From Patescibacteria group bacterium UBA3531 (GTDB taxonomy: Bacteria; Patescibacteriota; Minisyncoccia; Phycocordibacterales; UBA3531): a stretch of 64,000 bases of DNA. The DNA is taken from assembly GCA_002376885.1 (NCBI GenBank), contig DFOW01000001.1:143741-207740 (forward strand), in the 5' to 3' direction. Of this stretch, positions 1 through 64,000 are shown one piece after another (positions within the stretch are counted from its first letter, which is position 1; every line of letters begins with the position of its first letter). The notes under the pieces are model-generated. The model was not told the origin of the DNA, did no database searches, and was given only the letters and a program-made list of their open reading frames with translations. The position numbers were made by a program, and so were the translations under genes.

Positions 1-1
1 A

Positions 2-541
2 AAACTTGTTTTTCAAAAGCACCGAAAAAGAATTTTCCCAGAATTATCTGGGAAAATTCTTGAGGTTGGTGTAGGAACAGGAAATAGTCTCGAATACTAT
101 ACAGACAAAGCAGATGTTACGGGGATCGATTTTTCTCCTAAAATGCTCGCACAGGCGCAAAAAAAACTCAACAAGCTCGGCAAACAAAATATTAAACTTA
201 TGGAAGGAGATATTGAAAATCTCCCCTTTCAAGACAATACATTTGATATTGTGGTAACTGCTTGTGTATTTTGTTCAGTACCCAACCCCATAAGAGGGTT
301 TAAAGAAGTTGCGCGAGTCCTAAAACCAAACGGTAAGGCAGTTTTTTTAGAGCATGTAAAAAGTAATAACTGGCTAATTGCCTTTATGCAAAATTTAATG
401 AATCCATTATCTGTACGAATTTTTGGTTTTAATATGAATAGAGATACAAGAAATAATATTGAAAAGGGCTCTCTTGCCGTTCAAAAAGACAAACACCTCG
501 CACTAGGAGATATTGTGAGATTATTTGTGTGCAGTAAATAA
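2..541 (+). CDS. class I SAM-dependent methyltransferase (UbiE/Methyltransf_11-like); 5' end outside window
   Basis: Frame open from window edge: ...ILEVGVGTGNSLEYY...GIDFSPKMLAQAQ...LKPNGKAVFLEHV; glycine-rich SAM motif I and UbiE-like downstream motifs. Confidence 0.7.
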   Translation, partial: KLVFQKHRKRIFPELSGKILEVGVGTGNSLEYYTDKADVTGIDFSPKMLAQAQKKLNKLGKQNIKLMEGDIENLPFQDNTFDIVVTACVFCSVPNPIRGFKEVARVLKPNGKAVFLEHVKSNNWLIAFMQNLMNPLSVRIFGFNMNRDTRNNIEKGSLAVQKDKHLALGDIVRLFVCSK

Positions 542-1134
542 CTTATACTTTCTACTGTAGAACATTTGAATACCCTCGTAAAAGCGGTAATTGGTATCAA
601 GGAAAACATAAACCTATTATTACGAAAGAACTATTTGATGAAGTTCAAAAGCAACTAAAAGGAAATACTCTTACAAGACAAAAAGAAAAAGAATTTGCCT
701 TCACTAAACTAATGAGGTGTGGACTCTGTGGATCGGGAATTACTGCCGATGAGAAGTTTAAGAAATTAAAGAATGGAGGAATAAATAGGCATGTCTATTA
801 TGGATGTACCAAAGTAAGAGATAGAAATTGTAAGGCTGGATATATTAACGAAACTGACCTTGTTAAACAGTTTGAGGGCTTGATAGATAAACTCGACATA
901 CATGAACTTGGTATTAAGGAGAAGATAAAAGAAGAAGTAGCACGATTTAAGAAGTTTCAGATGGCTTTATTAGGCAGAAAAGACCAAATAAAGGTTGAGG
1001 ATATAGATATACGAAATTATGCAAAGTTCATACTACAAGAAGGCAAGGATACAGAAAAAAGAGAACTCCTTAGTTACCTAAAAGGAACTATCGTGCTGAA
1101 ATATAAAATAATCTCCCTACTTACAAGAAAGTAG
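538..1134 (+). pseudogene. C-terminal fragment of a large serine recombinase (recombinase domain + zinc beta-ribbon), N-terminal catalytic domain absent
   Basis: Frame open from 538 with no start codon: ...WYQGKHKPIITKELFDEVQKQLKGN...LMRCGLCGSGITADEKF...YYGC, typical of large serine recombinase C-terminus; begins 3 bp before the upstream gene's stop codon. Confidence 0.55.
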
Positions 1135-1169
1135 TAAGCTCTTAAATTAATTGGAGAAAGTACATCTAC

Positions 1170-2945
1170 CTAGAGAACCGAACGAACATTTGCAATTATA
1201 GTTGCATCTGCTCCCAAGGCTTGGAGGAGATTCACGATGGCATCAACTTGGGACTGTGATAGTCCACTTGATCCTGATGAAGAAGGTGCTGTCGTTTGAC
1301 TGCTTGTATTCCCTGAAGTACCTGTTGATGTATTTCCTCCATTCCCATAAACCTCGTTTAGCTTTGCAATAGTTTGAGGACCAACAAGACCGTAGCCAGT
1401 TGAATCTGAAGTTCCACCGCAGATAATATTGTATTTACATTGAAAGTTTTGTACCGCTGCCTCAGTCAACTTGCCGTAATAACCACTGGTAATTCCCTCT
1501 GGATAGAGTTCAGCATCTCTTGCGAGAAATTCCTGAAGTCTCCTAACATCGTCATTATTCATTCCACGCCACAAATTGCGTGTAAAGGCTGTTCCTGTTG
1601 CCGGAGTAGTTACTATTGGAGTGGGAGTTACTGGTGTTATCGTTCCATTTGTTGAAGACGTTACCGACAAAGAAATAGCATTACTGGTCACACTTTTTTC
1701 TTCTTCTCCGGCGACGAGTCTCTGACGATCAACTACACGAAGGGAGTATAGGCCCGGACCAAAACCCCACTGTGGAACTGTCCACGTGACAGAATTTGAG
1801 GTACTTCTTGCATCATACAAGTTATCCATTCCTACAACCTCTACGTACATGCCCCCTGGGGTAAAATTAGAGCCATAAATTGTTACTGTGTCACCCGGCC
1901 CCACCTGTGATGGACTAACAGAAGTAATATTTGGAATAACTCGTACGCCACCAACGTCTGAAGCAATCATCATATAAACTCTATTACTTTTTGTCTCGGA
2001 TGCTTTCTCACCTATTTGAATCCAGTACGTACCAGCCGTCAAATTAGTAGGAACAATAAAACTTAGGGAAGTAGAGGTCAAAGAAGACGCACCTATTGTT
2101 TGTTGTGCGGTCAATGATGAACTTCCTACAAGTCCAAGTACTTCTACATATGAACCTTGTCCGAAATTATTACCATATAAAGTCATTACTTCGCCTCCCT
2201 TCGCAGAAATAGGAGAAGTTGAGTTTATGTTTGGGACAGATGGTGTGGTAAGTATTGTGAAATTAATAGGAGTACTATCATAATTACTATTCCCTCTGTG
2301 TGTAACCTTAAGCCAATACGAGCCAGAGCTCAAGCTTGATGGCACTGTAAAAGTAAGAGTGGTGTCAGTAATGTTAGTTGGCAGTGCCACCGGGCCGCTC
2401 CCAGAAGCATCGTAGATACTAATAAAGGAATCATTGTTAAACCGAGCTCCGTTAACAACCACTGTTTGACCCACACGCGCCTGGGCAGGCTCAATGGAAT
2501 GTATAAATGGTCTTGATGTCACTGGCAAAGAACCAGCGGTATTCGCTGATACCACTGTAAAAAAGTCGTCAGATTCATCGGTCACAGAACCATATCCAGT
2601 ATCATATCCACGAACACGTATCTTAAACTGTGTATTGATAGTATTTCCAACGTTGACTGTCCAATCATAGTAACCCGTATTGTCTATACTAGACACGATA
2701 GTATTTAGCGAGCCAGGCCCTCTAGACCAATCAAGATTCACCTTATCAATATTTTCACTTGCATCCCAAGTAATCCTGTACGTATCACCGGCAATAAGAG
2801 TTTCCCCACCGTTAGGAGTTTTTATCTCTATGTTTCTTGCACCGCCCTGCGCAAATGCATCCCCAGCAGAAAAAGCAATTGCCAATAAGCCAAAAAGGAG
2901 AACAATAAACGATAATATTAAAAAATGTGGTCTATTTACGATCAT
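1170..2945 (-). CDS. secreted or cell-surface protein: signal/TM anchor, Kre9/KNH-like Ser-Thr-rich module, repeated IPT/TIG-like domains, C-terminal peptidoglycan-binding (PG_binding_1-like) domain
   Basis: N-term hydrophobic segment; repeats PNI(N/T)S(T/V)SP...G..V.I.G.NF; C-term LWRGMNNDDVRRLQEFLARD...GYYGKLTEAAVQNFQ resembles PG_binding_1. Confidence 0.55.
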   Translation of the reverse strand: MIVNRPHFLILSFIVLLFGLLAIAFSAGDAFAQGGARNIEIKTPNGGETLIAGDTYRITWDASENIDKVNLDWSRGPGSLNTIVSSIDNTGYYDWTVNVGNTINTQFKIRVRGYDTGYGSVTDESDDFFTVVSANTAGSLPVTSRPFIHSIEPAQARVGQTVVVNGARFNNDSFISIYDASGSGPVALPTNITDTTLTFTVPSSLSSGSYWLKVTHRGNSNYDSTPINFTILTTPSVPNINSTSPISAKGGEVMTLYGNNFGQGSYVEVLGLVGSSSLTAQQTIGASSLTSTSLSFIVPTNLTAGTYWIQIGEKASETKSNRVYMMIASDVGGVRVIPNITSVSPSQVGPGDTVTIYGSNFTPGGMYVEVVGMDNLYDARSTSNSVTWTVPQWGFGPGLYSLRVVDRQRLVAGEEEKSVTSNAISLSVTSSTNGTITPVTPTPIVTTPATGTAFTRNLWRGMNNDDVRRLQEFLARDAELYPEGITSGYYGKLTEAAVQNFQCKYNIICGGTSDSTGYGLVGPQTIAKLNEVYGNGGNTSTGTSGNTSSQTTAPSSSGSSGLSQSQVDAIVNLLQALGADATIIANVRSVL

Positions 2946-3160
2946 GTTCTATGGACTAAAAAGCTATTAAACAAAATGTCGTCACTTTGTTTATACCATA
3001 TTTTATTGCTAGTGGTAAATAGTTTAGAGTTTAAAACAAAAAACCACCACTTAGGGCAGTTTTTTGTTTTGGCTACGGCACTCAGCCGGTATGCAATTTT
3101 TCAGAATAGTACTCGGCGTTGTTTCGACCCTCCTAGGGCGCTGAAACACCGCGCTCGAGT

Positions 3161-3235
3161 TGGCTGCCGGACTAGGACTCGAACCTAGATACCCAGGACC
3201 AAAACCTGGTGTCCTACCATTAGACGATCCGGCAA
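3161..3235 (-). tRNA. tRNA-Gln (anticodon TTG)
   Basis: Cloverleaf read by eye on minus strand: acceptor TGCCGGA/TCCGGCA, anticodon stem CCAGG/CCTGG with loop TTTTGGT, T-arm CTAGGTTCGAGTCCTAG, ends GCCA. Confidence 0.8.
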
Positions 3236-3245
3236 AATTTTTGGT

Positions 3246-4283
3246 TTATTTATCTTGCCCTATTACATCAACCAAGGCAAGTTCAAGAGGGAGCGAAGAA
3301 ATGTGTGCATACTTAATTTCTTCATATGCTTCAATCAAACGTCTCAACATACGGGGGAGTTCTTTTGCGTGTGGGTGGCTTCCAAGCGCTTCTATTTCTT
3401 TTGCTTGGTCATCTCCTAGTTCTTCCTCTAAACCTTCTTTAATACTGGACGAAAAAGAAACAAGCATGGCGTTTCTCATATAATTCATAATAAGACGAGC
3501 AAACAATTTCATGTCGGTATTTTTATTATTTGCTTTTTTGAGTGCTTCTATTCCCCTCTCTACCTCTTTATCAAGAATACTTTCTATATAATCAATCACC
3601 AGTTTGTGTGATGGTGCCCCTGTTAAGGACTCTACTTCATCACGAGTTATCGACTTGTTTTTTGTGAGACTCAAAACCTGTTCTAAATATCCTTGTGTAT
3701 CTCTAAATGATCCGTCTCCCAAGAATGCAATGAGTGACACTGCATCATCATCTATAGAAGTCTTTTCTGCTTTGGCGATATTCTCGATAGTTTTTTTGAG
3801 GATTTTTTCAGTCGGTTTTTTAAATATAAAACTTTGACACCGAGAGACGATAGTATCGGGAACTTTATGGAGTTCTGTTGTTGCTAAAATAAACACTACA
3901 TACGACGGTGGTTCTTCGAGTGTTTTTAGAAGTGCATTAAATGCTTCTTTCGTAAGCATGTGCACTTCATCTATTACATATACCTTATAAGGACTCGCAA
4001 AAGGAAGTGTGGCAACACCTTCTTTTAAGGATCTGATTTCATCAATCCCACGATTACTTGCTCCATCGATTTCATAAAGATCTTCAGGAGAAGTTTTTAA
4101 TTCACGCGCAAGAATCCGTGCAATGCTTGTTTTGCCTGTACCCCGCGGACCCGAAAAAAGATACGCATGAGAGATAGATTTATTTTTAAGAGAGTGTTTT
4201 AACGCCTCAACAATATGGTCTTGCCCAAGAACGTCATTTAAAGATTGTGGTCTGTATTTTCGATAGAGTGCAACTTGTTCCAT
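3246..4283 (-). CDS. dnaX: DNA polymerase III subunit gamma/tau (short form)
   Basis: MEQVALYRKYRPQSLNDVLGQDHIV...LFSGPRGTGKTSIARILAREL: Walker A and DnaX N-terminal signature; start moved to internal ATG (M21 of track ORF). Confidence 0.85.
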   Translation of the reverse strand: MEQVALYRKYRPQSLNDVLGQDHIVEALKHSLKNKSISHAYLFSGPRGTGKTSIARILARELKTSPEDLYEIDGASNRGIDEIRSLKEGVATLPFASPYKVYVIDEVHMLTKEAFNALLKTLEEPPSYVVFILATTELHKVPDTIVSRCQSFIFKKPTEKILKKTIENIAKAEKTSIDDDAVSLIAFLGDGSFRDTQGYLEQVLSLTKNKSITRDEVESLTGAPSHKLVIDYIESILDKEVERGIEALKKANNKNTDMKLFARLIMNYMRNAMLVSFSSSIKEGLEEELGDDQAKEIEALGSHPHAKELPRMLRRLIEAYEEIKYAHISSLPLELALVDVIGQDK

Positions 4284-4343
4284 GCGCGGATTATAGCACA
4301 AGAAGAAAGGGCCGTCCGAGGTCAACGTATTGCACGGACTCAA

Positions 4344-4531
4344 GGGCGGGTGAAGTTAGTGTAGCGCACGGCGCTAACGCGAGTGAGTGCAAGATGGGAA
4401 ATTGTTTTCGAATCTAATACATGGCACTCAAGGAAGGACTGGTAATGTCTCGCGAAAGATTTCTGTTCTCTGCGACGCGGGGTTGGCTGCACGTCAAACA
4501 GACAGGTTTCTAACACCAGACTCCGCGAGAG
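4344..4531 (-). ncRNA. long structured 5' leader of dnaX / candidate small RNA (possible SRP RNA locus by synteny), unverified
   Basis: About 85-nt hairpin closed by CUCUCGCG...CGCGAGAG downstream of a TTGCCA-16-TAGTAT promoter; SRP domain IV consensus not convincingly matched. Confidence 0.2.
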
Positions 4532-4559
4532 ATACTAGCATCTTTATAATTTATGGCAA
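4532..4559 (-). promoter_or_regulatory. sigma70-like promoter TTGCCA-16-TAGTAT driving dnaX leader
   Basis: Minus-strand TTGCCA (4554-4559) and TAGTAT (4532-4537). Confidence 0.4.
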
Positions 4560-4561
4560 CC

Positions 4562-4598
4562 AAAAACGCCCCCTTAGTTATGGGAGCGTTTTTACTAT
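4562..4598. terminator. bidirectional intrinsic terminator hairpin
   Basis: AAAACGCCCCC..GGGAGCGTTTTT flanked by A/T runs, directly after stop of minus-strand ORF 4595..4966. Confidence 0.5.
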
Positions 4599-4966
4599 TT
4601 TTTCTTTTTTGTTGTCTTTTTTCTAGTGGTTTTCTTTTTAGGAGAAACACGCTTTGCAATTTTTTTGTAGTGACTCTTTAGCTCGCGAGCAAGCACTGCT
4701 AAATCTTTATTATCAACATGCGCAAGTTTTTTATACTTTGTCTCTACTTTGTCGATAATTTTTTGGTAATCTTTTTCATCAAGGTCCTTAGCCTTCTCTA
4801 CTGCTTCAAGTGCTTCTGCTTTTGCTTTTAGCATCCATGCTTTTGCTTTTTTACGATTACTTTTTGCATTGTCTGCGCCGTACAAATAGTAAGCCCCTAA
4901 CGCTGCCGCTCCTACTGCAAGTAATTTTGCTCCTGTATGATGTGATTTCTTTTTTCTTCGTGGCAT
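4595..4966 (-). CDS. hypothetical lysine-rich protein with one N-terminal hydrophobic helix
   Basis: 123-aa ORF, KKK-rich termini, AVGAAALGAYYLY hydrophobic segment; no family recognised. Confidence 0.45.
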   Translation of the reverse strand: MPRRKKKSHHTGAKLLAVGAAALGAYYLYGADNAKSNRKKAKAWMLKAKAEALEAVEKAKDLDEKDYQKIIDKVETKYKKLAHVDNKDLAVLARELKSHYKKIAKRVSPKKKTTRKKTTKKKK

Positions 4967-5058
4967 CCCAATTAAAATTCTTAACTAATAACTTTTGTGG
5001 TGTGTGTTCGTCCCGTGGAATTTTAACGGGACAAGAATTATTTCCAGCCCAAGGCTGG

Positions 5059-5319
5059 TCAGCCTCGGGCTGATTTATTTCCCACAACGGTTTTTACTGC
5101 TTTCTTTACGGTTCGACCTCCTTTTTTAATATTTCTTCGTACAAAACCAATATCTTGTGCCAGATTATCTACTTCCTCACTTGCGCGTCGCGAGATTCGT
5201 TTTACATCTCGAATAATTCTTATGAGATATACAAGAAGCACCACAATCAAAATGGCAATAACCACTACCACAAAGGTTGTCGTGGCAAAAAAGATATCTG
5301 ACTTTAGTAACTCTGTCAT
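5059..5319 (-). CDS. small membrane protein (N-terminal TM + charged coiled-coil tail; DUF948-like architecture)
   Basis: 86 aa, TM FVVVVIAILIVVLLVYLI followed by basic/acidic helix; family not verified. Confidence 0.4.
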   Translation of the reverse strand: MTELLKSDIFFATTTFVVVVIAILIVVLLVYLIRIIRDVKRISRRASEEVDNLAQDIGFVRRNIKKGGRTVKKAVKTVVGNKSARG

Positions 5320-5324
5320 TGAAA

Positions 5325-6308
5325 TTATTGTATCACAGGTGTTTTTGTTGAGGTAAGAAAGTTCTCAATCTTCTCCTCCACCTCTTTTGCACTGTCTGCC
5401 TCCATAAGTTCCATACGTAACTCTTTGGCCCCATCAAAACCATTTACATAGGCCTTAAAGTGTCGCTTCATAACAGCAAAACTCTTTAGGCCTCCCATAA
5501 GTTCATCATAGAGTTTTGTGTGCTCAACAAGGGCACGGAGTATTTCTTCGTGAGAAAGATCCTCTCGATCAATATCTTTACTAAATAACCATGGGTTTCC
5601 GTAAATAGCACGGCCAAGCATAACCCCATCACATCCTGTCTCTTTAACTTTTTGGTGTGCATCTTTGATTGAAAGAGCGTCGCCGTTACCTAAAATAAGC
5701 GTATCCTTGCACGTCCCGTCACGGATTGCGACAATCTCTTTCATCTTCTCCCAATGTGCAGGAACTTTTGACATTTCTTTACGGGTTCGCAAATGCACGG
5801 TAAGAGCTGGGATATTCATTTCTAACAATTTTGGAATCCATGTTTGTATTTCATCGGTATTGTATCCAATGCGGGTTTTAACTGACACCGGCAAATCTCC
5901 TGCCCCCTCCATAGTTTTCTTAATGATCTCTTGTGCGAGTTCTGGATTTTTTATGAGTCCTGCTCCTGCTAATTGTTTTTCAACACTTCTATCAGGGCAT
6001 CCCATGTTGAGATCAATTCCATCAAAACCAAGCTCCTGTGCAAGTTGTGCTGTTTTTTTAAAATTCTCTGGTTTACCACCAAAAATCTGAAGCACTATTG
6101 GTCGCTCTTCTTCGGCGTAAACGATATCTTTTAAAATTCTTTTTTTGCCAACGCTCTGGAGTCCGTCGCACGAGACAAATTCGGTAAACATAACATCGGG
6201 TTTACCGCGCCGCGCAATAATAGCCCGATATGGCGGGTCAGTAACGTCTGCCATAGGTGCAAGCACCATAAGAGGCTTATTTAATTTCTCCCAAAATCCT
6301 TTCTTCAT
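5325..6308 (-). CDS. dus: tRNA-dihydrouridine synthase
   Basis: MVLAPMADVTDPPYRAIIARRG...FTEFVS.DGL and TIM-barrel Dus motifs; start at internal ATG (MKKGFWEKL) leaving a 4-bp gap to upstream gene. Confidence 0.8.
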   Translation of the reverse strand: MKKGFWEKLNKPLMVLAPMADVTDPPYRAIIARRGKPDVMFTEFVSCDGLQSVGKKRILKDIVYAEEERPIVLQIFGGKPENFKKTAQLAQELGFDGIDLNMGCPDRSVEKQLAGAGLIKNPELAQEIIKKTMEGAGDLPVSVKTRIGYNTDEIQTWIPKLLEMNIPALTVHLRTRKEMSKVPAHWEKMKEIVAIRDGTCKDTLILGNGDALSIKDAHQKVKETGCDGVMLGRAIYGNPWLFSKDIDREDLSHEEILRALVEHTKLYDELMGGLKSFAVMKRHFKAYVNGFDGAKELRMELMEADSAKEVEEKIENFLTSTKTPVIQ

Positions 6309-6312
6309 TTGT

Positions 6313-7389
6313 TTAGAATACAATTTCTTTATCCCAAAGAAGAGCTTCGATCTGAAATGTGCCATTCAAAAAGCTTGTACCTGGGGTATATGAGTGTATA
6401 CCAGAAGGGCCAATTTCAACAAGTAGGGTGCGTCCCATCATGGTTTCTGGGGAAAAATACTGGTCAAAAATAAAATTACCCAGACTGTAAGCAATAAGGC
6501 CATCGTTATATTCTTCTATCTCTTGTGTCACATGTGGATGGTGCCCAATAATAAGATCTGCACCGAGATCAATTGAGTTTCTTGCAAGTGTTTGTTGTCG
6601 TTTATTTGATTCAGGCTCGTACTCTTCGCCAAAATGATACGAGACGACAAGAATATCAACTTCTTTTTTAGCTAGTGGGATATACGTCTCAAGATTGCTT
6701 TGTGTTGCTAAATACACTCCCGCTTCATCTTTTTTTGAAGGAAGCCATGCTGGGCCAACGTCACTAAAAGCCAGGTATCCAATACGTATGCCTTCTTTTT
6801 CAATAATCGTTAGAGCGTCATTTAAATCTTCCTTCCCCCACCCAACAGAAGAAAGGCCCACGTCTTTTATATTGTTTACTGACTCATTAGCGGCGGCTGG
6901 CCCCCAATCCCCAATATGATTATTAGCTAAAGACAAAACATTAAACCCGGCCTCTTTGAGAACAGAAAGAGTCATAGGGTGCATACGGAAAGAATACAGA
7001 TTTCCAATCTCTTCTCCACCATAGGCAACAGGACCCTCTAGATTTCCAAACAAGATATCAGTTTTAGGAAATTTAATTTTTTGGAAAAGATATGAGTAAT
7101 CCCCGCCACGTTTGTCGACTGACGAGCGAACTCCTCTATCAAGCATAATGTCTCCCACAAAACCAAGTGTTATGGTTTCTTTTTTGGGCTCCTCTTTTAT
7201 TTCGGGGCGAACCAAAAGCGCTGTCTGACCCTCTTTATACGAAGGATTGTTTATTTGTGGTAATGCTTCTACTAAAGGAGCGAGTCGTGCCCCTGTCGCA
7301 CCATTTGCCTGGTAACTAACCTCAAGAAAAGAAAAAAGACCAAATAATGATATTGATACAACAATAAGTGCTACTTTCCCGGCATTCAT
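6313..7389 (-). CDS. CapA/PGA_cap family metallophosphatase-like protein, membrane-anchored
   Basis: N-term signal/TM; GFVGDIMLDRGV...LSLANNHIGDWG...GHHPHV motifs typical of CapA. Confidence 0.65.
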   Translation of the reverse strand: MNAGKVALIVVSISLFGLFSFLEVSYQANGATGARLAPLVEALPQINNPSYKEGQTALLVRPEIKEEPKKETITLGFVGDIMLDRGVRSSVDKRGGDYSYLFQKIKFPKTDILFGNLEGPVAYGGEEIGNLYSFRMHPMTLSVLKEAGFNVLSLANNHIGDWGPAAANESVNNIKDVGLSSVGWGKEDLNDALTIIEKEGIRIGYLAFSDVGPAWLPSKKDEAGVYLATQSNLETYIPLAKKEVDILVVSYHFGEEYEPESNKRQQTLARNSIDLGADLIIGHHPHVTQEIEEYNDGLIAYSLGNFIFDQYFSPETMMGRTLLVEIGPSGIHSYTPGTSFLNGTFQIEALLWDKEIVF

Positions 7390-8213
7390 TATTCTTTTTC
7401 TTTATAAAAAATCTTTTTACCAAATCGAGCGTCAATGTAATCAATCCCCTCCATCCATTGTGCTACTGTTCCTGTTCCGTTTTGTTTTACAACGTCTGAA
7501 CGAAAAAGGGTAAATAGATTGTCTGCAACAACATTTAAATCGTCGCCTCCATTAAATAACACTTCTGTTCCAACTTCCGTTATAAGCGCATAATCATTAT
7601 CGCTGCGTATATGTCCTTCTTTAAAAGCAATATCTTTTTTCAGCGAGTCTCTGATGGTAAAGAGAGGCAAGAGAGTTTCTGGCATGGCTACCTTCTCTCC
7701 TAAGGGTTTACTAACGGCACCATCTTTTTTAACAATAAAATATTCGTTTGTGCTCGTACCTACACTTCCAAAAATTGTTCCGTCTTCATCAAGCCGGTTG
7801 CACCCTGTATTGGTACACCATACAAGATTAGAGTTTCTTTCGATAAGAGAAACTTCTAAACTGGTTGGAGTTCTTAAGGGTGCGCTGATAGAAATTGATT
7901 CAATATAAGGCTCTTGCTCGATAAGTAGCGCAAGGAGATTTTGTTTTGGATAAATAAAATAATTCTTTTTGGGGAAAATTCCAATATATGAGGAAGAGAG
8001 TTCTTCTTCTATTGTTTCTTCAATGGATTGTGGGTTAATTTTTTCTGCCCCGCTTACTGAAACAGTTTGGATTGAAAGTGACGGCAAATGGGTAACCCAT
8101 ACGATCCCTCCAAATACAAGAACGACTAAAAGCCCCCCTAAAATCTTGAAAATTTTTTTTCTTTGTGAAGCTTTGGGGTCGTTCCGTCTAAATGACCGAT
8201 GAATCCCTGCCAT
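7389..8213 (-). CDS. FtsQ/DivIB-like cell-division protein (cytoplasmic tail, one TM, POTRA-like domain)
   Basis: Basic N-tail, TM LGGLLVVLVFGGIVWV, then IQTVSVSGAEKINPQSIEE POTRA-like segment. Confidence 0.45.
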   Translation of the reverse strand: MAGIHRSFRRNDPKASQRKKIFKILGGLLVVLVFGGIVWVTHLPSLSIQTVSVSGAEKINPQSIEETIEEELSSSYIGIFPKKNYFIYPKQNLLALLIEQEPYIESISISAPLRTPTSLEVSLIERNSNLVWCTNTGCNRLDEDGTIFGSVGTSTNEYFIVKKDGAVSKPLGEKVAMPETLLPLFTIRDSLKKDIAFKEGHIRSDNDYALITEVGTEVLFNGGDDLNVVADNLFTLFRSDVVKQNGTGTVAQWMEGIDYIDARFGKKIFYKEKE

Positions 8214-8215
8214 GG

Positions 8216-9472
8216 TTATTTAATTACGTCCTTTCCTAAATATTTTTGAAGCACCTCGGGCACACGAATGCTTCCATCTTCTTGTTGATTGTTCTCAAGG
8301 AGCGAAACAAGGATCCGTGGAGTTGGGATTGCTGTACTATTTAATGAGTGAGCGTATTGTTTTCCACCTTCGTCGTTATAACGAATATTAAAGCGTCGGG
8401 ATTGGAAGTCATGAAAATAAGACGCAGAGCTAATCTCTCGATATTTTTCTTCGCTTGGGACCCATAGTTCAATGTCATATTTTTTAACCTGACCAAGTCC
8501 CAAGTCTCCACCACAATTAGTGACCACCCTATAAGGAAGCCCAAGTGAGGTAATAAATTCTTCGGTGTTTGCATTCAGCCATTCGTGCCATTTAACTGAC
8601 TCTTCGTGACTGGCCTCACATAACACTACTTGTTCGAGTTTAAAAAATTCATGAACCCGAACAAGTCCTTTTGTATCTTTCCCGTAACTCCCTGCCTCAC
8701 GACGATAACACGGAGAGAATGCCAAGTACTTAAGAGGCAATTGTTTTTTGTCTAACGTTTCCCCTGCATGATATGCCATCATAGGAACCTCTGCTGTTCC
8801 TGAAAGATAATCATCGTCTTGTGTCACGTATAAATCTTCTGCTTCATTAGGAAGATGTCCCGTGCCATAAAAATATTCTTTTTTGACAATCGAAGGTGCG
8901 ATAAAAGGAGTAAACTCTTTTTTTAAGAAAAACTCTTGTGCATAGTTCCAGATCGCCCATGACAAAAGTGCGCCATCGTTCTTTAGGTAATATCCTCGAA
9001 ACCCATGAGCTTTACTCCCCCGTTCAAAATCAGCAAGAGAAAGCTGTGTTGCAAGTTCAATATGATTCTTAGGAGTGAATGAGAATTTAGGAATCTCTCC
9101 TACTTTTTTTAATTCTTTATTTTCTTCATCGGTTTTACCTTCAGGAACCGAGACATCAGGAATGTTAGGAACCTGAAGCATAAGGTCACGCCATTTTCCC
9201 ATAACATTTTTTAGTTTTTCTTCATCTTTTTGAAAGTCGTCTTTAAACGCCTTCATTTCTTTTATTTTCTTTTCTCGTTCCTCACCAGAGAGTTTTGCAA
9301 TCTCTTCAGTAACCTTATTTTGTTCAGCGCGTTTTTCTTCTACTTTTTTTAAAAGTTCTACTCTTTCGTCGTCCACCTTCAAGAGTTCTTTAACATCAAA
9401 TGACAGGTGCTTTTTTTGAGCCCCTGCCTGGACAAGATCTTTATTTTCTCGGATAAACTTAATATCCAACAT
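8216..9472 (-). CDS. serS: seryl-tRNA synthetase
   Basis: MLDIKFIREN... N-terminal coiled-coil arm plus class II core (FSPCYRREAGS, GLG...R...YNDEGGK). Confidence 0.9.
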   Translation of the reverse strand: MLDIKFIRENKDLVQAGAQKKHLSFDVKELLKVDDERVELLKKVEEKRAEQNKVTEEIAKLSGEEREKKIKEMKAFKDDFQKDEEKLKNVMGKWRDLMLQVPNIPDVSVPEGKTDEENKELKKVGEIPKFSFTPKNHIELATQLSLADFERGSKAHGFRGYYLKNDGALLSWAIWNYAQEFFLKKEFTPFIAPSIVKKEYFYGTGHLPNEAEDLYVTQDDDYLSGTAEVPMMAYHAGETLDKKQLPLKYLAFSPCYRREAGSYGKDTKGLVRVHEFFKLEQVVLCEASHEESVKWHEWLNANTEEFITSLGLPYRVVTNCGGDLGLGQVKKYDIELWVPSEEKYREISSASYFHDFQSRRFNIRYNDEGGKQYAHSLNSTAIPTPRILVSLLENNQQEDGSIRVPEVLQKYLGKDVIK

Positions 9473-9507
9473 TTTTTCATTCTAGCAGAAATGCTAGGAT
9501 AGTCACA

Positions 9508-10368
9508 ATGAACCCATTTGGCGATGTTCCGCTTCGCACACTAAAAGGAGACGACATTCCGGAAACTCTACGGGAGATCCCTGACCCTCCTAAAAAACTG
9601 TATGTACAAGGAGACTTACCAAAAGACTCTATTTATTTAACCGTTGTTGGTGCCCGAAAATATTCTGCATACGGAAAAGGCGCTTGTGAAGACATTATCG
9701 AAGGACTTAAAAATTATCCTTTTACTATCGTCTCAGGGCTTGCACTTGGTATTGATGGAATAGCCCATAAAAAAGCACTCGAAGTTGGTTTGCCGACCAT
9801 TGCTGTTCCAGGATCAGGACTTGATCCCTCAGTGATCGCGCCACGCACCAATTATTTTTTGGCACAAGACATTGTAAAAAGTGGTGGAGCGCTGTTGTCT
9901 GAATTTGAGCCAACCATGCCGGCCGCTCCCCGCACTTTTCCAAAACGAAACCGGATCATGGCTGGACTCTCTCAAGGTATTCTTATAATAGAAGCAACAA
10001 AAAAGTCAGGCACGTTAATTACCGCACGTCTTGGGCTCGACTACAATAAAAATATTTTTGCTGTCCCTGGGGCTATAACATCCCCCACAAGCGAAGGACC
10101 AAATTGGTTAATAAAAGAAGGAGCCACACCAGTTACCGACGCTCGTGATATTTTAGAAGTCTTTGGATTTGACACTCAAGATGAACCCAAAAACAAAGAA
10201 CCACTTCAAGGAAAAGAAAAAGAGCTCTTTGAACACATACAAAAATTCCCTAACAAAACAGATCTTTTAGAAAAAACAGGATGGTCAATAACCGACATTA
10301 ATATTGTAGGAACATCGCTTGAATTAAAAGGCTTAGTAAAAGACAACGGAGAAACATTTTCTTTTTAA
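9508..10368 (+). CDS. dprA: DNA-processing protein DprA (Smf)
   Basis: LTVVGARKYSAYG...IVSGLALGIDGIAHK...FPKRNRIMAGLS.GILIIEA Rossmann-like DprA signature. Confidence 0.85.
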   Translation: MNPFGDVPLRTLKGDDIPETLREIPDPPKKLYVQGDLPKDSIYLTVVGARKYSAYGKGACEDIIEGLKNYPFTIVSGLALGIDGIAHKKALEVGLPTIAVPGSGLDPSVIAPRTNYFLAQDIVKSGGALLSEFEPTMPAAPRTFPKRNRIMAGLSQGILIIEATKKSGTLITARLGLDYNKNIFAVPGAITSPTSEGPNWLIKEGATPVTDARDILEVFGFDTQDEPKNKEPLQGKEKELFEHIQKFPNKTDLLEKTGWSITDINIVGTSLELKGLVKDNGETFSF

Positions 10369-10422
10369 AAAAGAACAAAAATTTGCAAAAAAAATTAGAT
10401 TATAGTACTAGTTATAAGCATT

Positions 10423-12585
10423 ATGAAATTGCTGATTGTTGAGTCACCCGCAAAAGCAAAAACAATTACCAAGTATTTAGATAATAAATACAAAGTTCTT
10501 GCTTCGGTGGGCCATATTAGAGACTTGCCAAAAAGTAATAAAAAAGCCATCGACATCGAGGGCGGTTTTGTGCCGCATTATGAGGTGGCAAAAGGTAAAG
10601 AAGCTGTCGTAAAAGACCTAAAGAGCGCCATCAAAAAAGCAGATGAGGTGGTACTTGCTACCGACCCCGACCGTGAGGGAGAAGCTATTGCATGGCATAT
10701 TGAAGAGCTTTCTGGCAAAAAAGACTTAAAACGAATTGCTTTTAACGAAATCACCAAAGAAGCAGTGCAAGAAGCACTCAAACACCCTCGTTCTATAGAT
10801 ACCAATTTAAGGCGTGCGCAAGAGGCACGGCGCGTACTCGACAGACTTGTAGGATACGATCTTTCTGGTCTTATTTGGAAGAAACTGCGTTACGGTCTTT
10901 CTGCAGGGCGCGTGCAATCACCTGCTCTCCGTATTTTAATGGAGCGCGAAAAAGAGATCAGAGCTTTCAAACCGGAAGCATTTTGGGTGATCACTGCAGA
11001 CACACAAACAAAGAAAAAAGAACCTCTTCCTCTTGCTTGCAGCATTGAGCCAAAAACAGAAGAAGAAACTGACTCTATTATAGAAGCCGGCAAAAAAGGA
11101 CCCTGGGTAGTAGATGCAATTGAAGAGCGTGAAGTATCACAATCACCACGAGCGCCGTTTATTACCTCAACACTCCAACAAGCTGCAAACTCTCGTCTTG
11201 GGTTCTCTCCAAGTAAAACTATGGGCGTTGCACAAAAACTCTACGAGGCAGGCCATATTACCTATATGCGAACCGATAGTCCAACACTTTCAGGGGCCGC
11301 CCTTAAAGATGTCACTAGTGTCATTAAAAAAGGATACGGAGACGACAAGGTAGAAGTTCGCGCATTTAAAACACGCAAAAAGAGTGCACAAGAGGCACAC
11401 GAAGCAATCCGTCCAACGAGCGCAAGCAAAAAAGTTTGTGGAACAACTGCCGAACAAAAAAAATTATATTCTCTTATTTGGTCGCGTACGATTGCATCGC
11501 AAATGGTTGCAGCCCGTGTTATGCGAACAAAAGTTATTGTCCAAGTAGGTAACGGGACGACTCCACCATTTCATGTAAATGGATCACGAATCAAATCTCC
11601 GGGATGGCTCCTTGCTGATCCCTATGCACAAAGAGAAGACGTAATCCTTCCCGAGGTTTCTAAGGGGGGCAAGCTGACTCTTGTTTCAATCGAAAAAGAA
11701 GGTAAAGAAACCCAACCACCAAACCGCTACTCTGAAGCCGGTCTTATTAAAGAGCTTGAGAAGCGAGAAATTGGACGCCCTAGCACGTATGCAAGCATCA
11801 TTAAAGTTCTTGTTGATCGTGAGTATGTAGAAAAGCAAGGACGAACCCTTATTCCTACTGATACCGGCGAAGTCGTTAATGACTTTTTGGAGAATCACTT
11901 TACCGAATACATTAGCGATGACTTTACCAGTGAAATGGAAAAAGAACTTGATGAAATTGCTGAAGGTAAAAGAGAGTACGCTTCTACCCTTTCTGATTTC
12001 TATACCCCTTTTCAAAAGCGAGTTGAATCAAAAGAACATCTTGAGAAGATTTCAAACCTAGGTGAAGCAGACAAAAAACATGTATGCCCTGTATGCGGAG
12101 ACAGCATGGTTATTAAACTTGGAAAAACAGGAAAGTTTTTGAGTTGTAAAAAATTCCCCGACTGTACTGGTGCTCGTAAAATCGATGGAACCGAACTTGC
12201 CCAACCAAAAGAAATCGGCGAAGACTGTCCTGATTGTAAGGATGGAAAACTTGTACAAAAAGAAGGGCGTTTTGGAATGTTTATTGCTTGTAGCAATTAC
12301 CCAAAGTGTAAGCATGTAAAACAAGATCCATCATCACTAAAAGGAACCGGTGTTACCTGTCCTGAATGCAAAAAGGGCGAGATGGTTGAACGTCGCGGGC
12401 GATTTGGAATTTTTTATAGTTGTAGTGGTTATCCAAAGTGTAAATACGCCATTAAAGCAAAACCAACCGGAAACACGTGCCCCATGTGTGGCAAACTTAT
12501 GATGGAAGGGACCAAAACCATTCCAGAACGTTGTAGCGACAAAGCTTGCCCAAACCATAACCCTCATAAATTGGACAAAAAATAG
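10423..12585 (+). CDS. topA: DNA topoisomerase I with C-terminal zinc ribbons
   Basis: MKLLIVESPAKAKTI TOPRIM start, active-site ITYMRTDS, multiple C4 zinc ribbons at C-terminus. Confidence 0.9.
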   Translation: MKLLIVESPAKAKTITKYLDNKYKVLASVGHIRDLPKSNKKAIDIEGGFVPHYEVAKGKEAVVKDLKSAIKKADEVVLATDPDREGEAIAWHIEELSGKKDLKRIAFNEITKEAVQEALKHPRSIDTNLRRAQEARRVLDRLVGYDLSGLIWKKLRYGLSAGRVQSPALRILMEREKEIRAFKPEAFWVITADTQTKKKEPLPLACSIEPKTEEETDSIIEAGKKGPWVVDAIEEREVSQSPRAPFITSTLQQAANSRLGFSPSKTMGVAQKLYEAGHITYMRTDSPTLSGAALKDVTSVIKKGYGDDKVEVRAFKTRKKSAQEAHEAIRPTSASKKVCGTTAEQKKLYSLIWSRTIASQMVAARVMRTKVIVQVGNGTTPPFHVNGSRIKSPGWLLADPYAQREDVILPEVSKGGKLTLVSIEKEGKETQPPNRYSEAGLIKELEKREIGRPSTYASIIKVLVDREYVEKQGRTLIPTDTGEVVNDFLENHFTEYISDDFTSEMEKELDEIAEGKREYASTLSDFYTPFQKRVESKEHLEKISNLGEADKKHVCPVCGDSMVIKLGKTGKFLSCKKFPDCTGARKIDGTELAQPKEIGEDCPDCKDGKLVQKEGRFGMFIACSNYPKCKHVKQDPSSLKGTGVTCPECKKGEMVERRGRFGIFYSCSGYPKCKYAIKAKPTGNTCPMCGKLMMEGTKTIPERCSDKACPNHNPHKLDKK

Positions 12586-12587
12586 TA

Positions 12588-12609
12588 GAGGCCCACTTTC
12601 GTGGGCCTC
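12588..12609. terminator. GC hairpin after topA (gaggcccac-tttc-gtgggcctc)
   Basis: Perfect 9-bp stem immediately after topA stop; no strong T-run. Confidence 0.4.
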
Positions 12610-12636
12610 TGAGTTCGTTGTTCTGGAGTTCTGCCT

Positions 12637-12903
12637 CTAGGCCGACTCCGGAATCCCTCCGACCTCCTTGAGACGCCTGTTGGCGCGCTCGAGGAGCTCG
12701 TCCCGATCGTAGCCGGGCCAGACGATCGTACGCGTCCCGGCCAGAAGCGATCGGATGTAACCACCAACACACCTGATACGCCAGGCACCCTGGTTCGCCC
12801 CCCGATCGGTGTGATCACCGAGCTTGTCGATGAAGGCGAGCTCCTGCTGTTGCGTCCACCCGGTGGTCAAAGGCCCCGAAACGGGAACCGATCGACGTGT
12901 CAT
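12637..12903 (-). CDS. G+C-rich ORFan (cassette A), 88 aa
   Basis: GC3-rich frame; AGGAG 6 nt upstream of ATG; own TTGACA-17-TATTTT promoter; no family recognised. Confidence 0.4.
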   Translation of the reverse strand: MTRRSVPVSGPLTTGWTQQQELAFIDKLGDHTDRGANQGAWRIRCVGGYIRSLLAGTRTIVWPGYDRDELLERANRRLKEVGGIPESA

Positions 12904-12942
12904 GTCCTACTCCTTGTTGAAGGGAAAGAATTACTGCCTATG

Positions 12943-12971
12943 AAAATACAAAATAATTTCTTTTTTGTCAA
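12943..12971 (-). promoter_or_regulatory. promoter aTTGACAaaaaag-17-TATTTT for cassette A
   Basis: -35 TTGACA at 12966-12971 (minus), -10 TATTTT at 12943-12948. Confidence 0.45.
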
Positions 12972-13013
12972 TAATACCCTTCCTTTTTCCTTCCGGCTCC
13001 CTATAATCAAGGT

Positions 13014-14450
13014 ATGGCGGATTTACAAGAATTATTTGAGAAAAAGCCCGATCTTAAAAAGAAAGAGAGGGATTTTATAGAAAAAGCATATCGTTTTGCA
13101 CAAGATGCTCACGGCGACCAAAAAAGATACTCGGGTGAGCTGTATTTTAATCATGTGGTTAGGTCAACTATTAATCTTCTTGATTTTAAAGTTGATAAAG
13201 AAACAATTGCGGCCGGACTTCTTCATGATGTCGTAGAAGATTGCGATGTTGAGCTTTCAGTTATTGAAAAAGAATTTGGCAAAGATGTTGCCTCGCTTGT
13301 ATCGGGAGTAAGTAAGCTAGGTACCGTAAAATACCAGGGACGTGAGCGCTATGTCGAGAATATGCGTCACTTATTTTTATCGATTGCAGATGATGTCCGT
13401 ATCCTTTTAATTAAACTTGCTGATCGACTTGATAATGTTCGGACCCTTGAGTTCGTACCAAAACACAAACAAGGGCGAATTGCTCTTGAAACACTTGAGG
13501 TATATGTCCCCCTCGCCAATCGACTTGGTATGGGTAAATTACGTTCTGAACTTGAAGAACCAGCCTTTAAATTTGCCTTTCCAGAAGACTACGCCCAGGT
13601 AAAAACACTTATCACCGAAAAAGGACGGGAGCGAGAAAAATATATTAAAAAAGTATTCAAATCGCTTTCAAAGCAATTAGTAAAAGCTGGTGTTAAAGAT
13701 GCTCACGTAGGATACCGAATTAAAGATACCTACAGTATTTACAAAAAACTCCTCAAAAAAGACATGGATGTTGCAAAAATTTATGACCTATATGCCCTCC
13801 GTGTCATTGTTCCTAAGGTTGAAGACTGCTACCAAGTGCTTGGAATTATTCATAAATTATGGAAGCCTCTCCCTGGCCGAATCAAAGATTACATTGCCAA
13901 CCCTAAAATTAACGGATATCAAAGCCTCCACACAACCGTGTTTACCGGAGATGGCGGTATTGCTGAAATCCAAGTACGGACTGAACAAATGCATACCGAT
14001 GCCGAGTACGGAGTTGCCGCTCATCTTCTTTACAAGGGGTCCCTTGGTAACAAAAAAGAGGAGCGCCTTAAGTGGCTCTCACACATCAGAGAAATTAATG
14101 AAGAAAATACTGGAAGTGAGGACTTTTTGAAAAACCTAAAACTGGATTTGTTTGAAAAACATGTCTTTTTATTTACTCCCCTTGGAGATGTTATTGAGCT
14201 TCCTGAAGGTTCGACAGCGCTTGATTTTGCCTATGCAATCCACTCAGACATCGGAAATCATGCCTCTGGCGTTAGGGTAAACGGAAAATTTGTGTCGCTT
14301 GATACAGAATTAAATAGCGGCGACATTGTTGAGGTCCAAACAAAACAAAATAACAAACCAACAAGAAAGTGGCTTGATTATGCAAAAACAAGTTTTGCAC
14401 AACGCTACATTAGAAACTTTTTAAAACAAGAGAATAAAAAGGAACCCTAG
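13014..14450 (+). CDS. rel: bifunctional (p)ppGpp synthetase/hydrolase, RelA/SpoT family (short)
   Basis: HD domain HGDQKRYSGELYFNHV..HDVVED, RelA_SpoT synthetase core YSIYKKL...LRVIV, TGS-like C-terminus. Confidence 0.85.
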   Translation: MADLQELFEKKPDLKKKERDFIEKAYRFAQDAHGDQKRYSGELYFNHVVRSTINLLDFKVDKETIAAGLLHDVVEDCDVELSVIEKEFGKDVASLVSGVSKLGTVKYQGRERYVENMRHLFLSIADDVRILLIKLADRLDNVRTLEFVPKHKQGRIALETLEVYVPLANRLGMGKLRSELEEPAFKFAFPEDYAQVKTLITEKGREREKYIKKVFKSLSKQLVKAGVKDAHVGYRIKDTYSIYKKLLKKDMDVAKIYDLYALRVIVPKVEDCYQVLGIIHKLWKPLPGRIKDYIANPKINGYQSLHTTVFTGDGGIAEIQVRTEQMHTDAEYGVAAHLLYKGSLGNKKEERLKWLSHIREINEENTGSEDFLKNLKLDLFEKHVFLFTPLGDVIELPEGSTALDFAYAIHSDIGNHASGVRVNGKFVSLDTELNSGDIVEVQTKQNNKPTRKWLDYAKTSFAQRYIRNFLKQENKKEP

Positions 14451-15379
14451 ACTGAGAAGTTACTGATTGAGTACAGGTCTTCCTCTTCTTTTTCCTTAGG
14501 AGGTTCGGGGCTTTCTCTCTCCTCTTTTATTTGATTTTGCTCTTCTTTTTCTTTCTCAATAACTTGCAAAATATTGTCGAGATCGCTCGGAGAGAAGAAT
14601 TCAATCATAATCTTCCCTCCATTTTCTTTTTTCTCAATCCTTACACGTGTACCCAGGCGTTCAGCAAGCTTGTCCTCAAGCTCACTTGTTTCTCTATCAA
14701 AAATTTTGGTTGGCTTTCGAACCTTGTCTTGAGCAATTTTTCGAGCAATTGCCTCTGCGTCACGCACCGTGAGTCGCCTATCAATAATATCTCTAAAAAG
14801 TGTTTGTTGAGCTTCGTCTCGCCCAGAAAGCATAAGAATAGGACGCGTATGACCCTCATTGATTTTTCCTTCCCGTACTGCTTGAAGCATTTCCCCAGGA
14901 AGCATTAAAAGGCGGATACTGTTTGAAACATATTCCCTACTCTTCCCCATCTTTTTTGCAATTTCGTTGTGAGTCAAACTAAATTCATCAGAAAGTTTGG
15001 CAAAGGCTTCTGCACGATCGATAGGATTAAGATCTTCTCGTTGAAGGTTCTCAATAATAGCAAGCTCTAGTTTTACTTTATCGTTATCTTCTTTTGCACG
15101 AATTACTGCTGGAACCTGCGCCAAACCTGCAAGACGTGATGCACGCAACCTGCGTTCTCCTGCAACCAATTCATACTCGACTGCAATTCCACCGTCATCT
15201 TTTGTGATTTCTTTTCTAGTAACAACAAGTGGTTGGAGAACTCCATATTGTCTGATTGAATCAGAAAGACTTTGGAGAGCCTCCTCGTTAAATTCTTTTC
15301 TGGGCTGATGTGGGTTTGGACTAATCTTGTCCGTATCGATAAAAAAAACTGCTTGGCTGTATGGCAATGACTCTGTCAT
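14447..15379 (-). CDS. parB: ParB/Spo0J-like partition protein
   Basis: ISPNPHQPRKEFNEEALQSLSDSIRQYGVLQPLVV ParB box; HTH LTHNEIAKKMGKSREYVSNSIRLL. Confidence 0.8.
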   Translation of the reverse strand: MTESLPYSQAVFFIDTDKISPNPHQPRKEFNEEALQSLSDSIRQYGVLQPLVVTRKEITKDDGGIAVEYELVAGERRLRASRLAGLAQVPAVIRAKEDNDKVKLELAIIENLQREDLNPIDRAEAFAKLSDEFSLTHNEIAKKMGKSREYVSNSIRLLMLPGEMLQAVREGKINEGHTRPILMLSGRDEAQQTLFRDIIDRRLTVRDAEAIARKIAQDKVRKPTKIFDRETSELEDKLAERLGTRVRIEKKENGGKIMIEFFSPSDLDNILQVIEKEKEEQNQIKEERESPEPPKEKEEEDLYSISNFSV

Positions 15380-15439
15380 GATTACTTATACTAAAGCAAA
15401 TTGATTTGCCGAGCAAATTTGAGTACACTGCTTTGGTAC

Positions 15440-15521
15440 GCTGGAGTGGCGGAATTGGTAGACGCGCACGACTCAAAATCGTGTCTCTTCGGAGGTGGGA
15501 GTTCGATTCTCCCCTCCAGCA
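15440..15521 (+). tRNA. tRNA-Leu (anticodon CAA), class II long variable arm
   Basis: GCTGGAG acceptor, D-loop GGAATTGGTAG, anticodon loop CTCAAAA, variable arm TCTCTTCGGAGGTG, T-arm GGGAGTTCGATTCTCCC. Confidence 0.85.
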
Positions 15522-15530
15522 CAATTTAAT

Positions 15531-15653
15531 CCAGGGAAGGAATTGGTAGGTGAAATGTCTGGGAGACATTTCACGACGACTATCTAAATCTTCTCTTCGG
15601 AGGTGGGAGTTCCCTGCCTTGTCGGCAGACAGGGATTCTCCCCCCGGGCACCA
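15531..15653 (+). pseudogene. degenerate tRNA-Leu-derived copy with hairpin insertions (tRNA-like element)
   Basis: Shares D-loop GGAATTGGTAG, variable arm and T-stem with the adjacent tRNA-Leu. Carries a perfect 11-bp hairpin with GGG loop (GTGAAATGTCT-GGG-AGACATTTCAC) and a 21-nt insertion in the T-loop. Anticodon arm destroyed, acceptor ends do not pair, ends GCACCA. Confidence 0.5.
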
Positions 15654-15679
15654 CAGCTCATTGACCAAAGGAACTTCTT

Positions 15680-16090
15680 TTGGTTAAATCAGTAATGGGT
15701 GGCAATGGGTGCCACAAAGCTCATGTACCACTTGTCTTTGGGGAGACAAACGTGAAACAAGGAAGGACGTCCTGTGAAGATCCGTTCGTCAACTTCAACG
15801 ATCACCTCTACAAGCGCCGGGGCATCGGCTCGCTCGAAGAGGGGAAGCTCGAACGGACGGAGGATCGACCCGCCTGGGTGCCGGAGGAAGCGACCGTCGC
15901 TGTACGGACGCGGCGCCTCCACGAACGGAGGGTTCTCGAGGTAACCACGTTCCGCCCGAACGGGAGCGGGTTCATCGAACAGAAGAACATCTTGGGAGGC
16001 GGCCGCGGTAGCATGCCGTCCCCCCAGATCGTGGAGATGCTCCTGAAGGAGGAGTACCCCTCGATCGACGTCCACCTCATCCAGGGCTAG
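15680..16090 (+). CDS. G+C-rich ORFan (cassette B); alternative GTG start at 15752
   Basis: Strong G/C bias at third codon positions in this frame; AGGAAGG just before internal GTG; overlapping minus-strand ORF 15689..16075 treated as GC shadow. Confidence 0.4.
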   Translation: MVKSVMGGNGCHKAHVPLVFGETNVKQGRTSCEDPFVNFNDHLYKRRGIGSLEEGKLERTEDRPAWVPEEATVAVRTRRLHERRVLEVTTFRPNGSGFIEQKNILGGGRGSMPSPQIVEMLLKEEYPSIDVHLIQG

Positions 16091-16111
16091 CGCTTCAGGC
16101 GCACAGCCTTC

Positions 16112-16156
16112 GCGGGGCGTGCGGCACGAAAGTGTCCACGCCCCGCCTTCTTTTTT
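16112..16156 (+). terminator. strong intrinsic terminator (10-bp GC stem + T-run) ending at the miaA ATG
   Basis: GCGGGGCGTG...CACGCCCCGC followed by cttctttttt then ATG of miaA at 16157. Confidence 0.6.
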
Positions 16157-17044
16157 ATGAACAAATCAAAGCTAATCATCATCGGGGGGCCAACAGCAAG
16201 TGGCAAAAGCGACTTAGCAGTTAGTGTGGCAAAAAAATATGGTGGAGAAGTTATTTCAGCAGATTCAAGGCAAGTATATAAGGGTCTTGATATTGGAACA
16301 GGAAAAATAACAAAAAAAGAAATGGGGGGCATTCCTCACCATCTTCTTGATGTAGCAAGCCCTAAAGAGCAATTTACTGCCCAGGACTTTCAAACAAAAG
16401 GAGGCCAAGCTATTAAAAAAATTTTTAAAAAAAATAAACTCCCCATTATTTGCGGCGGCACTGGATTTTATATAGATGCTCTCATATATAAAACTCAATT
16501 TCCAAGCATCCCCCCTAATAAAACCTTGCGCACAAAACTTGAAAAAAAGACACCTGAGGAGCTTTTTAAAATACTTAAGAACAAAGATCCCGAAAGAGCC
16601 ATGGTAATTGATCAGCACAATAAACGAAGATTAATCCGAGCCTTAGAGATTGTAGAAACTTTAGGAAAAGTTCCACAATTACACAAAACATTGCCCTATA
16701 AAATTTTATATATAGCGCTTGATCCAGTTGATCTTGATATAAAAATTCATGCGCGCCTAAAAGCAAGAATCAAACAAGGACTTATAAAAGAGGGGGAAAC
16801 ACTCCATAAAAAAGGTCTTTCGTATAAACGGATGAGAGAGCTGGGGCTTGAGTATAAATATTTAGCAGATTTGCTTCAAGAAAAAATCACTAAAGAAGAA
16901 TTTACTGAACAACTTGAAAAAGAGATCAGGCGTTATGCAAAACGGCAAATGACCTGGTTTAAAAAACAAAAAAATGTTCTTTGGTTTAAACCAAATGAAA
17001 CTAAAAAAATCTCCACAAAAGTAGAGAAATTTTTAGCTCTTTAG
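16157..17044 (+). CDS. miaA: tRNA dimethylallyltransferase
   Basis: N-terminal P-loop IIGGPTASGKS, ADSRQVYKGLDIGTGK, MiaA fold. Confidence 0.85.
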   Translation: MNKSKLIIIGGPTASGKSDLAVSVAKKYGGEVISADSRQVYKGLDIGTGKITKKEMGGIPHHLLDVASPKEQFTAQDFQTKGGQAIKKIFKKNKLPIICGGTGFYIDALIYKTQFPSIPPNKTLRTKLEKKTPEELFKILKNKDPERAMVIDQHNKRRLIRALEIVETLGKVPQLHKTLPYKILYIALDPVDLDIKIHARLKARIKQGLIKEGETLHKKGLSYKRMRELGLEYKYLADLLQEKITKEEFTEQLEKEIRRYAKRQMTWFKKQKNVLWFKPNETKKISTKVEKFLAL

Positions 17045-17045
17045 G

Positions 17046-17117
17046 CGGGTCCACCAGGACTTGAACCTGGAACGGTGGTTTTGGAGACCACTGTTTTACC
17101 AATTAAACTATAGACCC
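17046..17117 (-). tRNA. tRNA-Trp (anticodon CCA)
   Basis: Acceptor GGGTCTA/TGGACCC, anticodon stem GTGGT/ACCAC loop CTCCAAA, T-arm CCAGGTTCAAGTCCTGG. Confidence 0.8.
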
Positions 17118-17183
17118 CTCTCCTGTATGTACAGTGAGGCCATTATAACAGAGAGAGTAGGAAAAGAAATTATTTCTTTACCT

Positions 17184-17210
17184 CGTTATGAATAGTGTGC
17201 TTCCTGCACC
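17184..17210. repeat. 27-bp direct repeat copy of the rpmG 3' end (cgttatgaatagtgtgcttcctgcacc)
   Basis: Matches 17326-17352 (cgttatgCatagtgtgcttcctgcacc) with one mismatch; separated by a GC-rich 105-bp spacer. Confidence 0.7.
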
Positions 17211-17311
17211 TATTACCACTCGGAAACCCACGGTTTTCCGACGGCTTCGCCTGCCTTTCTCCACGGGAAAACTAGAGTTTTCCCGACCCCTTTCCTGCAA
17301 ATGGTACAGGA

Positions 17312-17470
17312 TTACTTTTTTATTTCGTTATGCATAGTGTGCTTCCTGCACCATTTACAGTGCTTTTTGAGTTCAATTTTACGCTCAACAAGCTTCCGAT
17401 TCTTTCGGCTCCAGTAATTAGTGCGCTTACAATCTTTGCACGCAAGTTTTATAAGTTGATCTTGTGACAT
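17312..17470 (-). CDS. rpmG: 50S ribosomal protein L33
   Basis: 52-aa ORF below track cutoff: MSQDQLIKLACKDCKRTNYWSRKNRKLVERKIELKKHCKWCRKHTMHNEIKK, with CxxC...CxxC zinc ribbon and HxxE ending typical of L33. Confidence 0.75.
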   Translation of the reverse strand: MSQDQLIKLACKDCKRTNYWSRKNRKLVERKIELKKHCKWCRKHTMHNEIKK

Positions 17471-17532
17471 ATATTCAAAATTTGAGCTTCATAAAGATAC
17501 CCCATAGACCCTGAAAAATCAAGAGAAAAGGC

Positions 17533-17928
17533 TCACCATGCGGCGAGCCTTCCTTCCCCCGTGCCCTCGGGCTTGGGAGGAATGGCGCTTCTCTGCGGCC
17601 TTCGGAAGAACTGAGATTCCCCCATGGCACGCAACATCTTGACGAAGTCGTCCTCGACACAGAAACCGAGCCTCATGATGCACTCGGGACCATCGCAAAG
17701 GACAACGACAGCGTGACTTCCTTGGGCGCCGTCCTTGGGCTGGAAGACCGAGACCCTTCCTTGGAAGCGCCAAGCAACCAAGCAATCGATGAATCCGATC
17801 TTCGTCCCACAACGAGGACAGACGCGCTTGGGGCACCACACCCCAAACCCAGCACCGGCACTGATACTGTCAGCAACCGAAGACCCCCAGGAAGTGACCC
17901 AATAATCTTCGGGAACAATCTGCGTCAC
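17533..17928 (-). CDS. G+C-rich ORFan with 4-Cys zinc-ribbon-like motif (cassette C), GTG start
   Basis: CPKRVCPRCG...CDGPEC; GC3-rich; AAAGGGGGGG upstream of GTG; no family recognised. Confidence 0.4.
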   Translation of the reverse strand: MTQIVPEDYWVTSWGSSVADSISAGAGFGVWCPKRVCPRCGTKIGFIDCLVAWRFQGRVSVFQPKDGAQGSHAVVVLCDGPECIMRLGFCVEDDFVKMLRAMGESQFFRRPQRSAIPPKPEGTGEGRLAAW

Positions 17929-17961
17929 AGCCCCCCCTTTCTGAAAAACACTTTACCTTTT

Positions 17962-17990
17962 TTGACATAAAAAAGAAAGCATAGTATGGT
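17962..17990 (+). promoter_or_regulatory. promoter TTGACAtaaaaaag-17-TATGGT for cassette C plus-strand gene
   Basis: TTGACA 17962-17967, TATGGT 17985-17990. Confidence 0.45.
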
Positions 17991-18303
17991 TTACGTCTGT
18001 TCTTATTGGGGAAGGAGCCCTATAGACATGCACCATGTTGAAGTGCTAGACATCGATGGATTCCAGAACTTCCGCCTACATGAGGGAGACGAGATCATCC
18101 TCCCTGGCGTTCATCTCGAAGCCTCTCCCGCCCCGGGAGACAAGGTGAAGCTCGCCTTCCGTGACGTGGACTGCGTGACGAAGACGAGAGAAGCACTCAT
18201 CACCGGATCCATCGACCCCGGCGAGCCGAGCAACCCGAGGGAGCCCGTGGCTCCCAAGGACATCCGAGTTCGGTGGAACGATCCCATCGTGCGCTGGTCC
18301 TAA
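17986..18303 (+). CDS. G+C-rich ORFan (cassette C), 105 aa (alternative start 18028)
   Basis: GC3-rich frame, followed by strong terminator; no family recognised. Confidence 0.4.
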   Translation: MVYVCSYWGRSPIDMHHVEVLDIDGFQNFRLHEGDEIILPGVHLEASPAPGDKVKLAFRDVDCVTKTREALITGSIDPGEPSNPREPVAPKDIRVRWNDPIVRWS

Positions 18304-18316
18304 CGGACCAGACAAA

Positions 18317-18352
18317 GACCCCCGCGCATGCGCGGGGGTCTCGTCATTTTTA
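18317..18352 (+). terminator. intrinsic terminator GACCCCCGCGCATGCGCGGGGGTC + T-run
   Basis: 12-bp perfect GC stem followed by tcgtcatttttat. Confidence 0.7.
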
Positions 18353-18485
18353 TACAGTGTGCGCCGGGCAGGATTCGGTCACGAGTTACAAATTCGCTTT
18401 GCTCATAAGTACTCTCGACCCCAGCTCAAAAATAATCTCCCAGATTATTTTTTCCGCTCTTCGAATCCTAATTCCAGTCCAGAAA

Positions 18486-18516
18486 TAAAAAACCCGGCAC
18501 AAGGCCGGGATTTTTG
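18486..18516 (-). terminator. intrinsic terminator after tRNA-Tyr (CCCGGC-loop-GCCGGG flanked by A5/T5)
   Basis: aaaaacccggcacaaggccgggattttt; minus-strand RNA has U-run after stem. Confidence 0.6.
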
Positions 18517-18526
18517 ATCTCTGTGT

Positions 18527-18609
18527 GCGCCGGGCAGGATTCGAACCTGCGTAGGTCTAAGACCGGCGGATTTACAGTCCGCTGCAATTGACCACTCTGC
18601 CACCGACGC
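18527..18609 (-). tRNA. tRNA-Tyr (anticodon GTA), long variable arm
   Basis: Acceptor GCGTCGG/CCGGCGC, anticodon stem GCGGA/TCCGC loop CTGTAAA, T-arm GCAGGTTCGAATCCTGC. Confidence 0.85.
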
Positions 18610-18653
18610 AAAAGCACGAGTAAGTATACACAAAAACTCGTGTCTTTTACAAC

Positions 18654-21335
18654 TTATTTTGAAGCAGTAACTTTTTCTTTTTTAGTTCGCGTGGACGTTC
18701 GTCGTTTCTTTGGAGCTTCAACTTCCATAGAAAGCTCTTTGCCTTTTACATCAAACGTAACTCTTTCTCCATCTTTTACTTTCCCTGTTAAAACAAGCTC
18801 TGCAATAGGATTCAGAATTTTATTTTGAATAACTCGTTTCAATGGACGTGCTCCGTAATGTGGGTCGTACCCCTGCTTTGCCAAGAGCTTCATAGCAAGA
18901 GGACTCACAGAAAGTGTTAAGTTCTTATCTCTCAATCGTTCGCGGACTAAATCGAGTTGGATAGTAACAATGTTGTTAATAACATCTTCAGAAAGCGTTT
19001 CAAAAATGATTATCTCATCAAGACGGTTCAAGAATTCTGGCCTAAAGTGATGCTTGAGACTTTCAAGAATCTTTCCTTTTGCTTTTTTGTATCCTTCTTT
19101 TTCTTTATCGTTTCCAAACCCGATTGCTTCCATTCGGTTTACAAATTCTGATCCAATGTTTGAAGTCAAAATAATTACGGTATTTTTGAAGTTAACGACT
19201 CGCCCCTTTGAGTCAGTAAGTCGTCCACTATCAAGAACCTGAAGGAGTGTGTTAAACACTTCAGGATGCGCTTTTTCTACCTCATCAAAGAGGAGCACCG
19301 AGTACGGACGATGCCTTACAATTTCAGTAAGGTTTCCTCCTTCTTCAAACCCAACATACCCAGGAGGAGGACCAATGAGTTTTGAGACCGCATGTTTTTC
19401 CATGTACTCACTCATATCAATTCGGATAAGTGCTTTGTCATCATTAAACATAAACTGCGCAAGTGTCTTTGCAAGCTCTGTTTTACCAACGCCTGTTGGT
19501 CCCAAAAACATAAATGATCCAATTGGCCGTTCTGGGTCCGCAAGTCCCGCTCGTGATCTTTTAATAGCGTCGCTAATTTTTTTAATAGCATCGTCTTGAC
19601 CAAGCACTCGCTTGTTAAGATCGCGTTCCATTCGTTGCAATTTCTCTCGCTCTTCTTCAAGCATTTTATGTACAGGAATTCCTGTCCACCTAGCCACAAC
19701 GTTTGCTACATCTTCTTCGGTGATTTCTTCTTTCAGCATTCGCCGTGTACTTTGAAGTTTCTTTAAACGATTTTCTTTTCCGGAAAGCGCTTTCTCAAGT
19801 TCTGGGATTTTTCCGTATCTAATTTCTGCTGCTCGTGTTAGATTTGGCTCAAGTTCTGCTTGTTCTGCTTCTACCTTCAAACCTTCTAGTTCTTCTTTAA
19901 TATTTCGGATATCACGAATACTTTCTTTTTCATTTTTCCAACGCAGTTCAAGCTCGTGTGTCTTTTCTTTCAAATTGGCAATCTCTTTATCAATTTTTTT
20001 TGTACGAGCCTTTGCGTCTTTGTCGGTATTAATTTCTTGCTTGAGTGCTTCTTTTTCAACTTCAAGACTCATGATTTGCCTGTGGGTTTCATCCAAAAGA
20101 TCTGGCTTGTTTTCAAGTTGCATACGAAGAGCACTTGCCGCCTCATCAACAAGATCAATTGCCTTGTCCGGTAAAAATCTATCCGTAATGTAGCGAGCAG
20201 AAAGATTTACTGCAGAAACTATTCCGCCATCAGTAATCCGCACACCATGATGTACTTCATATTTCTCTTTTAGGCCTCGCAAAATAGTAATAGCGTCTTC
20301 TGGAGTTGGTTCTTCTACATACACCGGTTGAAAGCGGCGGGTTAATGCCTGATCCTTTTCAATATATTTTTGGTATTCCTTGGTAGTGGTTGCACCAACA
20401 ACACGGAGCTCCCCTCGAGCAAGAGCTGGTTTTAAAATATTTGCTGCATCTACTGCACCTTCTGCAGCGCCCGCTCCAACAAGGGTATGAATCTCATCCA
20501 CAAAAAGAATTACTTCGCCGTCCGCGCGCTCGACTTCTTTCATAATATTCTTCAGGCGTTCCTCAAATTCACCTCGATACTTTGTTCCTGCAATAAGGAA
20601 CCCCATATCAAGTGCATAAATATCTTTACCCTTAAGAGATTCTGGGACATCCCCCTTTGAAACTCGAATAGCGAGTCCTTCTGCAATTGCTGTTTTACCA
20701 ACTCCTGCCTCTCCAATAAGTACTGGATTGTTTTTTGTACGACGAGAAAGAATTTGCATTACTCGTTTAATTTCATCATCGCGCCCAATAACCGGGTCAA
20801 GCTTATCTTGCTTGGCAAGTTGTGTAAGGTTCTTTGTATACTTTTCTAAATTTCTAAATTTCTTTGGAGAGTCGCCCTCTACTACCTGATTGTTTCTTTG
20901 TTCTTCAATAACTCGAAGAACATCGCTTTTATTGATTCGGAATCGCGCAAGGATTTCTTTTGCCTGACTTTGGACTTCAAGAAGCGCCGCAAACAGATGT
21001 TCTGTCGAAATAAAGTCATCTTTCAAGAAGGATGCAACTTTCCCAGCAGCATCAAAAACCTGAACCAAGTCTTGGCTTAGGTAAATTTGATATTGAGGAG
21101 AAACAACAGTATCACCTTGTGCACCTTCGATATTATCAAGAAGATAATCTGTAAGGAGCATGCTATCAATTTCAAGCTTGTCTAAAATCGTCAAAACCAC
21201 TGACTCCTCTTGAAGAAGGAGAGCTGTTAACAAGTGGGTTGGTGTTACCTGATTTTGACCGCGATCAATGGCAAGCTCATGGCTTTTCCTGAGTGCTTCT
21301 TTTGCTTTTGATGTAAAGTTTTGAAATGGTGTCAT
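18654..21335 (-). CDS. clpB: ATP-dependent chaperone ClpB
   Basis: Clp N domain, two AAA+ modules ([16 protein letters not shown]) separated by long coiled-coil M-domain. Confidence 0.9.
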
Positions 21336-21400
21336 GACGTTATATGAGATTACGGGCCCCTCCTCGTTAACGAGTAGGGTGATAGTACACTAGGGTACTC

Positions 21401-22219
21401 TTAGGCGTCAATTTGTGAAGAACTGTCCGCATTTGCTTCCTCTGGGGCGGTGGTTGCGGTAATAAACCGTGCAATGGTTTCTGCTGTTACAAGCTCTCCC
21501 CCTGCCTGTAAAATTCCAATGACATTCTCTTCTACATTTATAACAGGAGCTCCTACGAGATTGTCACTTTCATCAAGGTAGAGCCTGTAATAAGGGTCTC
21601 TTTCTTCATCTTTTACAAGACCTGAAACAAAACTTACTGCTACCGTCCCTGAATTAAGAACAATTGCTGTTTGCCCTACCTGAACATCACTTTTTGCAAG
21701 CGCAAGACTTGGCAAGGTAAGTTTTGGAGTATTGCCGTCTTCATCCTTTTCGAGAGCAAACAATGAGAGCCCGAGTCCTTCGCTTGTTCCTAAATGCTCT
21801 AAGAAGTATTCTCCTCCATCAGAAATAACAAAAAGGTCTTCTTCTGGCGCCCCCATAAAGGATACAAAGAGTCCTTGGTCGTTTATGAAGAATCCTGTAC
21901 TTCTTTCTTTTGGTATGATCTCCCCTTCAACAATTTCTGAAACACTATATGTTCTTACGAGTGCAGGAGACGCTTTCTCTACCGCCGCAACAATCAAGTC
22001 TCCCCCTTTGTCTACTACTACTCGCTCCCTAACAATCGTCTCTTGAGTCGTTGGAATAACCGTCTCAACAGTCCTCTCTACCACCCTATTAATGGTGTTT
22101 GTGACTGAGGGCGGAGCCTGGTCAATCAAGGTCACCGTAAAGATTCCCGTGGCAATTGAGGTCACAAAACTGACCAGAAGAGTAAGCAAAACAAGTTGAT
22201 GATTGTTCAAATTGTTCAT
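21401..22219 (-). CDS. membrane-anchored hypothetical protein with degenerate trypsin/HtrA-like C-terminal region
   Basis: N-terminal TM; GAPVINVEENVIGIL resembles HtrA GxPLxNxxGxVIGI but GNSGG catalytic motif not seen. Confidence 0.35.
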   Translation of the reverse strand: MNNLNNHQLVLLTLLVSFVTSIATGIFTVTLIDQAPPSVTNTINRVVERTVETVIPTTQETIVRERVVVDKGGDLIVAAVEKASPALVRTYSVSEIVEGEIIPKERSTGFFINDQGLFVSFMGAPEEDLFVISDGGEYFLEHLGTSEGLGLSLFALEKDEDGNTPKLTLPSLALAKSDVQVGQTAIVLNSGTVAVSFVSGLVKDEERDPYYRLYLDESDNLVGAPVINVEENVIGILQAGGELVTAETIARFITATTAPEEANADSSSQIDA

Positions 22220-22244
22220 TAGCGCTATCGTAGCATAAATAAGG

Positions 22245-23414
22245 CTATTTTTCTAGTGTGGAAAGCACTTTTACTACGTAATCGATATCGGCTTTTTTGG
22301 TCTCTCTCCCGAGACTAAAACGGACGGAACTCATCGCCTCTTTTGGATTCCTTCCAAGAGACGCAATAACGTGAGATGGATCACCACCGCCGTTACTACA
22401 AGCACTTGAGGTGGTTGTATAGACACCATGTCCTTCAAGGAATATCACAATGCGCTCGCCATCGTGGCCATAAAATAAAACATTTACAATCCCTGGAACA
22501 GAATTCTCTGGGTCTCCGTTAATTTCAATATCAAATATTTGTTTTTGTAACGAATCAATAAAATAGTGTTTTAATTTTTCCAGGTGCTCATTGTCTTTTG
22601 TACGCTGTGTATGAGAGATGGTGAGTGCCTCTGCCATTCCAACAATGCCGGGGACGTTTTCTGTCCCTGGCCGCAAAACATTTTCTTGTCCTCCACCCCA
22701 CATAAGAGGCAGGAGTGGAACATCCTCTTTTTTGTACAAAACTCCCACACTTTTAGGACCATATATTTTTGCTCCATCGAGTGTCATTAAATCAATACCA
22801 AGTGCTGCAACGACTGTTGAAAGGTATCGCGGTGCTTGAGAGGCGTCGGTGTGAAAGTACGGATACACTGATGCATTTTTTGTTCTGTGTTCTTTAATGA
22901 TATTTCCAATTTCTCTAACTGGTTGGGTGGTTCCTATCTCATTATTTACCATCATTACTGACACAAGTACCGTATTTTTGGTAAGTGCTTTTTTAAGGGC
23001 ATCAATATTCACTACCCCAGCTTCGGTAACAGGAATACTTGTAACCAAACACCCTTCTCGTTCAAGTTCTTTAGGAAGCTCCCGAACCGACGAATGCTCG
23101 AATTCCGTTGTAATAACATGAGGGTTTTTAACCTTTCCCTCTTTTTTAATGGCACGAACCACTCCCAAAAGAGCCATATTGTTTGCCTCGGTTCCGCCAC
23201 TTGTAAAAATGATTCCTTTTGACCTGATACCAAGCACGCCCGCAATTTCTTTCCTGGCCTCCTCAACAGACTCTTTTGCCTCTTTACCCATTGCGTGTAT
23301 TGAGTGCGGATTTCCAAAAGTATCACTAAAAAAAGGCCGCATTCTCTTCATAACGCGGGGGTCTACAGGGGTTGCTGCAGCGTAATCTAGGTAGACGTTC
23401 CTTCTTTTTTTCAT
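22245..23414 (-). CDS. cysteine desulfurase (NifS/IscS family, class V aminotransferase)
   Basis: YLDYAAATP...IIFTSGGTEANN...SACSNG motifs. Confidence 0.85.
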   Translation of the reverse strand: MKKRRNVYLDYAAATPVDPRVMKRMRPFFSDTFGNPHSIHAMGKEAKESVEEARKEIAGVLGIRSKGIIFTSGGTEANNMALLGVVRAIKKEGKVKNPHVITTEFEHSSVRELPKELEREGCLVTSIPVTEAGVVNIDALKKALTKNTVLVSVMMVNNEIGTTQPVREIGNIIKEHRTKNASVYPYFHTDASQAPRYLSTVVAALGIDLMTLDGAKIYGPKSVGVLYKKEDVPLLPLMWGGGQENVLRPGTENVPGIVGMAEALTISHTQRTKDNEHLEKLKHYFIDSLQKQIFDIEINGDPENSVPGIVNVLFYGHDGERIVIFLEGHGVYTTTSSACSNGGGDPSHVIASLGRNPKEAMSSVRFSLGRETKKADIDYVVKVLSTLEK

Positions 23415-23480
23415 ACCGAGCTATTCTATACAAACACTCTCATTTTGCAAAAGGATTACTTTTGCCTATAATTTAAAACC

Positions 23481-23936
23481 ATGACGATTGATCTACTCGC
23501 TCTCTCATACAGTATAACCTTCTTGGTGATTGTTTTGCTCATTTGGGTAGCAGTTCTTGAGATGCGTCTTAAAAAATTCTTGCGTGGAAATGATGGAAAA
23601 AGTTTAGAAGGACTCATTACACGAGTAAAAAACCGAGAAGAGGAACTCACCCACGGACTCACAGAACTCACCAAAGCCCTTAAACGGCTCGAGAAGACCA
23701 ATCAGAAGGACTTAAATAAAGTGGGAGTCGTTAAATTTAATGCATTTACTGAAACCGGAGGAGAACAAAGCTTTGCTGTTGCCATCCTAGACAGAGAGGG
23801 TACCGGTGTGTTACTTTCAAACCTCTACACACGAGAGCGCACCAGCGTCTATGCAAAAGAGATTACCCGCTGGAGCACTACGGTTAAGCTTCTCCCTGAG
23901 GAGCGACAAGCAATTGAGCTTGCAAAACAACAATAA
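23481..23936 (+). CDS. hypothetical membrane-anchored protein
   Basis: 151 aa, N-terminal TM LVIVLLIWVAVL then coiled-coil; family not recognised. Confidence 0.4.
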   Translation: MTIDLLALSYSITFLVIVLLIWVAVLEMRLKKFLRGNDGKSLEGLITRVKNREEELTHGLTELTKALKRLEKTNQKDLNKVGVVKFNAFTETGGEQSFAVAILDREGTGVLLSNLYTRERTSVYAKEITRWSTTVKLLPEERQAIELAKQQ

Positions 23937-23970
23937 TGAACCTGAATTTATTTAATTACAAACAATTACC

Positions 23971-25479
23971 ATGGCAGAAAAACGCGAACAAAAAGAAAGA
24001 CCGCCTATTGTTGCCATCATGGGACACATTGACCATGGTAAATCTACCCTGCTTGATTACATCAGAGAATCAAACGTAGTAGAGGGAGAGGCTGGAGGAA
24101 TCACTCAGCACGTAAACGCCTACGAAATCACTCATAAAAATAAAGAAGGAGAGCGTCGAATTACCTTTATCGACACTCCCGGACACGAGGCATTTACTGG
24201 TTCTCGAAAAACAGGAGCCCGCATTGCTGACATTGCTCTTTTAATTGTTTCTGCAGAAGAGGGAGTAAAGGAGCAAACAAAGGAATCTCTTAAAATGATT
24301 ACCGAGGCAAAAGCTCCCTACATTGTAGTCATTAATAAAATTGATAAACCAAACGCAAATCCCGACAAAGCAAAGCAAGACTTAGCAGAAATCGATGTAT
24401 TTGTTGAGGGCTATGGAGGACATATTCCTTGTGCGCTTGTGTCGTCAAAAACAGGAGAAGGAATTGATGACCTTCTTGATGTCATTCTTTTGTCTGCAGA
24501 CTTGGAGGAGCTGAAAGGAACACCTGATGTGCCCGCAACGGGATTTGTTCTTGAGTCACACGTTGATAAAAAAGTGGGTGTGACTGGAACACTCATTATT
24601 AAAGATGGAACCCTTAAAACAGGAATGTTTTTATGTATCGATGGGATTGTTTCAAAAATAAAACGACTCGAAGACTTTACCGGAAAACAAATTAAAGAAG
24701 CATCATTTTCAAGTCCTATTCGAATTGCCGGCCTTTCAGAGGTTCCTCCTGCTGACACTCCATTTGAATCATTTGAAAATAAAAAAGACGCAGAAGAACA
24801 TGCAAAAGTCTTTGCACAAGAAAAACACAGAGCCCCCGACAAAGAAGTAAACGGCGACGAAGACGCTCGCCTTATGATCCCTCTTGTTATAAAAGCAGAT
24901 GTATTGGGAACACTTGAAGCCATTGAGAAAGAAGTGAATAAATTAGACATTCCAGAAGACCGAGCGTATATAAAAATTCTTGCAAAAGGAATCGGAGATG
25001 TGAGCGAAAACGATCTTAAAGTAGCAGCGAGTGCACAAGATCCCATTGTGATTGGGTTTAACGTTAAGGTAGACAAAGCGGCTAAAGATTTTGCAGATAA
25101 TGCAGGGATCACTCCCCAACTCTTCTCTATTATTTATAAGATTAATGAATATCTTCAGCCCGAAATCACTAATCGCATCCCTAAAATAAAAGTTGAGGAA
25201 GTTGCTGGTTCTGCAAAAATCATCAAGCTCTTTAGCCAGGTAAAAAATAAACAGCTCGTGGGGATGAAAGTAAACGACGGTACTATCGCGCTCGCTAAAC
25301 CAATTCGAGTGATACGAAACGACGCTGAAGTTGGACGAGCACGCGCTCACGAAATGCAAATTCAAAACATAAAAATCACCGAGGGAAATAAAGGAGATCA
25401 AATTGGTGCCCAAGTAGAATCAAAACTGACGCTTGCTCTTGGAGATGTTTTGGAATTCGTAGATGAAGTTGAAAAATAA
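23971..25479 (+). CDS. infB: translation initiation factor IF-2 (short N-terminus)
   Basis: G-domain IVAIMGHIDHGKSTLLD...DTPGHEAF...NKID, IF-2 C-terminal beta-barrels. Confidence 0.9.
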   Translation: MAEKREQKERPPIVAIMGHIDHGKSTLLDYIRESNVVEGEAGGITQHVNAYEITHKNKEGERRITFIDTPGHEAFTGSRKTGARIADIALLIVSAEEGVKEQTKESLKMITEAKAPYIVVINKIDKPNANPDKAKQDLAEIDVFVEGYGGHIPCALVSSKTGEGIDDLLDVILLSADLEELKGTPDVPATGFVLESHVDKKVGVTGTLIIKDGTLKTGMFLCIDGIVSKIKRLEDFTGKQIKEASFSSPIRIAGLSEVPPADTPFESFENKKDAEEHAKVFAQEKHRAPDKEVNGDEDARLMIPLVIKADVLGTLEAIEKEVNKLDIPEDRAYIKILAKGIGDVSENDLKVAASAQDPIVIGFNVKVDKAAKDFADNAGITPQLFSIIYKINEYLQPEITNRIPKIKVEEVAGSAKIIKLFSQVKNKQLVGMKVNDGTIALAKPIRVIRNDAEVGRARAHEMQIQNIKITEGNKGDQIGAQVESKLTLALGDVLEFVDEVEK

Positions 25480-25480
25480 T

Positions 25481-25816
25481 ATGGAATTTACTCGCAAAGA
25501 CAGAGTGCTTTCTACGCTAAAAAAAGTAGTGGCCGACTTTTTAAAAGAAGAAGCTGGTCCATCGCTTTTAATTACGGTTACTAATATTTCTATCTCGAAA
25601 GACTACAAATACTGTACGGTGTATGTCTCAGTCTTTCCAGAAAAAGAAGAAAGGGGTGTTTTAGAAAACCTTGAAAAAAGGAAGAAAGACCTGCGGAATT
25701 TTGTTAAAATACATACGCGTCTTAAGCGTCTTCCCTTCTTTGACGTTAAGGTAGACAAAGGAGAGAAGAGTCGTCAAAAAATTGACGCAATCGCACAAAA
25801 CGATAAGCTAGAATAA
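25481..25816 (+). CDS. rbfA: ribosome-binding factor A
   Basis: Immediately after infB (classic infB-rbfA order); MEFTRKDRVLSTLKK...KH fold-like; start at internal ATG. Confidence 0.75.
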   Translation: MEFTRKDRVLSTLKKVVADFLKEEAGPSLLITVTNISISKDYKYCTVYVSVFPEKEERGVLENLEKRKKDLRNFVKIHTRLKRLPFFDVKVDKGEKSRQKIDAIAQNDKLE

Positions 25817-25883
25817 CTCTTGGACCAGCAAACTAATAATTTCACAATACTACAAGGGAACTCAAACCCTTGTAATTATTTTT

Positions 25884-26630
25884 ATGCAGTATATAATATT
25901 ATCACCTTGTATGGGTATAAAATATTTAATAGACGAGCAATACTTTGAGAGCTGGTCCCCTGAAATGGCATACATTCTTGGATTTTTATATGCAGACGGA
26001 AGTTTGGAAAACGCTCCTAAACTGCGAGGAAAATATGTCAGAGCAACAAGCACCGATCTTGAAGTAATAAAACATATAAAAAAATCTTTACGTTCTGAAC
26101 ACAGAATAATCATAATACCCTCTTTTAGAAAGAGAAAAGAGAGATACTTGTTCAGAGCTGGAAGCCATGTTCTTTTTGATTCATTGACACAACATGGCCT
26201 TTTTCCAAATAAGTCTTTATCAATGAAGTTCCCCAAAAACATCCCTTCAAACTACCTAAGTCATTTTATAAGGGGATATTTTGATGGTGATGGATGTGTT
26301 CACTTGTCACAGGCCCGCAACCGAGAAGGTGCTCTACTGGTTAAAAGATTGGGCGTTGTCTTTACAAGCGGAAGTGAGTTATTTTTAAAAGAATTAGAAC
26401 GAGAAATCAGAAATGTCTTAAATATCAAAAAAAGAAATATCTATAAGAGTCGTCGTTCATTCCAGTTACGATATAGCACGACTGACAGTATAGAACTATT
26501 TACATTGATATATGCAAATACAAAAAATTTATTTTATTTAGGTAGAAAAAAAGAGATTTTCCTTCGATATTTTAAGTTGCGACCTCAGAGAATTAATACT
26601 AATATTGGTAAAATGTTAAAAAATATGTAA
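25884..26630 (+). CDS. free-standing LAGLIDADG homing endonuclease (two LAGLIDADG motifs)
   Basis: LGFLYADGS and IRGYFDGDGCV motifs about 100 aa apart; basic C-terminus. Confidence 0.75.
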   Translation: MQYIILSPCMGIKYLIDEQYFESWSPEMAYILGFLYADGSLENAPKLRGKYVRATSTDLEVIKHIKKSLRSEHRIIIIPSFRKRKERYLFRAGSHVLFDSLTQHGLFPNKSLSMKFPKNIPSNYLSHFIRGYFDGDGCVHLSQARNREGALLVKRLGVVFTSGSELFLKELEREIRNVLNIKKRNIYKSRRSFQLRYSTTDSIELFTLIYANTKNLFYLGRKKEIFLRYFKLRPQRINTNIGKMLKNM

Positions 26631-26635
26631 CCATG

Positions 26636-26709
26636 GCCCAGTGGCGAAGTTGGTTAACGCGACGGTCTGCAAAACCGTTATGCACCGGTTCGAATCCGGT
26701 CTGGGCCTT
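26636..26709 (+). tRNA. tRNA-Cys (anticodon GCA)
   Basis: Acceptor GGCCCAG/CTGGGCC, anticodon loop CTGCAAA, T-arm ACCGGTTCGAATCCGGT. Confidence 0.8.
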
Positions 26710-26726
26710 ACGCAGCTATAGTCATG

Positions 26727-26808
26727 GGCTAGTGGCGGAACCGGTATACGCGCAACACTTAAAATGTTGTCCCGATTCGGGATGTGGGTTCGAGTCCCAC
26801 CTAGCCCA
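26727..26808 (+). tRNA. tRNA-Leu (anticodon TAA)
   Basis: Acceptor GGGCTAG/CTAGCCC, anticodon stem CAACA/TGTTG loop CTTAAAA, long variable arm, T-arm GTGGGTTCGAGTCCCAC. Confidence 0.85.
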
Positions 26809-26835
26809 CAAGAAGAAATTTCAAATAATATTAAA

Positions 26836-26848
26836 TAACCGCCCATAG
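26836..26848. repeat. 13-bp duplicate of the tRNA-Lys 5' end (taaccgcccatag)
   Basis: Exact copy of 26916-26928, about 80 bp upstream of the tRNA. Confidence 0.6.
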
Positions 26849-26918
26849 TTGATAGAGATTGAAAGCGTGGGACGCTTTAAATGCGATAAACGGTAAGGTA
26901 ATATAGGAAAAAATTTAA

Positions 26919-26991
26919 CCGCCCATAGCTCAGCTGGTAGAGCAGACGGCTCTTAACCGTAAGGTCCTAGGTTCGAATCCTAGTGGGCGGA
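26919..26991 (+). tRNA. tRNA-Lys (anticodon CTT)
   Basis: Acceptor CCGCCCA/TGGGCGG, D-arm GCTCAGCTGGTAGAGC, anticodon loop CTCTTAA, T-arm CTAGGTTCGAATCCTAG. Confidence 0.75.
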
Positions 26992-27010
26992 CAAGCAATA
27001 AAATTGCTTT

Positions 27011-27093
27011 GGGCGAGTGGCGGAATTGGTAGACGCGCTGGTCTTAGGAACCAGTCTGCTTTGCAGGTGGAGGTTCGAGTCCTCTCTCGCCCA
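27011..27093 (+). tRNA. tRNA-Leu (anticodon TAG)
   Basis: Acceptor GGGCGAG/CTCGCCC, anticodon stem CTGGT/ACCAG loop CTTAGGA, long variable arm. Confidence 0.85.
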
Positions 27094-27101
27094 CAAGAAA
27101 A

Positions 27102-27136
27102 ACACCACACGGCTTACGGCTTTGCGGTGTTTTTGT
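27102..27136 (+). terminator. imperfect hairpin + TTTTTG after tRNA cluster
   Basis: caccacacggcttacggctttgcggtgtttttg. Confidence 0.45.
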
Positions 27137-27149
27137 TATCATTTTTTGT

Positions 27150-28133
27150 ATGGTTATAGAAGCACTCTTTTGGAGCGTTGTTTTTATTGTGGCACTTTAC
27201 GTCCTCGTAAAAGGATCTGATTATTTTATTCACCAAGCAGAGATTATTGGTGTCTCGTTTAAGCTTTCGCCTTTTGTTATTGGAATTTTGATTATTGGAA
27301 TCGGAACTTCTCTGCCAGAACTCACTACTGCAATCGTTGCTGTCATAAAAGGCACTACCGAGATTGTGACCGCAAATGCCGTCGGTTCAAATATTGCCAA
27401 TACTTTATTTATTTTAGGACTCGCAGCTATCATTACGCGCAACTTAACGGTTCAAAAAAACTTAATTTATTTAGATCTCCCACTTCTTACTGCCGTAACT
27501 CTTTTATTCCTTGGTGTTGCTGTTGATGGAAATATTATTCTTGATAACTCTATTCCCAGTATCGTCACACGGCCTGAAGCAATCTTTTTGATACTTACCT
27601 ATTTTGTCTATCTGGGTTATTCGCTTTTTTATAAAGACGATTATACAAAAAAAATTGATGATCTTTTAAATGGCCGAGAAGATCATTCCGACTGGAGGAA
27701 TTGGCTTCTTATGTTGTTTGGGCTTGCAGGTGTCATTATTGGCGCAAAGTATGTTGTTGATGCAACACTCGAGCTCTCTGTTATTTTTGGAATTGGAGTA
27801 AGTGTCATCTCTTTGTTTGCTATTGCGCTTGGAACGTCCTTGCCCGAGCTTTTTGTTTCTGTTCGCGCTATTCGAATTGGAAAACCAGAGATTGCTATCG
27901 GGAATATTTTTGGTTCCAATATGTTTAACTTGCTCCTCTTAATTGGAATCCCTGGACTCTTTACAAACCTTGTAATTGACCCTGTGACGCTCACCATTGG
28001 ATTGCCATTTTTGGCAGTAGCAACAGTCCTCTTTGTGGTCTCTGGAATCAGCAATAAGGTCCACTTTTGGGATGGGGCCATGTTTGTGCTCATGTATGCC
28101 CTTTTTGTGGCTAAACTGCTGGGTTTTTTCTAG
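27150..28133 (+). CDS. Ca2+/Na+ antiporter (CaCA family, YrbG-like)
   Basis: Two Na_Ca_ex repeats: GTSLPELTTAIVAV and GTSLPELFVSVRAIRIG...GNIFGSN. Confidence 0.8.
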   Translation: MVIEALFWSVVFIVALYVLVKGSDYFIHQAEIIGVSFKLSPFVIGILIIGIGTSLPELTTAIVAVIKGTTEIVTANAVGSNIANTLFILGLAAIITRNLTVQKNLIYLDLPLLTAVTLLFLGVAVDGNIILDNSIPSIVTRPEAIFLILTYFVYLGYSLFYKDDYTKKIDDLLNGREDHSDWRNWLLMLFGLAGVIIGAKYVVDATLELSVIFGIGVSVISLFAIALGTSLPELFVSVRAIRIGKPEIAIGNIFGSNMFNLLLLIGIPGLFTNLVIDPVTLTIGLPFLAVATVLFVVSGISNKVHFWDGAMFVLMYALFVAKLLGFF

Positions 28134-28163
28134 ATCCCCCTCCCTTGCGCGTCCCATTTTTAT

Positions 28164-28192
28164 ACTTGACAAAAGCACGATTTTATGCTAAT
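28164..28192 (+). promoter_or_regulatory. promoter cTTGACAaaag-17-TAATTT for cassette D
   Basis: TTGACA 28164-28169; AT-rich -10; AAAGAGG RBS before ATG at 28297. Confidence 0.4.
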
Positions 28193-28296
28193 TTTGATGC
28201 AGGTTAGATAGCACCGCGGTGGTGCACCAGACTGTACGTCGCAGTGCGACAGTTCATCGTCAACTCACTTTCTAGCGAAGAAAAGAGGTAATATTC

Positions 28297-29475
28297 ATGT
28301 CAATCATAACCCTGACGTTGATCGTCTTCGTCACGCTCCTTGTTCTGAGTGTGCCGTTGTTCGTCCTCGTTGCGTGGCTCCTGGCCTACCTGGATATCTT
28401 TTTTGGATTCCTCCAGGAGAATACGGGCTTCGCCAAGATCGTTGGAGACAACCAACTTCAAAGCATGCAAATCGCTTCGAAGAGTCAGCACCTCAAAAGG
28501 AAGGTGGTCCAACACCCTGAGGCGGGCGCAATCGAGACGTGGGTTCTGGAACAAGGAGCAGATCCCAACCCTGCCTTCGGCCTTATTGGTTGGATGGAGC
28601 GCAAGCTTGGTGTCTACTGGATTGGTGTTTGGCCGTTCCAAAGGCGCTACCGGTACGAGATGTTCCGAACCGTCTTCGATCGGAGTGCTGACGCAGACGA
28701 GAACACGATCCTCCGGAAGAATGACCAGAGCAAGTTCTTCTACGTTCAGCCGGTGGAGTACGCCTTCTCTCTCCTCGGAGCAGAGACAGGCAGTGCCTTC
28801 GCTGGCGACACAGAAGATACGGACACTTCGTCTCGGGGTGGCAACATCCCGGTGAACGTGAAGTTCTCCGTGTTCCTCTTGATCACAAGACCCGAGATTG
28901 CCCTCTTCAAGAACCCTGTATGGTTCGAGCGAGCAAGCTCGATCCTTCTGTCCGCAGCGAAGAACTACGTCGGCACTCGTGCGTATGAGGCGCTCCGTGG
29001 CGAAAGCCGATCGGACACCGCAGACGTCGAGACCGATGATGCCTTCGCGGGCTACATGCGGGATCTGAACGAAGCGATTCCGGGAACCGGTCACGGCTTC
29101 GAATCCGAGATCGGTGCCAAGATCGTCGGAGCGGCCATCAGAGCCGTCGACATCACGGCGGAGGGCGAAGAGGCCCGAAGCGCAACGCTGCTCCTCTACG
29201 GAGAAGAGCAGCGCGCCAAGGGAATCCGAGCCGTCGCTGATGCGCGTCGCTACGAGCTCGAACAGGAGCTCGATGCAGTCGATGGATCCCCCAACGGGGG
29301 GCACGTCCGTCGGATGCGCGCGATCGAGCGTGCAGGTGAGCGTGGTAACACAATCATCTTCACGAGCGGCGGCGACGAAAAGGAGGATCGTGTCGCAGCG
29401 AACCTTCTGGCTGGCCGCAAGGGTGAAGACCCCTCAAGCGAAGGCACCGATGACTCCACCGAGAAGGAGGAGTAG
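28297..29475 (+). CDS. G+C-rich SPFH/band-7-like membrane protein (cassette D)
   Basis: N-terminal TM, beta-rich core with ...ASSILLSAAKNYVGTRAYEAL..., EIGAKIVGAAIRAVDI, then A/E/R-rich coiled-coil AEGEEARSA...RAKGIRAVADARRYE as in HflK/C-flotillin. Confidence 0.5.
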   Translation: MSIITLTLIVFVTLLVLSVPLFVLVAWLLAYLDIFFGFLQENTGFAKIVGDNQLQSMQIASKSQHLKRKVVQHPEAGAIETWVLEQGADPNPAFGLIGWMERKLGVYWIGVWPFQRRYRYEMFRTVFDRSADADENTILRKNDQSKFFYVQPVEYAFSLLGAETGSAFAGDTEDTDTSSRGGNIPVNVKFSVFLLITRPEIALFKNPVWFERASSILLSAAKNYVGTRAYEALRGESRSDTADVETDDAFAGYMRDLNEAIPGTGHGFESEIGAKIVGAAIRAVDITAEGEEARSATLLLYGEEQRAKGIRAVADARRYELEQELDAVDGSPNGGHVRRMRAIERAGERGNTIIFTSGGDEKEDRVAANLLAGRKGEDPSSEGTDDSTEKEE

Positions 29476-30252
29476 ATGAAGATGCCTGACTCGATAAGGG
29501 GGCTTGGGTGGAAGCGGTTCTCCGCAACTGCCCTTACCTCGTTCATCCTCGTCATTGTCTCGTTCATGATCGTGAACGCAGGCGAGGGCGAGGCAGAGAA
29601 GGTCTTCAAGACTCTCTCTGTGATTGCGACCGGGATTGGAGCACTCCTCGTTCTCCTGCTTCTTCTCGTGATCGTGTCGTCTCTTGCTCGTAGGCGTCGG
29701 TCTCTCAAAAAAGAGACTCCCGTCGTCGACAAGCCGACCAAACCAGGAAGATGGCAGAAGTTCAGGGCCACTCCCTTCTTCTGGACACTCTTCAAGGTCT
29801 CCGCCTTCGTAGTGGCAGTAGTCATTGCAATAAGCGGATTCCCTCTGTTGCGTGACGCCATGAACATCCCCGACGTGGGGCCCAGGAATGGAGATCTCAA
29901 GTTCTCCAAGTGGACGCTCTCCAGTACACCACTGTCGTACAACCTGAATCGAACGACACGTGGTACGGTCAAGATCTGGAAGAAAGAGCGTCGCTTTGAG
30001 CTTCCGTTCTTCTTGAACATGAAGCTCATGGGCGAGGATGGAGTTCTCGTGGGGCAAATCACCTCGAGTGACTTTGCCATGGGCGAGACCTTCCCCGTCA
30101 CCTGGGAGATGACCTGGCGAGACCATATGACCGGAGACGGAGCCCTCGAGTGTCACTACAACAAACACCACAGCGTGATTGCTTGTAACGGCACCATCTG
30201 CGGCGAAGATTCCGAAGGTCGGAGGTGTCGTCGAGTGAACTTTAGCGGCTAG
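29476..30252 (+). CDS. G+C-rich membrane protein (3 TM + Cys-containing soluble C-domain), start abuts upstream stop; possible NfeD-like partner
   Basis: TAG-ATG junction at 29473-29478; three hydrophobic helices; no family recognised. Confidence 0.4.
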   Translation: MKMPDSIRGLGWKRFSATALTSFILVIVSFMIVNAGEGEAEKVFKTLSVIATGIGALLVLLLLLVIVSSLARRRRSLKKETPVVDKPTKPGRWQKFRATPFFWTLFKVSAFVVAVVIAISGFPLLRDAMNIPDVGPRNGDLKFSKWTLSSTPLSYNLNRTTRGTVKIWKKERRFELPFFLNMKLMGEDGVLVGQITSSDFAMGETFPVTWEMTWRDHMTGDGALECHYNKHHSVIACNGTICGEDSEGRRCRRVNFSG

Positions 30253-30267
30253 AAAGGAGAAGACATC

Positions 30268-30339
30268 CTCACATCTAAATATATAGATGTGAGAAAATGG
30301 GCCCTGTCCGCCATATGCGGATAGGGCCTGTTTCTTTGT
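30268..30339. terminator. tandem hairpins between convergent cassette D and pilin array
   Basis: CTCACATCTA-aatatat-AGATGTGAG and GGGCCCTGTCCGC-cata-TGCGGATAGGGCC + tgtttcttt. Confidence 0.55.
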
Positions 30340-30360
30340 CTGCCACCTTCGTAAAATTCT

Positions 30361-30825
30361 CTATGGCAATATATTACAAAAAGGAGAATCTGCTGGAATA
30401 CAAAGTTCACGACCCTGATTACCAGAATTTCCTGTTGGCTGATTTGGAACCAAATTTCCAGGGTCGCTAATAGGTTGTGGTGGCTCGGTAAAAAATGGGC
30501 TTTCTCCCGGAACACCACCAAAAAAGATTGTTAAAATAATGGTCACAATCCCCCACAACGAAACAAGAACAAAAATTCCTACAACACCAATCACCAAAAT
30601 CCTTCGGGCTCCTTCTTTTTTTGTTGGGTCCTCACTCGAAGACAAATATTTAATAACACCCCAAATAAATACAACTACTGCCACCCCAACCAAAAGTGGA
30701 ACAACGTCACGAAGTGGAATAATTAAATTGTATACATAGACATCAAACGAGGTTTGCGCCGAGACAATAAATGGCACAAACAATAAAGAAAGGGTTGTAC
30801 TGATTCCAAAAAATTTCTTTAACAT
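30361..30825 (-). CDS. pilin-like paralog P1 (Sec signal + 2 TM, VirB2/TrbC-like T4SS-pilin architecture) with Pro-rich C-tail
   Basis: MLKKFFGISTTLSLLFVPFIVSAQ signal; LVGVAVVVFIWGVIKYLSSSEDPTKK...ILVIGVVGIFVLVSLWGI; start at internal ATG. Confidence 0.5.
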   Translation of the reverse strand: MLKKFFGISTTLSLLFVPFIVSAQTSFDVYVYNLIIPLRDVVPLLVGVAVVVFIWGVIKYLSSSEDPTKKEGARRILVIGVVGIFVLVSLWGIVTIILTIFFGGVPGESPFFTEPPQPISDPGNLVPNQPTGNSGNQGRELCIPADSPFCNILP

Positions 30826-31139
30826 GCTCCTATAAATACACAAAGTGTGTTTAATATTGCCCACACCCCTGCCATAATTACAAATCCAATAATCCCATAA
30901 ATTGCATTACGTTTTCCTCTCGCTACCTTGTCTTCGCTGTCTGCTCCGTAAATCCATTCAATAACTCCCCACGCAAATACAATCATGGCAACAACAAACA
31001 TAAGGCCAATCAAAGGACGCAAAATAAACAGTTGGATATTAAAAAGAATTTCTTCAAGTCTGCTTGTTTGGGCAAGCGCCACAAGTGGAATAAATAAAAA
31101 AGAAGTGACAATACCCAAAGCCTGTATGTGTCGTTTCAT
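30819..31139 (-). CDS. pilin-like paralog P2
   Basis: MKRHIQALGIVTSFLFIPLVALAQ signal; MFVVAMIVFAWGVIEWIYGADSEDK...IYGIIGFVIMAGVWAIL; start at internal ATG 31139. Confidence 0.5.
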   Translation of the reverse strand: MKRHIQALGIVTSFLFIPLVALAQTSRLEEILFNIQLFILRPLIGLMFVVAMIVFAWGVIEWIYGADSEDKVARGKRNAIYGIIGFVIMAGVWAILNTLCVFIGAC

Positions 31140-31219
31140 AATTACAGTATACCCACAAAACCTAAAAGGAGCACCATAGGTGCTCCTTTTAGTGTATATA
31201 AGTTTACCGAAGTAATTTC

Positions 31220-31582
31220 TTACGGAATTGGTGGAGTTTGTGCTGATCCTGTTCCTGCTCCAGTCAAGTTTTGCAAGATCGCAACAAGTCCCCAGATAGA
31301 CACGATTACAAAGATCGCAATAATGCCGTAAATCATAAGGTTTCGTCCTGCTGCTCGTTTTTCTTCGCTTTCTCCGGCAGTAACGTATCGGATAACTCCC
31401 CAAATGAATACCACAACAGCAACCGCTACAAGAAATGGAATCAAGTTTCCAATAATTCCTCGAGCTTGAGACAAAAGACTGCTGATGTATCCTGTGTTAG
31501 GAGATTGAGCAAGCGCCATCAAAGGAAGGAGTACTGCACTCGCTCCTGTTGCTGCACCTGCTAATTTTGCCGTATATTTCAT
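31220..31582 (-). CDS. pilin-like paralog P3
   Basis: Signal ...LLPLMALAQ; LVAVAVVVFIWGVIRYVTAGESEEK...IYGIIAIFVIVSIWGLV. Confidence 0.5.
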   Translation of the reverse strand: MKYTAKLAGAATGASAVLLPLMALAQSPNTGYISSLLSQARGIIGNLIPFLVAVAVVVFIWGVIRYVTAGESEEKRAAGRNLMIYGIIAIFVIVSIWGLVAILQNLTGAGTGSAQTPPIP

Positions 31583-31647
31583 ACTAGTATGATAAATCGT
31601 ACTTATAATTTTACTAATCGACCTTTGTTAAATGCTTAACAACTATT

Positions 31648-31935
31648 TTATAACGTCTCAATCGTCTCAGCAATAACGGTCACTATCACCCACGCTCCAA
31701 GCAAGACCGATGCACCGATAATGGTGTATAGAAACGTTTTTTTGGCACTTTTAATCTTGTCTTCACTCCCTCGTGCTGTTACAAATAAAAATCCAGAGTA
31801 AATGATAAAAAAAACTGCAATCACTACTCCGTACTGAATTAAAACATCCACCAGACGCTGCAACAGTCCTAAAAGATTGTCTGCAGCTATTGGATTTTGT
31901 AGCTGTGCGTGAGCTGTTTTTACAAGCTTAATCAT
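31648..31935 (-). CDS. pilin-like paralog P4, apparently lacking a signal peptide (possibly decaying copy)
   Basis: IAVFFIIYSGFLFVTARGSEDK...LYTIIGASVLLGAWVIV; in-frame TAA 4 codons upstream of ATG prevents N-extension. Confidence 0.4.
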   Translation of the reverse strand: MIKLVKTAHAQLQNPIAADNLLGLLQRLVDVLIQYGVVIAVFFIIYSGFLFVTARGSEDKIKSAKKTFLYTIIGASVLLGAWVIVTVIAETIETL

Positions 31936-32010
31936 AGTGCCTCTTGTTTAGTATAACGAATACGTTTACTTATGGTCTCCTCTTGAATAATTCTTGTGGA
32001 AATCCATTAT

Positions 32011-32415
32011 TTATACTCCCGGACAATTAGGAAATTGGTTCCAGTTCGTAAACGAACCATTCGCAAGCACTGAAATAATGGTATTGATAATAAGCCAAGC
32101 AGCAAAGGCAATAATAATACCGTACACACCATTTTTAATAGTACTTTGCGCTTTTCCGGTACTCCCCACATTCCCTGCAGCAAGCATGTATTGAATCCCA
32201 CCCCAGGCAATAACAAGTGCCGCAACCGGAATAATGATAATCAAAAGAAAATCAATAATAGTATCAGCAAGAATATATAAATGACACACGCGACAAGGTT
32301 CAAGATCACCTTGCCCACACACAATCAGACTCGGGAGTTGTGCATTAGCAACAAGCGGAAGCGCCGCGATCACAACAAGAAATAAGAATGATGAAATGTG
32401 TGCAATTTTTTTCAT
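32011..32415 (-). CDS. pilin-like paralog P5 (Cys-containing N- and C-extensions)
   Basis: Signal MKKIAHISSFLFLVVIAALPLVANAQ; VAALVIAWGGIQYMLAAGN...VYGIIIAFAAWLII. Confidence 0.5.
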   Translation of the reverse strand: MKKIAHISSFLFLVVIAALPLVANAQLPSLIVCGQGDLEPCRVCHLYILADTIIDFLLIIIIPVAALVIAWGGIQYMLAAGNVGSTGKAQSTIKNGVYGIIIAFAAWLIINTIISVLANGSFTNWNQFPNCPGV

Positions 32416-32416
32416 A

Positions 32417-33736
32417 CTATTGAGCTTGGTTTACAAGAGAACGAAGGGCATTTTTTGCAGTCACAATTGCTTGTCCCGCGTCAGTTACATTAATAGAAAC
32501 ATCTCGGACCATTTTTCTAAACACGTTTTCTGTGGCACCAGGATTAGGGTCAAGCCACGTGCGCGTTATGATCGCCCCATCGTAAAATACCGACATAACC
32601 GGATCTGTTGAACCACCCGACAAAAGATCTCTTCGCGCGCTTGGCAAAAAGAAGATATCTTCTAAAAGTCTTTGGTTTTCTTGTGAGGCAAATGAAAGGA
32701 AGAAAGCTGCAGGGAACGCCTGGTTAAAGTTTGGAGAGTTCTTAACAATTCCAACGGCATAAATAGTTCCATAGTTTGCGTCGGTTCCAACTTCCAATTG
32801 TGGTACTGGTGCAACGTCATAATTTAAAAGAGGATTCCTTGATTTTATATTTTCGTATTCACTTGCAGGTGCCAAATAAAGAGCCAAATCACCAAGAGAA
32901 AATGCATTAGCAGATGGTTGAAGCGAAGTGTTCCACGAGTAATGCCTTTTTACTGGGTCAGAAAACCCAGAGTAAAACGAGAGTGCAGACTCTGCAGGTG
33001 GTTGCCCACTTGCTTGCCCAGGAATATTGTTACCCAAAACCACTTGTGGTGTTCCATTTGCATCACGCGCTACTACATCATCCCCTGCTTGAAGTAATAA
33101 AAGAGAGAGGATATTTTTAAAATAATTTATGTTGTCTGCCTCACCAAGAGCAATAGCACTTTCAAGAATCTTTCCTCGAGAATCTCGCTTGGTAACTTGA
33201 TTAGAAAAATCAATAACGTTTGTCCATGTATCAGGGACTTGTGTGATTCGTTCATTGTTAAAGGTATCACGGTTCCAATACATAACCATCGGATCAACAA
33301 GGAGCGGGAGTGCAGAAATCGCTGTCCCTTCAACAAAAATCTCTGCGCCTTCTATATAGGTGTTTCTAAAGTCTCGGGTATCAAACCCTTCGCTTTCTTC
33401 TATGGGAAAAAGGCTGTCTTTAAGCGTTACTAGTTGTTCGTGTGGGAAAATAACAAGATCGGGCTGACTGTTGCTTGCAATTGCGCGGAGCAAATCAATT
33501 TCCAAATCACTTTCTTGTTTTTGTGTGTACCTGAGCGTTACCTTGTCTCCTACTTCAAATGCATCTAACTGAGAAGTAATTTTATTTGATGGAAGCGTAC
33601 CCCACACTTGAAGCGTTACCGGATTTGCTCGAGAACTCCCACCACCAGGAGAGGGAATATACCCCGCAAACATAAGCGTTCCAATAACGCCCAGCGCGAT
33701 AAAAATTCCGATAAGTGTGATTTGAAACGCTTTCAT
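32417..33736 (-). CDS. secreted extracellular solute-binding-protein-like (ABC SBP family 1-like) protein, no permease genes nearby
   Basis: Signal/TM then VTLQVWGTLP..., PDLVIFPHEQLV, LPLLVDPMVMYWNRDTF, PDTWTNVIDF motifs reminiscent of MalE-type SBPs. Confidence 0.45.
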   Translation of the reverse strand: MKAFQITLIGIFIALGVIGTLMFAGYIPSPGGGSSRANPVTLQVWGTLPSNKITSQLDAFEVGDKVTLRYTQKQESDLEIDLLRAIASNSQPDLVIFPHEQLVTLKDSLFPIEESEGFDTRDFRNTYIEGAEIFVEGTAISALPLLVDPMVMYWNRDTFNNERITQVPDTWTNVIDFSNQVTKRDSRGKILESAIALGEADNINYFKNILSLLLLQAGDDVVARDANGTPQVVLGNNIPGQASGQPPAESALSFYSGFSDPVKRHYSWNTSLQPSANAFSLGDLALYLAPASEYENIKSRNPLLNYDVAPVPQLEVGTDANYGTIYAVGIVKNSPNFNQAFPAAFFLSFASQENQRLLEDIFFLPSARRDLLSGGSTDPVMSVFYDGAIITRTWLDPNPGATENVFRKMVRDVSINVTDAGQAIVTAKNALRSLVNQAQ

Positions 33737-33741
33737 TATTC

Positions 33742-34272
33742 TTATTCCTTTTCAAATATTATCGCATAATGGTGTTCGCCTGTCTCAAAACTCTCAAGCT
33801 CTCGAAACCCATGACGAGAAAATAAATCGTGTGTCATGTCTTTTGTCATAACCATTTCGGGTGTCGGCCCCAAATGTCCATGCGAATCTGTCCAATCAAC
33901 TACAAGTACGCGACCACCATGCTTTAAGACTCTATTTGCCTCTCCTACTAAAACATCTTTATGTTCTACTTGGAAAACAAGATTTGAAATAATCACTGCA
34001 TCGCATAAACCATCTTTTAAACCAGCGCCCCCTTCTTCTTCAATATCGCCCCAGAGCGTTTCTATATTGTGTGCACCGGCCTCTTGTGCCCTATTTTTAA
34101 GAGTCGGAAAAAGATCTTTTTGAATATCGATTGCATATACCTTTCCACTCGTACCAACACGAGGACTTGCGGCCAAGGCATATTCACCTGTCCCGGTACC
34201 AAAATCAGCGAGGATCATTCCCTCGCGCAGGCCAAGCCGTGCCACAACATCTCGTGGATTTAAAAAAGCCAT
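33742..34272 (-). CDS. class I SAM-dependent methyltransferase
   Basis: ILADFGTGTGEYAL motif I, ...VLKHGGRVLVVDW. Confidence 0.75.
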   Translation of the reverse strand: MAFLNPRDVVARLGLREGMILADFGTGTGEYALAASPRVGTSGKVYAIDIQKDLFPTLKNRAQEAGAHNIETLWGDIEEEGGAGLKDGLCDAVIISNLVFQVEHKDVLVGEANRVLKHGGRVLVVDWTDSHGHLGPTPEMVMTKDMTHDLFSRHGFRELESFETGEHHYAIIFEKE

Positions 34273-34332
34273 ATATACATTATTGTATCGGTTTTAAAAT
34301 CACCGAGCAAAAGAGTTATCCAAATTAAATGT

Positions 34333-36801
34333 TTAGAGACACGTGAGTGATGCAAGTGAGTCTGATGCTTTAAGCTTCATCAATCTCACTCCTTGAGTTT
34401 GCCGTCCGAGCGTTGGAACATCTTCAAGTCCCATTCGAATAATTTGACCATGTTTTGAGATCGCCAAAATTTCTTTATCATCTTCGGTTACAATCTTTGC
34501 TCCAATTATGTCTCCTGTTTTTGACGTCACCTTTGCAGTTTTCACACCTCCCCCACCTCGTTTTTGTACTTTGTATTCTTTAAGAGATGTTTTTTTACCA
34601 AATCCCTTCTCTCCCACCACAAGAAGTGTGTTAGTATTGTCTCCTTTTTTGGTAGCTGATGCGGAAACTACTTTGTCTCCACTCTTAAGCGTGATTCCAC
34701 GAACACCGGCTGCTGCTCGTCCCATTTCTCGAACGTCGCTTTCGGTAAATCTAATTGATTGTCCTTTTTTAGTAATGAGTGATACTGTATCTCCCTTTTC
34801 TACAAAACCAGAGAAGAGTAGGCTGTCTCCCTTTCCAAGTTTAATGGCAATGATTCCGCTTCGTCTTACATCGTGGAAGCTTTCTGCTTTTACCTTTTTA
34901 ACCATTCCACCCTCGGTAACCATGACAAGCGAAAGCTCTTTGCCTTTTACTTCCTTTGGCATGGCAAGAACAGAGGTAATCACTTCTCCTTCTTCAATCT
35001 GTAAGTAATTCATTACTGACTTACCTTTTGTTGCACGCTTTCCTTCTGGAAGGTCATACATTTTAATTTGATACGCCTTTCCTTTGTCAGTAAAGAAGAG
35101 AAGATCGCTGTGAGTGCTTGCCGTTAAGAACGTCGTTACAAAATCTTCATCTTTAGTATTTAAATCAATAACACCCGAGCCACCTCGTTTTTGTTTTCGA
35201 TATTCCCCTGGGTCGGTTCGTTTAATGTAGCCACCATGAGTAAGTGCTACTACTTGTTCAACTTCTGGCACCAAGTCCTCGACACTAATATTTTTTACAC
35301 CACCTGCAACAACTTTGGTCCGCCTATCATCTCCATACTTTTCTTTAATCTCTTTAAATTCATCGATAACAATTTTAAGAACCTTCTTTTTGTCGGCAAG
35401 AATTGCTTTGAGCTCTTTAATAAGAACCTTTAAGTCTTTAAGTTCGTCTTCAATCTTTTTGCGCTCAAGCCCTGCAAGTTTTTGCAAACGCATATCAAGG
35501 ATTGCTGTTGCTTGAACATCCGTCAACTTAAACTTCTTCATTAAGTTTGCGTGTGCCGTTGGAGTATCTTTTGAAGACTTGATAGTTTTAATGACGGCAT
35601 CGATGTTATCGAGCGCTTTTTTGAGCCCTTCTAAAATATGCGCACGTTCTTCTGCCTTACGTAAGTCATATGCTGTTCGCCTGGTAACAATTTCGTTCCT
35701 ATGAATAATAAATGCATCCAAAATATCTTTAAGACTCAAAAGTTCTGGAACACCTTCGCGGAGCGCAAGCATATTGTAGTGATAGGTTGTTTCAAGATCG
35801 GTGTGTTTGTAGAGAGCATTTACTACCTTTTGTGGGTGCCCACCACCCTTCAGGTCAATAACAATCCGCGTGTCATCGGTTGATTCGTCACGAATATCTT
35901 TTACTCCTTCAATTTTTTTATCGCGCACAAGATCTGCGATTTTAATAATGAGCTCTGCTCGGTTTACTTGATACGGAATAGAACTTACGACAATTTGAAA
36001 CTGCCCACTTTTTGTTTCGGTAATATCGGTCTCGCCACGCACCACAACTCCACCCTTACCATTTGCATAAGCGTGATGAATATCTTTTTTATTAAATACA
36101 ATTCCCCCTGTTGGGAAGTCAGGACCCTTAATGAATTGCATAAGGTCTTCGGTTGTTGCCTTTTCATTCTCTGCAACATGCATGAGTGCATCCATAACCT
36201 CTCCTAAGTTGTGTGGTGGCATTTTTGTCGCCATACCAACCGCAATACCAAGGGTTCCGTTTAAAAGAAGATTTGGTGTTCGTGCCGGAAGCACTACGGG
36301 TTCTTTTGCTGTGTTATCAAAGTTTGGTCGAAACTCTACCGTTTCTTTTTCAATATCGCGAAGCATTTCAGCTGCAATTTTAGACATTTTTGCCTCGGTG
36401 TATCGGTATGCAGCAGGAGGGTCGCCATCGATAGAACCAAAGTTACCTTGTGGCATAACCATGGGGTACCGAGTTGAGAAGTCTTGCGCTAGTTTTACCA
36501 TGGCATCGTACACTGACGAATCACCATGTGGGTGGTATTTTGCAAGTACCGTCCCTACCACGTTTGCTGACTTTCTAAATTTACTTGAGGATGTGAGTCC
36601 CATTTCATGCATCGTAAACAAAATACGTCGGTGTACTGGTTTTAAACCATCACGAACATCGGGAAGCGCACGAGACACAATCACACTCATGGCATAGTCC
36701 AAATATGACTCCTTCATTTCTGGAACAATATCCATAGGAATCACGTTTGATGACGCTTTTGTATTTTCTTCTTTAGGTTGTTCGTCTTTCTTTTTTGGCA
36801 T
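34333..36801 (-). CDS. gyrA: DNA gyrase subunit A
   Basis: [40 protein letters not shown], active-site Tyr region, GyrA-box QKRGGGG in C-terminal beta-pinwheel. Confidence 0.9.
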
Positions 36802-36802
36802 A

Positions 36803-37039
36803 TTAGTTAACTCCTACGAGCGATAGCAGGCTATTTTTGATTTCACTAAATCCTACACGTACTGTTTCAAAAAATGAAGGATTTGCGGGCGATGCAGTGT
36901 TTTCTGCAACTGCGCCCTCTTCTATTGGTGGGATATCAAACGTAACTGCCCATGCAACAACGATAAGAAGCGTTAGACCAATACTCATTATTAAAACTTT
37001 CCTTCGCTTTTCTTCTATTGTTCCTGATGCTTCGTTCAT
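36803..37039 (-). CDS. small hypothetical membrane protein
   Basis: 78 aa, one TM; stop-start adjacency with gyrA. Confidence 0.35.
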
Positions 37040-37040
37040 A

Positions 37041-37682
37041 TTATTGTGGGAGCAATACCATCACTTCTCCTTCCTTTCCGTCAACGTCCTTCTTTTTAAG
37101 AACAGCTTTTACTTCTCCTTTCACACTCTCTTCTCCCAATTCTTTTAGAAATGTTTTGAGTTCTTTATCTTTGTCTCCTTCGTGGTTGACAGGAATCACA
37201 ATACTTGGCTCAAGTGCTGTTGCCAGTTTATGGGCATCTTTTGCAGACACAGCGTCTTTACCACTGATAGGAACAAATAAAATATCTACTTCTCCAAGAG
37301 CCTCTTTTACTTTTGGATCAAGCTCTCCTTTTTGGATAGCCCCTAAGTGACATACATGCATTCCTTCTATTAATACATTGTAGGCGGTATTAATGTGGTC
37401 TTTATCTTTAATTGATTCTCCTTCTGGTTCGGTCAACACTCCTTTTATATAGACACCAGCGATATCATATTCGCCAGGGCCAAGTGCCACAAATGGCACC
37501 TTGTTGCCATAGGTCATATTATCGGTTGCGCCATAATCAGCGGTTTGGTTCCCCGCAAGGACAATATCCGCGCCAAACTTAGGGCCCTTCTTCGTGCCGT
37601 CTTTTTCGTAGGGATTTACGGCGACCACGAGGTCGCCAACTTGGATCTTTATAAGTGATTTTCCGAGGTATGTAATTACCAT
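37041..37682 (-). CDS. metal-dependent hydrolase, beta-lactamase fold (UPF0173-like)
   Basis: MVITYLG.S...GDLVVAVNPY...VLAGNQTADYG...HVCHLG MBL-fold signature positions. Confidence 0.55.
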   Translation of the reverse strand: MVITYLGKSLIKIQVGDLVVAVNPYEKDGTKKGPKFGADIVLAGNQTADYGATDNMTYGNKVPFVALGPGEYDIAGVYIKGVLTEPEGESIKDKDHINTAYNVLIEGMHVCHLGAIQKGELDPKVKEALGEVDILFVPISGKDAVSAKDAHKLATALEPSIVIPVNHEGDKDKELKTFLKELGEESVKGEVKAVLKKKDVDGKEGEVMVLLPQ

Positions 37683-37801
37683 TTCGCGTCTTTATTAACC
37701 CTTCTGAACCCCCCTAGTATAGCAGAAATCCGCCTAAAAACAAAGCTTTTTCTGGTTTTTAGCCTAAAAATAATTTCAAGCTATTGAATCATTAAACGTA
37801 C

Positions 37802-37830
37802 TTGACAAATATATATAAATATGATATTAT
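37802..37830 (+). promoter_or_regulatory. promoter cTTGACAaat-17-TATTAT for cassette E
   Basis: TTGACA 37802-37807, TATTAT 37825-37830. Confidence 0.5.
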
Positions 37831-37889
37831 AAGAATAGAAACATAGGGAAAGGCATTGTGCCCCTACTGCTCACCACAAGGAGAATACC

Positions 37890-38249
37890 GTGTATACCGC
37901 AGCATCTCTTTTTCTGATCATCTTCTGCGTGGCATGCTCCCCTGTGGAGGAGGCAAGCCCCAGAGAGAAAGTGAATGAAATCCGGCAGGGTTTCGTGAAT
38001 GACATCGGAGATGAGGGCCTAGAGAAGGCTCTTGAGAACCTCTCGCAGGAATGCGAGAAGCTCGAAGGCTACGGCTTCAGTGTCAAGACCCTCAACAGGA
38101 CTCGAGGCGTCTACAAGATCAAGATCACTGGGCCCAACGTGGCAACCCAGGTGATCTTTCAGACCTCTGAGTCAGTCGACGAGCAATCCTCTGCAGAGCG
38201 CCTGGACGCTCCTACACTCAAGGGGTTTGAGGCTCCCATTCTCCAGTAG
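37890..38249 (+). CDS. G+C-rich putative lipoprotein ORFan (cassette E)
   Basis: Signal LFLIIFCVACSP with lipobox-like Cys; GC3-rich; GAGAATACC-GTG/ATG context; terminator follows. Confidence 0.4.
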   Translation: MYTAASLFLIIFCVACSPVEEASPREKVNEIRQGFVNDIGDEGLEKALENLSQECEKLEGYGFSVKTLNRTRGVYKIKITGPNVATQVIFQTSESVDEQSSAERLDAPTLKGFEAPILQ

Positions 38250-38288
38250 TACCAAGGCTTCGCCTGACAGCCTAAAAGGACTCGGGCA

Positions 38289-38322
38289 ACACACCATCTT
38301 GGAAGCAAGGTGGTGTTTTTGT
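38289..38322 (+). terminator. intrinsic terminator ACACCATCTTGG-aagc-AAGGTGGTGT + TTTTTG
   Basis: 11-bp stem (1 mismatch) plus T-run. Confidence 0.6.
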
Positions 38323-38505
38323 ATTTGTACAATTAATTGTACAAATAATTCTGTATTGTTACGCAGCATGTTACGTAACACCTTACGTAAATAAAAACTT
38401 CCCAAGAAACCACATTTGGAAATGGTACCCTCCTGTCGGGCACGTTTGGAACTTTGGATTGGAGTAGAATAAGGTGAGATTTGATGGAGTTCGGATTTGT
38501 ATAGC

Positions 38506-38778
38506 CTAGAGTGTATTAAAAAGATATACGATTATAGCAAAGCCAACCACAACGATTAGGGCGTAAAATGATTTTTTATTTAAGAACGTGTCGCCATCAT
38601 CTATAAATTTGCCGACAAAGTAAAAGAGGAGAAGGGTTATTATAGGGAAAATTTGTTGTTCAGCTTGTAGAATAAAAATATTATCTGTTGGTGGATAATC
38701 AGTAAGGATGCGTGTGTACAGCAAATAAAGCACATACAGAATTCCCCAAATAATTATTCCTAGATATTGCTTTTTCAT
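38506..38778 (-). CDS. small hypothetical membrane protein (2-3 TM)
   Basis: 90 aa, hydrophobic; no family recognised. Confidence 0.35.
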   Translation of the reverse strand: MKKQYLGIIIWGILYVLYLLYTRILTDYPPTDNIFILQAEQQIFPIITLLLFYFVGKFIDDGDTFLNKKSFYALIVVVGFAIIVYLFNTL

Positions 38779-38849
38779 AATAAAAGTATATCAAAAGTTC
38801 TATATCCTTTTGTTGGGATATCGAAATTTAATGTGAATAAATAAGGCTC

Positions 38850-39075
38850 AAAAATTTGCCCCCAGAAACACGGTTTGAAATTCTACCATGGGAATATTTC
38901 TTATCCTAGCACGACTTTTGAAAGGACTCTCGGAAATAAAGTTCCCCAGGGAAGTATGTTTGAGAGCGTCCGCAGGCGATACTGCTTGGTTTTGCCGTAG
39001 GCAAAAGTATCGCCGAGGATAGAGCGAGTCTCCGCTGGAGAGACGAGCGTCTGCCCAAATGTGGTTTCTTAAAGC
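38850..39075. ncRNA. candidate structured RNA upstream of rpsA promoter (identity and strand unresolved)
   Basis: Moderate-GC segment with nested long-range pairings (GGGAATATTTC/GAAATAAAGTTCCC; GGCGATACT/AGTATCGCC with inner TTTTGCC-GTAG-GGCAAAA); RNase P and tmRNA motifs not found. Confidence 0.2.
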
Positions 39076-39080
39076 TCCAC

Positions 39081-39109
39081 TTGCCAAAAAACGAGTTAAA
39101 CACTATACT
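39081..39109 (+). promoter_or_regulatory. promoter TTGCCA-17-TATACT for rpsA (about 125-nt leader with perfect 10-bp hairpin ACACAAGAAC/GTTCTTGTGT)
   Basis: TTGCCA 39081-39086, TATACT 39104-39109. Confidence 0.55.
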
Positions 39110-39234
39110 ACACCAGTCCCGTTTTTTCATTTCTAAGCGATGAAAGAACGTCTTTTTTTATTAGCGACGTAGTGTGAGAGACACAAGAACAAGTTCTTGT
39201 GTACGAACCGAGGAGCTAATATACCAAAACGTAT

Positions 39235-40362
39235 ATGTTAATGACCGAAGAAAAACCAGAAACAATCAAAGATACTGAAAAAGTTGATTCCCTTCCCGGA
39301 GAAAAGGGTGTTATGGACACTGTAGTTGCAAAAACTCCCTTCCCTCCAAGCACTGGAGACATTGTTGAGGGTGTCGTAATTGCAAAAGAAGGAACAGCGG
39401 CCTACATTGATCTTGGTATTTTTGGTGTTGGAATCATTTACGGACGAGAATACTTGAATGCCCGAGACATTATTAAAAAGACTCAAATTGGAGACTCGAT
39501 TGCCGCAAAAGTAGTTGATGCAGAAAATGAAGGTGGTTACGTAGAGCTTTCACTCCGCGAGGCAAAGCAAGCAGCATTCTGGAACGAAGCAGAGGCAGCT
39601 ATCAAAACCAAAACTCCTTACGAACTTGTTGTCCGCGACGCAAACAAAGGAGGACTCATGCTTGAATGGAAGGGTCTTACTGGTTTCTTGCCAGCAAGTC
39701 AGCTTAAGCCAGAACACTACCCACGAGTAGAAGACGGAGACAAAGATAAAATTGCTCTTGAACTTAAAAAACTTATTGGAGAAAAACTTGAAGTGTCGGT
39801 TATTGCTGCAGACGCAGAAGAAAACAAACTTATCTTTTCAGAAAAGCCAGCATCGAGTCCTGAACGAGAAAAGATCGTTTCAAAATACGAAGTTGGTGAT
39901 GTAGTAGAAGGAGAAGTTACAGGCGGCGTAGACTTTGGAATCTTTGTAAAAATTGAAGAGGGGCTCGAAGGACTTATTCATATTTCAGAAATTGACTGGG
40001 CACTTGTAGAGAATCCAAAAGAACTTTACCCACAAGGAACAAAAGTACAAGCAAAGATTATTGAAATTAAAGACGACAAAATTTCTCTTTCAATCAAGGC
40101 ACTTAAAGAAAACCCCTGGAAGAAAGTTGAAGAGAAATATAAAAAGGGCGACACCGTACAAGGAGTGGTTATCAAATTTAACCGATACGGAGCACTCATT
40201 AGTATCGAAGAAGGTGTTGCAGGACTCATTCATGTAAGCGAGTTCGAAAATTCAAGCGACAAGCTCCAAGAAGCGCTTGAATTAGGAAAAACCTACGATT
40301 TTGAAATCACCCTCTTTGAACCAAACGAACAAAAAATGACTTTGGTTCTTGCGAAGAAATAA
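39235..40362 (+). CDS. rpsA: 30S ribosomal protein S1 (four S1 domains)
   Basis: Repeated S1 OB-fold modules (GDIVEGVV...; GEKLEVSVI...; GDVVEGEV...; GDTVQGVV...). Confidence 0.85.
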   Translation: MLMTEEKPETIKDTEKVDSLPGEKGVMDTVVAKTPFPPSTGDIVEGVVIAKEGTAAYIDLGIFGVGIIYGREYLNARDIIKKTQIGDSIAAKVVDAENEGGYVELSLREAKQAAFWNEAEAAIKTKTPYELVVRDANKGGLMLEWKGLTGFLPASQLKPEHYPRVEDGDKDKIALELKKLIGEKLEVSVIAADAEENKLIFSEKPASSPEREKIVSKYEVGDVVEGEVTGGVDFGIFVKIEEGLEGLIHISEIDWALVENPKELYPQGTKVQAKIIEIKDDKISLSIKALKENPWKKVEEKYKKGDTVQGVVIKFNRYGALISIEEGVAGLIHVSEFENSSDKLQEALELGKTYDFEITLFEPNEQKMTLVLAKK

Positions 40363-40370
40363 AAACAAAG

Positions 40371-40400
40371 AAAAACCCCGGTACACACCGGGATTTTTCT
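40371..40400. terminator. bidirectional intrinsic terminator AAAAACCCCGG-tacaca-CCGGGATTTTT
   Basis: Between convergent rpsA and 40414..40965. Confidence 0.65.
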
Positions 40401-40413
40401 TTAACATCCAAAA

Positions 40414-40965
40414 TTAAACCTTTACTGTTAATTTGGACCACTTTGCTTTCCATTTCTTAGTCCTCACTCTTTCTTTCACTATTTCTACCGCATTAGGATT
40501 AGGAAACTTAGGGCTTATCCTTACAACTAAATCCACTAAATCTTCTATTCCGTGAGGTGCTATTAATTTTAAGTCTCCATTTTCTAACCTCACTCCTATG
40601 CCTGTCGCAGTTTCTGGCCACTGAGAAATTGCATCTTCCACTGATGAATAAGGGGGTATTTTGTTCCATACATGCGCATACACCTCATTTACGACTTCCC
40701 ATTGGATATTTGTTTCCCTTATCAACTTTTGTGACAATTCCTCATCAGCTTTTTCATCATTTCCGTCAGGATCGTAATAGACTAAATCAATGTCAGGAGT
40801 GTTGACTTCTTTTTTATTATATCCATGTAAATAATCCCAAACCTTGTTTCTTACAAAACCTGCTCCAATGACCCAGTTGGGTAAATTCAATTTTTCAGCA
40901 ATATGTAAAACATCCATCATCCATTTGTCTTCACGAATTAGATTAAGGATATCTTTTTCTGTCAT
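40414..40965 (-). CDS. nucleotidyltransferase-family protein (NTP_transf_6-like)
   Basis: VIGAGFVRNKVWDYLHG...DIDLVYYD motif. Confidence 0.5.
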   Translation of the reverse strand: MTEKDILNLIREDKWMMDVLHIAEKLNLPNWVIGAGFVRNKVWDYLHGYNKKEVNTPDIDLVYYDPDGNDEKADEELSQKLIRETNIQWEVVNEVYAHVWNKIPPYSSVEDAISQWPETATGIGVRLENGDLKLIAPHGIEDLVDLVVRISPKFPNPNAVEIVKERVRTKKWKAKWSKLTVKV

Positions 40966-41547
40966 CTACTTCTTCGGAGGCTTAGTCTTTCCCGTCACAA
41001 TATCTTCAATTCGTTCAAAAACTTCTGGGAAAATTTCTTTTTCTAAAAGTTCTTTATCTTTTTTTGAGAATGTTTTTAGAACGTGATCTTTTACTTTGCC
41101 GTGGTCATTAATCTTCCGAATCTTTCCACTTGCTGTTTTTGGGGAGATTCCCACACGCACTCGCCAAAAGTTTTTTGTTTTTAAATTTTTTATAAGTGAT
41201 TCAACTCCTTTGTGTCCTCCAGAACCCCGTCCGTACGAAACTTTAAAACTCCCCATCGGTAAATCTAGGTCATCGTGAACCACAATCGCACGTTTAGGGA
41301 CACCCGCTTTAATTGCAGGACCACCAGAGCGCCCAGAAGTATTCATAAACTCTTCAAGTTTAATAAGGTTTACAGAAACATCTGCAATCTCCCCTTTTGC
41401 TGTTTCTGTTTTTTTATTTTTGTACGCTTTCCAATCAGAAAATTCGTATTCACGAGCAATTACATCAACAATCATACGCCCCACACTGTGACGCGTTTCT
41501 TCGTACTCTTCCCCTGGATTTCCGAGCGCTAAAATATAAAATGGCAT
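40966..41547 (-). CDS. pth: peptidyl-tRNA hydrolase
   Basis: MPFYILALGNPGEEYEETRHSVG...HNG..S Pth signature. Confidence 0.85.
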   Translation of the reverse strand: MPFYILALGNPGEEYEETRHSVGRMIVDVIAREYEFSDWKAYKNKKTETAKGEIADVSVNLIKLEEFMNTSGRSGGPAIKAGVPKRAIVVHDDLDLPMGSFKVSYGRGSGGHKGVESLIKNLKTKNFWRVRVGISPKTASGKIRKINDHGKVKDHVLKTFSKKDKELLEKEIFPEVFERIEDIVTGKTKPPKK

Positions 41548-41637
41548 GTTGTACTAACTCTAATCGTAAAGTTGCATAGGGTCAATTTTTATACTACTAT
41601 ACCCCCAACGTGCCCCGTTAGAAGTCCTACAAAACCT

Positions 41638-42294
41638 ATGCATGATTCATTCAAAAAAAAGAAATCATTACACTACATGAACGAACAAAAAACAGACGAC
41701 GTAAGACTTTCTAATGGGGTGAATGACGTTCCGGTGGAAATCGATCCACAAAAAAGCGTAGAAAAACAAGATGATGCCGGAGGATTTTTAAAAGTCTTTC
41801 TTATCACGGTCTCCATTGCGCTTGTTATACGAATTTTTATTGCTCAACCGTTTGTAGTAAACGGCGAGTCCATGGTTCCCACCTTTGAGAACGGTGATTA
41901 TTTAATTGTTGACGAACTCTCATACCATTTACGAGAGCCCGTGCGTGGTGAAGTAGTCGTGTTCCGATTCCCTCAAAACCCTTCAAAGTTTTTTATTAAA
42001 CGAATTGTAGGATTGCCTGGAGAAACACTCGAAATTAAAAATAACTCTGTGTTTATAACCCGCAATGACGTACGCGTAGAACTTAACGAAAACTTTTTAG
42101 AACCTTACTCAACACGCGACAGAATTATTACGTTAGATGAAGGAGAATATTTTGTGATGGGCGACAACCGAGAGCAAAGTAGCGATTCCAGAACCTGGGG
42201 CCCTGTGACCAAAGACCTTTTAATTGGCCGAGCATTTTTTAGATTTTTACCAATAACCCAAATAGATGTCCTCCCCGGAGAATTTCTTTATTAG
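41638..42294 (+). CDS. lepB: signal peptidase I
   Basis: TM then GESMVPTF..GD (Ser box), KRIVGLPGE (Lys box), GDNREQSSDSRTWG; start set to internal ATG to leave room for divergent promoters. Confidence 0.8.
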   Translation: MHDSFKKKKSLHYMNEQKTDDVRLSNGVNDVPVEIDPQKSVEKQDDAGGFLKVFLITVSIALVIRIFIAQPFVVNGESMVPTFENGDYLIVDELSYHLREPVRGEVVVFRFPQNPSKFFIKRIVGLPGETLEIKNNSVFITRNDVRVELNENFLEPYSTRDRIITLDEGEYFVMGDNREQSSDSRTWGPVTKDLLIGRAFFRFLPITQIDVLPGEFLY

Positions 42295-42315
42295 TCACAG
42301 GATTAATACACAACC

Positions 42316-43644
42316 ATGCCAGCAAAAAAACCAGACAATAGTATAAAGACACCAAAAGGAATGCGAGACTTGCTAGGAGAAGAATATTTTACCTATCAAG
42401 GATTTTTTGAAAAAGCAGCAGAGATTGCTCTTTATTACGGATTCAAACCAATTGAGACTCCTATTATGGAGCGCGAAGAACTGTTCCACAGTGTTGGCGA
42501 GCACACAGACGTGGTTACCAAAGAAATGTATGCACTCAAAGCAAAAGGTTCAAACAAGTTTGCTTTGCGTCCAGAAGGAACCGCCCCTGTAATGCGTGCC
42601 TATATAGAACACGGCATGCAAACCTGGCCACAACCAGTCATGCTGTATTACGGTGGACGATTTTTCCGTCACGACAATCCTCAACGAGGACGCTTTAGAG
42701 AATTCCGACAATTTGGACTCGAAGTTATTGGTACCGACAAAAGCATTGCCGATGCCATGACCATTAAAGTAATGGCAACAGTACTAGAAGAAGTCGGGAT
42801 TGAAAACATTGTAGTAGACATTAACAGCTTAGGAGACAAAGAATGTCGAACCGCCTACAAGCGAGCCCTTGTTAATTACTTTAAAAAGCACTCTGGCAAA
42901 TTAAATGCACACGAAAAAGATTTACTAAAGAACAATCCACTTCGTCTTTTGGATTCAAAAAATCCAGAACTTGAGAAACTTAAGGAAGACGCACCAACAT
43001 CAATGGAATTTTTGACAGGTGAATCTAAAAAGCACTTTAAAGAAGTCCTTGAATATTTGGATGCACTCGATATTACGTATCAAATTAACAATACCTTGGT
43101 ACGAGGTCTTGATTATTACTCTCGAACCGTCTTTGAATTTATTGAACAACCAAAAGAGGCTCCAGAAGGAGAAGGTGGCGATAAAAAAGAAGAAGCAAGC
43201 GCTCCCCTCTCTCTCGGAGGCGGTGGACGATACAATTACCTTGGTAAGGCACTCGGAGCAAAACAAGATGTTCCGGGAGTGGGTGCCGCACTTGGCGTTG
43301 ATAGAATCCTTATGGATGAAAGCGTTAAAAACCTTACCCCACGAATTGTTAAAAAACCAAAAGTATACTTTATTCAACTTGGTTTTGAAGCAAAGCTAAA
43401 AAGCTTGGGTGTTATTGAGATCTTGCGTAAAGCACGACTCCCTATACGGCAATCGCTTTCAAAAGACGGACTCTCTGCACAGCTAGGCACCGCAGAGAAG
43501 TTGAGGATCCCATGGGTGGTGATCATGGGCCAAAAAGAGGTGCTTGAGAACTGCGTTATTGTACGCAACATGGAGGACCGATCTCAAACCAATGTCCCTA
43601 TTGAAGAACTCGCTGACTATATTAAAAAAGTCATTGCCAAATAA
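42316..43644 (+). CDS. hisS: histidyl-tRNA synthetase
   Basis: Class II motifs (FRHDNPQRGRFREF.Q, GGGRY), anticodon-binding C-domain. Confidence 0.9.
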   Translation: MPAKKPDNSIKTPKGMRDLLGEEYFTYQGFFEKAAEIALYYGFKPIETPIMEREELFHSVGEHTDVVTKEMYALKAKGSNKFALRPEGTAPVMRAYIEHGMQTWPQPVMLYYGGRFFRHDNPQRGRFREFRQFGLEVIGTDKSIADAMTIKVMATVLEEVGIENIVVDINSLGDKECRTAYKRALVNYFKKHSGKLNAHEKDLLKNNPLRLLDSKNPELEKLKEDAPTSMEFLTGESKKHFKEVLEYLDALDITYQINNTLVRGLDYYSRTVFEFIEQPKEAPEGEGGDKKEEASAPLSLGGGGRYNYLGKALGAKQDVPGVGAALGVDRILMDESVKNLTPRIVKKPKVYFIQLGFEAKLKSLGVIEILRKARLPIRQSLSKDGLSAQLGTAEKLRIPWVVIMGQKEVLENCVIVRNMEDRSQTNVPIEELADYIKKVIAK

Positions 43645-43665
43645 GGCTCCCTGTGGTATTCTCCT

Positions 43666-43917
43666 ATGGCTATGATTCAAATAGAAGTTACGAAAAATAA
43701 AACTGAATCGACTTCAAGCCTCGTAAGACGCTTTACGAAGAAGAGTAAAAACTCAGGCCTGGTTAAAAAGGCCAAGTCTCTTCGATTTAACGAACGAGCA
43801 AAATCAACCTTTGTAAAAAAGAAGGAGGCACTCAAAAAGCTAAAGAAGCAAAAAGAGATGGAACGTCTCTACAAGCTCGGAAAAGTGAGCAATGTTTACG
43901 GTAGAAAAACTCGTTAA
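43666..43917 (+). CDS. rpsU: 30S ribosomal protein S21
   Basis: IEVTKNKTESTSSLVRRFTKKSKNSGLV...basic tail, pattern of S21. Confidence 0.65.
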   Translation: MAMIQIEVTKNKTESTSSLVRRFTKKSKNSGLVKKAKSLRFNERAKSTFVKKKEALKKLKKQKEMERLYKLGKVSNVYGRKTR

Positions 43918-44272
43918 GAGTACTCGTCCTCGCGTACCGTTTGAGAAGATTAAGAATAGCGTTTTAGGAAGACGCTATTCTTTGAGTTTGGTTTTATGCG
44001 GCAATACCCTTACTCATAAATTCAATAAACAATACCGAAAAAAAGACAAGCCAACCAATGTCCTCTCGTTTCCTCTTGAGGAAAACGAAGGAGAAATTTT
44101 TCTCAACCTTCCCTTAATTAAAAAAGAAGCACAAGAACTTGATCAAACCGTAAGTGCTCGCACTGGATATTTGTTTATCCACGGATTACTTCATTTGAAA
44201 GGATACCAGCACGGTAGTACAATGGAGAAAGAAGAAGAAGCGCTTCTTCGTCGTTTTGGACTACGTCTTTAA
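43892..44272 (+). CDS. ybeY: rRNA maturation RNase YbeY
   Basis: H..HGLLHLKGYQH zinc-binding motif at C-terminus. Confidence 0.8.
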   Translation: MFTVEKLVKSTRPRVPFEKIKNSVLGRRYSLSLVLCGNTLTHKFNKQYRKKDKPTNVLSFPLEENEGEIFLNLPLIKKEAQELDQTVSARTGYLFIHGLLHLKGYQHGSTMEKEEEALLRRFGLRL

Positions 44273-44400
44273 TAACTTTACTCCTCGTTATATTTAGAGA
44301 CCTGTCCCGTGAGAAATTTACGAAACAGGCTTGAATGTTCTGTCCTTGAGACACCAAAACGAGTCCTAAAAACCTCTTTACTAAAATAATTTCTATTGGG

Positions 44401-45603
44401 ATGGCACGTAATATCGTTACCGGTATTGATTTGGGCGACTATGCAATTAAGATTGTGGTTGCCGAGCACGACAAAAGAGAGCCCTTGCCTCGTATTTTGG
44501 CGGTCGTAAAACGAGAGTCGGAAGGGTTTAGACGTGGCATTGTAACCGATAAAGAAGAAGCTACTCGGAGCGTTAGGCGCGCACTTATGGCTGCAGAAAA
44601 GGCTGTGGGGCAACGTATTAAAAAAGTATATCTCTCTGTTGGAGGAGCAGGGCTTTCGTCTCATATAACTGACGGGTCCGTTATGATTGCTGGTGGAGAC
44701 CAAGAAGTCTCTGATTTAGATATTAGACAAGCACTCGAGAACGCAGAGCAAAGAATCCCAAGCCGCTCAAACCTAACGATTCATTCAGTTTACCCTCTTG
44801 TTCATAAGTTAGATGGTGCGCGTATTCAAGGAACCCCCAAAGGAATGAAAGGTACCAAGCTTGAAGTGCAAGCGCTTTTTATAACAAGCATTTCCCAAAG
44901 CTTTGAAGAAATGATTTCTGCTGTTGAGAACGCTGGAGTTACAGTGCTTCAGGTTCATCCAGCACCTTTGGCAGCAAGTTTGGTTACCCTTTCAAAAACA
45001 CAACGAGTTGCAGGATGTGTTTTGGCAGATATTGGGGGCGAAACCACTACTATTGGGGTCTTTGAAGAAGGAAAGCCCTACTTAATAGAAAACATTGAAC
45101 TTGGGAGTCAAGATGTTACCAACGACCTAGCGCTTGGTCTTAAAATTGACCTTGAAGACGCCGAAAAGGTAAAGCGCGGTGCAGATTCGCACATGTTTGC
45201 GCAAAAAAAATTGATGGACATTATCGGTGCACGAATGTCTGACATCTTTGAATTGATTGAAAATGAACTTAAGACGATTGGACGGAATGAATTGTTACCT
45301 GCAGGAATTGTAATTGTCGGTGGCGGAGCGTACGTGCCACAAGTAGAAACACTCGCGACAGGGTCCCTCAACTTACCAGCACGAATCGCCTCCCCCCTGT
45401 ACCCTCACCATATAAAAATAGATGAACTCTCTGATAAAGAAGCTGCGTCTATTATTATAAAAGATCCATCATATGCTGTTGCCTATGGCTTAACCATTTT
45501 TGGAATGGACCCCGGAAAAGATGATAGAGCATGGGGCGGAGATTCGCTCGGTCGCGACACCTTCGGGAAAGCCGGCCAATGGTTCAAAAACTTCCTCCCG
45601 TAA
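44401..45603 (+). CDS. ftsA: cell division protein FtsA
   Basis: Actin-fold motifs IVTGIDLGDYAIKIVV..., DIGGETTTIGVF, VGGGA. Confidence 0.85.
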   Translation: MARNIVTGIDLGDYAIKIVVAEHDKREPLPRILAVVKRESEGFRRGIVTDKEEATRSVRRALMAAEKAVGQRIKKVYLSVGGAGLSSHITDGSVMIAGGDQEVSDLDIRQALENAEQRIPSRSNLTIHSVYPLVHKLDGARIQGTPKGMKGTKLEVQALFITSISQSFEEMISAVENAGVTVLQVHPAPLAASLVTLSKTQRVAGCVLADIGGETTTIGVFEEGKPYLIENIELGSQDVTNDLALGLKIDLEDAEKVKRGADSHMFAQKKLMDIIGARMSDIFELIENELKTIGRNELLPAGIVIVGGGAYVPQVETLATGSLNLPARIASPLYPHHIKIDELSDKEAASIIIKDPSYAVAYGLTIFGMDPGKDDRAWGGDSLGRDTFGKAGQWFKNFLP

Positions 45604-45645
45604 ATGTCTTATGTATCTTTTCTCTAAGTTGGTTATACTTCTGAT

Positions 45646-45852
45646 ATGAAAATTTTTGACATTAAGCCAAGTAACTTGTTAGTGCTTTGGATTGCTTTGT
45701 TCATTATTAACATAGTTTTAGTTTTTCAATCAGGAATACTTTCGGCAAAAATAGAATGGTATGTCTATTTGATAGCACCCCTCTATGTACTACTAATCTT
45801 ATACAGCGTGATATATATCATTTATCATATTTTACGAAACAGAAAGAAATAA
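45646..45852 (+). CDS. small membrane protein between ftsA and ftsZ
   Basis: 68 aa, two hydrophobic helices. Confidence 0.3.
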   Translation: MKIFDIKPSNLLVLWIALFIINIVLVFQSGILSAKIEWYVYLIAPLYVLLILYSVIYIIYHILRNRKK

Positions 45853-46002
45853 CATCATTCAACACCTTTCAACGGAAGACCCTCCTTAAAAAGACAAAAA
45901 TCCCTAAAAAGTCATTTACTTGCCAGATATATTCTATCTGGTAATCTATAGGTCACATTGTCCTGTCTGCCGACAGGCAGGAAGGTAAATACGAGCAATG
46001 AT

Positions 46003-47262
46003 ATGCCAAAAATAGACCCAGAAATCGAGACATTTGCTAGAATCCGCGTCGTTGGTGTGGGTGGATCTGGTAACAATGCGGTGGCCCACATGGTCAACCA
46101 GAAGGTTAAGGGGGTTGAATTTATTGCTGTAAATACCGACGCTCAAGCGCTCCACCATGGAAGCGCCTCAAAAAAGATCCATATTGGAAAGACCCTTACT
46201 CGAGGACTCGGCACGGGAATGAATCCAGAGATTGGAAAGCGTGCTGCTGAAGAAACTATTGAAGAAATCCAACAAGCCGTAAAAGGTGCAGACATGATTT
46301 TTGTTACCTGCGGACTGGGAGGAGGAACCGGAACAGGGGCTGCTCCTGTTGTTGCGCGCGTTGCAAAAGAACAAGGAATTTTGACGGTTGGAGTCGTTAC
46401 CAAGCCGTTCTTCTTTGAAGGAAACCAACGAATGCGACTTGCAGAAGAAGGACTTGAAGAATTAAAAAAAGACGTTGACGCACTTATCGTGATTCCAAAC
46501 GACAGACTCTTGGGAGTTGTCGACAAGGACACTTCGTTTGCAAATGCCTTTGCAATGTGTGACGAAATATTAAAACAAGCGGTTCAAGGAATCTCTGACC
46601 TTATTACCACTCCTGGAATTATTAACCTGGACTTCGCAGACATCCGAAGCGTTATGGAAAACGCAGGAAGCGCACTTATGGGAATCGGTTTGGCAACAGG
46701 AGAAAAGCGAGCAGAAGAAGCTGCAACTCTTGCCATTAACTCTCCCCTCCTTGATATCTCAATCGAAGGCGCACAAGGAGTACTCTTTGCAATTGCTGGA
46801 GGAGACGACCTTACCATGCTTGAAATCCAAGACGCAGCTAAAGTTATTACCGAATCTATCGACAAAGATGCAAAAGTTATCTTTGGTGCCATTAATGACG
46901 AAAAACTTAAAAAGAACCAGGTTAAAGTTACGGTTATTGCAACCGGCTTCCCTGACGGAGCTTTTAAAAAATCACTCTTTGGAGATGATTCCGGAAAACC
47001 TCCACAAACAAGCTCATTTAGCTTCTTAGGCAAAGGAGACGAGGAGAAAAAGCCAGAACCTAAAAAAGAAGAAGAGAAGCCCAAGAAAGTAGAGAAAAAG
47101 GAAATTAAAAAAGAGACACCAAAGGGAGCAATCTACAATGAGCTTAGCGAGTCAAACGTTAAAAAAGTAGACCTCACGAAAACGGGAGATGATAAGAAGG
47201 ACGACAAAAAAGAGGAAGACGACTGGTCTTCAATCCCCGCCTTCTTAAGAAGGAAGAAGTAA
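46003..47262 (+). CDS. ftsZ: cell division protein FtsZ
   Basis: [10 protein letters not shown], tubulin signature [13 protein letters not shown], Lys/Glu-rich C-tail; start at internal ATG. Confidence 0.9.
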
Positions 47263-47269
47263 GCATAAG

Positions 47270-47312
47270 AAAACCACCCAAGAGGACTGGAACCTTTTTT
47301 GGGTGGCCTTAA
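47270..47312. terminator. bidirectional terminator CCACCCAA...TTGGGTGG with T-runs on both strands
   Basis: After ftsZ stop and after minus-strand cassette F gene. Confidence 0.6.
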
Positions 47313-47902
47313 GTGTGTCGAGTGATGTAGATCACGCGACGACACCCAATTACGAACTCTTTTTGGAGGAGGTCTAGGAGTTCTGGATAGTTTCTCCTTT
47401 CTCTAAGCCATGCGTACGAGAAGGCGTCACACACTCTTTCACATTCCCTGTATTCCTCACCGAACATTCCCGACAGAACATCCTGCAGATCTTCGCTCAC
47501 GCCCCTTACGAGTGAAAAGACGTGGGCTAGTTCGTGGCCGACACCAACAATCCATTCCTCGAGCGTCTCGTGCGCAGCGAGCACAATGTGAAGAGGAGGA
47601 GTGCCCAGAGCAATACTTGCCCCAGGTCTCCACGAAACTTCCCAGGGTGTTTCTCCTGGAATGTCATCAAATCGTGTCACCGTAATTGACTCTATATGAA
47701 ATGCCTCGAGTTGTTCTGTCACAGTTCCCGGAGGAATCATGGCAAGCATCTCTTCAACGAATCGATTATGATTCCCCACAATTCCTCCTTTCGAAGAACA
47801 ATTTATCCTAGTATACACTATGCGGAACATCATACGAAAAAGTTGGAACCGCCTTGAGGAGTATGTATTTGAGTCTTTTGAACTTCTCCAAAACAAAAAC
47901 AA
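47309..47902 (-). CDS. G+C-rich HExxH-motif protein, putative ImmA/IrrE-like zinc metallopeptidase (cassette F); alternative start 47749
   Basis: IVGVGHELAHVFSLV motif; GC3-rich; N-terminal 51 residues may be non-coding. Confidence 0.4.
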   Translation of the reverse strand: MFLFWRSSKDSNTYSSRRFQLFRMMFRIVYTRINCSSKGGIVGNHNRFVEEMLAMIPPGTVTEQLEAFHIESITVTRFDDIPGETPWEVSWRPGASIALGTPPLHIVLAAHETLEEWIVGVGHELAHVFSLVRGVSEDLQDVLSGMFGEEYRECERVCDAFSYAWLRERRNYPELLDLLQKEFVIGCRRVIYITRHT

Positions 47903-48037
47903 CCCTGATTTCTCAAGGAAATTGAGTGGGTAGTGGTCACATGGTGTTAGTAGAACATATACACAAAAGAGAACACCCCGCCGAGAGCCTGCGAGGGTTC
48001 TCGGCGGGGTGATGAAGTATCGCTTTTGGGTCAGTAG

Positions 48038-48373
48038 CTAGCTAGACCAGGTCTCCATCCCGACCAGCACAGAAATGATGGTCAGGACAATGAAGATGGG
48101 AATTCCGACTGCTCGCCCAAACCTTGCGTAAAGGTAGAGCGTGATGGAGTTGCGAATGACACCCTCGGGGTCGTGCTTGCGAAAGCAGAAGTTGGCGAAC
48201 ACCGACAGGGGGCACCACAGAAAGATGACTTGACCAATTACGGTCAACAGGATTGCCAACCTTGTGATGTGATTCGGCAACCACAGCTCTCCGAAGATGA
48301 GAACTGCAACAATGAAGACTGCGTGGAATGCCTCAGTTGCGATACCGAGGCAGAGCCATCCTTTTTTGGACAT
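48038..48373 (-). CDS. G+C-rich small membrane protein (cassette F)
   Basis: Track ORF 48038..48541 trimmed because its 5' end runs through tRNA-Ser; start at MSKKGW; 3 TM. Confidence 0.4.
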   Translation of the reverse strand: MSKKGWLCLGIATEAFHAVFIVAVLIFGELWLPNHITRLAILLTVIGQVIFLWCPLSVFANFCFRKHDPEGVIRNSITLYLYARFGRAVGIPIFIVLTIISVLVGMETWSS

Positions 48374-48468
48374 TACTTTACCTCGGTTGGGGGAACTACA
48401 AGACGAAGGATTTCGTCCTGTCTTAACCACAAATAGCCTACCACAAGATAGGCTATTTGTCAATACTA

Positions 48469-48555
48469 TGGAGAGGGTGGGATTTGAACCCACGTGAGGA
48501 TTGCTCCTCCGATCGATTTCGAGTCGACGCCGTTTAACCACTCCGGCACCTCTCC
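48469..48555 (-). tRNA. tRNA-Ser (anticodon CGA), long variable arm
   Basis: Acceptor GGAGAGG/CCTCTCC, D-loop GTGGTTAAAC, anticodon loop CTCGAAA, variable hairpin, T-arm GTGGGTTCAAATCCCAC. Confidence 0.8.
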
Positions 48556-48647
48556 AGTAGCTTTGTAATGCTAGCAGAATTTACTTTGGCAAACAAAGGT
48601 GGTATAGTATTTCCGAAATCAGCGAATGCTGATTTTTTTAAACCAAT

Positions 48648-48722
48648 GGCCCTATCGTCTAGCCTGGTCCAGGACGCTAGGTTTTCATCCTAGAAACCCG
48701 GGTTCAAATCCCGGTAGGGTCA
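48648..48722 (+). tRNA. tRNA-Glu (anticodon TTC)
   Basis: Acceptor GGCCCTA/TAGGGTC, anticodon stem CTAGG/CCTAG loop TTTTCAT, T-arm CCGGGTTCAAATCCCGG. Confidence 0.85.
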
Positions 48723-48731
48723 CCCAGAGAC

Positions 48732-48786
48732 GGGGCGATTAGCTCAGCTGGCTAGCAGATAAAACGATACCCCGTATCATTTTATC
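48732..48786 (+). pseudogene. tRNA 5'-half-like fragment (GGGGCGATTAGCTCAGCTGGCTAGCAG) followed by 12-bp-stem hairpin
   Basis: Resembles acceptor + D-arm of the downstream tRNA-Val but has no 3' half; then GATAAAACGATA-ccccg-TATCATTTTATC. Confidence 0.4.
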
Positions 48787-48827
48787 GTTGACATCTTTTA
48801 TTGCTGTGCGCTACCGTTACATTACAA

Positions 48828-48901
48828 GCGCGCGTAGCTCAGCTGGTTAGAGCGTTGCATTGACATTGCAGAGGTCCCTGGTTCGAATCCAGGCGTGCGC
48901 A
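48828..48901 (+). tRNA. tRNA-Val (anticodon GAC)
   Basis: Acceptor GCGCGCG/CGTGCGC, D-arm GCTCAGCTGGTTAGAGC, anticodon loop TTGACAT, T-arm CCTGGTTCGAATCCAGG. Confidence 0.85.
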
Positions 48902-48926
48902 CACAATAAACCGGTCACAAGACACA

Positions 48927-50090
48927 ATGAAGATTTTAGCCATCGAAACAAGCTGTGATGAAACAGCAGTAAGTATTATAGAGGCCCATGAGAATCAGAG
49001 AGAGAAAAACTCCCCTACTTTTAGTGTGCTTGCCGACAGTATATATTCCCAAATTGATATTCATAAAGAATTTGGTGGGGTTGTTCCCAATTTGGCAAAA
49101 CGAGCACATGCACAAAACCTCCTCCCTCTTTTGGTCAGGTCTCTTAAGAATGCAGGCCTCTTAGAAAAAGGGTCAAACAATATTAAAAACTCTGACAAAA
49201 TTTTAAAACTCCTAGAGCGAGAAGAAAGTTTAGGACAAGAGCTTATTGATTTTGTAAAAGGTCATGCAATTCCCGACATTGACATGATTGCAGTAACGTA
49301 TGGCCCCGGACTTGAACCAGCATTGTGGGTTGGTATTAATTTTGTAAAAGCATTAGGAGAGCTATGGAATAAACCCATCGTCCCCGTAAACCATATGGAA
49401 GGTCACATTTTGTCTGTTTTGTTGCAAGAGCAAGATGAAGCCTACACCACACGCCACATAAACTATCCAACACTTTCTCTTTTGATTAGTGGTGGCCATA
49501 CCGAGCTTGTACTTTCAGAAAAACCACTCGAATATAACATTATAGGTTCGACACGAGATGACGCCGTGGGCGAGGCGTTCGATAAGGTTGCTCGTATTCT
49601 AGATCTTCCGTATCCAGGAGGACCAGAGATTTCAAAACTTGCAGAAACTGCCACTGGTAAAAATACCTTTGGTCTTCCTCACCCCATGATTGATTCAGGG
49701 GATTTTGATTTTTCTTTTTCTGGATTAAAAACAGCAGTACTCTACAAAACAAAAGAGTTGGGTGAATTATCGCAAGAACAAAAAGCTGATTTAGCACATG
49801 AGTTTGAAGAAGTAGTTACGCATGTCCTTACTAAAAAAACTTTGGGAGCAATTAAGGAGCACAACGTAGAATCACTCATTATTGGTGGCGGAGTTTCGGC
49901 AAACAAAAGAATCCGGCAAGCATTTACCGAACTCGCGGAAAAAGAAGGATTTACTCTTTACCTTCCCACTCCAAAACTCTCAACCGACAATGCCATTATG
50001 ATTGCCATTGCAGGCTATATGAGACACACACAAAACCCAGAATCTACCCCTCAAGATTTTGTTGCAACCGGCAATTTAGCTTTAAAATAG
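48927..50090 (+). CDS. tsaD: tRNA N6-adenosine threonylcarbamoyltransferase
   Basis: MKILAIETSCDETAVSII..., Kae1/TsaD fold motifs; contains an insertion. Confidence 0.85.
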   Translation: MKILAIETSCDETAVSIIEAHENQREKNSPTFSVLADSIYSQIDIHKEFGGVVPNLAKRAHAQNLLPLLVRSLKNAGLLEKGSNNIKNSDKILKLLEREESLGQELIDFVKGHAIPDIDMIAVTYGPGLEPALWVGINFVKALGELWNKPIVPVNHMEGHILSVLLQEQDEAYTTRHINYPTLSLLISGGHTELVLSEKPLEYNIIGSTRDDAVGEAFDKVARILDLPYPGGPEISKLAETATGKNTFGLPHPMIDSGDFDFSFSGLKTAVLYKTKELGELSQEQKADLAHEFEEVVTHVLTKKTLGAIKEHNVESLIIGGGVSANKRIRQAFTELAEKEGFTLYLPTPKLSTDNAIMIAIAGYMRHTQNPESTPQDFVATGNLALK

Positions 50091-50116
50091 GGGCTTTTTT
50101 TGCTAGTATAGCTCTA

Positions 50117-52273
50117 ATGAGTGACAAGCTAGAAAAGCCATATAATCCACAAGAAACCGAGGATCGAATCTATGCCGCCTGGGAAGAGGGTGGCCATTTT
50201 AAACCCGAAAACGGTCCCAATACGACCGGCGAAACCTTCTCTATGGTTCTCCCCCCTCCTAACGTAACAGGAGTGCTTCATACCGGGCACGCTGCCATGC
50301 TTGCGATTCAAGACATTTTGACTCGTTATCATAGAATGAAGGGCGATAAAACCCTGTGGCTTCCCGGAACCGACCATGCAGCCATTGCAACCCAAGCACG
50401 TGTTGAAAAAGATTTATATAAAGTGGAGAAAAAAACTCGACACGATTTAGGACGAGAGGAATTTTTGCGTCGTGTAGAAGCCTTTGCACAAGAATCTCAT
50501 GACACCATAACCGGACAAATTAGGAAAATGGGTTCGAGTGTTGATTGGTCTCGCGAAGCATATACCCTGGACGAAAAAAGAGAGCAAGCGGTACGAGAAG
50601 CCTTCAAGCGAATGTACGACGCTGAACTTATTTACAAAGGTTCACGTATTGTTAACTGGGACCCGCGACTCCAAACAACCGTTTCAGATGATGAGGTTGA
50701 ACGAAAAGAAGAGAAAGGAACGTTTTATTATTTAAAATATGGACCCTTTACGATTGGTACCGCACGACCAGAAACAAAATTTGGTGATAAGTATGTGGTA
50801 ATGCACCCACAAGACGATCGCTACAAAGAATATAAACACAAACAAGAAATAGAACTTGAATGGATCAATGGTCCCATTACCGCAACCATTATTAAAGACG
50901 AAGCTGTTGATATGGATTTTGGAACCGGTGTTATGACCATCACTCCATGGCACGACGCAACCGACTTTGAGATTGCAGAACGACACGGACTCGATAAAGA
51001 ACAAGTTATTGATTTTAACGGAAAACTTTTATCTATCGCAGGAGAAGAGTTTGAAGGCCTCCATATTAAAAAGGCTCGCCCTTTGATTGTTGAAAAGCTG
51101 AAAGAAAAGGGACTCGTTGAAAAAGTTGACGAAAACTATACTCACAACATTGCTGTAAACTCTCGAGGTGGTGAGCTGATTGAGCCACAAATAAAAGAGC
51201 AGTGGTTTGTAAATGTAAACAAGCCGTTTGTCCCTCCCAACAGTGATACCGAAGTTACCCTAAAGCAATGGATGCGAAATGTAGTAGAAAATGGCCTTAT
51301 TCAAATTATTCCGGACCGCTACGAGAAAGTATATTTTCACTGGATTGATAACCTTCGCGATTGGTGTATTTCTCGCCAAATTTGGTACGGACACCAAATT
51401 CCTGTTTGGTACAAAGATGGCGAGATTTATTGTGGCGTAGAGGCCCCAGAAGGAGGTGGTTGGGAGCAAGATCCAGACACCCTAGACACTTGGTTTTCAA
51501 GCGGTCTTTGGACTTTCTCAACGCTTGGATGGCCAGAGGAAACAGAAGACCTAAACCTCTATCATCCAACCAATGTACTTGAGACAGGATACGACATTCT
51601 TTTCTTTTGGATTGCTCGTATGATTTTAATGACAGGATTTTTGCTTGGGGACATCCCTTTCAGAACCGTCTACCTTCACGGAATGGTGCGGGACGAAAAA
51701 GGACGAAAAATGAGTAAATCACTTGGTAATGCAACTGATCCACTTGACCTTATAGAAAAGTACGGAGCCGATGCGCTACGTTTTGAACTTATTGTTGGCT
51801 CTCCTCCTGGTAACGATCTTAACCTGACGGAATCACGCATTAAAGGGTACAAACATTTTGCAAACAAGGTCTGGAATGCAAGCAGGTTCGTACACATGAA
51901 TACAAAATACACTGATCTTAAAACAGAACCAAAGCTTCTCCCGCAAGACAAAACCTACTTAAAAGAATTAGATGAACTCACAAAAGATGTTACAAGTGAA
52001 ATTGAAAAGTTTAATTTATATTTAGCAAGCGAAAAACTCTATCATTATTTTTGGCATACCTTTGCGGATAACATAATAGAAGAAACAAAAGAAAGACTCT
52101 ATAATGGAACTGATGAAGAAAAGTTAAGTGCACAATGGACACTTAACAAAATCCTAACAACAAATCTTATACTTCTTCATCCATTTATGCCGTTTGTTAC
52201 CGAGGAGGTGTGGGGATTGCTCCCCAACACAGATGGAATGCTTATCCATACTCCTTGGCCAGACGCTCGCTAA
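50117..52273 (+). CDS. valS: valyl-tRNA synthetase (lacks C-terminal coiled-coil)
   Basis: PPPNVTGVLHTGHA (HIGH), TDHAAIATQ, KMSKSLGN. Confidence 0.85.
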   Translation: MSDKLEKPYNPQETEDRIYAAWEEGGHFKPENGPNTTGETFSMVLPPPNVTGVLHTGHAAMLAIQDILTRYHRMKGDKTLWLPGTDHAAIATQARVEKDLYKVEKKTRHDLGREEFLRRVEAFAQESHDTITGQIRKMGSSVDWSREAYTLDEKREQAVREAFKRMYDAELIYKGSRIVNWDPRLQTTVSDDEVERKEEKGTFYYLKYGPFTIGTARPETKFGDKYVVMHPQDDRYKEYKHKQEIELEWINGPITATIIKDEAVDMDFGTGVMTITPWHDATDFEIAERHGLDKEQVIDFNGKLLSIAGEEFEGLHIKKARPLIVEKLKEKGLVEKVDENYTHNIAVNSRGGELIEPQIKEQWFVNVNKPFVPPNSDTEVTLKQWMRNVVENGLIQIIPDRYEKVYFHWIDNLRDWCISRQIWYGHQIPVWYKDGEIYCGVEAPEGGGWEQDPDTLDTWFSSGLWTFSTLGWPEETEDLNLYHPTNVLETGYDILFFWIARMILMTGFLLGDIPFRTVYLHGMVRDEKGRKMSKSLGNATDPLDLIEKYGADALRFELIVGSPPGNDLNLTESRIKGYKHFANKVWNASRFVHMNTKYTDLKTEPKLLPQDKTYLKELDELTKDVTSEIEKFNLYLASEKLYHYFWHTFADNIIEETKERLYNGTDEEKLSAQWTLNKILTTNLILLHPFMPFVTEEVWGLLPNTDGMLIHTPWPDAR

Positions 52274-52275
52274 GC

Positions 52276-53022
52276 ATGGACATAAACCAATTCTTAACAC
52301 TCTTTTTTGCCCTCTTGGGAGGAGGTATCCCCCCTCTTATATGGTTATGGTTTTGGATAAAAGAAGATAAAAATCACCCCGAACCAAAACCACTCATTAT
52401 TGCAACATTTGTAGGAGGAATGATTGCTGTGCCCATTGCTTTTGTTCTTGAAAAAAAGGCAGCGTCTCTTGGACTTGATGGATTTTTATTAGGGACACCA
52501 GGGAAGCTATTTGCAGCTCTTGTTGTCCTTGTTTTGATTGAAGAGATAGTAAAGTACCTTGCCGCACAAGGCATCGCCTTCCCTAACAAACACTTTGATG
52601 AACCCGTAGATGCAATAATTTACATGATTAGTGCTGCGCTCGGTTTTGCAGCCCTTGAAAACACTCTCTTTTTGATTGACGGATTGTCTAGTGCCGGGCT
52701 CATCTCTCAAGGGTTCTTTGCAACGGTGGGGTTAAATGAAGTTTTGATTAATAATAATCTGCGGTTTATAGGGGCTAATGTTCTGCATGTTGTGGCCTCT
52801 GGCCTTATAGGTGTCTTTATTGGATTTTCGTTCTACAAACATTGGTTTGCAAAAATTCTCTACTTTTTAGTGGGCCTTGGGTTGGCAACATTCTTGCACG
52901 CCATCTTCAATTTTTCTATAATTACTTATAGTGATAAGCCGCTTGTGGTGTTCTCGCACCTCTGGCTCATGGCTATACTACTTATCTTTTTATTCGAGCG
53001 TGTTAAACGAGTACGACCATAA
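52276..53022 (+). CDS. prsW: PrsW-family intramembrane metalloprotease
   Basis: Multi-TM with EEIVKYL (EExxK), GFAALEN, HVVASG motifs; start at ATG after valS stop. Confidence 0.65.
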   Translation: MDINQFLTLFFALLGGGIPPLIWLWFWIKEDKNHPEPKPLIIATFVGGMIAVPIAFVLEKKAASLGLDGFLLGTPGKLFAALVVLVLIEEIVKYLAAQGIAFPNKHFDEPVDAIIYMISAALGFAALENTLFLIDGLSSAGLISQGFFATVGLNEVLINNNLRFIGANVLHVVASGLIGVFIGFSFYKHWFAKILYFLVGLGLATFLHAIFNFSIITYSDKPLVVFSHLWLMAILLIFLFERVKRVRP

Positions 53023-53024
53023 CT

Positions 53025-53501
53025 ATGTTACGAAAACAATCATTTTTGGATAAATTAACCGGCGGAATTCCTCTTGATGAAGAAGAACCTCTTATGCGAG
53101 ACGACCATAAAGAGCCCATTATTTCAGAAGAAGAAACAAATGACGATGAGTGGATTGAAGAGGATGCAGAAGAAGGACAATTGACCGTTGATGTTTTTCA
53201 AAATCCAAATGAGATTGTTATTAAAACAATGGTAGCTGGTGTTAAGCCAGAAGACATTGATGTTTCTATAAATCGAGAGATGGTTACCATTAAGGGGCGG
53301 AGGCACCAAGAAGACGTCATTGAAGACAAGGACTTTTATTTTAAAGAATTATATTGGGGAGGATTTTCTCGAACTATTTTACTTCCAGAAGAAGTTGACC
53401 CCGACGGCGCCCAAGCAACAGAAACAAATGGCCTTTTAACAATCAGACTTCCAAAACACGACAAAGCCCATACAAAAAATATTAAGGTGAAGAGTCGGTA
53501 G
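53025..53501 (+). CDS. Hsp20/alpha-crystallin small heat-shock protein
   Basis: ACD core ...VDVFQNPNEIVIKTMVAGVKPEDIDVSI...G.F.R...LP. Confidence 0.8.
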   Translation: MLRKQSFLDKLTGGIPLDEEEPLMRDDHKEPIISEEETNDDEWIEEDAEEGQLTVDVFQNPNEIVIKTMVAGVKPEDIDVSINREMVTIKGRRHQEDVIEDKDFYFKELYWGGFSRTILLPEEVDPDGAQATETNGLLTIRLPKHDKAHTKNIKVKSR

Positions 53502-53510
53502 GCTTTTTAT

Positions 53511-53622
53511 TTAGGGTCGGGCTCGAACCGACGGTCTCCCTCGCTTCGTTCGGATGAAAAGTAATCCCATTACTTTTCATCCCTTCGCCATCCGGCGAAG
53601 GATCATTTAAACTAACCCTGCC
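53511..53622 (-). pseudogene. degenerate tRNA-Phe-derived copy with hairpin insertions (tRNA-like element)
   Basis: T-arm GTCGGTTCGAGCCCGAC identical to adjacent tRNA-Phe; anticodon arm replaced by TTCGCC-GGAT-GGCGAA tetraloop hairpin; inserted perfect 14-bp hairpin GGATGAAAAGTAAT-GGG-ATTACTTTTCATCC; acceptor does not pair. Confidence 0.45.
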
Positions 53623-53658
53623 AAAAATAAAATCCCACACGCGGTGGAATTTTATTTT

Positions 53659-53735
53659 TGGTGCCCAGGGTCGGGCTCGAACCGACGACCCTTCGCTCTT
53701 CAGGCGAATGCTCTAGCCAACTGAGCTACCTGGGC
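53659..53735 (-). tRNA. tRNA-Phe (anticodon GAA), CCA encoded
   Basis: Acceptor GCCCAGG/CCTGGGC, anticodon stem TTCGC/GCGAA loop CTGAAGA, ends CACCA. Confidence 0.85.
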
Positions 53736-53751
53736 ATATACGCAGAGGTAA

Positions 53752-54012
53752 TTATTGTCCAACGTTTTGAATTGCCTCTCGCGCCGCTTGATACGTATCC
53801 AGCAACTGGTTCACATATGGTTCAAGGAAGAAGAGAAGTCCTGAAACCGCCCCAATAATGAGTATCCAATAGAGAGCCGTAAATACGCGTCTCCATTTTA
53901 TGTATGAATACACCTTCTTCAAAAGCTCATTGTTTTTCTGAATGAGCTCATTATTCTCTTTAACGAGTTTTTCTAATTGATCTCCTTCCATAACCAGTCG
54001 CCATTCTAGCAA
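53752..54012 (-). CDS. small membrane protein (coiled-coil N-term + TM)
   Basis: 86 aa between tRNA-Phe and tRNA-Arg. Confidence 0.3.
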   Translation of the reverse strand: MLEWRLVMEGDQLEKLVKENNELIQKNNELLKKVYSYIKWRRVFTALYWILIIGAVSGLLFFLEPYVNQLLDTYQAAREAIQNVGQ

Positions 54013-54040
54013 GGATACCCCTAAAAATCAACGTATTTTG

Positions 54041-54112
54041 TGCCCCTGGTAGGAGTCGAACCCACATCTACCCCTTAGGACGGGGTTGTTCTATCCATTG
54101 AACTACAAGGGC
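54041..54112 (-). tRNA. tRNA-Arg (anticodon CCT)
   Basis: Acceptor GCCCTTG/CAGGGGC, D-arm GTTCAATGGATAGAAC, anticodon stem ACCCC/GGGGT loop GTCCTAA, T-arm GTGGGTTCGACTCCTAC. Confidence 0.7.
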
Positions 54113-54124
54113 AATTAATATCAA

Positions 54125-54640
54125 CTAAACAATAGTACTAATAAACTGCCCAATTGAGAAGGCTATTGCCGCTGCCACTCCCCCAATCACCACCATCTTG
54201 ATTCCACCCACAAAAAAGGGCTTGTCGGTAACCATATTACGAAGTGATCCCACAACAAAAAGAGCAAGGAGAGTTGCAATGATTGTATACACAAACACCT
54301 CTCCACTTCCTCCTAAAACAATATAGGGAATAAGCGGGACAGATCCCGCAACAATAAACGAACTAAACGTTGCAAATGCACTCGATGCAGGGCTTGTATT
54401 AACAAAAAAAGGATCTTCTGTATCCCCTGCATCTTGCAGCAAATGATCTTTTGACTCAGTCGCCAAATAGTTTGATGACGCCATAGAAAATGCATCAGCA
54501 AAAAGTGATGCCAACCCAATAATGATAACCGTTTGGGGGGCCAGGCTTGCTCCAACCACACCAGCAACAATCGCAAAGGTAGTAATAATGCCGTCATTGG
54601 CACCATACACCATATCAGGAACAAAGTATTTTAATTTCAT
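54125..54640 (-). CDS. VIT1/CCC1-family iron/manganese transporter
   Basis: YGANDGIITTFAIVAGV motif plus multiple TM. Confidence 0.65.
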   Translation of the reverse strand: MKLKYFVPDMVYGANDGIITTFAIVAGVVGASLAPQTVIIIGLASLFADAFSMASSNYLATESKDHLLQDAGDTEDPFFVNTSPASSAFATFSSFIVAGSVPLIPYIVLGGSGEVFVYTIIATLLALFVVGSLRNMVTDKPFFVGGIKMVVIGGVAAAIAFSIGQFISTIV

Positions 54641-54647
54641 ACAGAGC

Positions 54648-54941
54648 TTATTGTATCACACCAAGTACTGCCTCGAAGTCGTCTCCTTTTTGCATTTTAT
54701 TTCGTTTTGTATGACCACAAATAAGGCATTTATGTGTCACGCTGTATTCCCCATGTTCCTGATCCAAAAAGATTGGTTCCATAAGCCCTTCACAATCTGA
54801 TGCCCTGTCTCCCGGATGGTTATCGACATGCTTACTGTATAAACATTTTGGACAATGATTGGTATAGCCATCTCCTTTTACCTGACGCCCACAATGTTCA
54901 CACTCAAAATCTTCTGTTACTTTTTTAAAATTTTCTGCCAT
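54648..54941 (-). CDS. RNHCP-domain zinc-ribbon protein
   Basis: CEHCG...TNHCPKCL...CLICGH. Confidence 0.55.
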   Translation of the reverse strand: MAENFKKVTEDFECEHCGRQVKGDGYTNHCPKCLYSKHVDNHPGDRASDCEGLMEPIFLDQEHGEYSVTHKCLICGHTKRNKMQKGDDFEAVLGVIQ

Positions 54942-55316
54942 TTAGAATCCAAAAAATGCTTTTATACTTCCCCAAAAACCTTTTGTGTCTCCCTCTCCTG
55001 TATCTGAATCTTTAGCGTCAACAATAACAACTGTCTTTTCTCCTGGTTTTGCAATATGAAATTTTGTTCGAAGTTCCTCTTCAACACCACGCGCATTTCC
55101 CAAACGATCAAGCTCTTCTTGTAATTCTTTTTCCCGCTCAAGCAGAGCTGTTAGCTCAAGGTTTGCCTCGGTATATACTTCATCAACTAAACGATTTTTT
55201 TTATATTGACCCCATACTCCCTCTCCAGCCCAAAAAATGAGTGCCAAAAGTACCACCACCCAAAAAAGTTGTTTTAAATTCTTCCTTCGTCTTACTCCCT
55301 GAAAACCATGGAACAT
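54942..55316 (-). CDS. FtsB/DivIC-like septum-formation initiator (TM + coiled coil)
   Basis: TM LFWVVVLLALIFWAG followed by heptad-rich ELTALLEREKELQEELDRL. Confidence 0.45.
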   Translation of the reverse strand: MFHGFQGVRRRKNLKQLFWVVVLLALIFWAGEGVWGQYKKNRLVDEVYTEANLELTALLEREKELQEELDRLGNARGVEEELRTKFHIAKPGEKTVVIVDAKDSDTGEGDTKGFWGSIKAFFGF

Positions 55317-55486
55317 AACGACAAGACACCCTTTTTAGCTTATAATGGCAACACTATTAGTATAACCGGATACCCTATGCTCTTCCAAAAAAAGCATAAA
55401 AAGAAGATTCGTATTATATGGAGCATCCTTGCTGTGCTTATCACCCTTAGCATGCTCCTCTTCTATAGCCCCCTCCATTTGGCCTT

Positions 55487-57274
55487 TTAGCCACGCATTA
55501 CCTTCAAAAATACATCTTGTGGAATAGAAACTTTTCCTCCTTCTTTCATCTTTTTCTTTCCCTTTTTTTGCTTTTCTCTGAGTTTCATCTTCCGAGTAAT
55601 GTCCCCACCGTAAAGCTTTGCTGTAACATCTTTACGGAGCGCCTTTAGGGTTTTTGAGGCAATAATGCGCCCTTTTGCTTGTGCTTGAATTTTAATAACA
55701 AATTGCTGGCGCGGAAGAACATCATGGAGTTTTTCTACCACATCTCGCGCTTCTTCTTCTGCTCGACGTTCAGCAATAATCCGAGAAAATGCAGGAACTA
55801 TTTCCTCTGCAATCAAAACATCAAGTCGTGTTACCTGCGCTTCTCGCATATCACCCATCTCATATGAAAGAGAGGCATACCCACTGGTTGCGCTTTTTAT
55901 TTCATCAAAAAAGTTTCGCATAAGCTCGCGCAAAGGCATTTCAAGATCAAGTGCCATGCGATTGTCTCCGAATGAATTAGTGTTACCAACAATGGCTTCG
56001 TGTTCATAAAGGAGCGTCATAACATTTCCCAAATAATCACCAGGGACAATAAGAGTAACCTTAATCCATGGTTCTAAAACTTTTTCGTAACTTCCATGAT
56101 CAGGAAACTTTACGGGAGAATAAATAATTTCTTCCTTCCCACCCTTAGAAAATACTTTATAGGTAATAGTAGGGCTTGTAATAATAAGATTCAAATTAAA
56201 CTCTCGTTTTAATCGTTCGGTAATAATTTCAAGATGAAGCATTCCCAAAAAACCACAGCGGAATCCTCGCCCAAGCGACACTGACGCCTCCTCTTCAAAC
56301 GAAAGAGATGAATCGGTTAAAAGAAGTTTGCCAAGCGCTTGACGCAATACATCAAAATCATCTTGGCTTTCAGGGTAGAGCGATGCCCACACTACTGGCT
56401 TTGGTTTTTCAAATCCTGTCACGGGAGCGCTTTGTGATTTAAAAAGTGTTACGGTGTCACCCACTTGTGTTACTCCCGGGCGTTTAATACCTGTTACAAT
56501 GTATCCAATTTCACCCTCTTTCAAAGAATCTTTTTTTGTTCGAAGAGGAGAAAACACTCCAACCTCTTGAGCAATAAACCGTTCTTTTGCCCCAACAAAC
56601 AATAGTTCGTCTCCTTTTTTAACCTCTCCTCCATAGACACGAGTGTAGACAATAACTCCTTGATGGTTTGAATATTCAAAATCAAAAATAAGTGACTGAA
56701 GAGAGTTTGCCTTAGTTTTTTTAGGAGAAGGAACCTTATCGACAATACGATCAAGAAGCGCCTCTACTCCTTCTCCTGTTTTTGCAGAAACACATAAAAT
56801 TTCATCGGGAGAACAACCCACCACATTTACTACTTGCTGTTTTACCTCTTCTGTTTGAGCTCCAGCAAGATCAATCTTATTGAGGACTGGAATAATGGGA
56901 AGATTAAGCTCTTTTGCCATATCAAGAACCGTAAGCGTCTGTGCCTGAACCCCTTGTGTGGCATCAACAAGTAAAATGGTTCCTTCGATAGATTTAAGGG
57001 CTCGAGATACTTCGTATGAAAAGTCTATGTGCCCGGGTGTATCGATAAGATTCAAAACATAGTCTGTTCCTTCTTTTTGATACCCCATTCGAACAGGCTG
57101 CATTTTAATGGTAATCCCACGTTCTCGTTCGAGCTCCATTTGATCGAGAAGCTGATCCTTCATTTCACGTTCTGAGATTGTTTTAGTCACCTCTAACATG
57201 CGGTCGGCAAGAGTCGACTTTCCATGATCAATATGCGCAATGATTGAAAAATTTCGTATGGTATTGGTATCCAT
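55487..57274 (-). CDS. lepA: elongation factor 4
   Basis: IRNFSIIAHIDHGKSTLADR G-domain, LepA C-terminal domain. Confidence 0.9.
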   Translation of the reverse strand: MDTNTIRNFSIIAHIDHGKSTLADRMLEVTKTISEREMKDQLLDQMELERERGITIKMQPVRMGYQKEGTDYVLNLIDTPGHIDFSYEVSRALKSIEGTILLVDATQGVQAQTLTVLDMAKELNLPIIPVLNKIDLAGAQTEEVKQQVVNVVGCSPDEILCVSAKTGEGVEALLDRIVDKVPSPKKTKANSLQSLIFDFEYSNHQGVIVYTRVYGGEVKKGDELLFVGAKERFIAQEVGVFSPLRTKKDSLKEGEIGYIVTGIKRPGVTQVGDTVTLFKSQSAPVTGFEKPKPVVWASLYPESQDDFDVLRQALGKLLLTDSSLSFEEEASVSLGRGFRCGFLGMLHLEIITERLKREFNLNLIITSPTITYKVFSKGGKEEIIYSPVKFPDHGSYEKVLEPWIKVTLIVPGDYLGNVMTLLYEHEAIVGNTNSFGDNRMALDLEMPLRELMRNFFDEIKSATSGYASLSYEMGDMREAQVTRLDVLIAEEIVPAFSRIIAERRAEEEARDVVEKLHDVLPRQQFVIKIQAQAKGRIIASKTLKALRKDVTAKLYGGDITRKMKLREKQKKGKKKMKEGGKVSIPQDVFLKVMRG

Positions 57275-57300
57275 AGCACTACTATACTAAAGTATTTCTC

Positions 57301-57347
57301 TTAAAAAGAAAGCCGCCTCGAGTCCACAATGGGTACCCGGGCGGCGG
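57301..57347 (-). terminator. GC hairpin + U-run ending the cassette G transcript just upstream of lepA start
   Basis: Minus RNA ...CUCCGCCGCCCGGGUACCCAUUGUGGACUCGAGGCGGCUUUCUUUUU. Confidence 0.45.
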
Positions 57348-57453
57348 AGTGGACGGCACCTGGGTGCGTCCATGGTTTTCTAGTGCGCAAGGCGCACCTT
57401 GGTGGAAGGTCCCAGCTCAAGGGGTGAGCCTCGAGTCTGGGCGGAAGGCGGAT

Positions 57454-57648
57454 CTAGCCGAAGAGGGGCGCACCGAGCGAGACGACCCCGCCGGGCAGGA
57501 TCACGTGACCCCGACCATCCGAACCGAGCGGCGGACCGCTGAGCTCGGAGAACGGGATCTCGCTCTCGCGACGGAGCCGGCGAACCGAGCCACGCGTCCG
57601 GGTGCTCTCCTTGGTGCGTACCGTGCCTTCGCCTTCCTGTTTCTTCAT
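57454..57648 (-). CDS. very G+C-rich small basic ORF (cassette G), 64 aa; coding status uncertain
   Basis: AGGAAGGGAAGGAAT-cccg-ATG context; track ORF begins at TTG inside the -35 box so trimmed to internal ATG. Confidence 0.3.
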   Translation of the reverse strand: MKKQEGEGTVRTKESTRTRGSVRRLRRESEIPFSELSGPPLGSDGRGHVILPGGVVSLGAPLFG

Positions 57649-57715
57649 CGGGATTCCTTCCCTTCCTGAAGTTCTCTTTCGAGCGCGGCCCCCAGCCACG
57701 CTACGTCCACTATCC

Positions 57716-57744
57716 AAACTACTATAATAAAAGTCTTTTGTCAA
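57716..57744 (-). promoter_or_regulatory. promoter cTTGACAaaag-17-TAGTTT for cassette G
   Basis: -35 TTGACA at 57739-57744 (minus); near-identical to cassette D promoter over 20 nt. Confidence 0.4.
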
Positions 57745-57750
57745 GCCCCC

Positions 57751-59430
57751 CTAAAGTTCTTCCTGGTCTGGCAATACAGGCCTTGTTTTACTCACCCGAG
57801 CAACAAGCGCCCGCCTAATATCCTTAATTTCTTGATTACCCAGCGTCTCAAGAAACAAAATACCAACAACAATACCGGCAATGCCAGACAAGAACCCCTG
57901 CAAAAAGATTCCCCAAAAGGTATTGATATCAAATACATCATCAAACACTTGAAGAAGATAATACGCCACAATTCCCATCAAAAGCGCTGCAGCAAGCGAT
58001 TGGAATACACTTTTTCGTATAGAAACATAATATTCTCTAAATTCTTTTTTAAATAAAAGCCAAATAAGAGAAAGATTAAGAAGCGCCCCAACCGAGAACG
58101 CGAGAGGCAACATAAGGACACTGGTACCAGGAATACCCTCAACACGGAAAAGGTTTTCAAAAAAGTCTCTGAATCCTGGGACGCTTGAGAAAATAGAAAG
58201 AAATACAAACCCCAAGACAACACTCACAAGACCCGAAACAAGGTTTACATAAAGCGGCTTTTTTGTATTTCCTGCTGCGTAGTAACCACGCACAAACAAA
58301 TTAATAAGCCCTTGCGCAACCACAGAGAATGAAAAGAGAGCAAGCGCTGCTGCGGTGAGTCTGGTGTCGGTCCACGTAAATTCCCCTGCCCCTAAAATGG
58401 TTCTAACGATTTGCGCACGAAGCACAACAAACAAAGACAGCACGGGCAACGACCAGAAAATAATGTGTTTCCCTGCCGCAACAATGTACTGAACAAAGTG
58501 CGACTTATCGCCATTTGAAAAGAGTCGCGAAAGCGTTGGGAATGCCGCAACCGAATAACTCATACCAATAATGGCAAGAGGGACCGACTGAAGATTATAC
58601 GAGAGATTAAAGATTGCAATTGACCCCTCCTCAATACGCGAAGCAAGCGCCACAAAGACAATAATAAGAATGTGATTCACACTCAAAGTAAGGGTTCGTG
58701 GCAAAGAAAGTGTTACTACTTTTTTAATAGAAGAAAAATCTGGAACAAATGTTATGCGAGGGAAGATTCCTGAACGTACAACTGTTGGGATTTGAATAAT
58801 AAAATGAAAGAGTGCACCAAGAATAACTCCGTACACCAGCCCCTTGATTCCAAATGGTTCGTATAAAAAAAGAAGCCCAAAAATGATTGCAAGGTTGTAA
58901 ACAATCGGGGTAAGAGCGTAGACAAAAAAGCGTCTCATGGTTTGAACCACGCTTCCAAATAAGTTAGAGAGCCCAAGTAAAAATGGGGAGAGCAACAACA
59001 ACCGAGACAACTCTATAAACGTTTCTTTATTTTCATCACTAAACCCTGGGACCACAATATCTGCAAGGGTTGGCATTAATACATACGCAACCAAAGAAAC
59101 AATAATCATTAAAAGAAGGAAGAAGGTAAGGATACTTGAAAGGAAGTTGTTGAGTTCTTGCCTTCTTTCTTCCCCCAACTTTTCAGTAATAAAAGGAATA
59201 AGGACCGTTGCTGCAACAAGCGAAGCAACCAAGACATAGATGATGTCGGGTACCCTAAATGAGGCGTAATAGACATCGAGTGTTGTCCCTGCCCCAAAAG
59301 TGCTCGCAAAAAGACGGTCACGAACAAGGGCAAGAATTTGAGACCCAAAAGCAGAGATTCCCAAGAGAAACGCGGCCTCGTGAAGGCCGCCAAAATCCTT
59401 ATTAAAAAGCCGTACAATACCGTTTACCAT
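57751..59430 (-). CDS. murJ: lipid II flippase MurJ (MviN)
   Basis: 14-TM MOP family, N-terminal ...LGISAFGSQILALVRDRL.A..FGAG...D. Confidence 0.85.
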   Translation of the reverse strand: MVNGIVRLFNKDFGGLHEAAFLLGISAFGSQILALVRDRLFASTFGAGTTLDVYYASFRVPDIIYVLVASLVAATVLIPFITEKLGEERRQELNNFLSSILTFFLLLMIIVSLVAYVLMPTLADIVVPGFSDENKETFIELSRLLLLSPFLLGLSNLFGSVVQTMRRFFVYALTPIVYNLAIIFGLLFLYEPFGIKGLVYGVILGALFHFIIQIPTVVRSGIFPRITFVPDFSSIKKVVTLSLPRTLTLSVNHILIIVFVALASRIEEGSIAIFNLSYNLQSVPLAIIGMSYSVAAFPTLSRLFSNGDKSHFVQYIVAAGKHIIFWSLPVLSLFVVLRAQIVRTILGAGEFTWTDTRLTAAALALFSFSVVAQGLINLFVRGYYAAGNTKKPLYVNLVSGLVSVVLGFVFLSIFSSVPGFRDFFENLFRVEGIPGTSVLMLPLAFSVGALLNLSLIWLLFKKEFREYYVSIRKSVFQSLAAALLMGIVAYYLLQVFDDVFDINTFWGIFLQGFLSGIAGIVVGILFLETLGNQEIKDIRRALVARVSKTRPVLPDQEEL

Positions 59431-59481
59431 GCTGATTTTTAGTAATTATAGGTAACAGGTATAATAAAGCAATAATAACCT

Positions 59482-59673
59482 ATGGAGAAAAAAGGAGTCA
59501 CGGTAAAAATAGCAGCAGAGGTTCTGGGAGTGTCAGTAAACACCCTGCGGAAGTGGGACAAAGAAGGAGTGCTTAAAGCCCAAAGGAAAGACAATGGCTA
59601 TCGCTATTACCATATTCGAGAGCTTGAGAAGTTTGCTAAAACCCACAAACTAAGACGAAAAAAGAGATTATAA
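59482..59673 (+). CDS. small MerR/excisionase-type HTH DNA-binding protein (HTH_17-like)
   Basis: VTVKIAAEVLGVSVNTLRKWDKEGVL...YRYY. Confidence 0.55.
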   Translation: MEKKGVTVKIAAEVLGVSVNTLRKWDKEGVLKAQRKDNGYRYYHIRELEKFAKTHKLRRKKRL

Positions 59674-59680
59674 CAATCAA

Positions 59681-59716
59681 AAATCCCGGGATTAACCGGG
59701 ATTTTTGATATAGATT
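59681..59716. terminator. bidirectional terminator AAAAATCCCGG-gattaa-CCGGGATTTTT shared by HTH gene and rnpB
   Basis: Perfect palindrome with A/T runs both sides. Confidence 0.7.
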
Positions 59717-60050
59717 GCCTTGTGCTTATAAGCCGGATTCTGTACTACGCAAAGCGTAGCGATAGCCATTTATCTGTCGTGTTTGTTACCAAACAGATCA
59801 AGCGGCACTCTCACACATGGTGAGCACGACCTTGCACCCAGGTAAGGATTTAGCCGTTTCACCTCTTATATTTCTATAAGAGCTTACCCCGAGGGGTATT
59901 GAGCCTATTTCTAAACTCAACGTCTCTGCTCGCACCTCTCGTATTGCTACGGACGGGCGTTACCCGCTACCCTGCTCCTTGTTTACACAAGGGAGTGTCC
60001 GGACTTTCCTCTCCTAAAAATAGGAGCGACTACCCAACACAAGGCGAGAT
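59712..60050 (-). ncRNA. rnpB: RNase P RNA (bacterial type A-like)
   Basis: Minus strand: P4 strands GAGAGGAAAGTCCGGACACTCCC and GTACAGAATCCGGCTTA; GGGTAACGCC P8/P9-like motif; P1 pairing between ATCTCGCCTTGTGTT (5') and AGCACAAGGCAATCT (3'). Confidence 0.8.
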
Positions 60051-60051
60051 T

Positions 60052-60080
60052 AGTATACGAAAGGCCGTATTATTTTGCAA
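60052..60080 (-). promoter_or_regulatory. promoter TTGCAA-17-TATACT for rnpB, -35 overlapping RNR stop
   Basis: Minus-strand TTGCAA 60075-60080, TATACT 60052-60057. Confidence 0.55.
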
Positions 60081-62442
60081 CCTTCTTTTTACTCTTTGAG
60101 GCTTTCTTGATTGTTTCAATTTTTGGAGTCGGAGCTGGAATATCTACTTCACAACTTCCTGCTGAACAGGCGAGCTCTTTTGCTCCTTGTGTTTGATCTT
60201 CCCCTTCGTACAGAACAAGCTTTGAGAAATCAATGTCAGGAAATGCTGCTGCTCGTTTTTCGTACTCACCCTTGGTAATAGATTCGTAAGGAGCTAGTTT
60301 GTAAACATGGTCGCTCCGTGGAAGGAATGAAAGTCCACCAACAATATCCCAGTTTTTGTACACCCACTGCCCTACCTCAAGCCACTCATCTTCTCCGATA
60401 GAAATTGTTGCAGAAGGATTATGCTCGGTATAACTTTCTTTCAACATTTTCCAATACTCAAGCATTTCAAACGCACCAACATCATCTTTAAATCGAGTAG
60501 ATGTTTCTGGAGCCTTCATAGGGAATTCCAAAACAAAAGTAGTTGCTGTTTCTTTGTCGTATCCTACCTCAGGATGATACGGCACGCCAATATCTTTCAA
60601 CATAGTAAAGATTGGGTTGTGTGACTCAATTCGTACTCGTCTAATATAATACTTTGAATGTCGAGGATGAAGACCACTTGCTGAGTCAAAAAGTTGTGAT
60701 CCGTTTCCTGATGGCTTCACACAGGTAATTGCAGTCGAAGGATTAATACCAAATCGTTGTGCATACTTTCGGTTAGTCTCAATTGCAACCTCTTTCATCT
60801 TTCGCAAAGTATTTGGATTTTGTACTGCCGGGCAATCCCATTGTCCGGTAATAGAAACTCCAAGTAATCGTTCTGCTTCACAATTTTCCTTCCATTCTTT
60901 TTTAATATACGGGAATTTGGTAAGAGTTGATTGATAGGTTCCCAAAATAGTTGCAACTCGTACTTTTTCGAGGAGATCTTCTTCAGTGTCTTCTGACCGG
61001 GCAACCACCTCTGAAAGGTTACAGAATTGCCGTGAGCGCAAAATAATCTCGCCACAAGGATTGAGTCCAGAATTACCCATAAATGGTGCAAACACCTTCC
61101 ACCTACGCACAGGAAGCTGTTTTTTAAGGGCTCCACGGTTAAAGATTCCTCGTTCTCCTGACCCTGCCTTTACGAGGTTTTGCCATTCATCAAGGAACTC
61201 TCGTACCGTTGGCTTCTCGTTGTAAACCGCACTATTGTTGGCCATGCTTCGTTGCGGATTATTAAGCCAAAACTGCCCATTTTTTGCCTCTCGCATTACA
61301 ATGTCATCCAAATCAGAGACAGAAATAAGGGCACTACGCCTTACCCCACCCGCAACAACAACGGATCCAATCTTACAAATAATGTCGTGCACATCGATGG
61401 TTGAAAGTCTCCTGTTTTGACGCGCAAACATCTTCTCTCGCGTAAAGTTTAAAAGAGATCGCAATGGTTCAGGACCACTTGCTCGTCCTCCCATGGTATT
61501 AAGCCTGGCACCTTCTGGTCTAATTTTTGAATAATCAAAATCAATGTCTTGTCCGTGCTCCCATGCGGTCATTCCAGCAACAAGTGCATCACACCATCCT
61601 TCTTTACTGTCATCAATAACAAATGTTTTTAATTTTTCTCCTGTTTGTCGTTGAATTAAAGGAAGTCGTTCAACATTTTGATGTTCTACCGAATACCCAA
61701 CACCAGAACCTGACATTGAAAGATACATAATATCTGCAAAATCTTTCCATTCGGTTGGTGCAACGAATGCACAGTTGTATGCGGTAATATTATTTTTTCG
61801 TGCAGCTTTTCCTGCTCCCCACAAAAGCCTCATTGAACCCATTGCACTCATTGAAAGCATGTACTCTCTAATTTCTGTATACTCTTCGTCTGTTAACTTG
61901 TCTCCAATGTTTTCTTTCATGAAGTCAACGTATCGATCGATTGCTTCAATCCATGATTCACGTCGTCCTTCTTCGTCTATCCAACGAGAATAAAACGTGT
62001 AGAACGCATACTCTGCCATTGCGCTTCTAAAATATTTTTTACTTTCAGTAACAAGATTGCGAACATTCTCTGGAACTGGTCGTCGTAATTTTCGAAGTTC
62101 TGATCGTTTATCTCGATACAAAATATATGCCTTTGCTGCTTGTGCGTACCGATGCAAAATAAGTTGCCGCTCTACCAAGTCTTGTACTTCTTCAACTGTT
62201 GGGATGTAAAAGTCGTTTGTTTTCTTGATTGAAGAGAGATCTTTCATAACAGCATCGGCAACAGCCTTTGGAGACTTTTCTCCATTCTCTCCCGATGCCT
62301 TCATAGCTTTTCCAACCGCAACTTCAATGCGTTTTGGATCAAATTCGACAATAGAACCGTCACGTTTTCTGATTTTGGTAACAAGTGCTGATGTTTTTTC
62401 CGTCTTCTTCTTCGCGACAGACGTTCGTTTTGTCTTTGGCAT
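60070..62442 (-). CDS. ribonucleotide reductase with N-terminal ATP-cone (probably class II, cobalamin-dependent NrdJ-like)
   Basis: ATP-cone VTKIRKRDGSIVEFDPKRIEVAV; 10-stranded barrel motifs; C-terminal Cys pair CSAGSC; no glycyl-radical motif. Confidence 0.8.
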   Translation of the reverse strand: MPKTKRTSVAKKKTEKTSALVTKIRKRDGSIVEFDPKRIEVAVGKAMKASGENGEKSPKAVADAVMKDLSSIKKTNDFYIPTVEEVQDLVERQLILHRYAQAAKAYILYRDKRSELRKLRRPVPENVRNLVTESKKYFRSAMAEYAFYTFYSRWIDEEGRRESWIEAIDRYVDFMKENIGDKLTDEEYTEIREYMLSMSAMGSMRLLWGAGKAARKNNITAYNCAFVAPTEWKDFADIMYLSMSGSGVGYSVEHQNVERLPLIQRQTGEKLKTFVIDDSKEGWCDALVAGMTAWEHGQDIDFDYSKIRPEGARLNTMGGRASGPEPLRSLLNFTREKMFARQNRRLSTIDVHDIICKIGSVVVAGGVRRSALISVSDLDDIVMREAKNGQFWLNNPQRSMANNSAVYNEKPTVREFLDEWQNLVKAGSGERGIFNRGALKKQLPVRRWKVFAPFMGNSGLNPCGEIILRSRQFCNLSEVVARSEDTEEDLLEKVRVATILGTYQSTLTKFPYIKKEWKENCEAERLLGVSITGQWDCPAVQNPNTLRKMKEVAIETNRKYAQRFGINPSTAITCVKPSGNGSQLFDSASGLHPRHSKYYIRRVRIESHNPIFTMLKDIGVPYHPEVGYDKETATTFVLEFPMKAPETSTRFKDDVGAFEMLEYWKMLKESYTEHNPSATISIGEDEWLEVGQWVYKNWDIVGGLSFLPRSDHVYKLAPYESITKGEYEKRAAAFPDIDFSKLVLYEGEDQTQGAKELACSAGSCEVDIPAPTPKIETIKKASKSKKKVAK

Positions 62443-62597
62443 AGGGCTTTTAAAATTAATAGGATTTCTTATAAGGTCACCCTATTGTACTAATCAGCCC
62501 CCTTAAAAAAAAGTGGATAAGTGGCCATTTTCACAAGAAGAAAATAAAAAGTCAGGGGTGTAAATATCAATTTTGGACGACACAAAAAATAGCCCGA

Positions 62598-62645
62598 GAT
62601 TACGGAAGGCACTCGGGACGATTTTTTTGGAAATTTTTATTTTTT
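62598..62645. terminator. terminator CCCGAG...CTCGGG with flanking A/T runs (after NUDIX gene)
   Basis: aaaaatagcccgagattacggaaggcactcgggacgattttttt. Confidence 0.5.
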
Positions 62646-62666
62646 GAGAAAAGAGAGACCTATTTA

Positions 62667-63161
62667 TTACGAAGACCTATTCCATTCGCTCTTGGTTCCC
62701 TTTCTTTGACTCTCTGCCATGACAAGCTCGTCATAGATGCCATCGATAAGGTCATAGTCTTTTGCTTCTTCAAGCGATACCCATTCAAACTTGTCGGTCT
62801 CGTCTTCTTTTAAAGTAATTTCGCCAGCCTCATAGTCTGCAAGGCATGAGATAACAAGAGACGGTGCTCCATCTGCATGCACTGTGGCCAAACTCGTTAC
62901 ATACTCAATGTTTTTAATATCAATTCCTACTTCTTCTTTAACTTCGCGCCTCAAAACCTTTTCAAGTACGTTATACCAATAATCCGTAGTATCTTTTGGT
63001 AAATCAATATAATCAGAAACCTCTAACTTCCCGCCCGGAACTGTCCACATTCCCGGGAATCGTCTTTTTTCTTTTGAGCGGCGTGTAATTAAATACTTAT
63101 CGTCTTTTACCACGATTGCTGTAATCGCCACCTCATGTAAGTAATCATTTTTATCTGCCAT
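62667..63161 (-). CDS. NUDIX hydrolase
   Basis: Nudix box GGKLEVSDY...E.LRREVKEEVGI. Confidence 0.8.
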   Translation of the reverse strand: MADKNDYLHEVAITAIVVKDDKYLITRRSKEKRRFPGMWTVPGGKLEVSDYIDLPKDTTDYWYNVLEKVLRREVKEEVGIDIKNIEYVTSLATVHADGAPSLVISCLADYEAGEITLKEDETDKFEWVSLEEAKDYDLIDGIYDELVMAESQRKGTKSEWNRSS

Positions 63162-63170
63162 AGCTTTATT

Positions 63171-64000
63171 TTACCAAATTTCTGCTCTTTGTTTTTTATT
63201 TCGATACAACTTGTTCTTTGGTGTAACGCCAAAGACTTCATAAAAAGATTCCATATTTGAAAACGGGATATTAATACGAAACTCAGGAGGAGAGTGGGGG
63301 TCTGTAATTAATCTTTGACGAATACTTTCTTTTTGGACATGCCCTCTTTCTATGACAGCAAGCCCAATAAAAAATAATTGTTCGTCGTCAAATCCTGAAA
63401 TAGTGTAATCTTTTATTTTGTTTCTTTTTTTAAAACGCTTATATGCATCATAAGCAATTACTGCCCCGCCTAAATCTGCAATATTCTCTCCCAATGTCAT
63501 TTTTCCATTTACATGCAAACCATCAAACAACTTCGCATTATTAAATTGACTGACAAGTGTACTTGTCCGTTTTTCAAATTTTTTTCTATCTTCTCTTGTC
63601 CACCAGTTTTTTAAGTTTCCATACGCATCAAACTTACTTCCTGAATCATCAAAACCATGAGTTAACTCATGACCAATCACTGAGCCGATAGCTCCGTAGT
63701 TAATTGCATCTGGAGCATTAACATCAAAAAAGGGAGGTTGCAAAATTCCAGCGGGGAATGTTATGTCGTTAAGGCCCGGGTCGTAACAAGCATTAACCGT
63801 TGCAGGAGAAAAGTGCCATTTCGTTCGATCTACTTTTTTGCCTGCTTTTTGTAGATTCCGCCTGTAATGAAACTCGCTCAAAGCGATAAGATTGTGGACA
63901 AAGGAATCTGAAGAAAGCCGGAGGCCCTTATACCCCTCCCATTTTTCTGGATATCCTATTTTTCTCCTTATAGTTCCAAGCTTTTTTAGAGCTTTCTTCT
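63171..64000 (-). CDS. M13-family zinc metallopeptidase (PepO/neprilysin-like), N-terminal part outside window
   Basis: VIGHELTHGFDD (HExxH), ENIADLGG, W.SPATVNACY; frame stays open upstream of the track start (TTG) to the window edge. Confidence 0.8.
   Translation of the reverse strand, partial: KKALKKLGTIRRKIGYPEKWEGYKGLRLSSDSFVHNLIALSEFHYRRNLQKAGKKVDRTKWHFSPATVNACYDPGLNDITFPAGILQPPFFDVNAPDAINYGAIGSVIGHELTHGFDDSGSKFDAYGNLKNWWTREDRKKFEKRTSTLVSQFNNAKLFDGLHVNGKMTLGENIADLGGAVIAYDAYKRFKKRNKIKDYTISGFDDEQLFFIGLAVIERGHVQKESIRQRLITDPHSPPEFRINIPFSNMESFYEVFGVTPKNKLYRNKKQRAEIW

Follow-up and report, generated by a model that had tools for sequence, protein, structure and literature searches.

The window analysed here, a 64,000-nt stretch of DNA, holds about nine small, autonomous GC-rich gene units in the AT-rich genome of a marine, ultra-small Paceibacteria/CPR bacterium. 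We read them as a class of accessory units specific to this clade, which are strongly promoted, evolve fast and have their GC-richness actively maintained, an interpretation that we hold with as much doubt as confidence; renewal from GC-richer relatives is its main rival.

Composition and design of the units

A sequence-only reading had picked out seven segments as much more G+C-rich than their neighbours, and 400-nt windows bear this out (0.49-0.61 GC vs ~0.40 elsewhere; the whole genome has 42%). The segments resolve into about nine separate transcription units, each running from an AT-rich promoter through a GC-rich transcript to a GC hairpin terminator; they are listed here with two tRNA fragments.

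Unit A, 12586..12976, minus strand: -35 TTGACA 12971-12966, -10 TATTTT 12948-12943, CDS 12637-12903 (88 aa), bidirectional hairpin terminator 12587-12610, common to topA
tRNA-Leu 3'-part-like fragment, 15592..15651, plus strand: between tRNA-Leu and unit B
Unit B, 15661..16156, plus strand: -35 TTGACC 15661-15666, -10 TTAAAT 15684-15689, CDS 15695 (or GTG 15752)-16090, hairpin terminator ~16108-16156
Unit C1, 17526..17928, minus strand: weak -35, CDS 17533-17928 (131 aa), terminator 17526-17553
Unit C2, 17962..18341, plus strand: -35 TTGACA 17962-17967, -10 TATGGT 17985-17990, CDS 18028-18303 (91 aa), terminator 18316-18341
tRNA-Tyr 3' fragment, 18357..18386, minus strand: between tRNA-Tyr and unit C
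Unit D operon, 28166..30333, plus strand: -35 TTGACA 28166-28171, -10 TAATTT, 96-nt 5'UTR with two hairpins, terminator 30295-30333
D1, 28297-29475, plus strand: 392 aa, SPFH/stomatin-like, N-terminal TM helix
D2, 29476-30252, plus strand: 258 aa, membrane protein, Cys-rich C-terminus
Unit E, 37802..38322, plus strand: -35 TTGACA 37802-37807, -10 TATTAT, CDS 37890-38249 (119 aa), hairpin terminator ~38286-38322
Unit F1, 47280..47779, minus strand: CDS 47309-47779 (156 aa, HExxH), no TTGACA promoter, hairpin ~47280-47309 common to ftsZ
Unit F2, 47974..48463, minus strand: -35 TTGACA 48463-48458, CDS 48038-48373 (111 aa, small multi-TM protein), terminator 47974-48011
Unit G, 57301..57744, minus strand, between lepA and murJ: -35 TTGACA 57744-57739, GC-rich 5'UTR hairpin, ORF 57454-57648 (64 aa, basic), 150-nt GC-rich 3'UTR, terminator ~57301-57345

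The third-position G/C bias that had been claimed is present in nine of the ten island ORFs, whose GC3 of 0.66-0.80 (A 0.74, B 0.77, C1 0.66, C2 0.70, D1 0.70, D2 0.69, E 0.68, F2 0.69, G 0.80) lies 8-12 SD above that of the host (z = 8-11.6; host 0.328, sd 0.041, maximum 0.43; n = 57 host ORFs), the exception being F1 (GC3 0.47, z = 3.5). The shift extends to GC1, GC2 and amino-acid usage (K from 8.5 to 4.1%, R from 4.7 to 7.6%). The composition is bimodal, and its sharp limits fall, as had been proposed, on the boundaries of the units: promoter regions have 0.20-0.44 GC, 5'UTRs 0.42-0.62, CDSs 0.52-0.68 and the 3'UTR with terminator 0.44-0.71, so that the UTRs are GC-enriched as well as the CDSs.

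That the GC-rich bodies are not genes but structured non-coding RNAs, or a chimera of assembly or binning, we consider very improbable. Long chance ORFs do arise on both strands of GC-rich sequence, and the lepA-murJ gap of the relative L171 (8663-9071; 56% GC vs 39% for its genome) carries a same-orientation TTGACA promoter, a 5' hairpin and a 68-aa ORF; it shares promoter, hairpins and terminator with unit G, both fold with z ~-3.5, and no protein similarity is detectable between the two ORFs. However, A, C1, D1, D2, F1 and F2 are conserved at the protein level, most island ORFs show the GC3 > GC1 > GC2 pattern expected of coding sequence, ribosome-binding sites are present, and no Rfam match was obtained. 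Moreover, an NCBI MAG, a JGI assembly and a Logan assembly all contain the window sequence (99.995-100% identity), and the identical junctions in these three independent assemblies rule out an assembly artefact. The window comes from a Paceibacteria MAG of the Tara mesopelagic; with <=1 SNP in 21 kb, the population sampled is clonal.

The window contains 19 TTGACA sites, nine of them intergenic, and six of these nine lie 24-131 nt upstream of the island genes A, C2, D, E, F2 and G, always with a 17-nt spacer to TAnnnT. When scored per transcription unit by script, the strict pattern occurred in 5/9 island units vs 1/38 host units (Fisher p = 4.5e-4), the sole host unit being tRNA-Val; the exact TTGACA-N17-TAnnnT count becomes 6/9 once C2 is included, whose -10 overlaps a mis-called ATG (the real start is 18028). 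B has the variant TTGACC-17-TTAAAT. The lowest GC3 values in the set belong to the two units without a TTGAC box, F1 (0.47) and C1 (0.66), against 0.68-0.80 in the others. A TTGACA promoter had been described before A, C, D, E and G, which stands for all five, although F2 had been missed, and the hairpin terminators reported for B, C, D and E extend to all nine units. The shared design is that of family-like, independently transcribed units with a consensus -35, an AT-rich promoter and a hairpin terminator; the box itself is the ordinary sigma-70 -35 consensus and nothing special as a motif.

In being self-contained, with their own sigma-70 promoter and intrinsic terminator, a base composition sharply unlike that of their neighbours and mostly small orphan products, the units resemble morons, which Hendrix and colleagues reportedly described as autonomous promoter-ORF-terminator modules of deviant composition in prophages. 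Unlike morons, they lie between chromosomal housekeeping genes and not in a prophage, several have orthologues in other species, one of them throughout the clade, and they are GC-richer than the host, not simply different; a search of phage, plasmid and IMG/VR sequences found no relatives.

Products, tRNA neighbours and relatives

The accessory proteins that this marine Paceibacteria clade encodes in the islands are small and evolve fast, most of them being membrane, secreted or orphan proteins. None of the island proteins of the window itself has a Pfam, PHROG, NCBIfam or PADLOC match, and the earlier view that they are ORFans except for an SPFH-like and an HExxH protein was largely correct. 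A search of 1.84 billion representatives turned up no relatives of A and C1 other than the sister copies. The A orthologue P0153 (51-55% identity) adjoins relA/spoT-parB on the sister contig L175, where it has a TTGACA-17-TACTTT promoter, a hairpin terminator and a GC3 of 0.52 vs 0.30. The orthologue of the Cys-rich C1 (CxxxxCxxC), P0149 (45-47% identity), occupies the same place in L177, between C2 and rpmG; the C2 promoter TTGACATAAAAAG is kept there, and the ORF in the C2 slot is weakly similar to C2 (30% over 43 aa, E = 5e-5). For B and E no homologue was found among the 1.84 billion representatives, apart from a single repeat-protein match of B that we judged spurious. E carries a lipoprotein-type signal (...FCVAC|S) and sits in a Lactamase_B_3-to-S1 gap of ~1.55 kb, which measures only ~160 nt in L085 and ~120 nt in L089.

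F1, with its HExxH motif, has an ImmA/IrrE-like fold: GHELxH and CDxFxxxWL are kept in four remote homologues, and the best Foldseek folds for its AF2 model (pLDDT 75) are PprI/IrrE (prob 0.99-1.0, E = 2e-3). F2 has ~30 homologues of 107-135 aa, the closest of which (48% identity; L178) has a GC3 of 0.53 vs a background of ~0.7 in a 56%-GC genome.

Unit D is a divergent SPFH (stomatin-like) operon. The profile of the 12-member D1 family matches stomatin (E = 9e-8), 7/12 members match Pfam Band_7, and Foldseek returned SPFH structures only. As in SPFH (stomatin/HflKC/QmcA) operons, D1 combines an SPFH domain with a long helix and with a TM helix at the N-terminus, and as in SPFH-NfeD pairs a membrane-protein gene, D2, follows in the same operon. 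Unlike these systems, the window D1 is too divergent for Pfam Band_7, D2 (orthology at 25% identity, E = 9e-6) has no NfeD match, and T4SS-pilin-like genes form a cluster linked to the operon. Among 5.8 billion clusters, the only D1 relatives are the syntenic D1 genes of Paceibacteria.

Three units do lie 3' of tRNA genes (Leu-CAA, Tyr and Ser-CGA), as had been noted, the F2 -35 box abutting the 3' end of tRNA-Ser(CGA). The fragment before B consists of an exact 21-nt repeat of tRNA-Leu(CAA) 15484-15504, a 21-nt hairpin that interrupts the T-loop, and a 3' acceptor strand with a CCA end; a similar fragment (T-loop insertion and ...GGGCACCA) follows tRNA-Leu(CAA) in L175, where B is absent. The fragment beside C shares 21 identical nt with tRNA-Tyr 18523-18543, and its 30-nt stretch is 100% conserved in L177. 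Atypical composition, tRNA 3' ends next to three units, duplicated tRNA 3' fragments and presence/absence variation of some units are all reminiscent of tRNA-integrated genomic islands or islets. The present units differ from classical genomic islands, however, in their tiny size (0.4-2.2 kb): the window contains no integrase, none of the units is flanked by att repeats, and the tRNA-fragment repeats enclose a 70-147 nt spacer instead of the GC-rich body. Acquired DNA is also usually AT-richer than its host, whereas these units are GC-richer, with a composition that has persisted past silent-site saturation.

Inheritance and age of the GC-richness

The position of the D1-D2 pair and its TTGAC(A/T)-17-TAnnnT promoter are conserved in many Paceibacteria. 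Pairwise identities for D are 0.56 between the window and L085, 0.50 between the window and L089 and 0.49 between L085 and L089, and the D1/D2 pattern (the first above the other two) matches that of GyrA, S1, SBP and MTase; the D tree agrees with that of the host, and the copy in the window does not stand out. By position, promoter and tree, D is thus a conserved core element of the lineage, and the operon is older than the ancestor shared with the sister species. Sister species carry counterparts of A, C1/C2 and the G slot in matching places, with the same promoters and terminators and GC-enriched there too. A and C at least were presumably inherited vertically and, like D, already present in the common ancestor. 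The 5'-proximal hairpins of D and G are kept in relatives despite different sequence, and the same unit design recurs in the more distant AT-rich Paceibacteria L053, L117 and L181. Others, E and B, came or went later, in variable places beside tRNAs or at gene ends.

The proposal of recently acquired foreign cassettes therefore finds no support, given the core conservation of D, the sister counterparts of A, C and the G slot, and the lack of phage, plasmid or IMG/VR relatives. A lineage-specific distribution holds in part: E is missing from L085, L088 and L089, C from the more distant L092 and B from L175, while A, C, D and the G slot have counterparts in sisters.

A single ancient acquisition by the clade ancestor from a GC-rich donor, its GC excess not yet ameliorated, seems to us highly doubtful. 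GC3 is uniform inside each genome and bimodal, and the enrichment differs between genomes (window ~0.70; L085/L175 0.52-0.55 vs 0.29-0.30; L089 0.42-0.46 vs 0.30; L177 0.45-0.60), as lineage-specific decay would produce. However, the D operon is older than the clade, and in several relatives its composition is that of the background; moreover, silent sites are saturated. Across 11 host orthologue pairs (1331 fourfold sites), the G/C-vs-A/T class correlation between window and sister was 0.026 (CI -0.03 to 0.08), whereas passive decay from any ancestral island composition requires at least 0.18 (relic model 0.18-0.36). Island fourfold sites are likewise scrambled (0.08), yet GC4 stays at 0.66 and 0.56. 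Since host fourfold sites retain no memory of GC class, a passive, un-ameliorated relic is disfavoured for A and D.

Forces that may keep the units GC-rich

We propose that GC-richness would be upheld or renewed by a force restricted to these transcription units. The force that we prefer would be selection acting on strongly transcribed mRNAs, on their base composition or structure, via transcript stability or abundance. It would offset AT-biased mutation in no units but those with the strongest promoters; judged from promoter sequence, the island units are probably highly expressed. To our knowledge, published G+C-favouring effects are genome-wide or small shifts between gene classes, unlike the +0.35-0.45 in GC3 seen here in a handful of transcription units of a 42% GC genome. 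A force against AT-biased mutation is needed here, as in G+C-favouring selection (Raghavan/Kelkar/Ochman, PMC4478552) or GC-biased gene conversion (PMC4450053). Compared with their dinucleotide shuffles, island CDSs form more stable folds (mean z = -1.93 vs -0.21 for host CDSs, p = 8e-6), but ordinary genes of GC-rich Paceibacteria also fold with negative z (-0.98, sd 1.8), and the structure signal is therefore partly a by-product of composition. Against selection of this kind, S1, IF2, L33 and Hsp20, presumed to be highly expressed host genes of the window, are not GC-rich.

Import, possible but unlikely in our view, would have modules exchanged repeatedly among Patescibacteria by transformation or mobile elements, a close relative richer in GC (~56-60% GC) having supplied the units after the sister split, either anew or by homologous replacement of existing copies, with the donor's AT-rich promoter and GC-rich terminator brought along. 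Most detected transfers in Patescibacteria stay within the phylum (PMC12455944), and the nearest relatives vary widely in genome GC (L174 51%, L085 38%). Island third positions (A.12, C.40, G.31, T.17) and the unusual dominance of CTC (51% of Leu) go with a codon usage close to that of 56-58% GC Paceibacteria (RSCU r = 0.77-0.86), as import from such relatives would predict, and D promoters are AT-rich consensus boxes even in 56-58% GC genomes. D1 homologues lie at or below background GC3 in L072 (0.53 vs 0.63), L082 and L112, as does that of F2 in L178, which a shared gene pool of intermediate GC would yield and universal pro-GC selection would not. The variation of E, B and C is real, and the tRNA-adjacent sites with their fragment repeats, the ImmA/IrrE-like F1 and an rve integrase beside D in L086/L088, with a breakpoint 2 nt from the -35 box, testify to mobile-element activity at these sites. 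On the other hand, the D1/D2 tree follows the host, ~15 billion proteins contain no closer D1 homologue, no amelioration continuum is seen, and the window, L085 and L089 would each have needed a separate replacement of the same orthologues. Nor are consensus promoters commoner in GC-rich Paceibacteria (2.8% vs 7-9.5% of ORFs), and the window islands are without flanking integrases or att repeats.

GC-biased gene conversion appears improbable. The units would be recombination hot spots, such as hypervariable surface genes swapped between strains, driven to high GC by biased heteroduplex repair. A GC3 excess of this type in recombining genes is documented in many bacteria (PMC4450053), the organism encodes DprA and is therefore probably competent, and the units evolve fast, occupy variable sites and are under pressure at all codon positions and in UTRs. 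But the GC3 shift of +0.4 looks to us very large for such an effect, and the 55-110 nt promoters between GC-rich bodies stay at 0.20-0.40 GC, unconstrained spacers included, limits that conversion tracts would not respect.

Selection acting on the units' own transcripts remains the mechanism we prefer. The GC-richness of several old, inherited units has outlasted what a leftover of foreign DNA could show.

Composition and expression signals of the units

The ten ORFs of units A to G, organized in about nine transcription units scattered over 45 kb, stand among housekeeping genes (topA, relA/spoT, parB, miaA, rpmG, clpB, infB, gyrA, ftsA/ftsZ, tsaD, lepA and murJ). A sequence-only reading had described them as seven ORFan cassettes, horizontally acquired or otherwise unusual, and the GC-rich islands with G/C-biased third codon positions on which it was based were borne out: while 57 host ORFs had a mean GC3 of 0.328 (sd 0.041, maximum 0.43), nine of the ten island ORFs deviated by z = 8-11.6. 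The GC3 distribution in the window is bimodal with no values between the modes. The expected deviation of codon usage from that of the host is present as well, base composition deviates too, and codon positions 1 and 2 and amino-acid usage are also shifted in the island ORFs.

ORFs of the units: GC3 and outcome of an exhaustive homologue search of 1.84 billion representatives (D1: 5.8 billion clusters)
ORF A: GC3 0.74; one relative
ORF B: GC3 0.77; single repeat-protein match, judged spurious
ORF C1: GC3 0.66; one relative
ORF C2: GC3 0.70; no relatives
ORF D1: GC3 0.70; three detectable relatives
ORF D2: GC3 0.69; fast-evolving membrane protein
ORF E: GC3 0.68; no relatives
ORF F1: GC3 0.47; four remote relatives
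ORF F2: GC3 0.69; about thirty small membrane proteins
ORF G: GC3 0.80; no relatives

The islands are a genuine property of this population. The same DNA occurs in contig PAMJ01000009.1 (MAG GCA_002708165.1), in a JGI Tara Oceans assembly and in the Logan assembly of ERR599159, with 99.995-100% identity over islands and junctions, and since these recur in the JGI and Logan assemblies a chimeric assembly is excluded. The assemblies of the window population are clonal, and the 90%-identity clusters of the island proteins hold members from this population only.

Each GC-rich stretch runs from about the predicted start of transcription as far as the terminator, G+C being 0.20-0.44 in the promoters and 0.42-0.71 in the UTRs. 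On the island coding strands C3 exceeds G3 and T3 exceeds A3, the reverse of what cytosine deamination on the non-template strand would lead one to expect. Exact TTGACA occurs at 19 sites in the window, nine of them intergenic; six of these nine lie 24-131 nt 5′ of island genes, each 17 nt from a TAnnnT hexamer. This arrangement was thus found in six of nine island units versus one of 38 host units (the tRNA-Val promoter), and a strict scripted count, which gave five of nine, still differed from the host (Fisher p = 4.5e-4). The shared TTGACA design therefore stands, although the F2 promoter and a near-consensus TTGACC-17-TTAAAT in front of B had been overlooked. A match of the box to one specific sigma factor or regulator, proposed as a check, did not hold, as TTGACA, a 17-nt spacer and TAnnnT make a plain sigma-70 promoter, and the A/T-rich bases flanking the box are not conserved among orthologous promoters. 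Nor are GC hairpin terminators limited to B-E: all units are closed by a GC-rich hairpin with a T run behind it. The start of C2 was placed at 18028, the longer ORF running over its own -10 box.

Island coding sequences fold more stably relative to shuffled versions (z = -1.93) than host coding sequences do (-0.21; p = 8e-6), and the whole transcripts of A, G and the G counterpart in the relative L171 reach z values of about -3.5. However, because genes of GC-rich Paceibacteria used as a control also fold with negative z (-0.98), selection on mRNA structure is only suggested. A known structured RNA was rejected as an explanation: a gathering-score Rfam scan of the whole window gave, apart from tRNAs, only a class A bacterial RNase P RNA at 59713-60045 (-) (122 bits), and a permissive scan of 12400-18700 (islands A-C) gave no match.

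Products and likeness to known systems

As had been claimed, the products are largely ORFans, all ten lacking a match in Pfam, PHROGs, NCBIfam and PADLOC. For D1, described earlier as SPFH-like, the domain became detectable by family profile and fold. Beyond its three detectable relatives, no closer D1 was present in about 15 billion proteins; more distant, syntenic ones were found by tblastn in related loci. When compared with the PDB, a D1 family profile of 12 members matched Pyrococcus stomatin (PH stomatin; E = 9e-8), and it also matched the major vault protein shoulder, stomatin, HflC and prohibitin. Pfam Band_7 was found in seven of the 12 members (best 8.5e-13), the window D1 itself giving no match, and the Foldseek top matches of a low-confidence AF2 model (pLDDT 51) were all stomatin, HflK/C or prohibitin (E = 5e-7). 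Given these stomatin profile matches, the seven Band_7 members and the SPFH-only structural matches, D1 is a divergent SPFH scaffold. We rejected D2 as the NfeD partner of an SPFH-NfeD operon, none of 11 proteins in the D2 position matching NfeD. Directly downstream of operon D, and convergent with it, lie the following genes:

30361-32415: tandem array of five small genes giving T4SS_pilin/TrbC-like matches in Pfam

The HExxH motif reported for F1 is kept as GHELxH, invariant in five homologues. The best folds for its model (pLDDT 75) were PprI/IrrE with probabilities of 0.99-1.0, but with E = 2e-3 and TM 0.46-0.50. F1 had no Pfam match and no adjoining Xre-type partner; its resemblance to ImmA/IrrE (COG2856) metallopeptidases is suggestive. 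E carries a lipoprotein-type signal peptide, read directly off the sequence.

Several known systems resemble the units in part. They share linkage to tRNA genes with genomic islets, yet differ in lacking an integrase (none in the window) and bracketing repeats (no att repeats around the islands), and too little time for amelioration does not explain their composition; the 21-nt tRNA repeats that do occur flank only spacers of 70-147 nt, not the GC-rich bodies. Phage morons likewise have their own promoter and terminator around an ORF of deviant composition, but the units lie on the chromosome among housekeeping genes, are in part ancestral and have no relation to phage genes, and a phage origin was rejected since no PHROG, INPHARED or IMG/VR relatives were found. 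Integron gene cassettes, promoterless ORFs with an attC repeat beside an integrase and attI, were rejected as well, because each unit has its own promoter and the units are scattered rather than arrayed, with no shared repeat family. A plasmid origin (no relatives found) and a defence system (no credible PADLOC match) were also discarded. Our literature search found no published description of such a pattern in Patescibacteria. Within-genome G+C effects are reportedly much smaller than the shift in the units. Those that have been published concern gene classes or recoded genes (PMC4450053, PMC4478552).

Counterparts in relatives and traces of insertion

Contig scans with ClpB led to members of the D family and to L053, L092 and L117, and exact-protein look-ups to the close sisters. 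Among the matches listed, ClpB was mostly 60-68% identical to that of Patescibacteria/Paceibacteria MAGs, with the nearer metagenome contigs L091 and L092 at 78% and 76%; the window species was not among these matches. In L085-L088 and L089 the gene order is that of the window (Na/Ca exchanger, D1, D2, five T4SS-pilin-like genes, SBP, methyltransferase, gyrA), and in more distant Paceibacteria D1-D2 remains next to the pilins and within a few kilobases of clpB, the pilin linkage being kept in L085, L089, L095 and L117. The promoter of the operon is always TTGAC(A/T)-17-TAnnnT in these relatives, often straight after tRNA-Leu, and together with two 5′UTR hairpins it can be aligned between the window and L085. 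Identities between the window and L085, the window and L089, and L085 and L089 were 0.56, 0.50 and 0.49 for D1, 0.29, 0.22 and 0.25 for D2, and 0.82, 0.73 and 0.70 for GyrA. The tree of D is congruent with the host tree, and as the identities track host topology the window copy is not an import from outside this trio.

Other units have counterparts too. An orthologue of A in L175 (51-55% identity) adjoins relA/spoT-parB; its promoter is of the TTGACA-17 type and its terminator a hairpin. The layout of unit C recurs in L177 with the tRNA-Tyr fragment, an ORF in the C2 slot, a conserved TTGACATAAAAAG promoter, C1, rpmG and tRNA-Trp; C1 is 45% identical there, and the C2-slot proteins only 30% over 43 residues. 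The lepA/murJ gap of L171 contains a unit of 56% GC that agrees with G in promoter, orientation, 5′ hairpin and terminator, although its small ORF is unrelated. In contrast, E is missing from L085, L088 and L089 (gaps of 120-160 nt versus 1.55 kb in the window), C from L092 and B from L175, and the ftsZ-tsaD interval, the site of F in the window, holds other genes in L174. E, B and C are thus absent from the locus in some relatives, while A (in L175), C (in L177), D (in L085-L089 and many others) and the G slot (in L171) are shared; the set is therefore a mixture of ancestral and lineage-specific units.

GC3 of units and background in relatives
L085/L175 species (sister): A 0.52, D1 0.54, D2 0.55; background 0.29-0.30
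L089 (sister contig): units 0.46 and 0.42; background 0.30
L117 (more distant): units 0.67 and 0.73; background 0.46
L053 (more distant): unrelated small ORF of the same design 0.72; background 0.34

No GC3 excess, or a small deficit, was seen in L034, L112, L082 and L072 and in the F2 homologue of L178. When about 170 related loci were scanned for further GC-rich ORFs behind consensus promoters, most of the ORFs detected were spurious ones over tRNAs and only a few were real. A short unrelated contig (L181, from SRR24236061) carries at 1-1470 an HExxH gene resembling F1 and another GC-rich gene (UCP032817-like), both behind TTGACC-17-TAnnnT and beside a neighbour gene with a GC3 of 0.30; therefore the same design exists beyond the immediate clade of the window.

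The tRNA-Leu and tRNA-Tyr adjacency noticed earlier was confirmed, with tRNA 3′ fragments lying beside units B and C. These and other small features of the intergenic regions are as follows:

15592-15651: copy of the 3′ part of tRNA-Leu(CAA), 70 nt past the real gene, first 21 nt identical; 21-nt hairpin inserted in the T-loop, GC-richer acceptor strand, encoded CCA end
17169-17358: 48-nt duplication (85% identity) of the rpmG (L33) 3′ end around a 94-nt GC-richer insert
18357-18386: 21 nt repeated exactly from the 3′ end of tRNA-Tyr (18523-18543), bordering island C and 147 nt past the tRNA
25884-26630: free-standing LAGLIDADG-like ORF (weak Pfam match), intergenic, beside tRNA genes
38322-38390: AT-rich palindromes (TATTTGTACAATT/AATTGTACAAATA; TTACGC..ACGTAA), right after unit E
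38404-39070: perfect 16-nt inverted repeats 635 nt apart (AAGAAACCACATTTGG / CCAAATGTGGTTTCTT) around an AT-rich 90-aa ORF, 38506-38778 (-)
48732-48800: truncated tRNA 5′ fragment (GGGGCGATTAGCTCAGCTGGCTAGCA, like the tRNA-Val start), then a hairpin, between tRNA-Glu and the tRNA-Val TTGACA promoter
52274-53024: 751-nt stretch upstream of the Hsp20 gene in which no ORF of host composition is obvious

Downstream of tRNA-Leu, the sister L175 has a similarly built fragment with a T-loop insertion (...GGGCACCA), so the tRNA-Leu fragment is conserved and may be functional rather than debris. The 30-nt stretch that includes the tRNA-Tyr repeat is 100% conserved in L177 (about 100-130), where the neighbouring C2 coding sequence is unalignable. 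The rpmG feature resembles a small insertion at the gene end accompanied by a long target duplication, and its 94-nt insert is absent from L177. After E, the repeats and their ORF may represent a MITE- or IS-like insert within a 1.4-kb segment missing in sister genomes. L085 and L086/L088, two strains or species, encode an identical D1 protein, yet everything upstream differs; the breakpoint (about 9985-10000) lies 2 nt ahead of the D promoter's -35 TTGACA, and in L086/L088 an rve-family integrase/transposase gene is immediately upstream of it. L092 has a putative LAGLIDADG-like ORF of 221 aa (9077-9742), again beside tRNA genes; these LAGLIDADG-like ORFs are AT-rich, unlike the units, and occupy variable intergenic spots.

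Silent-site turnover and the persistence of GC-richness

The point of interest is that GC-richness persists in orthologous units across species. We compared fourfold sites at conserved residues in 11 pairs of host orthologues between the window and the L085/L175 species and found them 35-45% identical, where 27-30% is expected at saturation, with a G/C-versus-A/T class correlation of 0.026 (95% CI -0.03 to 0.08, n = 1331). Under a two-state model, in which an inherited compositional excess decays by the same factor as the class correlation, a factor of at least 0.18 would be needed to leave a GC4 of 0.66 in the window and 0.55 in the sister, even from ancestral islands of 100% G/C. Within the islands, fourfold sites are just as scrambled (0.08, CI -0.07 to 0.24). 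A passive, un-ameliorated relic is thus rejected, and the excess has either been kept up in place or been renewed since the split. The acquired-cassette reading is correct only in part: the feature is real, unusual and strong in statistical terms, and some of its units are variable; recent acquisition with too little time for amelioration is contradicted by the silent-site correlation and by the agreement of the D tree with that of the host, several units being ancestral and GC-rich past silent-site turnover.

The units could have been renewed by re-import from close, GC-richer relatives after the split. Their codon usage is nearly that of Paceibacteria with 56-58% GC (RSCU r = 0.77-0.86, CTC-dominant leucine included), the genomes of the nearest relatives span 38 to 51% GC, some units have been gained or lost, and there are traces of mobile elements at unit sites (tRNA fragments, the rve integrase at D in L086/L088, the IrrE-like F1). 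However, D1 and D2 follow host topology in the trio, a closer D1 was not found among the about 15 billion proteins, consensus promoters are no signature of GC-rich Paceibacteria (2.8% versus 7-9.5% of ORFs), GC3 is uniform within each genome without intermediates, and the lowest GC3 values belong to the two units without a TTGAC box. For these reasons we favour maintenance in place, to which we would give about an even chance, and regard renewal as rather unlikely.

The AT-rich promoter spacers kept between GC-rich bodies speak for a constraint on what is transcribed rather than for conversion tracts. It is possible, though we put it somewhat short of even, that a force limited to the units keeps a small, fast-evolving accessory regulon with consensus promoters at a GC3 of about 0.7 against a silent-site equilibrium of about 0.3, in parallel in several Paceibacteria. 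Such a force might be selection acting on the composition or stability of the mRNA, or a bias in repair or mutation that is linked to transcription; it would be plausible that a few hard-wired envelope genes, predicted to be strongly expressed, are under selection for mRNAs that are stable and abundant.

Whether mutation, selection or biased gene conversion determines bacterial G+C is a long-standing question, usually approached through genome-wide averages. Here, orthologues in sister species have a GC3 0.25-0.4 higher than neighbours with which they share replication and the general mutational environment, despite complete silent-site turnover. Composition-based island finders would label all units "foreign", wrongly so in the case of some at least. 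The nine units, whose promoters and terminators are defined, make a compact, testable system in which to separate transcript selection, biased gene conversion and serial import and, if a force limited to the units is at work, a natural, gene-resolved case of composition selected or driven independently of the genome. The products (an SPFH scaffold beside pilin genes, a lipoprotein, small membrane proteins) are fast-evolving and probably abundant envelope proteins, and in uncultured marine CPR bacteria such proteins would be candidates for host-cell contact.

Follow-up and report, generated by a model that had tools for sequence, protein, structure and literature searches.

Results

G+C-rich cassettes between housekeeping genes

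In the window, i.e., the whole 64,000-nt stretch of DNA that was analysed, chromosomal housekeeping genes (topA/relA, murJ/lepA, tRNA/miaA and gyrA-side genes) surround nine G+C-rich cassette transcription units, here named A, B, C', C, D, E, F1, F2 and G (Table 1). The common layout of these cassettes comprises a perfect -35 box, a weak -10 box, a leader of 30-100 nt, a strong Shine-Dalgarno (SD) sequence, one or more ORFan ORFs and a strong terminator, and most of the strongest terminators made of a hairpin and a T-run lie at cassette 3' ends. The GC3 of the cassette ORFs is mostly 0.66-0.82 as compared to about 0.30 for host genes, including the highly expressed groEL and rpsA, and for most cassette ORFs, read in the frames proposed, the GC of the codon positions decreases in the order GC3 > GC1 > GC2; for the F2 ORF, GC3 is only 0.47. 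Cassette D encodes D1 (28297-29475, 392 aa, with an N-terminal TM helix) and D2 (29476-30252, a 258-aa membrane protein). The terminator of cassette B (16112-16156, -30.3 kcal/mol) abuts the ATG of miaA, the promoter of cassette G begins immediately past the murJ stop codon, and cassette G contains a G+C-rich, non-coding 3' part of about 150 nt, with a terminator at 57303-57345. Going by the promoter of cassette C, the mechanical ORF start at 17986 is wrong and the real one is the ATG at 18028, behind GGAAGGAG.

The cassette ORFs had no family match in Pfam or NCBIfam, and the encoded proteins are ORFans for which a PHROG search gave no significant matches; relatives of D1, C', B or F2 were not found in IMG/VR, and comparison of the cassettes with Rfam gave no family match even at E <= 0.5. 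Partial tRNA copies are present at 15594-15613 and 18357-18377, a degenerate tRNA-Leu and a degenerate tRNA-Tyr adjoining cassettes B and C.

Table 1. Cassette units, their predicted promoters and the promoters used for comparison (positions in the window; arrows give the reading direction).
Feature	Position	Strand	Description
Cassette A unit	12575-12936	-	Leader; SD AAGGAG; 88-aa ORF 12903->12637, GC3 0.74; hairpin and T-run terminator ~12609-12575
Cassette A promoter	12943-12971 (12971->12943)	-	TTGACA-17-TATTTT
Cassette B promoter	15661-15689	+	TTGACC-17-TTAAAT; single -35 mismatch
Cassette B unit	15697-16156	+	Leader hairpins; GTG start 15752; 112-aa ORF to 16090, GC3 0.82
Cassette C' unit	17514-17950	-	131-aa CPRCG-containing strict ORFan 17928->17533; SD-like AAGGGGGGG; terminator 17514-17560
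Cassette C promoter	17962-17990	+	TTGACA-17-TATGGT
Cassette C unit	17997-18352	+	91-aa ORF 18028-18303, GC3 0.73; terminator 18311-18351, -25.2 kcal/mol
Cassette D promoter	28165-28194	+	C-TTGACA (28166-28171); 17-nt spacer ending TGC (extended -10); -10 TAATTT (28189-28194)
Cassette D unit	28201-30337	+	Leader of ~95 nt with hairpins; D1 and D2; bidirectional terminator 30294-30337
Cassette E promoter	37802-37830	+	TTGACA-17(TGA)-TATTAT
Cassette E unit	37837-38325	+	SD AAGGAG; 119-aa ORF 37890-38249, lipoprotein-precursor-like; terminator 38291-38320
rpsA promoter	39081-39109	+	TTGCCA-17-TATACT; comparison, housekeeping type
Cassette F2 unit	47267-47810	-	-10 TATACT; SD AAGGAGG; 156-aa ORF 47779->47309 with HELAH motif; terminator 47267-47307
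Cassette F1 unit	47965-48428	-	Leader hairpin; SD GAGGT; 111-aa membrane-protein ORF 48373->48038; terminator ~48010-47965
Cassette F1 promoter	48435-48463 (48463->48435)	-	TTGACA-17(TGG)-TAGGCT
tRNA-Val promoter	48788-48817	+	TTGACA-18-TACCGT, ending 10 nt before tRNA-Val; counter-example
Cassette G unit	57303-57709	-	5' hairpin AGCGUGGC-UGGGG-GCCGCGCU; SD; 64-aa basic ORF 57648->57454, GC3 0.80
Cassette G promoter	57716-57745	-	C-TTGACA (57744-57739); 17-nt spacer; -10 TAGTTT (57721-57716)
rnpB promoter	60052-60080	-	TTGCAA-17-TATACT; comparison

Predicted TTGACA promoters at the cassette heads

A box cTTGACAaaag had been proposed to recur in front of the G+C-rich cassettes, and both of its sites read as first written: the 11-mer CTTGACAAAAG has exactly two copies on both strands of the window, at 28165(+) and 57745(-), which head cassettes D and G, respectively. 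The recurrence is in fact wider than the original prediction stated, with six perfect cassette sites and, in addition, TTGACC at cassette B. The pattern TTGACA-N15-19-TANNNT has seven matches in the window, six of which lie at the edge of a G+C-rich island and are directed inward; the islands with a perfect promoter at their head are A, C, D, E, F1 and G, the spacer is 17 nt in all six, and the promoter of cassette E has the top promoter score of the window. All seven predicted cassette promoters match the sigma-70 type, with a -35 box at or near TTGACA and a 17-nt spacer, and no TTGACA promoter was found at C' and F2. The F1 promoter and a hairpin immediately downstream of tRNA-Ser overlap, and the TTGACA of F1 could be partly fortuitous.

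The strong enrichment of near-consensus TTGACA promoters before the G+C-rich cassettes is supported by several counts, taken from a small sample of 82.5 kb of one genome and about 90 kb of relatives. On both strands of the window, 19 TTGACA hexamers are present as compared to 46.6 +/- 7 expected from dinucleotide shuffles, and six of the 19 lie ahead of the starts of the nine cassette units, no farther than 110 nt away (binomial P ~5e-9). Moreover, a TTGACA promoter precedes 6/9 cassette transcription units vs 2/37 ordinary protein units (Fisher p = 2e-4).

The likeness between the heads of D and G, originally put at about 20 nt, was reproduced only with a gap, by which the 'ttttat' blocks come to lie 3 nt out of -35/-10 register (28165-28190(+) reads cttgacaaaagcacgattttatgcta and 57745->57721(-) reads cttgacaaaagacttttattata). 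In ungapped register and with the constrained promoter positions excluded, the identity of D and G is 20/46 (0.43), near that of the other cassette pairs (0.28-0.41), and the resemblance beyond TTGACAA is therefore marginal. TTGACAAA is present in five of the six perfect cassette promoters.

Ordinary genes and housekeeping promoters

The distinction originally drawn from the housekeeping promoters was confirmed at rpsA and rnpB (Table 1) as well as upstream of dnaX, where TTGCCA-16-TAGTAT is found at 4559; the rpsA promoter is kept in the related genomes L004 and L008 as TTGCTA/TTGCAA...cacTATACT. Cassette promoters combine a perfect -35 with a weak -10, whereas the housekeeping promoters combine an imperfect -35 with a strong TATAAT/TATACT -10. 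Scored with a position-weight matrix that is derived from Escherichia coli, the -35 boxes of the cassettes reach the maximum of 8.4 bits and their -10 boxes 1.6-5.3, whereas the medians of ordinary units are 2.3 for the -35 and 5.8 for the -10; the -35 difference is significant (p = 0.003) and that of the -10 is only a trend (p = 0.06).

An SD sequence precedes 10/10 cassette ORFs vs 13/57 ordinary genes (any match of at least 4 nt, p = 5e-6). Contrarily, 22/57 ordinary genes and none of the 10 cassette genes have a TAnnnT with its end 4-10 nt upstream of the start codon. In ordinary genes, the distance between this box and the start codon peaks sharply at 6-9 nt, a position that implies leaderless mRNAs, and ordinary genes of the relatives are likewise SD-less with start-proximal -10 boxes.

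Perfect TTGACA promoters were not confined to cassettes. Besides that of tRNA-Val in the window, both perfect ones in a further 18.5 kb of the contig precede ordinary genes, namely secG and a gene for a csoR-like repressor. The related genomes, covered over about 90 kb, have perfect TTGACA-16..18-TAnnnT nowhere but at the orthologues of D and G and, in a single case, before rpoB. Occurrence before ordinary low-GC genes as often as before cassettes had been named beforehand as the observation speaking against a dedicated signal. It is borne out in part, as TTGACA-17/18 promoters do precede such genes, but not equally often.

Conservation of cassettes D and G

The D1-D2 pair is syntenic in L004, L008 and L009, and in the nearest of these relatives the GyrA identity is 82%. 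D1 is clearly a conserved protein, with 63 invariant columns, and its divergence is about that of its neighbour (52% identity as compared to 58% for the Na/Ca exchanger). All three D orthologues carry TTGACA; in L004 the promoter is CTTGACAAAGCACCTATTTTATGCTTAACTT despite D1 being only 52% identical, and 12/17 spacer positions, counted from the sequences, are the same as in the window. The flanks of the 11-mer are not conserved (CTTGACAAAGC, ATTGACATTTA, CTTGACATTTT). Leader, SD-like purine-rich stretch and terminator are kept in the relatives, and the GC3 of D1 orthologues is 0.46-0.54 vs 0.25-0.36 for neighbouring genes, with a small excess only (0.49 vs 0.40) in L009, the most distant D relative.

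Cassette G is found at the same position in three other species in which LepA is 81-66% identical. In the four-species alignment of its promoter, only TTGACAA and, within the -10 box, the T, the A and the last T are invariant; spacer and flanks vary, and the flanking bases of the 11-mer are not kept in the orthologues (GTTGACAATAG, ATTGACAATAT, CTTGACAAAGG). The relatives keep leader, SD-like purine-rich stretch, terminator and raised GC, with a GC3 of 0.52-0.77 vs 0.25-0.36 for the neighbours, although the G ORFs of L170 and L171 depart from the order GC3 > GC1 > GC2. The peptide evolves fast (identities of 43%, 28% and 18% with that of the window) and its length is kept (64, 64, 64 and 68 aa across the four species). 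The 5' hairpin is conserved with compensatory changes, GG/CC in the window vs AA/UU in L170. At the distances of the D and G relatives, synonymous sites must be saturated.

Discussion

Canonical sigma-70 promoters consist of a -35 box TTGACA, a 17-bp spacer and a -10 box TATAAT, with an optional TGn. The box cTTGACAaaag is the canonical sigma-70 -35 hexamer together with A-rich spacer bases, a textbook element and not a new signal. In our interpretation, the motif probably marks -35-driven SigA-type promoters of autonomous, leadered cassette units and is not a private signal. TTGACA, usually followed by AA, would serve as the -35 of strong housekeeping sigma-70/SigA-type promoters in which 17 nt separate it from a degenerate, T-rich -10 of the form TAnnnT. 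Each of these promoters would head an autonomous unit with a leader of 30-100 nt, often with a 5' hairpin, a strong SD and one or two small lineage-specific ORFs (GC3 about 0.7-0.8), closed by a strong intrinsic terminator. The host is a tiny, symbiont-type, marine Paceibacteria/Parcubacteria-type (CPR) bacterium. Its ordinary genes have little or no SD and an imperfect -35, together with a good -10 that ends 6-9 nt ahead of the start codon, and the motif would track the cassettes because these form the leadered, -35-dependent expression class of the genome. The motif positions, the statistics of the gene classes and the conservation at orthologous loci are observations; we infer that the cassette sites are used as promoters and read by the housekeeping sigma factor, that ordinary mRNAs are leaderless and that the cassettes are highly expressed.

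Cassettes D and G each recur in three other species with position and features kept, which marks them as old and maintained and not as recent imports. An origin of the cassettes as recent acquisitions from G+C-rich, SD-using donors, be it as moron-like or as tRNA-targeted islets, with the motif marking foreign DNA, is therefore unlikely, although it would account for the GC3 values so different from those of host genes, for the ORFan nature of the proteins, for the degenerate tRNA copies adjoining B and C and for the lack of cassette E and a neighbouring small ORF in L004 and L008; having their own promoter and terminator is likewise in line with the definition of morons (PMC3594210). Against it also stand the divergence of D1, which is about that of its neighbour, and the GC3 of D1 and G that is still raised in relatives, even if the excess in L009 is small. 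Furthermore, no homologue was found in any G+C-rich organism or in viral contigs, and the cassettes are without integrase or phage genes.

The original prediction is supported in part: the enrichment at cassettes, the distinct promoter make-up and the -35 kept in orthologues are borne out, and a dedicated or novel signal for the cassette family is not supported, the box being the sigma-70 consensus with unconserved flanks. We regard as very unlikely that the extended cTTGACAaaag is recognized by an alternative sigma factor or regulator with the cassettes as its regulon. The strong enrichment at cassettes, the systematic pairing of a weak, T-rich -10 with a perfect -35, in which housekeeping promoters differ, the TTGACAAA shared by most perfect cassette promoters and the partly conserved D spacer would favour such a regulon, but hexamers and 17-nt spacing are those of sigma-70, the flanking C and AAAG are lost in the D and G orthologues and, outside the core, the identity among cassettes (0.28-0.43) is no more than AT-rich sequence would show. 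Moreover, secG, the csoR-like gene, tRNA-Val and, in a relative, rpoB share the promoter type, which is missing at C' and F2. A weak -10 with a perfect -35 might also be the form of promoters read by another factor of the sigma-70 family.

In AT-rich genomes, G+C-rich intergenic islands often are structured RNAs; that some cassettes, G above all, are structured non-coding RNA genes with G+C-richness reflecting RNA structure is nonetheless hardly probable, since the compensated 5' hairpin, the non-coding 3' part and the fast-evolving peptide of G are outweighed by the codon-position order in most cassette ORF frames, the raised GC3 and kept ORF length of the G orthologues, the SD at proper spacing before every cassette ORF, the conserved protein D1 and the absence of Rfam matches.

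It is conceivable, if doubtful, that this CPR clade keeps two expression 'dialects' in one genome, and that GC3 excess and initiation mode reflect selection and not foreign origin. The core genes would be AT-rich, SD-less and leaderless with -10-dominated promoters, and a minority set of small lineage-specific proteins would be G+C-rich, -35-driven, SD-led, terminator-bounded and kept over family-level divergence. One possibility is a switchable translation/transcription regime in which, e.g., leadered SD mRNAs are favoured in a particular physiological state or during attachment to a host; alternatively, RNA-level selection would shield cassette transcripts from spurious internal leaderless initiation. 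Promoter type, leader, SD, terminator and codon composition switch together between two gene sets of a reduced CPR genome, and related species show this switch at orthologous loci, too. If true, it would offer a sequence-only way to select functionally distinct small unknown proteins, probably strongly or differently expressed, in uncultivated bacteria, and a single start-site model per genome would fail here, as several cassette starts, that of C among them, were mis-called. The puzzle posed is what holds GC3 at 0.5-0.8 in the cassettes as compared to 0.3 elsewhere in the genome.

Comparison with known systems

Integron cassettes are ORFs that have no promoter of their own, form an array next to intI and carry an attC site at their end; those described here are dispersed over 45 kb and have their own promoter and an intrinsic terminator instead of an attC-type element, and were not assigned to this class. 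Cassettes B, C and F1 resemble tRNA-associated islets in lying beside tRNA genes with partial tRNA copies nearby, but A, D, E and G do not adjoin a tRNA 3' end. A tRNA-targeted integrative islet was rejected, as no integrase-family match was found in the cassette ORFs with Pfam and NCBIfam and the tRNA-derived repeats lie between tRNA and cassette and do not bracket the latter. Phage morons are autonomous promoter-gene-terminator units of deviant GC inserted between prophage genes (PMC3594210). Similarly, the cassettes are units of one or two genes, lie between unrelated genes and have a promoter and a terminator to themselves, their GC is unlike that of the flanks, and at least cassette E is present or absent among relatives. 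Unlike morons, they are chromosomal, between housekeeping genes and not in a phage, viral relatives were not found, and for D and G the position is conserved across species and the GC excess is maintained and not decaying; in the comparison of D, E and G as extra insertions, E is missing in L004 and L008, whereas every relative found has D and G at the site known from the window.

The cassette promoters share with canonical sigma-70 (group 1, RpoD/SigA) promoters the hexamers, the 17-nt spacer at the six perfect sites and, in D, E and F1, the optional TGn before the -10, and conservation in orthologues coincides exactly with the positions that sigma contacts. They differ in their unusually weak, T-rich -10 boxes (TAATTT, TAGTTT, TATTTT and TAGGCT), and the full -35/-10 form is a minority here that is concentrated on one gene class. 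Genomes with mixed leaderless and SD-led genes are known from Mycobacterium, Deinococcus and Streptomyces ('group C' of GeneMarkS-2), in which SD-led genes are common, also inside operons, and of ordinary composition. The genome studied here is similar in that the -10 of many first genes keeps a short, fixed spacing to the start codon and a second gene set has leaders and SD; contrarily, its internal operon genes are also without SD, and its SD-led set coincides with G+C-rich ORFan cassettes with consensus -35 boxes and terminators.

Results

The TTGACA Promoter and the G+C-Rich Islands

The window has a G+C content of 42% and carries ordinary bacterial housekeeping genes, among them topA, a relA/spoT homologue, parB, miaA, clpB, infB, gyrA, rpsA, hisS, ftsA, ftsZ, tsaD, lepA, murJ, rnpB, a class II ribonucleotide reductase gene and 13 tRNA genes; rows of T4SS-pilin genes, together with genomes of Paceibacterota, Parcubacteria and Zambryskibacteria as closest matches, mark a CPR/Patescibacteria organism. 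Exact protein matches assign the window to a contig of 135-245 kb from a marine metagenome-assembled genome of Tara Oceans (GCA_002708165.1, PAMJ01000009.1; also JGI 3300020447). A 200-nt sliding window located sharp islands with a G+C content of 0.52-0.70, which are the small ORFan transcription units termed cassettes A to G in the original prediction. The recurrent box described there in front of the cassettes was borne out and is more widespread than claimed: TTGACA-N15-19-TANNNT has seven matches in the window, six of them at an island edge and directed into the island, each with a 17-nt spacer, and the seventh upstream of tRNA-Val. Six of the 19 TTGACA hexamers on both strands fall inside about 1 kb of cassette-upstream sequence (binomial P ~5e-9). 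TTGACA and TTGTCA are each about two-fold under-represented (19 observed, ~40 expected from a second-order Markov model; rank ~60 of 4096 hexamers). The depletion of TTGACA (19 versus 40-47 expected) was not upheld as a promoter-specific signal, as TTGTCA is depleted to the same degree; a maximal-order Markov model expects 24.9.

Both promoter strings quoted for cassette D and for cassette G, the unit with a 64-aa ORF between murJ and lepA, are present exactly as written, and CTTGACAAAAG occurs exactly only at these two places. The special likeness of about 20 nt seen between them does not extend beyond TTGACAA: gapped alignment shifts the 'ttttat' blocks by 3 nt against the promoter register, and a longer homologous box was rejected with a D-G identity, counted in ungapped promoter register with the constrained promoter positions left out, of 20/46 (0.43) as compared to 13-19 (0.28-0.41) in other cassette pairs.

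The perfect TTGACA form heads 6/9 cassette units versus 2/37 ordinary protein units (p = 2e-4). As to the suggested dedicated signal for the cassette family, the enrichment thus stands but the exclusiveness does not: ordinary low-G+C genes carry the motif as well, though not equally often. In 18.5 kb of flanking sequence on the same contig, used as an out-of-sample test, no G+C-rich island was found; two perfect TTGACA-17 promoters were, both on ordinary low-G+C genes with a good -10 and 8-nt leaders, namely secG (-10 TAGAAT) and a csoR-like repressor gene whose promoter spacer contains an operator-like palindrome, likely an autoregulatory operator. The groES promoter in this flank reads TTGACC-17-TATACT. 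A general CPR phenomenon was rejected, since about 100 distant Patescibacteria loci show TTGACA promoters without G+C-rich sequence downstream.

Positions of promoters, islands and neighbouring features (window coordinates unless a contig is named)
Feature	Position	Strand	Details
Cassette A promoter	12971	-	TTGACA
Cassette B promoter	15661		TTGACC-17-TTAAAT
Cassette C promoter	17962	+	TTGACA
Cassette D promoter	28166	+	TTGACA
Cassette E promoter	37802	+	TTGACA
Cassette F1 promoter	48463	-	TTGACA
Cassette G promoter	57744	-	TTGACA
CTTGACAAAAG	28165; 57745	+; -	
csoR-like metal repressor operon promoter	L176 7985-8013		TTGACA-17-TATTAT; ~1.3 kb left of window; spacer palindrome ATACCCTATGGGGGTAT
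G+C-rich islands 1-4	12501-12950; 15701-16250; 17501-18450; 28351-30250		
G+C-rich islands 5-7	37851-38300; 47401-48350; 57251-57800		
Cassette B terminator	16112-16157		-30.3 kcal/mol
D leader hairpin	28215-28255; L004 9925-9965		GCACC-loop-GGUGC
G leader 5' hairpin	57649-57709; L170 2700-2730; L173 9656-9674	- (window)	
rve-type transposase gene	L005 8800-9882; L007 66-1148		
Extra nucleotides before lepA	L170 3080-3222; L171 9610-9738		
lactB3-rpsA spacer	37746-39070		
90-aa membrane ORF	38506-38778	-	AT-rich
Hairpin-rich stretch	38930-39060		G+C-rich
Degenerate tRNA copies	15523-15650; 18357-18440; 53513-53556		first two adjoin cassettes
tRNA-Leu-like repeat	15594-15613		repeats 15486-15505
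Pseudo-tRNA-Tyr 3' end	18357-18377		identical to 18523-18543
rpmG 3' duplication (region 17118-17311)	17169-17216; 17311-17358		85% identity
Apparently structured spacer, rpmG to tRNA-Trp	17220-17300		G+C-rich
LAGLIDADG-like gene	25884-26630		33% GC

Ordinary Genes and Cassettes Differ in Start-Site Signals and Architecture

Of 57 ordinary genes (for example relA 13014, parB 15379, the Na/Ca exchanger gene 27150, lepA 57274 and ftsZ 45958), 13 have an SD-like match of at least 4 nt and only four one of at least 5 nt, whereas an SD is present in all ten cassette ORFs (Fisher p = 5e-6). A TAnnnT box ending 4-10 nt before the start codon, with a peak at 6-9 nt, was found for 22/57 ordinary genes versus 0/10 cassette genes. 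To judge from these sequence features, start-proximal boxes and scarce SDs would imply that the transcriptome is largely leaderless and that many individual genes have their own promoter; the ordinary genes of two relatives (contigs L004 and L008) also lack SDs and have -10 boxes close to the start codon. Scored with an E. coli-style matrix, here applied to a CPR bacterium, the -35 element reached a median of 2.3 bits in ordinary first genes versus a maximal 8.4 in cassettes (p = 0.003), and the -10 element 5.8 versus 3.7, a trend only (p = 0.06). The contrast drawn earlier with housekeeping promoters holds: TTGnnA-17/18-TATACT is the promoter type of stable RNA genes and of rpsA, and the rpsA version is kept in relatives.

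Every cassette has the same layout, consisting of the promoter, a leader of ~30-100 nt, a strong SD (AAGGAG, AAGGAGG, GAGGT or GGGGAG), one or two ORFs and a G+C-rich hairpin followed by a T-run. In the proposed frames GC1 is ~0.6, GC2 ~0.4-0.55 and GC3 0.66-0.82, as compared to a GC3 of 0.27-0.43 in the ordinary genes of the window, which is the pattern of protein-coding DNA whose codon usage is foreign to this genome. The raised G+C content spans the full transcript, untranslated parts included, with the exception of the AT-rich promoter. Since the -10 element of cassette C covers the mechanical ATG at 17986, its real start is ATG 18028, behind GGAAGGAG. The strongest terminator-like hairpins of the window are mostly cassette ends (in kcal/mol: B -30.3, D -27.1, C -25.2, C' -22.9, G -20.8). 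The terminal T-run of the cassette B terminator directly abuts the miaA ATG, and no recognisable promoter for miaA is left in the 66-nt gap.

The two proteins of cassette D, D1 (392 aa) and D2 (258 aa), and that of F1 are membrane proteins, the cassette E product looks like a lipoprotein precursor, and there is a CPRCG motif in C' and an HExxH motif in F2. No significant match to cassette proteins was obtained in Pfam, PHROGs, NCBIfam or PADLOC, and no known RNA families were found in the cassettes. C' has no homologues beyond its own near-identical copy from the same contig, and cassette B gave weak matches to repeat-unit proteins only, one annotated with PD40 beta-propeller repeats. D1 had no PDB profile match, and its AlphaFold model (pLDDT 50.7) is too poor for a fold search.

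Cassettes D and G Are Kept in Other Species

A search of 5.8 billion proteins gave only four homologues of D1, three of them from other species, and the D1-D2 pair is present on contigs of all three. On L004/L006 and L008 the neighbourhood is that of the window (Na/Ca exchanger, D1, D2, T4SS pilins); the most distant relative, on the 4-kb contig L009, has other flanking genes. The shared neighbourhood, together with protein identities to L004 of 82% for GyrA, 58% for the Na/Ca exchanger, 52% for D1 and 25% for D2, indicates that cassette D is old and vertically kept, D2 being fast-evolving. TTGACA stands upstream of D in every orthologue, and promoter and leader of L004 can be aligned to the window starting at the C that precedes TTGACA, but not farther upstream. 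On two further contigs, L005 and L007, which encode a D1 orthologue identical to that of L004, an rve-type transposase gene stands upstream of D in place of the Na/Ca exchanger gene; homology to L004 restarts one base before CTTGACA, so that the rearrangement breakpoint adjoins the -35 box. A hairpin in the D leader is kept between window and L004 with a different loop (GCGGU versus AUGGC), and a second hairpin lies downstream.

Orthologues of G were reached through LepA homologues with 81% (L170), 79% (L171/L172) and 66% (L173/L174) identity. All contigs found in this way have, in the murJ-lepA gap, TTGACA-17-TAnnnT immediately after murJ, a purine-rich SD-like stretch ahead of the start codon, an ORF of 64-68 aa and a terminator. 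The promoter columns without variation are TTGACAA and three -10 positions (T, A and the final T); the flanking C and AAAG vary. Apart from one site upstream of rpoB, the perfect TTGACA-16..18-TAnnnT form in ~90 kb of relatives is confined to the D and G orthologues. All contigs with a G orthologue also have a 5' hairpin whose loop reads UGGGG or UGGAG, weakly predicted in L171, with compensatory stem changes (GG/CC in the window versus AA/UU in L170), and a second conserved hairpin, CCAGAC...GCTGG, lies within the 3' untranslated part. These hairpins could be an mRNA stabiliser or regulator site. L170 and L171 have ~100-130 extra nt, absent from the window, between the lepA -10 box (…tagtatag…) and the called lepA start, while the box and adjoining sequence are conserved; lepA may start elsewhere, or the extra stretch may be a leader or an inserted element.

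Cassettes A-C and E and Their Surroundings

Cassette E and a small neighbouring ORF are absent in L004 and L008, where the lactB3-rpsA gap measures 120-160 nt. The spacer in the window is ~1.3 kb longer, the gained stretch comprising cassette E, an AT-rich membrane ORF and, directly upstream of the rpsA promoter, a G+C-rich hairpin-rich stretch; the rpsA leader is 125 nt in the window and short in both relatives. For cassettes A-C, no close relative spanning the region was found, the ~100 Patescibacteria loci fetched with RelA and ParB being too distant to yield orthologues.

Degenerate tRNA copies adjoin cassettes. Between tRNA-Leu and the B promoter stands a tRNA-Leu-like sequence that contains inserted hairpins and encodes ACCA, a pseudo-tRNA-Tyr repeats a 21-nt 3' end, and tRNA-Phe has a remnant resembling it at a distance of 150 nt. 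The final 48 nt of rpmG are duplicated, and the apparently structured spacer between rpmG and tRNA-Trp gave a weak, sub-threshold RsmY-like Rfam match. Immediately upstream of a four-tRNA cluster is a free-standing gene that resembles LAGLIDADG homing-endonuclease genes; L004 and L006 have other small AT-rich ORFs at its position.

Discussion

The observation of a recurrent box was confirmed and extended, and its interpretation is in part supported. On the sequence data, the most likely reading of the box is the -35 element of strong promoters of the housekeeping sigma factor, and these promoters would head a distinct class of autonomous, leadered, SD-dependent and terminator-bounded units.

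Recent moron-like horizontal import (phage morons as defined in PMC3594210) would fit cassette E and possibly A-C. D and G do not agree with this reading: they are syntenic across species, and their GC3 stays high (D1 0.46-0.54, G 0.52-0.77, versus 0.25-0.36 in neighbours) at divergences with saturated synonymous sites; only in L009 is the excess small (D1 0.49 versus 0.40). Moreover, no relatives of D1, C', B or F2 were found in viral contigs, no plasmid match was obtained for cassette D, and no homologues were found in phages, plasmids or G+C-rich organisms. That the cassettes are non-coding RNA genes is disfavoured by the codon-position bias, the SD placement and the conserved ORF length, although the conserved untranslated structures of G leave this reading partly open for that unit. 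A dedicated sigma factor or regulator reading the box is unlikely, since the motif is the consensus itself, its extra bases are not conserved and other genes use it. Translational selection for GC-ending codons was rejected, GC3 of groEL, groES and rpsA being 0.30-0.31, and an assembly chimera is ruled out by identical sequence in the JGI, NCBI and Logan assemblies and by the orthologous cassettes in other species.

The housekeeping-type promoter motif itself is already known. In the cassettes, promoter type, predicted initiation mode, terminators and composition change together, and this coupling, which is conserved at orthologous loci, is a variation on known themes, namely moron-like autonomous units and genomes that mix leaderless and SD initiation. 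Full-text searches brought up no account of leaderless initiation or of GC-rich cassettes for Parcubacteria or the CPR.

Follow-up and report, generated by a model that had tools for sequence, protein, structure and literature searches.

What kind of sequence stands directly behind the tRNA-Leu(CAA) gene of this marine Patescibacteria MAG, whose organism occurs in Tara samples, sharing exact blocks with the tRNA and holding hairpins between them? We examined it within a window of 64,000 nt (by which we mean the whole stretch of DNA analysed), where it follows the tRNA after a gap of only 8 nt and lies in a slot of variable content, X, in the gene order parB - tRNA-Leu(CAA) - X - miaA. The features at this slot are:

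15440..15522, plus strand: tRNA-Leu(CAA), functional parent or partner of the pseudo-copy (ARAGORN; Rfam tRNA model, 59.7 bits; CCA not encoded)
15531..15653, plus strand: pseudo-tRNA-Leu, hereafter P-Leu (alignment to tRNA-Leu and blastn-short; z = 12.8 for the flank alignment against tRNA-Leu(CAA); no tRNA call)
15539..15549, plus strand: D-loop block of P-Leu, GGAATTGGTAG, 11/11 identical to tRNA-Leu(CAA) at 15440-15522 (blastn-short, alignment)
15550..15574, plus strand: perfect 11-bp hairpin with a GGG triloop, of the TCT-GGG-AGA type (GTGAAATGTCT-GGG-AGACATTTCAC)
15613..15633, plus strand: 21-nt T-loop insert CCTGCCTTGTCGGCAGACAGG, a degenerate member of the GC-rich palindrome family CCTGCCTG...CAGGCAGG
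15654..16156, plus strand: G+C-rich cassette B with an orphan ORF at 15695-16090 (131 aa); GC3 0.77 vs 0.27 native

Read from its sequence, P-Leu is a non-functional copy of the adjoining tRNA-Leu(CAA), homologous to it over nearly the full length. It runs from a degenerate 5' acceptor strand through the D-loop, the hairpin insert (which stands in place of the 3' strand of the D-stem) and a remnant of the anticodon arm to the variable arm, a T-arm split by the second insert and a divergent 3' acceptor strand, and closes with ACCA (3' end GGGCACCA). The initial annotation had described the element as keeping the D-loop, variable arm and T-stem of its neighbour, and the alignments bear this out: besides the D-loop block, the stretch at 15592-15612 (variable arm, 5' T-stem and start of the T-loop) matches at 21/21 positions and GATTCTCCCC at 15634-15643 matches at 10/10, giving 31/31 for the variable arm and T-arm. 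The perfect 11-bp GGG hairpin reported there is also as described. The T-loop insert does measure 21 nt, but the palindrome it was said to form is imperfect, with two alternative 5-bp stems; similarly, a loss of pairing had been claimed for both the anticodon and acceptor arms, and while the anticodon stem is indeed gone, the acceptor still pairs at 5/7 positions.

P-Leu cannot fold as a tRNA. ARAGORN made no call at 15531-15653 in default or intron mode, the Rfam tRNA model found no match to P-Leu even at E ≤ 10 in a 401-nt slice (15400-15800), and in silico deletion of either or both inserts yielded no ARAGORN call at default thresholds, with or without intron mode; a relaxed threshold gave inconsistent calls only (Glu or Val).

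P-Leu is not alone in the window, where 5 of the 13 tRNAs have an adjoining partial copy (tRNA-flank alignment z-scores of 8-13) and all five copies hold a hairpin with a GGG/CCC loop. The other four are:

18357..18482, minus strand: sister element after tRNA-Tyr (class II, see below), with a GGG hairpin at 18428-18452; scores 97.7 bits with model R1 at 18365-18473
26839..26907, plus strand: pseudo-tRNA-Lys (P-Lys), upstream of tRNA-Lys; 5' acceptor 10/10, with anticodon and variable-region remnants
48732..48795, plus strand: pseudo-tRNA 5' half (P-Val), upstream of tRNA-Val; 13-bp hairpin at 48758-48786, then an anticodon-loop remnant TTGACAT
53513..53621, minus strand: pseudo-tRNA-Phe (P-Phe), downstream of tRNA-Phe; anticodon-arm-like hairpin, T-arm 21/21

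The initial annotation had named the elements at tRNA-Phe, with its 14-bp GGG hairpin, and before tRNA-Val; both are real, but the total is five rather than three, the tRNA-Lys and tRNA-Tyr elements having been overlooked. The window has five GGG/CCC-loop hairpins with no more than one mismatch, all of them in tRNA-derived copies and three with perfect stems; perfect hairpins of at least 9 bp amount to 30 stem/loop combinations (13 distinct) in the window as compared to 1.7 ± 1.3 in shuffles. The perfect 14-bp GGG hairpin of P-Phe (53552-53582) occupies the variable-loop position, and with this hairpin removed P-Phe gives an aberrant tRNA-like ARAGORN call. P-Lys carries ATTGAAAGCGT-GGG-ACGCTTTAAAT at 26858-26882 with one mismatch; the P-Val hairpin also has one mismatch in its 13-bp stem, and its loop reads CCC on the tRNA-fragment strand and GGG on the minus strand. 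The tRNA-Tyr sister is organised as an inverted T-arm copy, a helix P2 capped by the GGG hairpin and a helix P3, followed by 21 nt that repeat the 3' end of tRNA-Tyr exactly (18357-18377); it differs in kind from P-Leu in being a member of a strongly covarying structured family. Intrinsic-terminator-like hairpins lie between tRNA-Tyr and tRNA-Phe and their respective trailing elements, fold z-scores range from -2.4 to -5.6, and the 3' end of rpmG is duplicated in a similar way.

Relatives of the locus were reached through ClpB homologues and a tRNA-Leu(CAA) pattern scan of metagenomes; in the reference-genome collection the best miaA relative was only 43% identical, with no synteny. The distant genome L105 has a GGG hairpin of the same type directly after GGAATTGGTAG, at the same site as in P-Leu, and the 25-nt P-Leu hairpin has 21 matching positions with the reversed T-loop insert of L105. 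On its left the hairpin insert is bordered by the conserved GGAATTGGTAG in the window, in L105 and L040 and in related pseudo-copies; in L040 the counterpart of P-Leu has an imperfect hairpin and its T-arm is missing. Two sister strains, L027 and L028, have an identical ClpB protein, yet differ by the gain or loss of two tandem hairpin units; the P-Lys hairpin orthologue is present in two copies in L027 and in none in L028. Presence or absence also differs between L030 and the window at tRNA-Cys and tRNA-Leu(TAA). Hairpin inserts occupy at least four different positions of tRNA-like scaffolds, 2 of ~13 being reversed (48758-48786 of the window, and L105), and outside the window GGG hairpins were found in only three other lineages of those sampled (~120 loci). 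The copies share the loop, about three closing base pairs ((C/A)T...A(G/T)) and A-rich arms; beyond the P-Leu/L105 match (21/25), their stems are mutually unrelated. An origin of the arms as a fold-back of the local tRNA was rejected, as the arms (TGAAA...) resemble each other more than they do the cognate anticodon regions.

CCTGCC...GGCAGG palindromes form a second family, found repeatedly in pieces of pseudo-tRNA-Leu and in most cases next to a GIY-YIG endonuclease gene. Members of this GC-rich family were identified in L031, L044, L099 and L105, plus a variant in L112; CCTGCCTGCCGGCAGGCAGG occupies the same D-stem site in L031, L044 and L099, while in L105, L112 and also L044 it is found at other positions. 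In L031, L044, L099 and L112 a GIY-YIG ORF of 78-100 aa (Pfam E = 1e-16 for that of L031) is wedged between the palindrome-bearing 5' part of a pseudo-tRNA-Leu and the intact tRNA. Both P-Leu inserts belong to families that recur in tRNA-derived DNA of the lineage. The two outcomes that could have overturned the initial annotation were not encountered: no intron-containing tRNA was called, and the hairpins have relatives elsewhere.

Cassette B, rightly singled out in the initial annotation as G+C-rich (GC3 0.77 vs 0.27-0.32 in native genes), lies beyond P-Leu and not between tRNA-Leu(CAA) and its copy, and is, to judge from its composition, foreign. It contains a long-loop GC hairpin with a T-run just before miaA; a promoter-like TTGACC-17-TTAAAT seen by eye at 15661-15689 has no support, a promoter/terminator scan of 15300-16200 being empty. 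The cassette ORFs had no match in Pfam, PHROGs or NCBIfam, which includes no nuclease family for ORF131, and the only database relative of cassette B was the same locus. A 392-aa ORF of island D had 165 distant homologues of unknown function and no viral relatives. The cassettes of the window proved unrelated when compared with one another, no third tRNA-derived repeat rose above background on their far side, and L031, L105 and the window have different genes both after tRNA-Leu(CAA) (before miaA) and after tRNA-Tyr. With respect to mobility genes, no recombinase was found among the genes called over 6157-64000 of the window and no intI-like gene among the called genes, and the 64-kb window holds no transposase, RAYT, IS200-type gene or intact integrase; its only recombinase trace is a truncated serine-recombinase fragment (140-aa Zn_ribbon_recom, 712-1134). 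A LAGLIDADG gene at 25884-26630, absent in relatives, abuts the tRNA cluster of the window.

The initial annotation had offered three explanations: decayed att-site duplicates, small palindromic insertions targeting tRNA copies, and tRNA-like regulatory or processing RNAs. The first of these holds insofar as P-Leu is a decayed copy at a tRNA-linked hotspot whose cargo differs in relatives, but the geometry is not that of a classical att site, with an 8-nt gap, the cassette beyond the copy, no far-side repeat and no intact integrase in the window. Tycheposons, the tRNA-linked islands of marine Prochlorococcus, have partial tRNAs and remnants scattered in them, and their description makes no mention of hairpins or palindromes (0 occurrences of either word) (10.1101/2020.12.28.424599). 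The present locus resembles such islands in having a full tRNA with adjoining partial copies (exact P-Leu blocks of 21+10 nt and 11 nt), cargo of foreign composition that varies between relatives in a streamlined marine genome, and a degraded recombinase fragment elsewhere in the window; it is unlike them in lacking an integrase at the locus, in a copy that is all but complete and separated from the tRNA by only 8 nt, in cargo placed outside the two repeats and not between them, and in the palindromic inserts of its copies.

The second explanation is the best supported of the three, and it underlies the reading that we favour, with about as much confidence as doubt: that P-Leu is a copy of tRNA-Leu(CAA) which lies displaced at an insertion hotspot, is now dead and has been colonised by miniature palindromic elements. 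Under this reading tRNA genes would be landing sites for small elements without ORFs, for cassettes of orphan genes and for free-standing homing-endonuclease genes; landing would duplicate the tRNA in part or in full, leaving one copy at work and the spare free to decay. Miniature palindromic elements, of which there would be two kinds or more (an AT-rich hairpin tipped with TCT-GGG-AGA, and the GC-rich CCTGCCTG...CAGGCAGG), would then enter stem-loop positions of tRNA-shaped DNA (the D-arm/anticodon-arm junction, the variable loop and the T-loop), and would be seen only in spare copies because an insert would kill a working tRNA. Template-switch correction of quasi-palindromes is a mechanism known in general; it could maintain the complementarity of the arms, and recent insertion would explain this complementarity equally well.

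REP/BIME elements, which are mobilised by RAYT transposases, are known systems with which these palindromes may be compared, as are Rickettsia palindromic elements and the GC clusters of yeast mitochondria. Like REP/BIME-type repeats, the inserts are hairpins of 20-30 nt present in several copies per genome, in either orientation and with strain-level presence or absence, and can sit within RNA-gene-like sequence; unlike them, they are found here in tRNA-derived DNA only, share the loop and closing pairs rather than a full consensus, and have no RAYT or IS200-type gene in the 64 kb. The missing transposase, RAYT and intact integrase genes count against colonisation by palindromic elements, as does the little that the hairpin copies share beyond loop, closing base pairs and A-rich arms, which is unlike a typical MITE family. 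Stems that differ between copies while 3/5 are perfect would also fit selection on structure, and the restriction to tRNA sequence could mean that the hairpin was born together with the copy and not inserted later. Finally, it is odd, if the copy has simply decayed, that the variable arm and T-arm are still 31/31 identical when neither acceptor strand is; this pattern suggests gene conversion or a hybrid origin.

The tRNA-Tyr sister led us to the structured family mentioned above (class II, model R1), a three-way junction found behind tRNA-Tyr, Trp, Leu and Cys. Of its 35 hits, 31 lie downstream of a same-strand tRNA, at 25-72 nt or, as a second tandem copy, at ~250 nt. In the family alignment 90.5% of cells pair as compared to 36-45% in slid controls, double changes occur in 25 of 27 pairs, and one G.U pair is near-invariant, which argues for that strand acting as RNA or ssDNA. 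The elements are bounded by exact 19-21-nt repeats of tRNA 3' ends, and these repeats often run 2-13 nt beyond the tRNA end, that is, the duplication is at the DNA level. A GGG triloop caps P2, on unrelated stems, in three tRNA-Tyr-linked elements (the window, L107 and L105), of which those of the window and L107 score with model R1 and that of L105 was placed by eye from its layout; most class II members lack a GGG hairpin, and P2 is highly variable. Two of three imperfect GGG hairpins deviate by a G.U on the GGG strand.

The class II family is well supported and has no counterpart in Rfam: 15 related loci were unmatched in Rfam 15 at the gathering score and at E ≤ 1, and only weak chance-level hits came from the window at E ≤ 0.1 and from the local slice at E ≤ 10. 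The layouts of hammerhead, tmRNA, group II domain V and retron were compared by eye with the junction and did not fit. Near-identical cores stand behind different tRNAs, L086 (Leu) and L030 (Cys) being 87% identical and L107 (Tyr) and L102 (Leu) 80% identical, and in each case P1 matches the local tRNA; the element thus seems either to receive a copy of the target information or to read it. We tentatively entertain the possibility, itself somewhat doubtful, that the hairpin-bearing pseudo-tRNAs, and above all the element at 18365-18473, belong to an undescribed class of ORF-less, structure-defined mobile elements of Patescibacteria that would insert in the T-loop/D-arm region of tRNAs and duplicate the tRNA 3' end, with an internal strand, M1, complementary to whichever tRNA precedes them. 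If so, they would find tRNA genes under the guidance of RNA or ssDNA, or by a mechanism resembling a primer-binding site, and the hairpins of the GGG and CTGC types would serve them as modules and not be junk. Given the tRNA-Tyr sister family, a functional or self-mobile structured element remains a live alternative to the dead, colonised copy.

The functional side of this alternative is that the pseudo-tRNAs and their hairpins are tRNA-like ncRNAs, or decaying members of such a class, in which the GGG hairpin would be a selected structural module; it could act as a signal for processing or protein binding in RNAs that pass through the tRNA maturation machinery, or as a decoy for binders of tRNA 3' ends. 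We regard this as rather unlikely. The conserved, covarying junction of the tRNA-Tyr sister family, the position of 31 of its 35 hits downstream of a same-strand tRNA, the GGG triloops capping P2 on unrelated stems, the G.U deviations on the GGG strand and the fold z-scores all speak for it. However, P-Leu, P-Phe, P-Lys and P-Val have no match to the class II family model, most class II members have no GGG hairpin, reversed hairpin copies exist, and the terminator-like hairpins after tRNA-Tyr and tRNA-Phe argue against simple co-transcription. P-Leu in particular has lost its anticodon stem and part of its acceptor stem, and its counterpart in L040 decays differently. The regulatory or processing RNA proposed in the initial annotation is accordingly not supported for P-Leu, but a tRNA-like RNA is a serious possibility for the covarying tRNA-Tyr sister.

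We consider it quite improbable that the elements are recombination sites, either attachment sites or folded single strands in the manner of attC or the CTX-phage attP, at which a distant recombinase would load cassettes beside tRNAs by reading the hairpins and inverted tRNA copies. Integron attC and CTX-phage attP are folded single-strand recombination sites, and the tRNA-Tyr sister family is like them in conserving structure while leaving the sequence free, in having an internal strand that pairs with the target copy and in adjoining cassettes; it is unlike them in that no integron integrase was found and that there is one element per tRNA, not per cassette. Such sites would suit the tRNA 3'-end repeats bounding class II elements, the variable cargo just beyond them and the serine-recombinase remnant in the window, and the identical 31-nt block of P-Leu, with divergent flanks on both sides, resembles an attachment-site core. 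Against this, none of the five loci has an integrase at it or nearby, the cassette lacks a bracketing pair of repeats, only 8 nt separate tRNA-Leu from P-Leu, and the hairpin stems differ at every locus, leaving no single site for a sequence-specific protein. Limited viral scans likewise gave nothing in its favour: 70 viral contigs match a 16-nt core motif of class II but none scores with the family model, and the D-loop/palindrome junction is absent from IMG/VR.

Very unlikely, in our view, is an origin of copy and inserts as a one-step by-product of a homing-endonuclease-type event, in which the tRNA segment of an incoming cassette displaces the resident one and the palindromes would be part of the mobile unit, serving for example to disrupt the nuclease target or the homology between repeats. 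Free-standing homing endonuclease genes that bring a replacement gene end and leave a displaced pseudogene fragment are known in fungal mitochondria, which offer an analogous case, and the seg genes of phage T4 lie near tRNA genes. The GIY-YIG ORFs of L031, L044, L099 and L112, each flanked exactly by the displaced 5' part of a tRNA-Leu on one side and the intact tRNA-Leu on the other, the LAGLIDADG gene abutting the tRNA cluster of the window and the similarly duplicated rpmG 3' end all fit such an event. Here, however, no nuclease gene adjoins P-Leu and ORF131 has no recognisable domain, the target is a bacterial chromosomal tRNA and the fragments hold palindromes. Furthermore, the GIY-YIG genes stand beside upstream 5' halves, whereas P-Leu follows its tRNA and is nearly complete, and the same hairpin family caps P2 of class II elements with no nuclease gene nearby.

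The genomes of Patescibacteria are very small, and few mobile elements can be recognised in them. The locus points to their tRNA genes as places where foreign cassettes and homing-endonuclease genes dock, a traffic that leaves characteristic debris in the form of spare tRNA copies studded with miniature palindromes. If class II turns out to act as a functional RNA, or as a mobile element that carries a guide, tRNA biology or gene transfer in a major uncultured bacterial radiation would gain a new player.

That P-Leu should be a mis-assembly, or a true tRNA gene interrupted by small introns, is scarcely credible, since, although its inserts lie at loop or junction positions and its 3' end reads ACCA, ARAGORN and the Rfam tRNA model find no tRNA with the inserts deleted or not, it has no anticodon stem and its junctions are recovered in independent assemblies. 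Non-canonical small tRNA introns are known from Thermoproteales archaea, where short inserts similarly occupy D-arm and T-loop positions; here, by contrast, removal of the inserts restores no tRNA, the host is bacterial and a functional copy without introns adjoins, and an intron-containing tRNA was rejected on the deletion results at default thresholds. A chimeric assembly at conserved tRNA sequence is excluded by the recovered junctions: the region 15598-16448 (T-arm with its insert, the cassette and miaA) was found in an independent ENA assembly with 1 mismatch in 851 nt, and the Lys, Val and Phe elements are 100% identical between the JGI and ENA assemblies. Such tRNA copies can confuse tRNA counts and break assemblies; the contigs of close relatives stop within ~70-380 nt of tRNA-Tyr.

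P-Leu, the 123-nt element that follows tRNA-Leu(CAA), is a non-functional homologue of this tRNA. It starts 8 bases past the tRNA and aligns over almost its whole length (z = 12.8 in the flank alignment), matching 11/11 positions in the D-loop block GGAATTGGTAG, 21/21 across the variable arm and 5' T-stem, and 10/10 over the 3' T-loop and T-stem; this bears out the initial annotation of a partial tRNA-Leu copy carrying a perfect GGG-loop hairpin.

15440-15522: tRNA-Leu(CAA)
15531-15653: P-Leu
15550-15574: perfect hairpin insert of P-Leu, GTGAAATGTCT-GGG-AGACATTTCAC, in place of the D-stem 3' strand
15613-15633: T-loop insert of P-Leu, CCTGCCTTGTCGGCAGACAGG, 21 nt

The T-loop insert described at the outset is present, with the correction that it is only an imperfect palindrome. 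The reported loss of pairing holds for the anticodon arm, of which a trace remains (ACGACT...AAATC), and only in part for the acceptor, whose strands are unlike those of the resident tRNA and still pair with each other at 5/7 positions; the 3' terminus is ACCA. Neither the Rfam tRNA model nor ARAGORN, with inserts kept or deleted, called P-Leu as a tRNA, and since in silico deletion of the inserts rescued no tRNA an intron-containing tRNA was ruled out. A chimera was also ruled out, as an independent assembly repeats the T-arm insert, the adjoining cassette and miaA with 1 mismatch in 851 nt.

An exact protein look-up assigned the window to contig PAMJ01000009.1 of GCA_002708165.1, a marine Patescibacteria MAG; ClpB homologues place it among Paceibacteria-like lineages, and JGI and ENA assemblies contain near-identical contigs. 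The window (42% G+C) is bacterial chromosome with topA, a relA/spoT-type gene, parB, miaA, clpB, RNase P RNA and 13 tRNA genes. When each tRNA was scanned against its own flanks, 5/13 had adjoining partial copies, downstream of Leu(CAA), Tyr and Phe and upstream of Lys and Val, which confirmed the proposed sister copies at tRNA-Phe and tRNA-Val, each with a GGG/CCC-loop hairpin. When the window was scanned for triloop hairpins, allowing one mismatch, five had a GGG or CCC loop, exactly those within the five tRNA copies; four of the five have a U-GGG-A tip, and their stems differ apart from common A-rich 5' arms (TGAAA or AAAAT). In all, the window has 13 distinct perfect hairpins with stems of 9 bp or more; these amount to 30 stem/loop combinations, whereas shuffled sequence gave 1.7 ± 1.3. 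Independent assemblies are 100% identical at the Lys, Val and Phe elements. Two further matches may be chance: a perfect 15-bp hairpin at the window start (28-61) with TCTGGGA within its arms, and 13 nt matching the tRNA-Tyr 3' end at 57489-57501, inside G+C-rich island E.

A pattern scan of metagenomes gave 119 tRNA-Leu(CAA) loci of relatives, all metagenomic fragments, of which 71 have an adjoining ParB and 16 have adjoining partial tRNA copies of two kinds: class I, decayed copies with palindromic inserts of the P-Leu type, and the structured class II. Both P-Leu inserts belong to families recurrent in the tRNA-derived DNA of this lineage, and these families turn up in either orientation at several positions and are polymorphic between strains; the possibility that the hairpins were unique was not borne out, with relatives in loci L105 and L027 and further tRNA-derived loci. 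In four loci an upstream tRNA-Leu 5' part bearing the palindrome CCTGCCTGCCGGCAGGCAGG or a variant (in three of the four at the same D-stem site) is followed by a GIY-YIG ORF of 78–100 aa and then the intact tRNA:

L031:17500-17830, minus strand: GIY-YIG unit of L031
L044, L099 and L112: GIY-YIG units directly upstream of tRNA-Leu(CAA)

This arrangement spans four unrelated metagenomic lineages and is tandemly repeated in L099. The window T-loop insert (15613-15633) is a degenerate copy of the same palindrome. The counterpart of the other insert was found in L105 (53% G+C), which has the Leu...Trp...Tyr order of the window and an array of pseudo-Leu pieces: one piece starts with GGAATTGGTAG followed by the perfect hairpin GGACAAGATTCT-GGG-AGAATCTTGTCC, with the same site and TCT-GGG-AGA tip as P-Leu; an upstream piece bears a CCTGCC palindrome plus a GGG hairpin (one G.U pair); and a third has a reversed hairpin within its T-loop matching the P-Leu hairpin at 21/25 positions. 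The L040 counterpart, in the same place as P-Leu, shows decay in its imperfect hairpin and missing T-arm. L027 and L028 have the same ClpB protein yet differ by two tandem hairpin units, each containing ATTGAAAGCGT-GGG/GGA-ACGCTTTCAAT, the orthologue of the window Lys hairpin. In a third type of hairpin the AAA-CTGC-TTT tip is conserved while the stems vary freely; it has 17 perfect copies of at least 8 bp (L027:2575-2596, L153, L154, L058, L109, L117, L075, L150 and others), mostly in tRNA-derived contexts (the pseudo-tRNA-Leu D-arm position, or the class II acceptor-like strand/M1 gap).

Class II is an undescribed family of structured elements, with strong covariation, that trail Patescibacteria tRNA genes. 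After tRNA-Tyr in the window a terminator-like hairpin comes first, followed in order by M1 (the T-arm of the local tRNA in inverted, complementary form), GAAAG, the helix P2 (GNC...GN'C), whose variable capping hairpin is here the GGG hairpin, P3 (a GGUCG...UGACC helix) and an exact 19–21-nt tRNA repeat running from the mid-T-loop to a few bases beyond the 3' end.

18365-18473, minus strand: class II member of the window
L107:42-167, L102:99-250, L140:1399-1523, L086:8216-8342, L046:2195-2331 and ~30 more: members in relatives

RNAalifold predicted a three-way junction from seven members, with compensatory changes in 18/27 pairs. A covariance model, whose E-values are rough owing to a short calibration, gave 35 matches in ~0.95 Mb of sequence, 31 of them downstream of a same-strand tRNA by 25–72 nt, or by ~250 nt as a second tandem copy; matches per genes sampled were Leu(CAA) 11/113, Tyr 8/13, Trp 7/43, Leu(TAA) 2/5, Cys 1/6, Leu(TAG) 1/4 and Leu(CAG) 1/1. 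In a 29-sequence alignment, which leans towards the structure because it was fitted to the model, 90.5% of cells paired versus 36–45% with slid partners, 25/27 pairs had double changes, the covariation score was 0.548 versus about 0.08, and one pair was G.U in 16 sequences. No Rfam family matched even at E ≤ 1. Outside P1, neither genome nor tRNA type accounts for how the cores group: L086 (Leu) shares 87% identity with L030 (Cys), and L107 (Tyr) 80% with L102 (Leu). Despite these shared cores P1 fits the local tRNA in every case. It is from this family that the main rival to our preferred reading, namely that the elements are or were functional tRNA-like RNAs, draws its strength; within the window the model scores the tRNA-Tyr element only, with no match at P-Leu or at the copies beside tRNA-Phe, -Lys and -Val, and we consider this rival unlikely.

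The P-Leu locus is a cargo hotspot. The window has five short G+C-rich islands with orphan ORFs (GC3 0.66–0.77 versus 0.27–0.32 for native genes), and cassettes B and C follow P-Leu and the tRNA-Tyr element, respectively.

12536-12952: island
15654-16156: cassette B, with the orphan ORF131
17471-18356: cassette C
28134-30360: island
57275-57750: island E
25884-26630, plus strand: free-standing two-motif LAGLIDADG homing endonuclease gene, between rbfA and tRNA-Cys
712-1134, plus strand: large serine recombinase fragment, 140-aa ORF

The cassette ORFs matched no family in Pfam, PHROGs or NCBIfam, and comparison of the cassettes with each other revealed no relatedness; one candidate donor is higher-GC Patescibacteria such as L105. 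L031 (78% ClpB identity) keeps the order clpB-tRNA-Tyr...tRNA-Trp-miaA...tRNA-Leu(CAA)-parB with other genes in the slots (an HTH protein, an OMP-decarboxylase-like gene and a 114-aa ORF), and the LAGLIDADG gene is missing at the matching position in L027 and L031. As the 712-1134 ORF consists of the zinc-ribbon C-terminal domain alone, it is what is left of a truncated integrase; the 64-kb window contains neither an integrase nor a transposase in intact form.

We compared P-Leu with known systems. The closest picture comes from streamlined marine bacteria, whose tRNA-linked islands contain remnants and partial repeats of tRNAs (10.1101/2020.12.28.424599); the window locus differs in lacking classical geometry and an integrase. 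A recombination-site reading, which overlaps our preferred one, seems quite improbable. In their behaviour the hairpins resemble palindromes of the REP or MITE type, but without a strong consensus, a transposase visible in the 64-kb window or a dispersed distribution. Free-standing homing endonuclease genes replace gene ends in organelles and phages. The GIY-YIG arrangement of the relatives parallels this, and a one-step homing-type origin, again overlapping, is likewise quite improbable. Given these likenesses and differences, we assign P-Leu to no single known family. Our preferred reading, to which we give about an even chance, is that mobile-DNA traffic at tRNA genes would create spare tRNA copies, and that miniature palindromes preferring stem-loop positions of tRNA-shaped DNA would survive in the spares only. 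It leaves unexplained why stems so divergent are still perfect, and why the central 31 nt of P-Leu are identical to the resident tRNA when both acceptor strands differ.

Several minor features accompany these loci. For the 392-aa ORF at 28297-29475 there are 165 distant homologues, whose function is unknown, and a truncated methyltransferase ORF (143-541) lies beside the recombinase fragment. The rpmG (L33) 3' end is duplicated ~142 nt downstream beside tRNA-Trp, giving a direct repeat of 48 nt (17169-17216 and 17311-17358) with 85% identity and a hairpin at 17264-17285 between the two copies; it resembles the pseudo-tRNAs in looking like the displaced fragment of a gene end. Lastly, contigs of the closest relatives (L027, L028 and L030) end within ~70–380 nt past tRNA-Tyr, which would fit assemblies being broken by repeats or strain variability at the hotspot.
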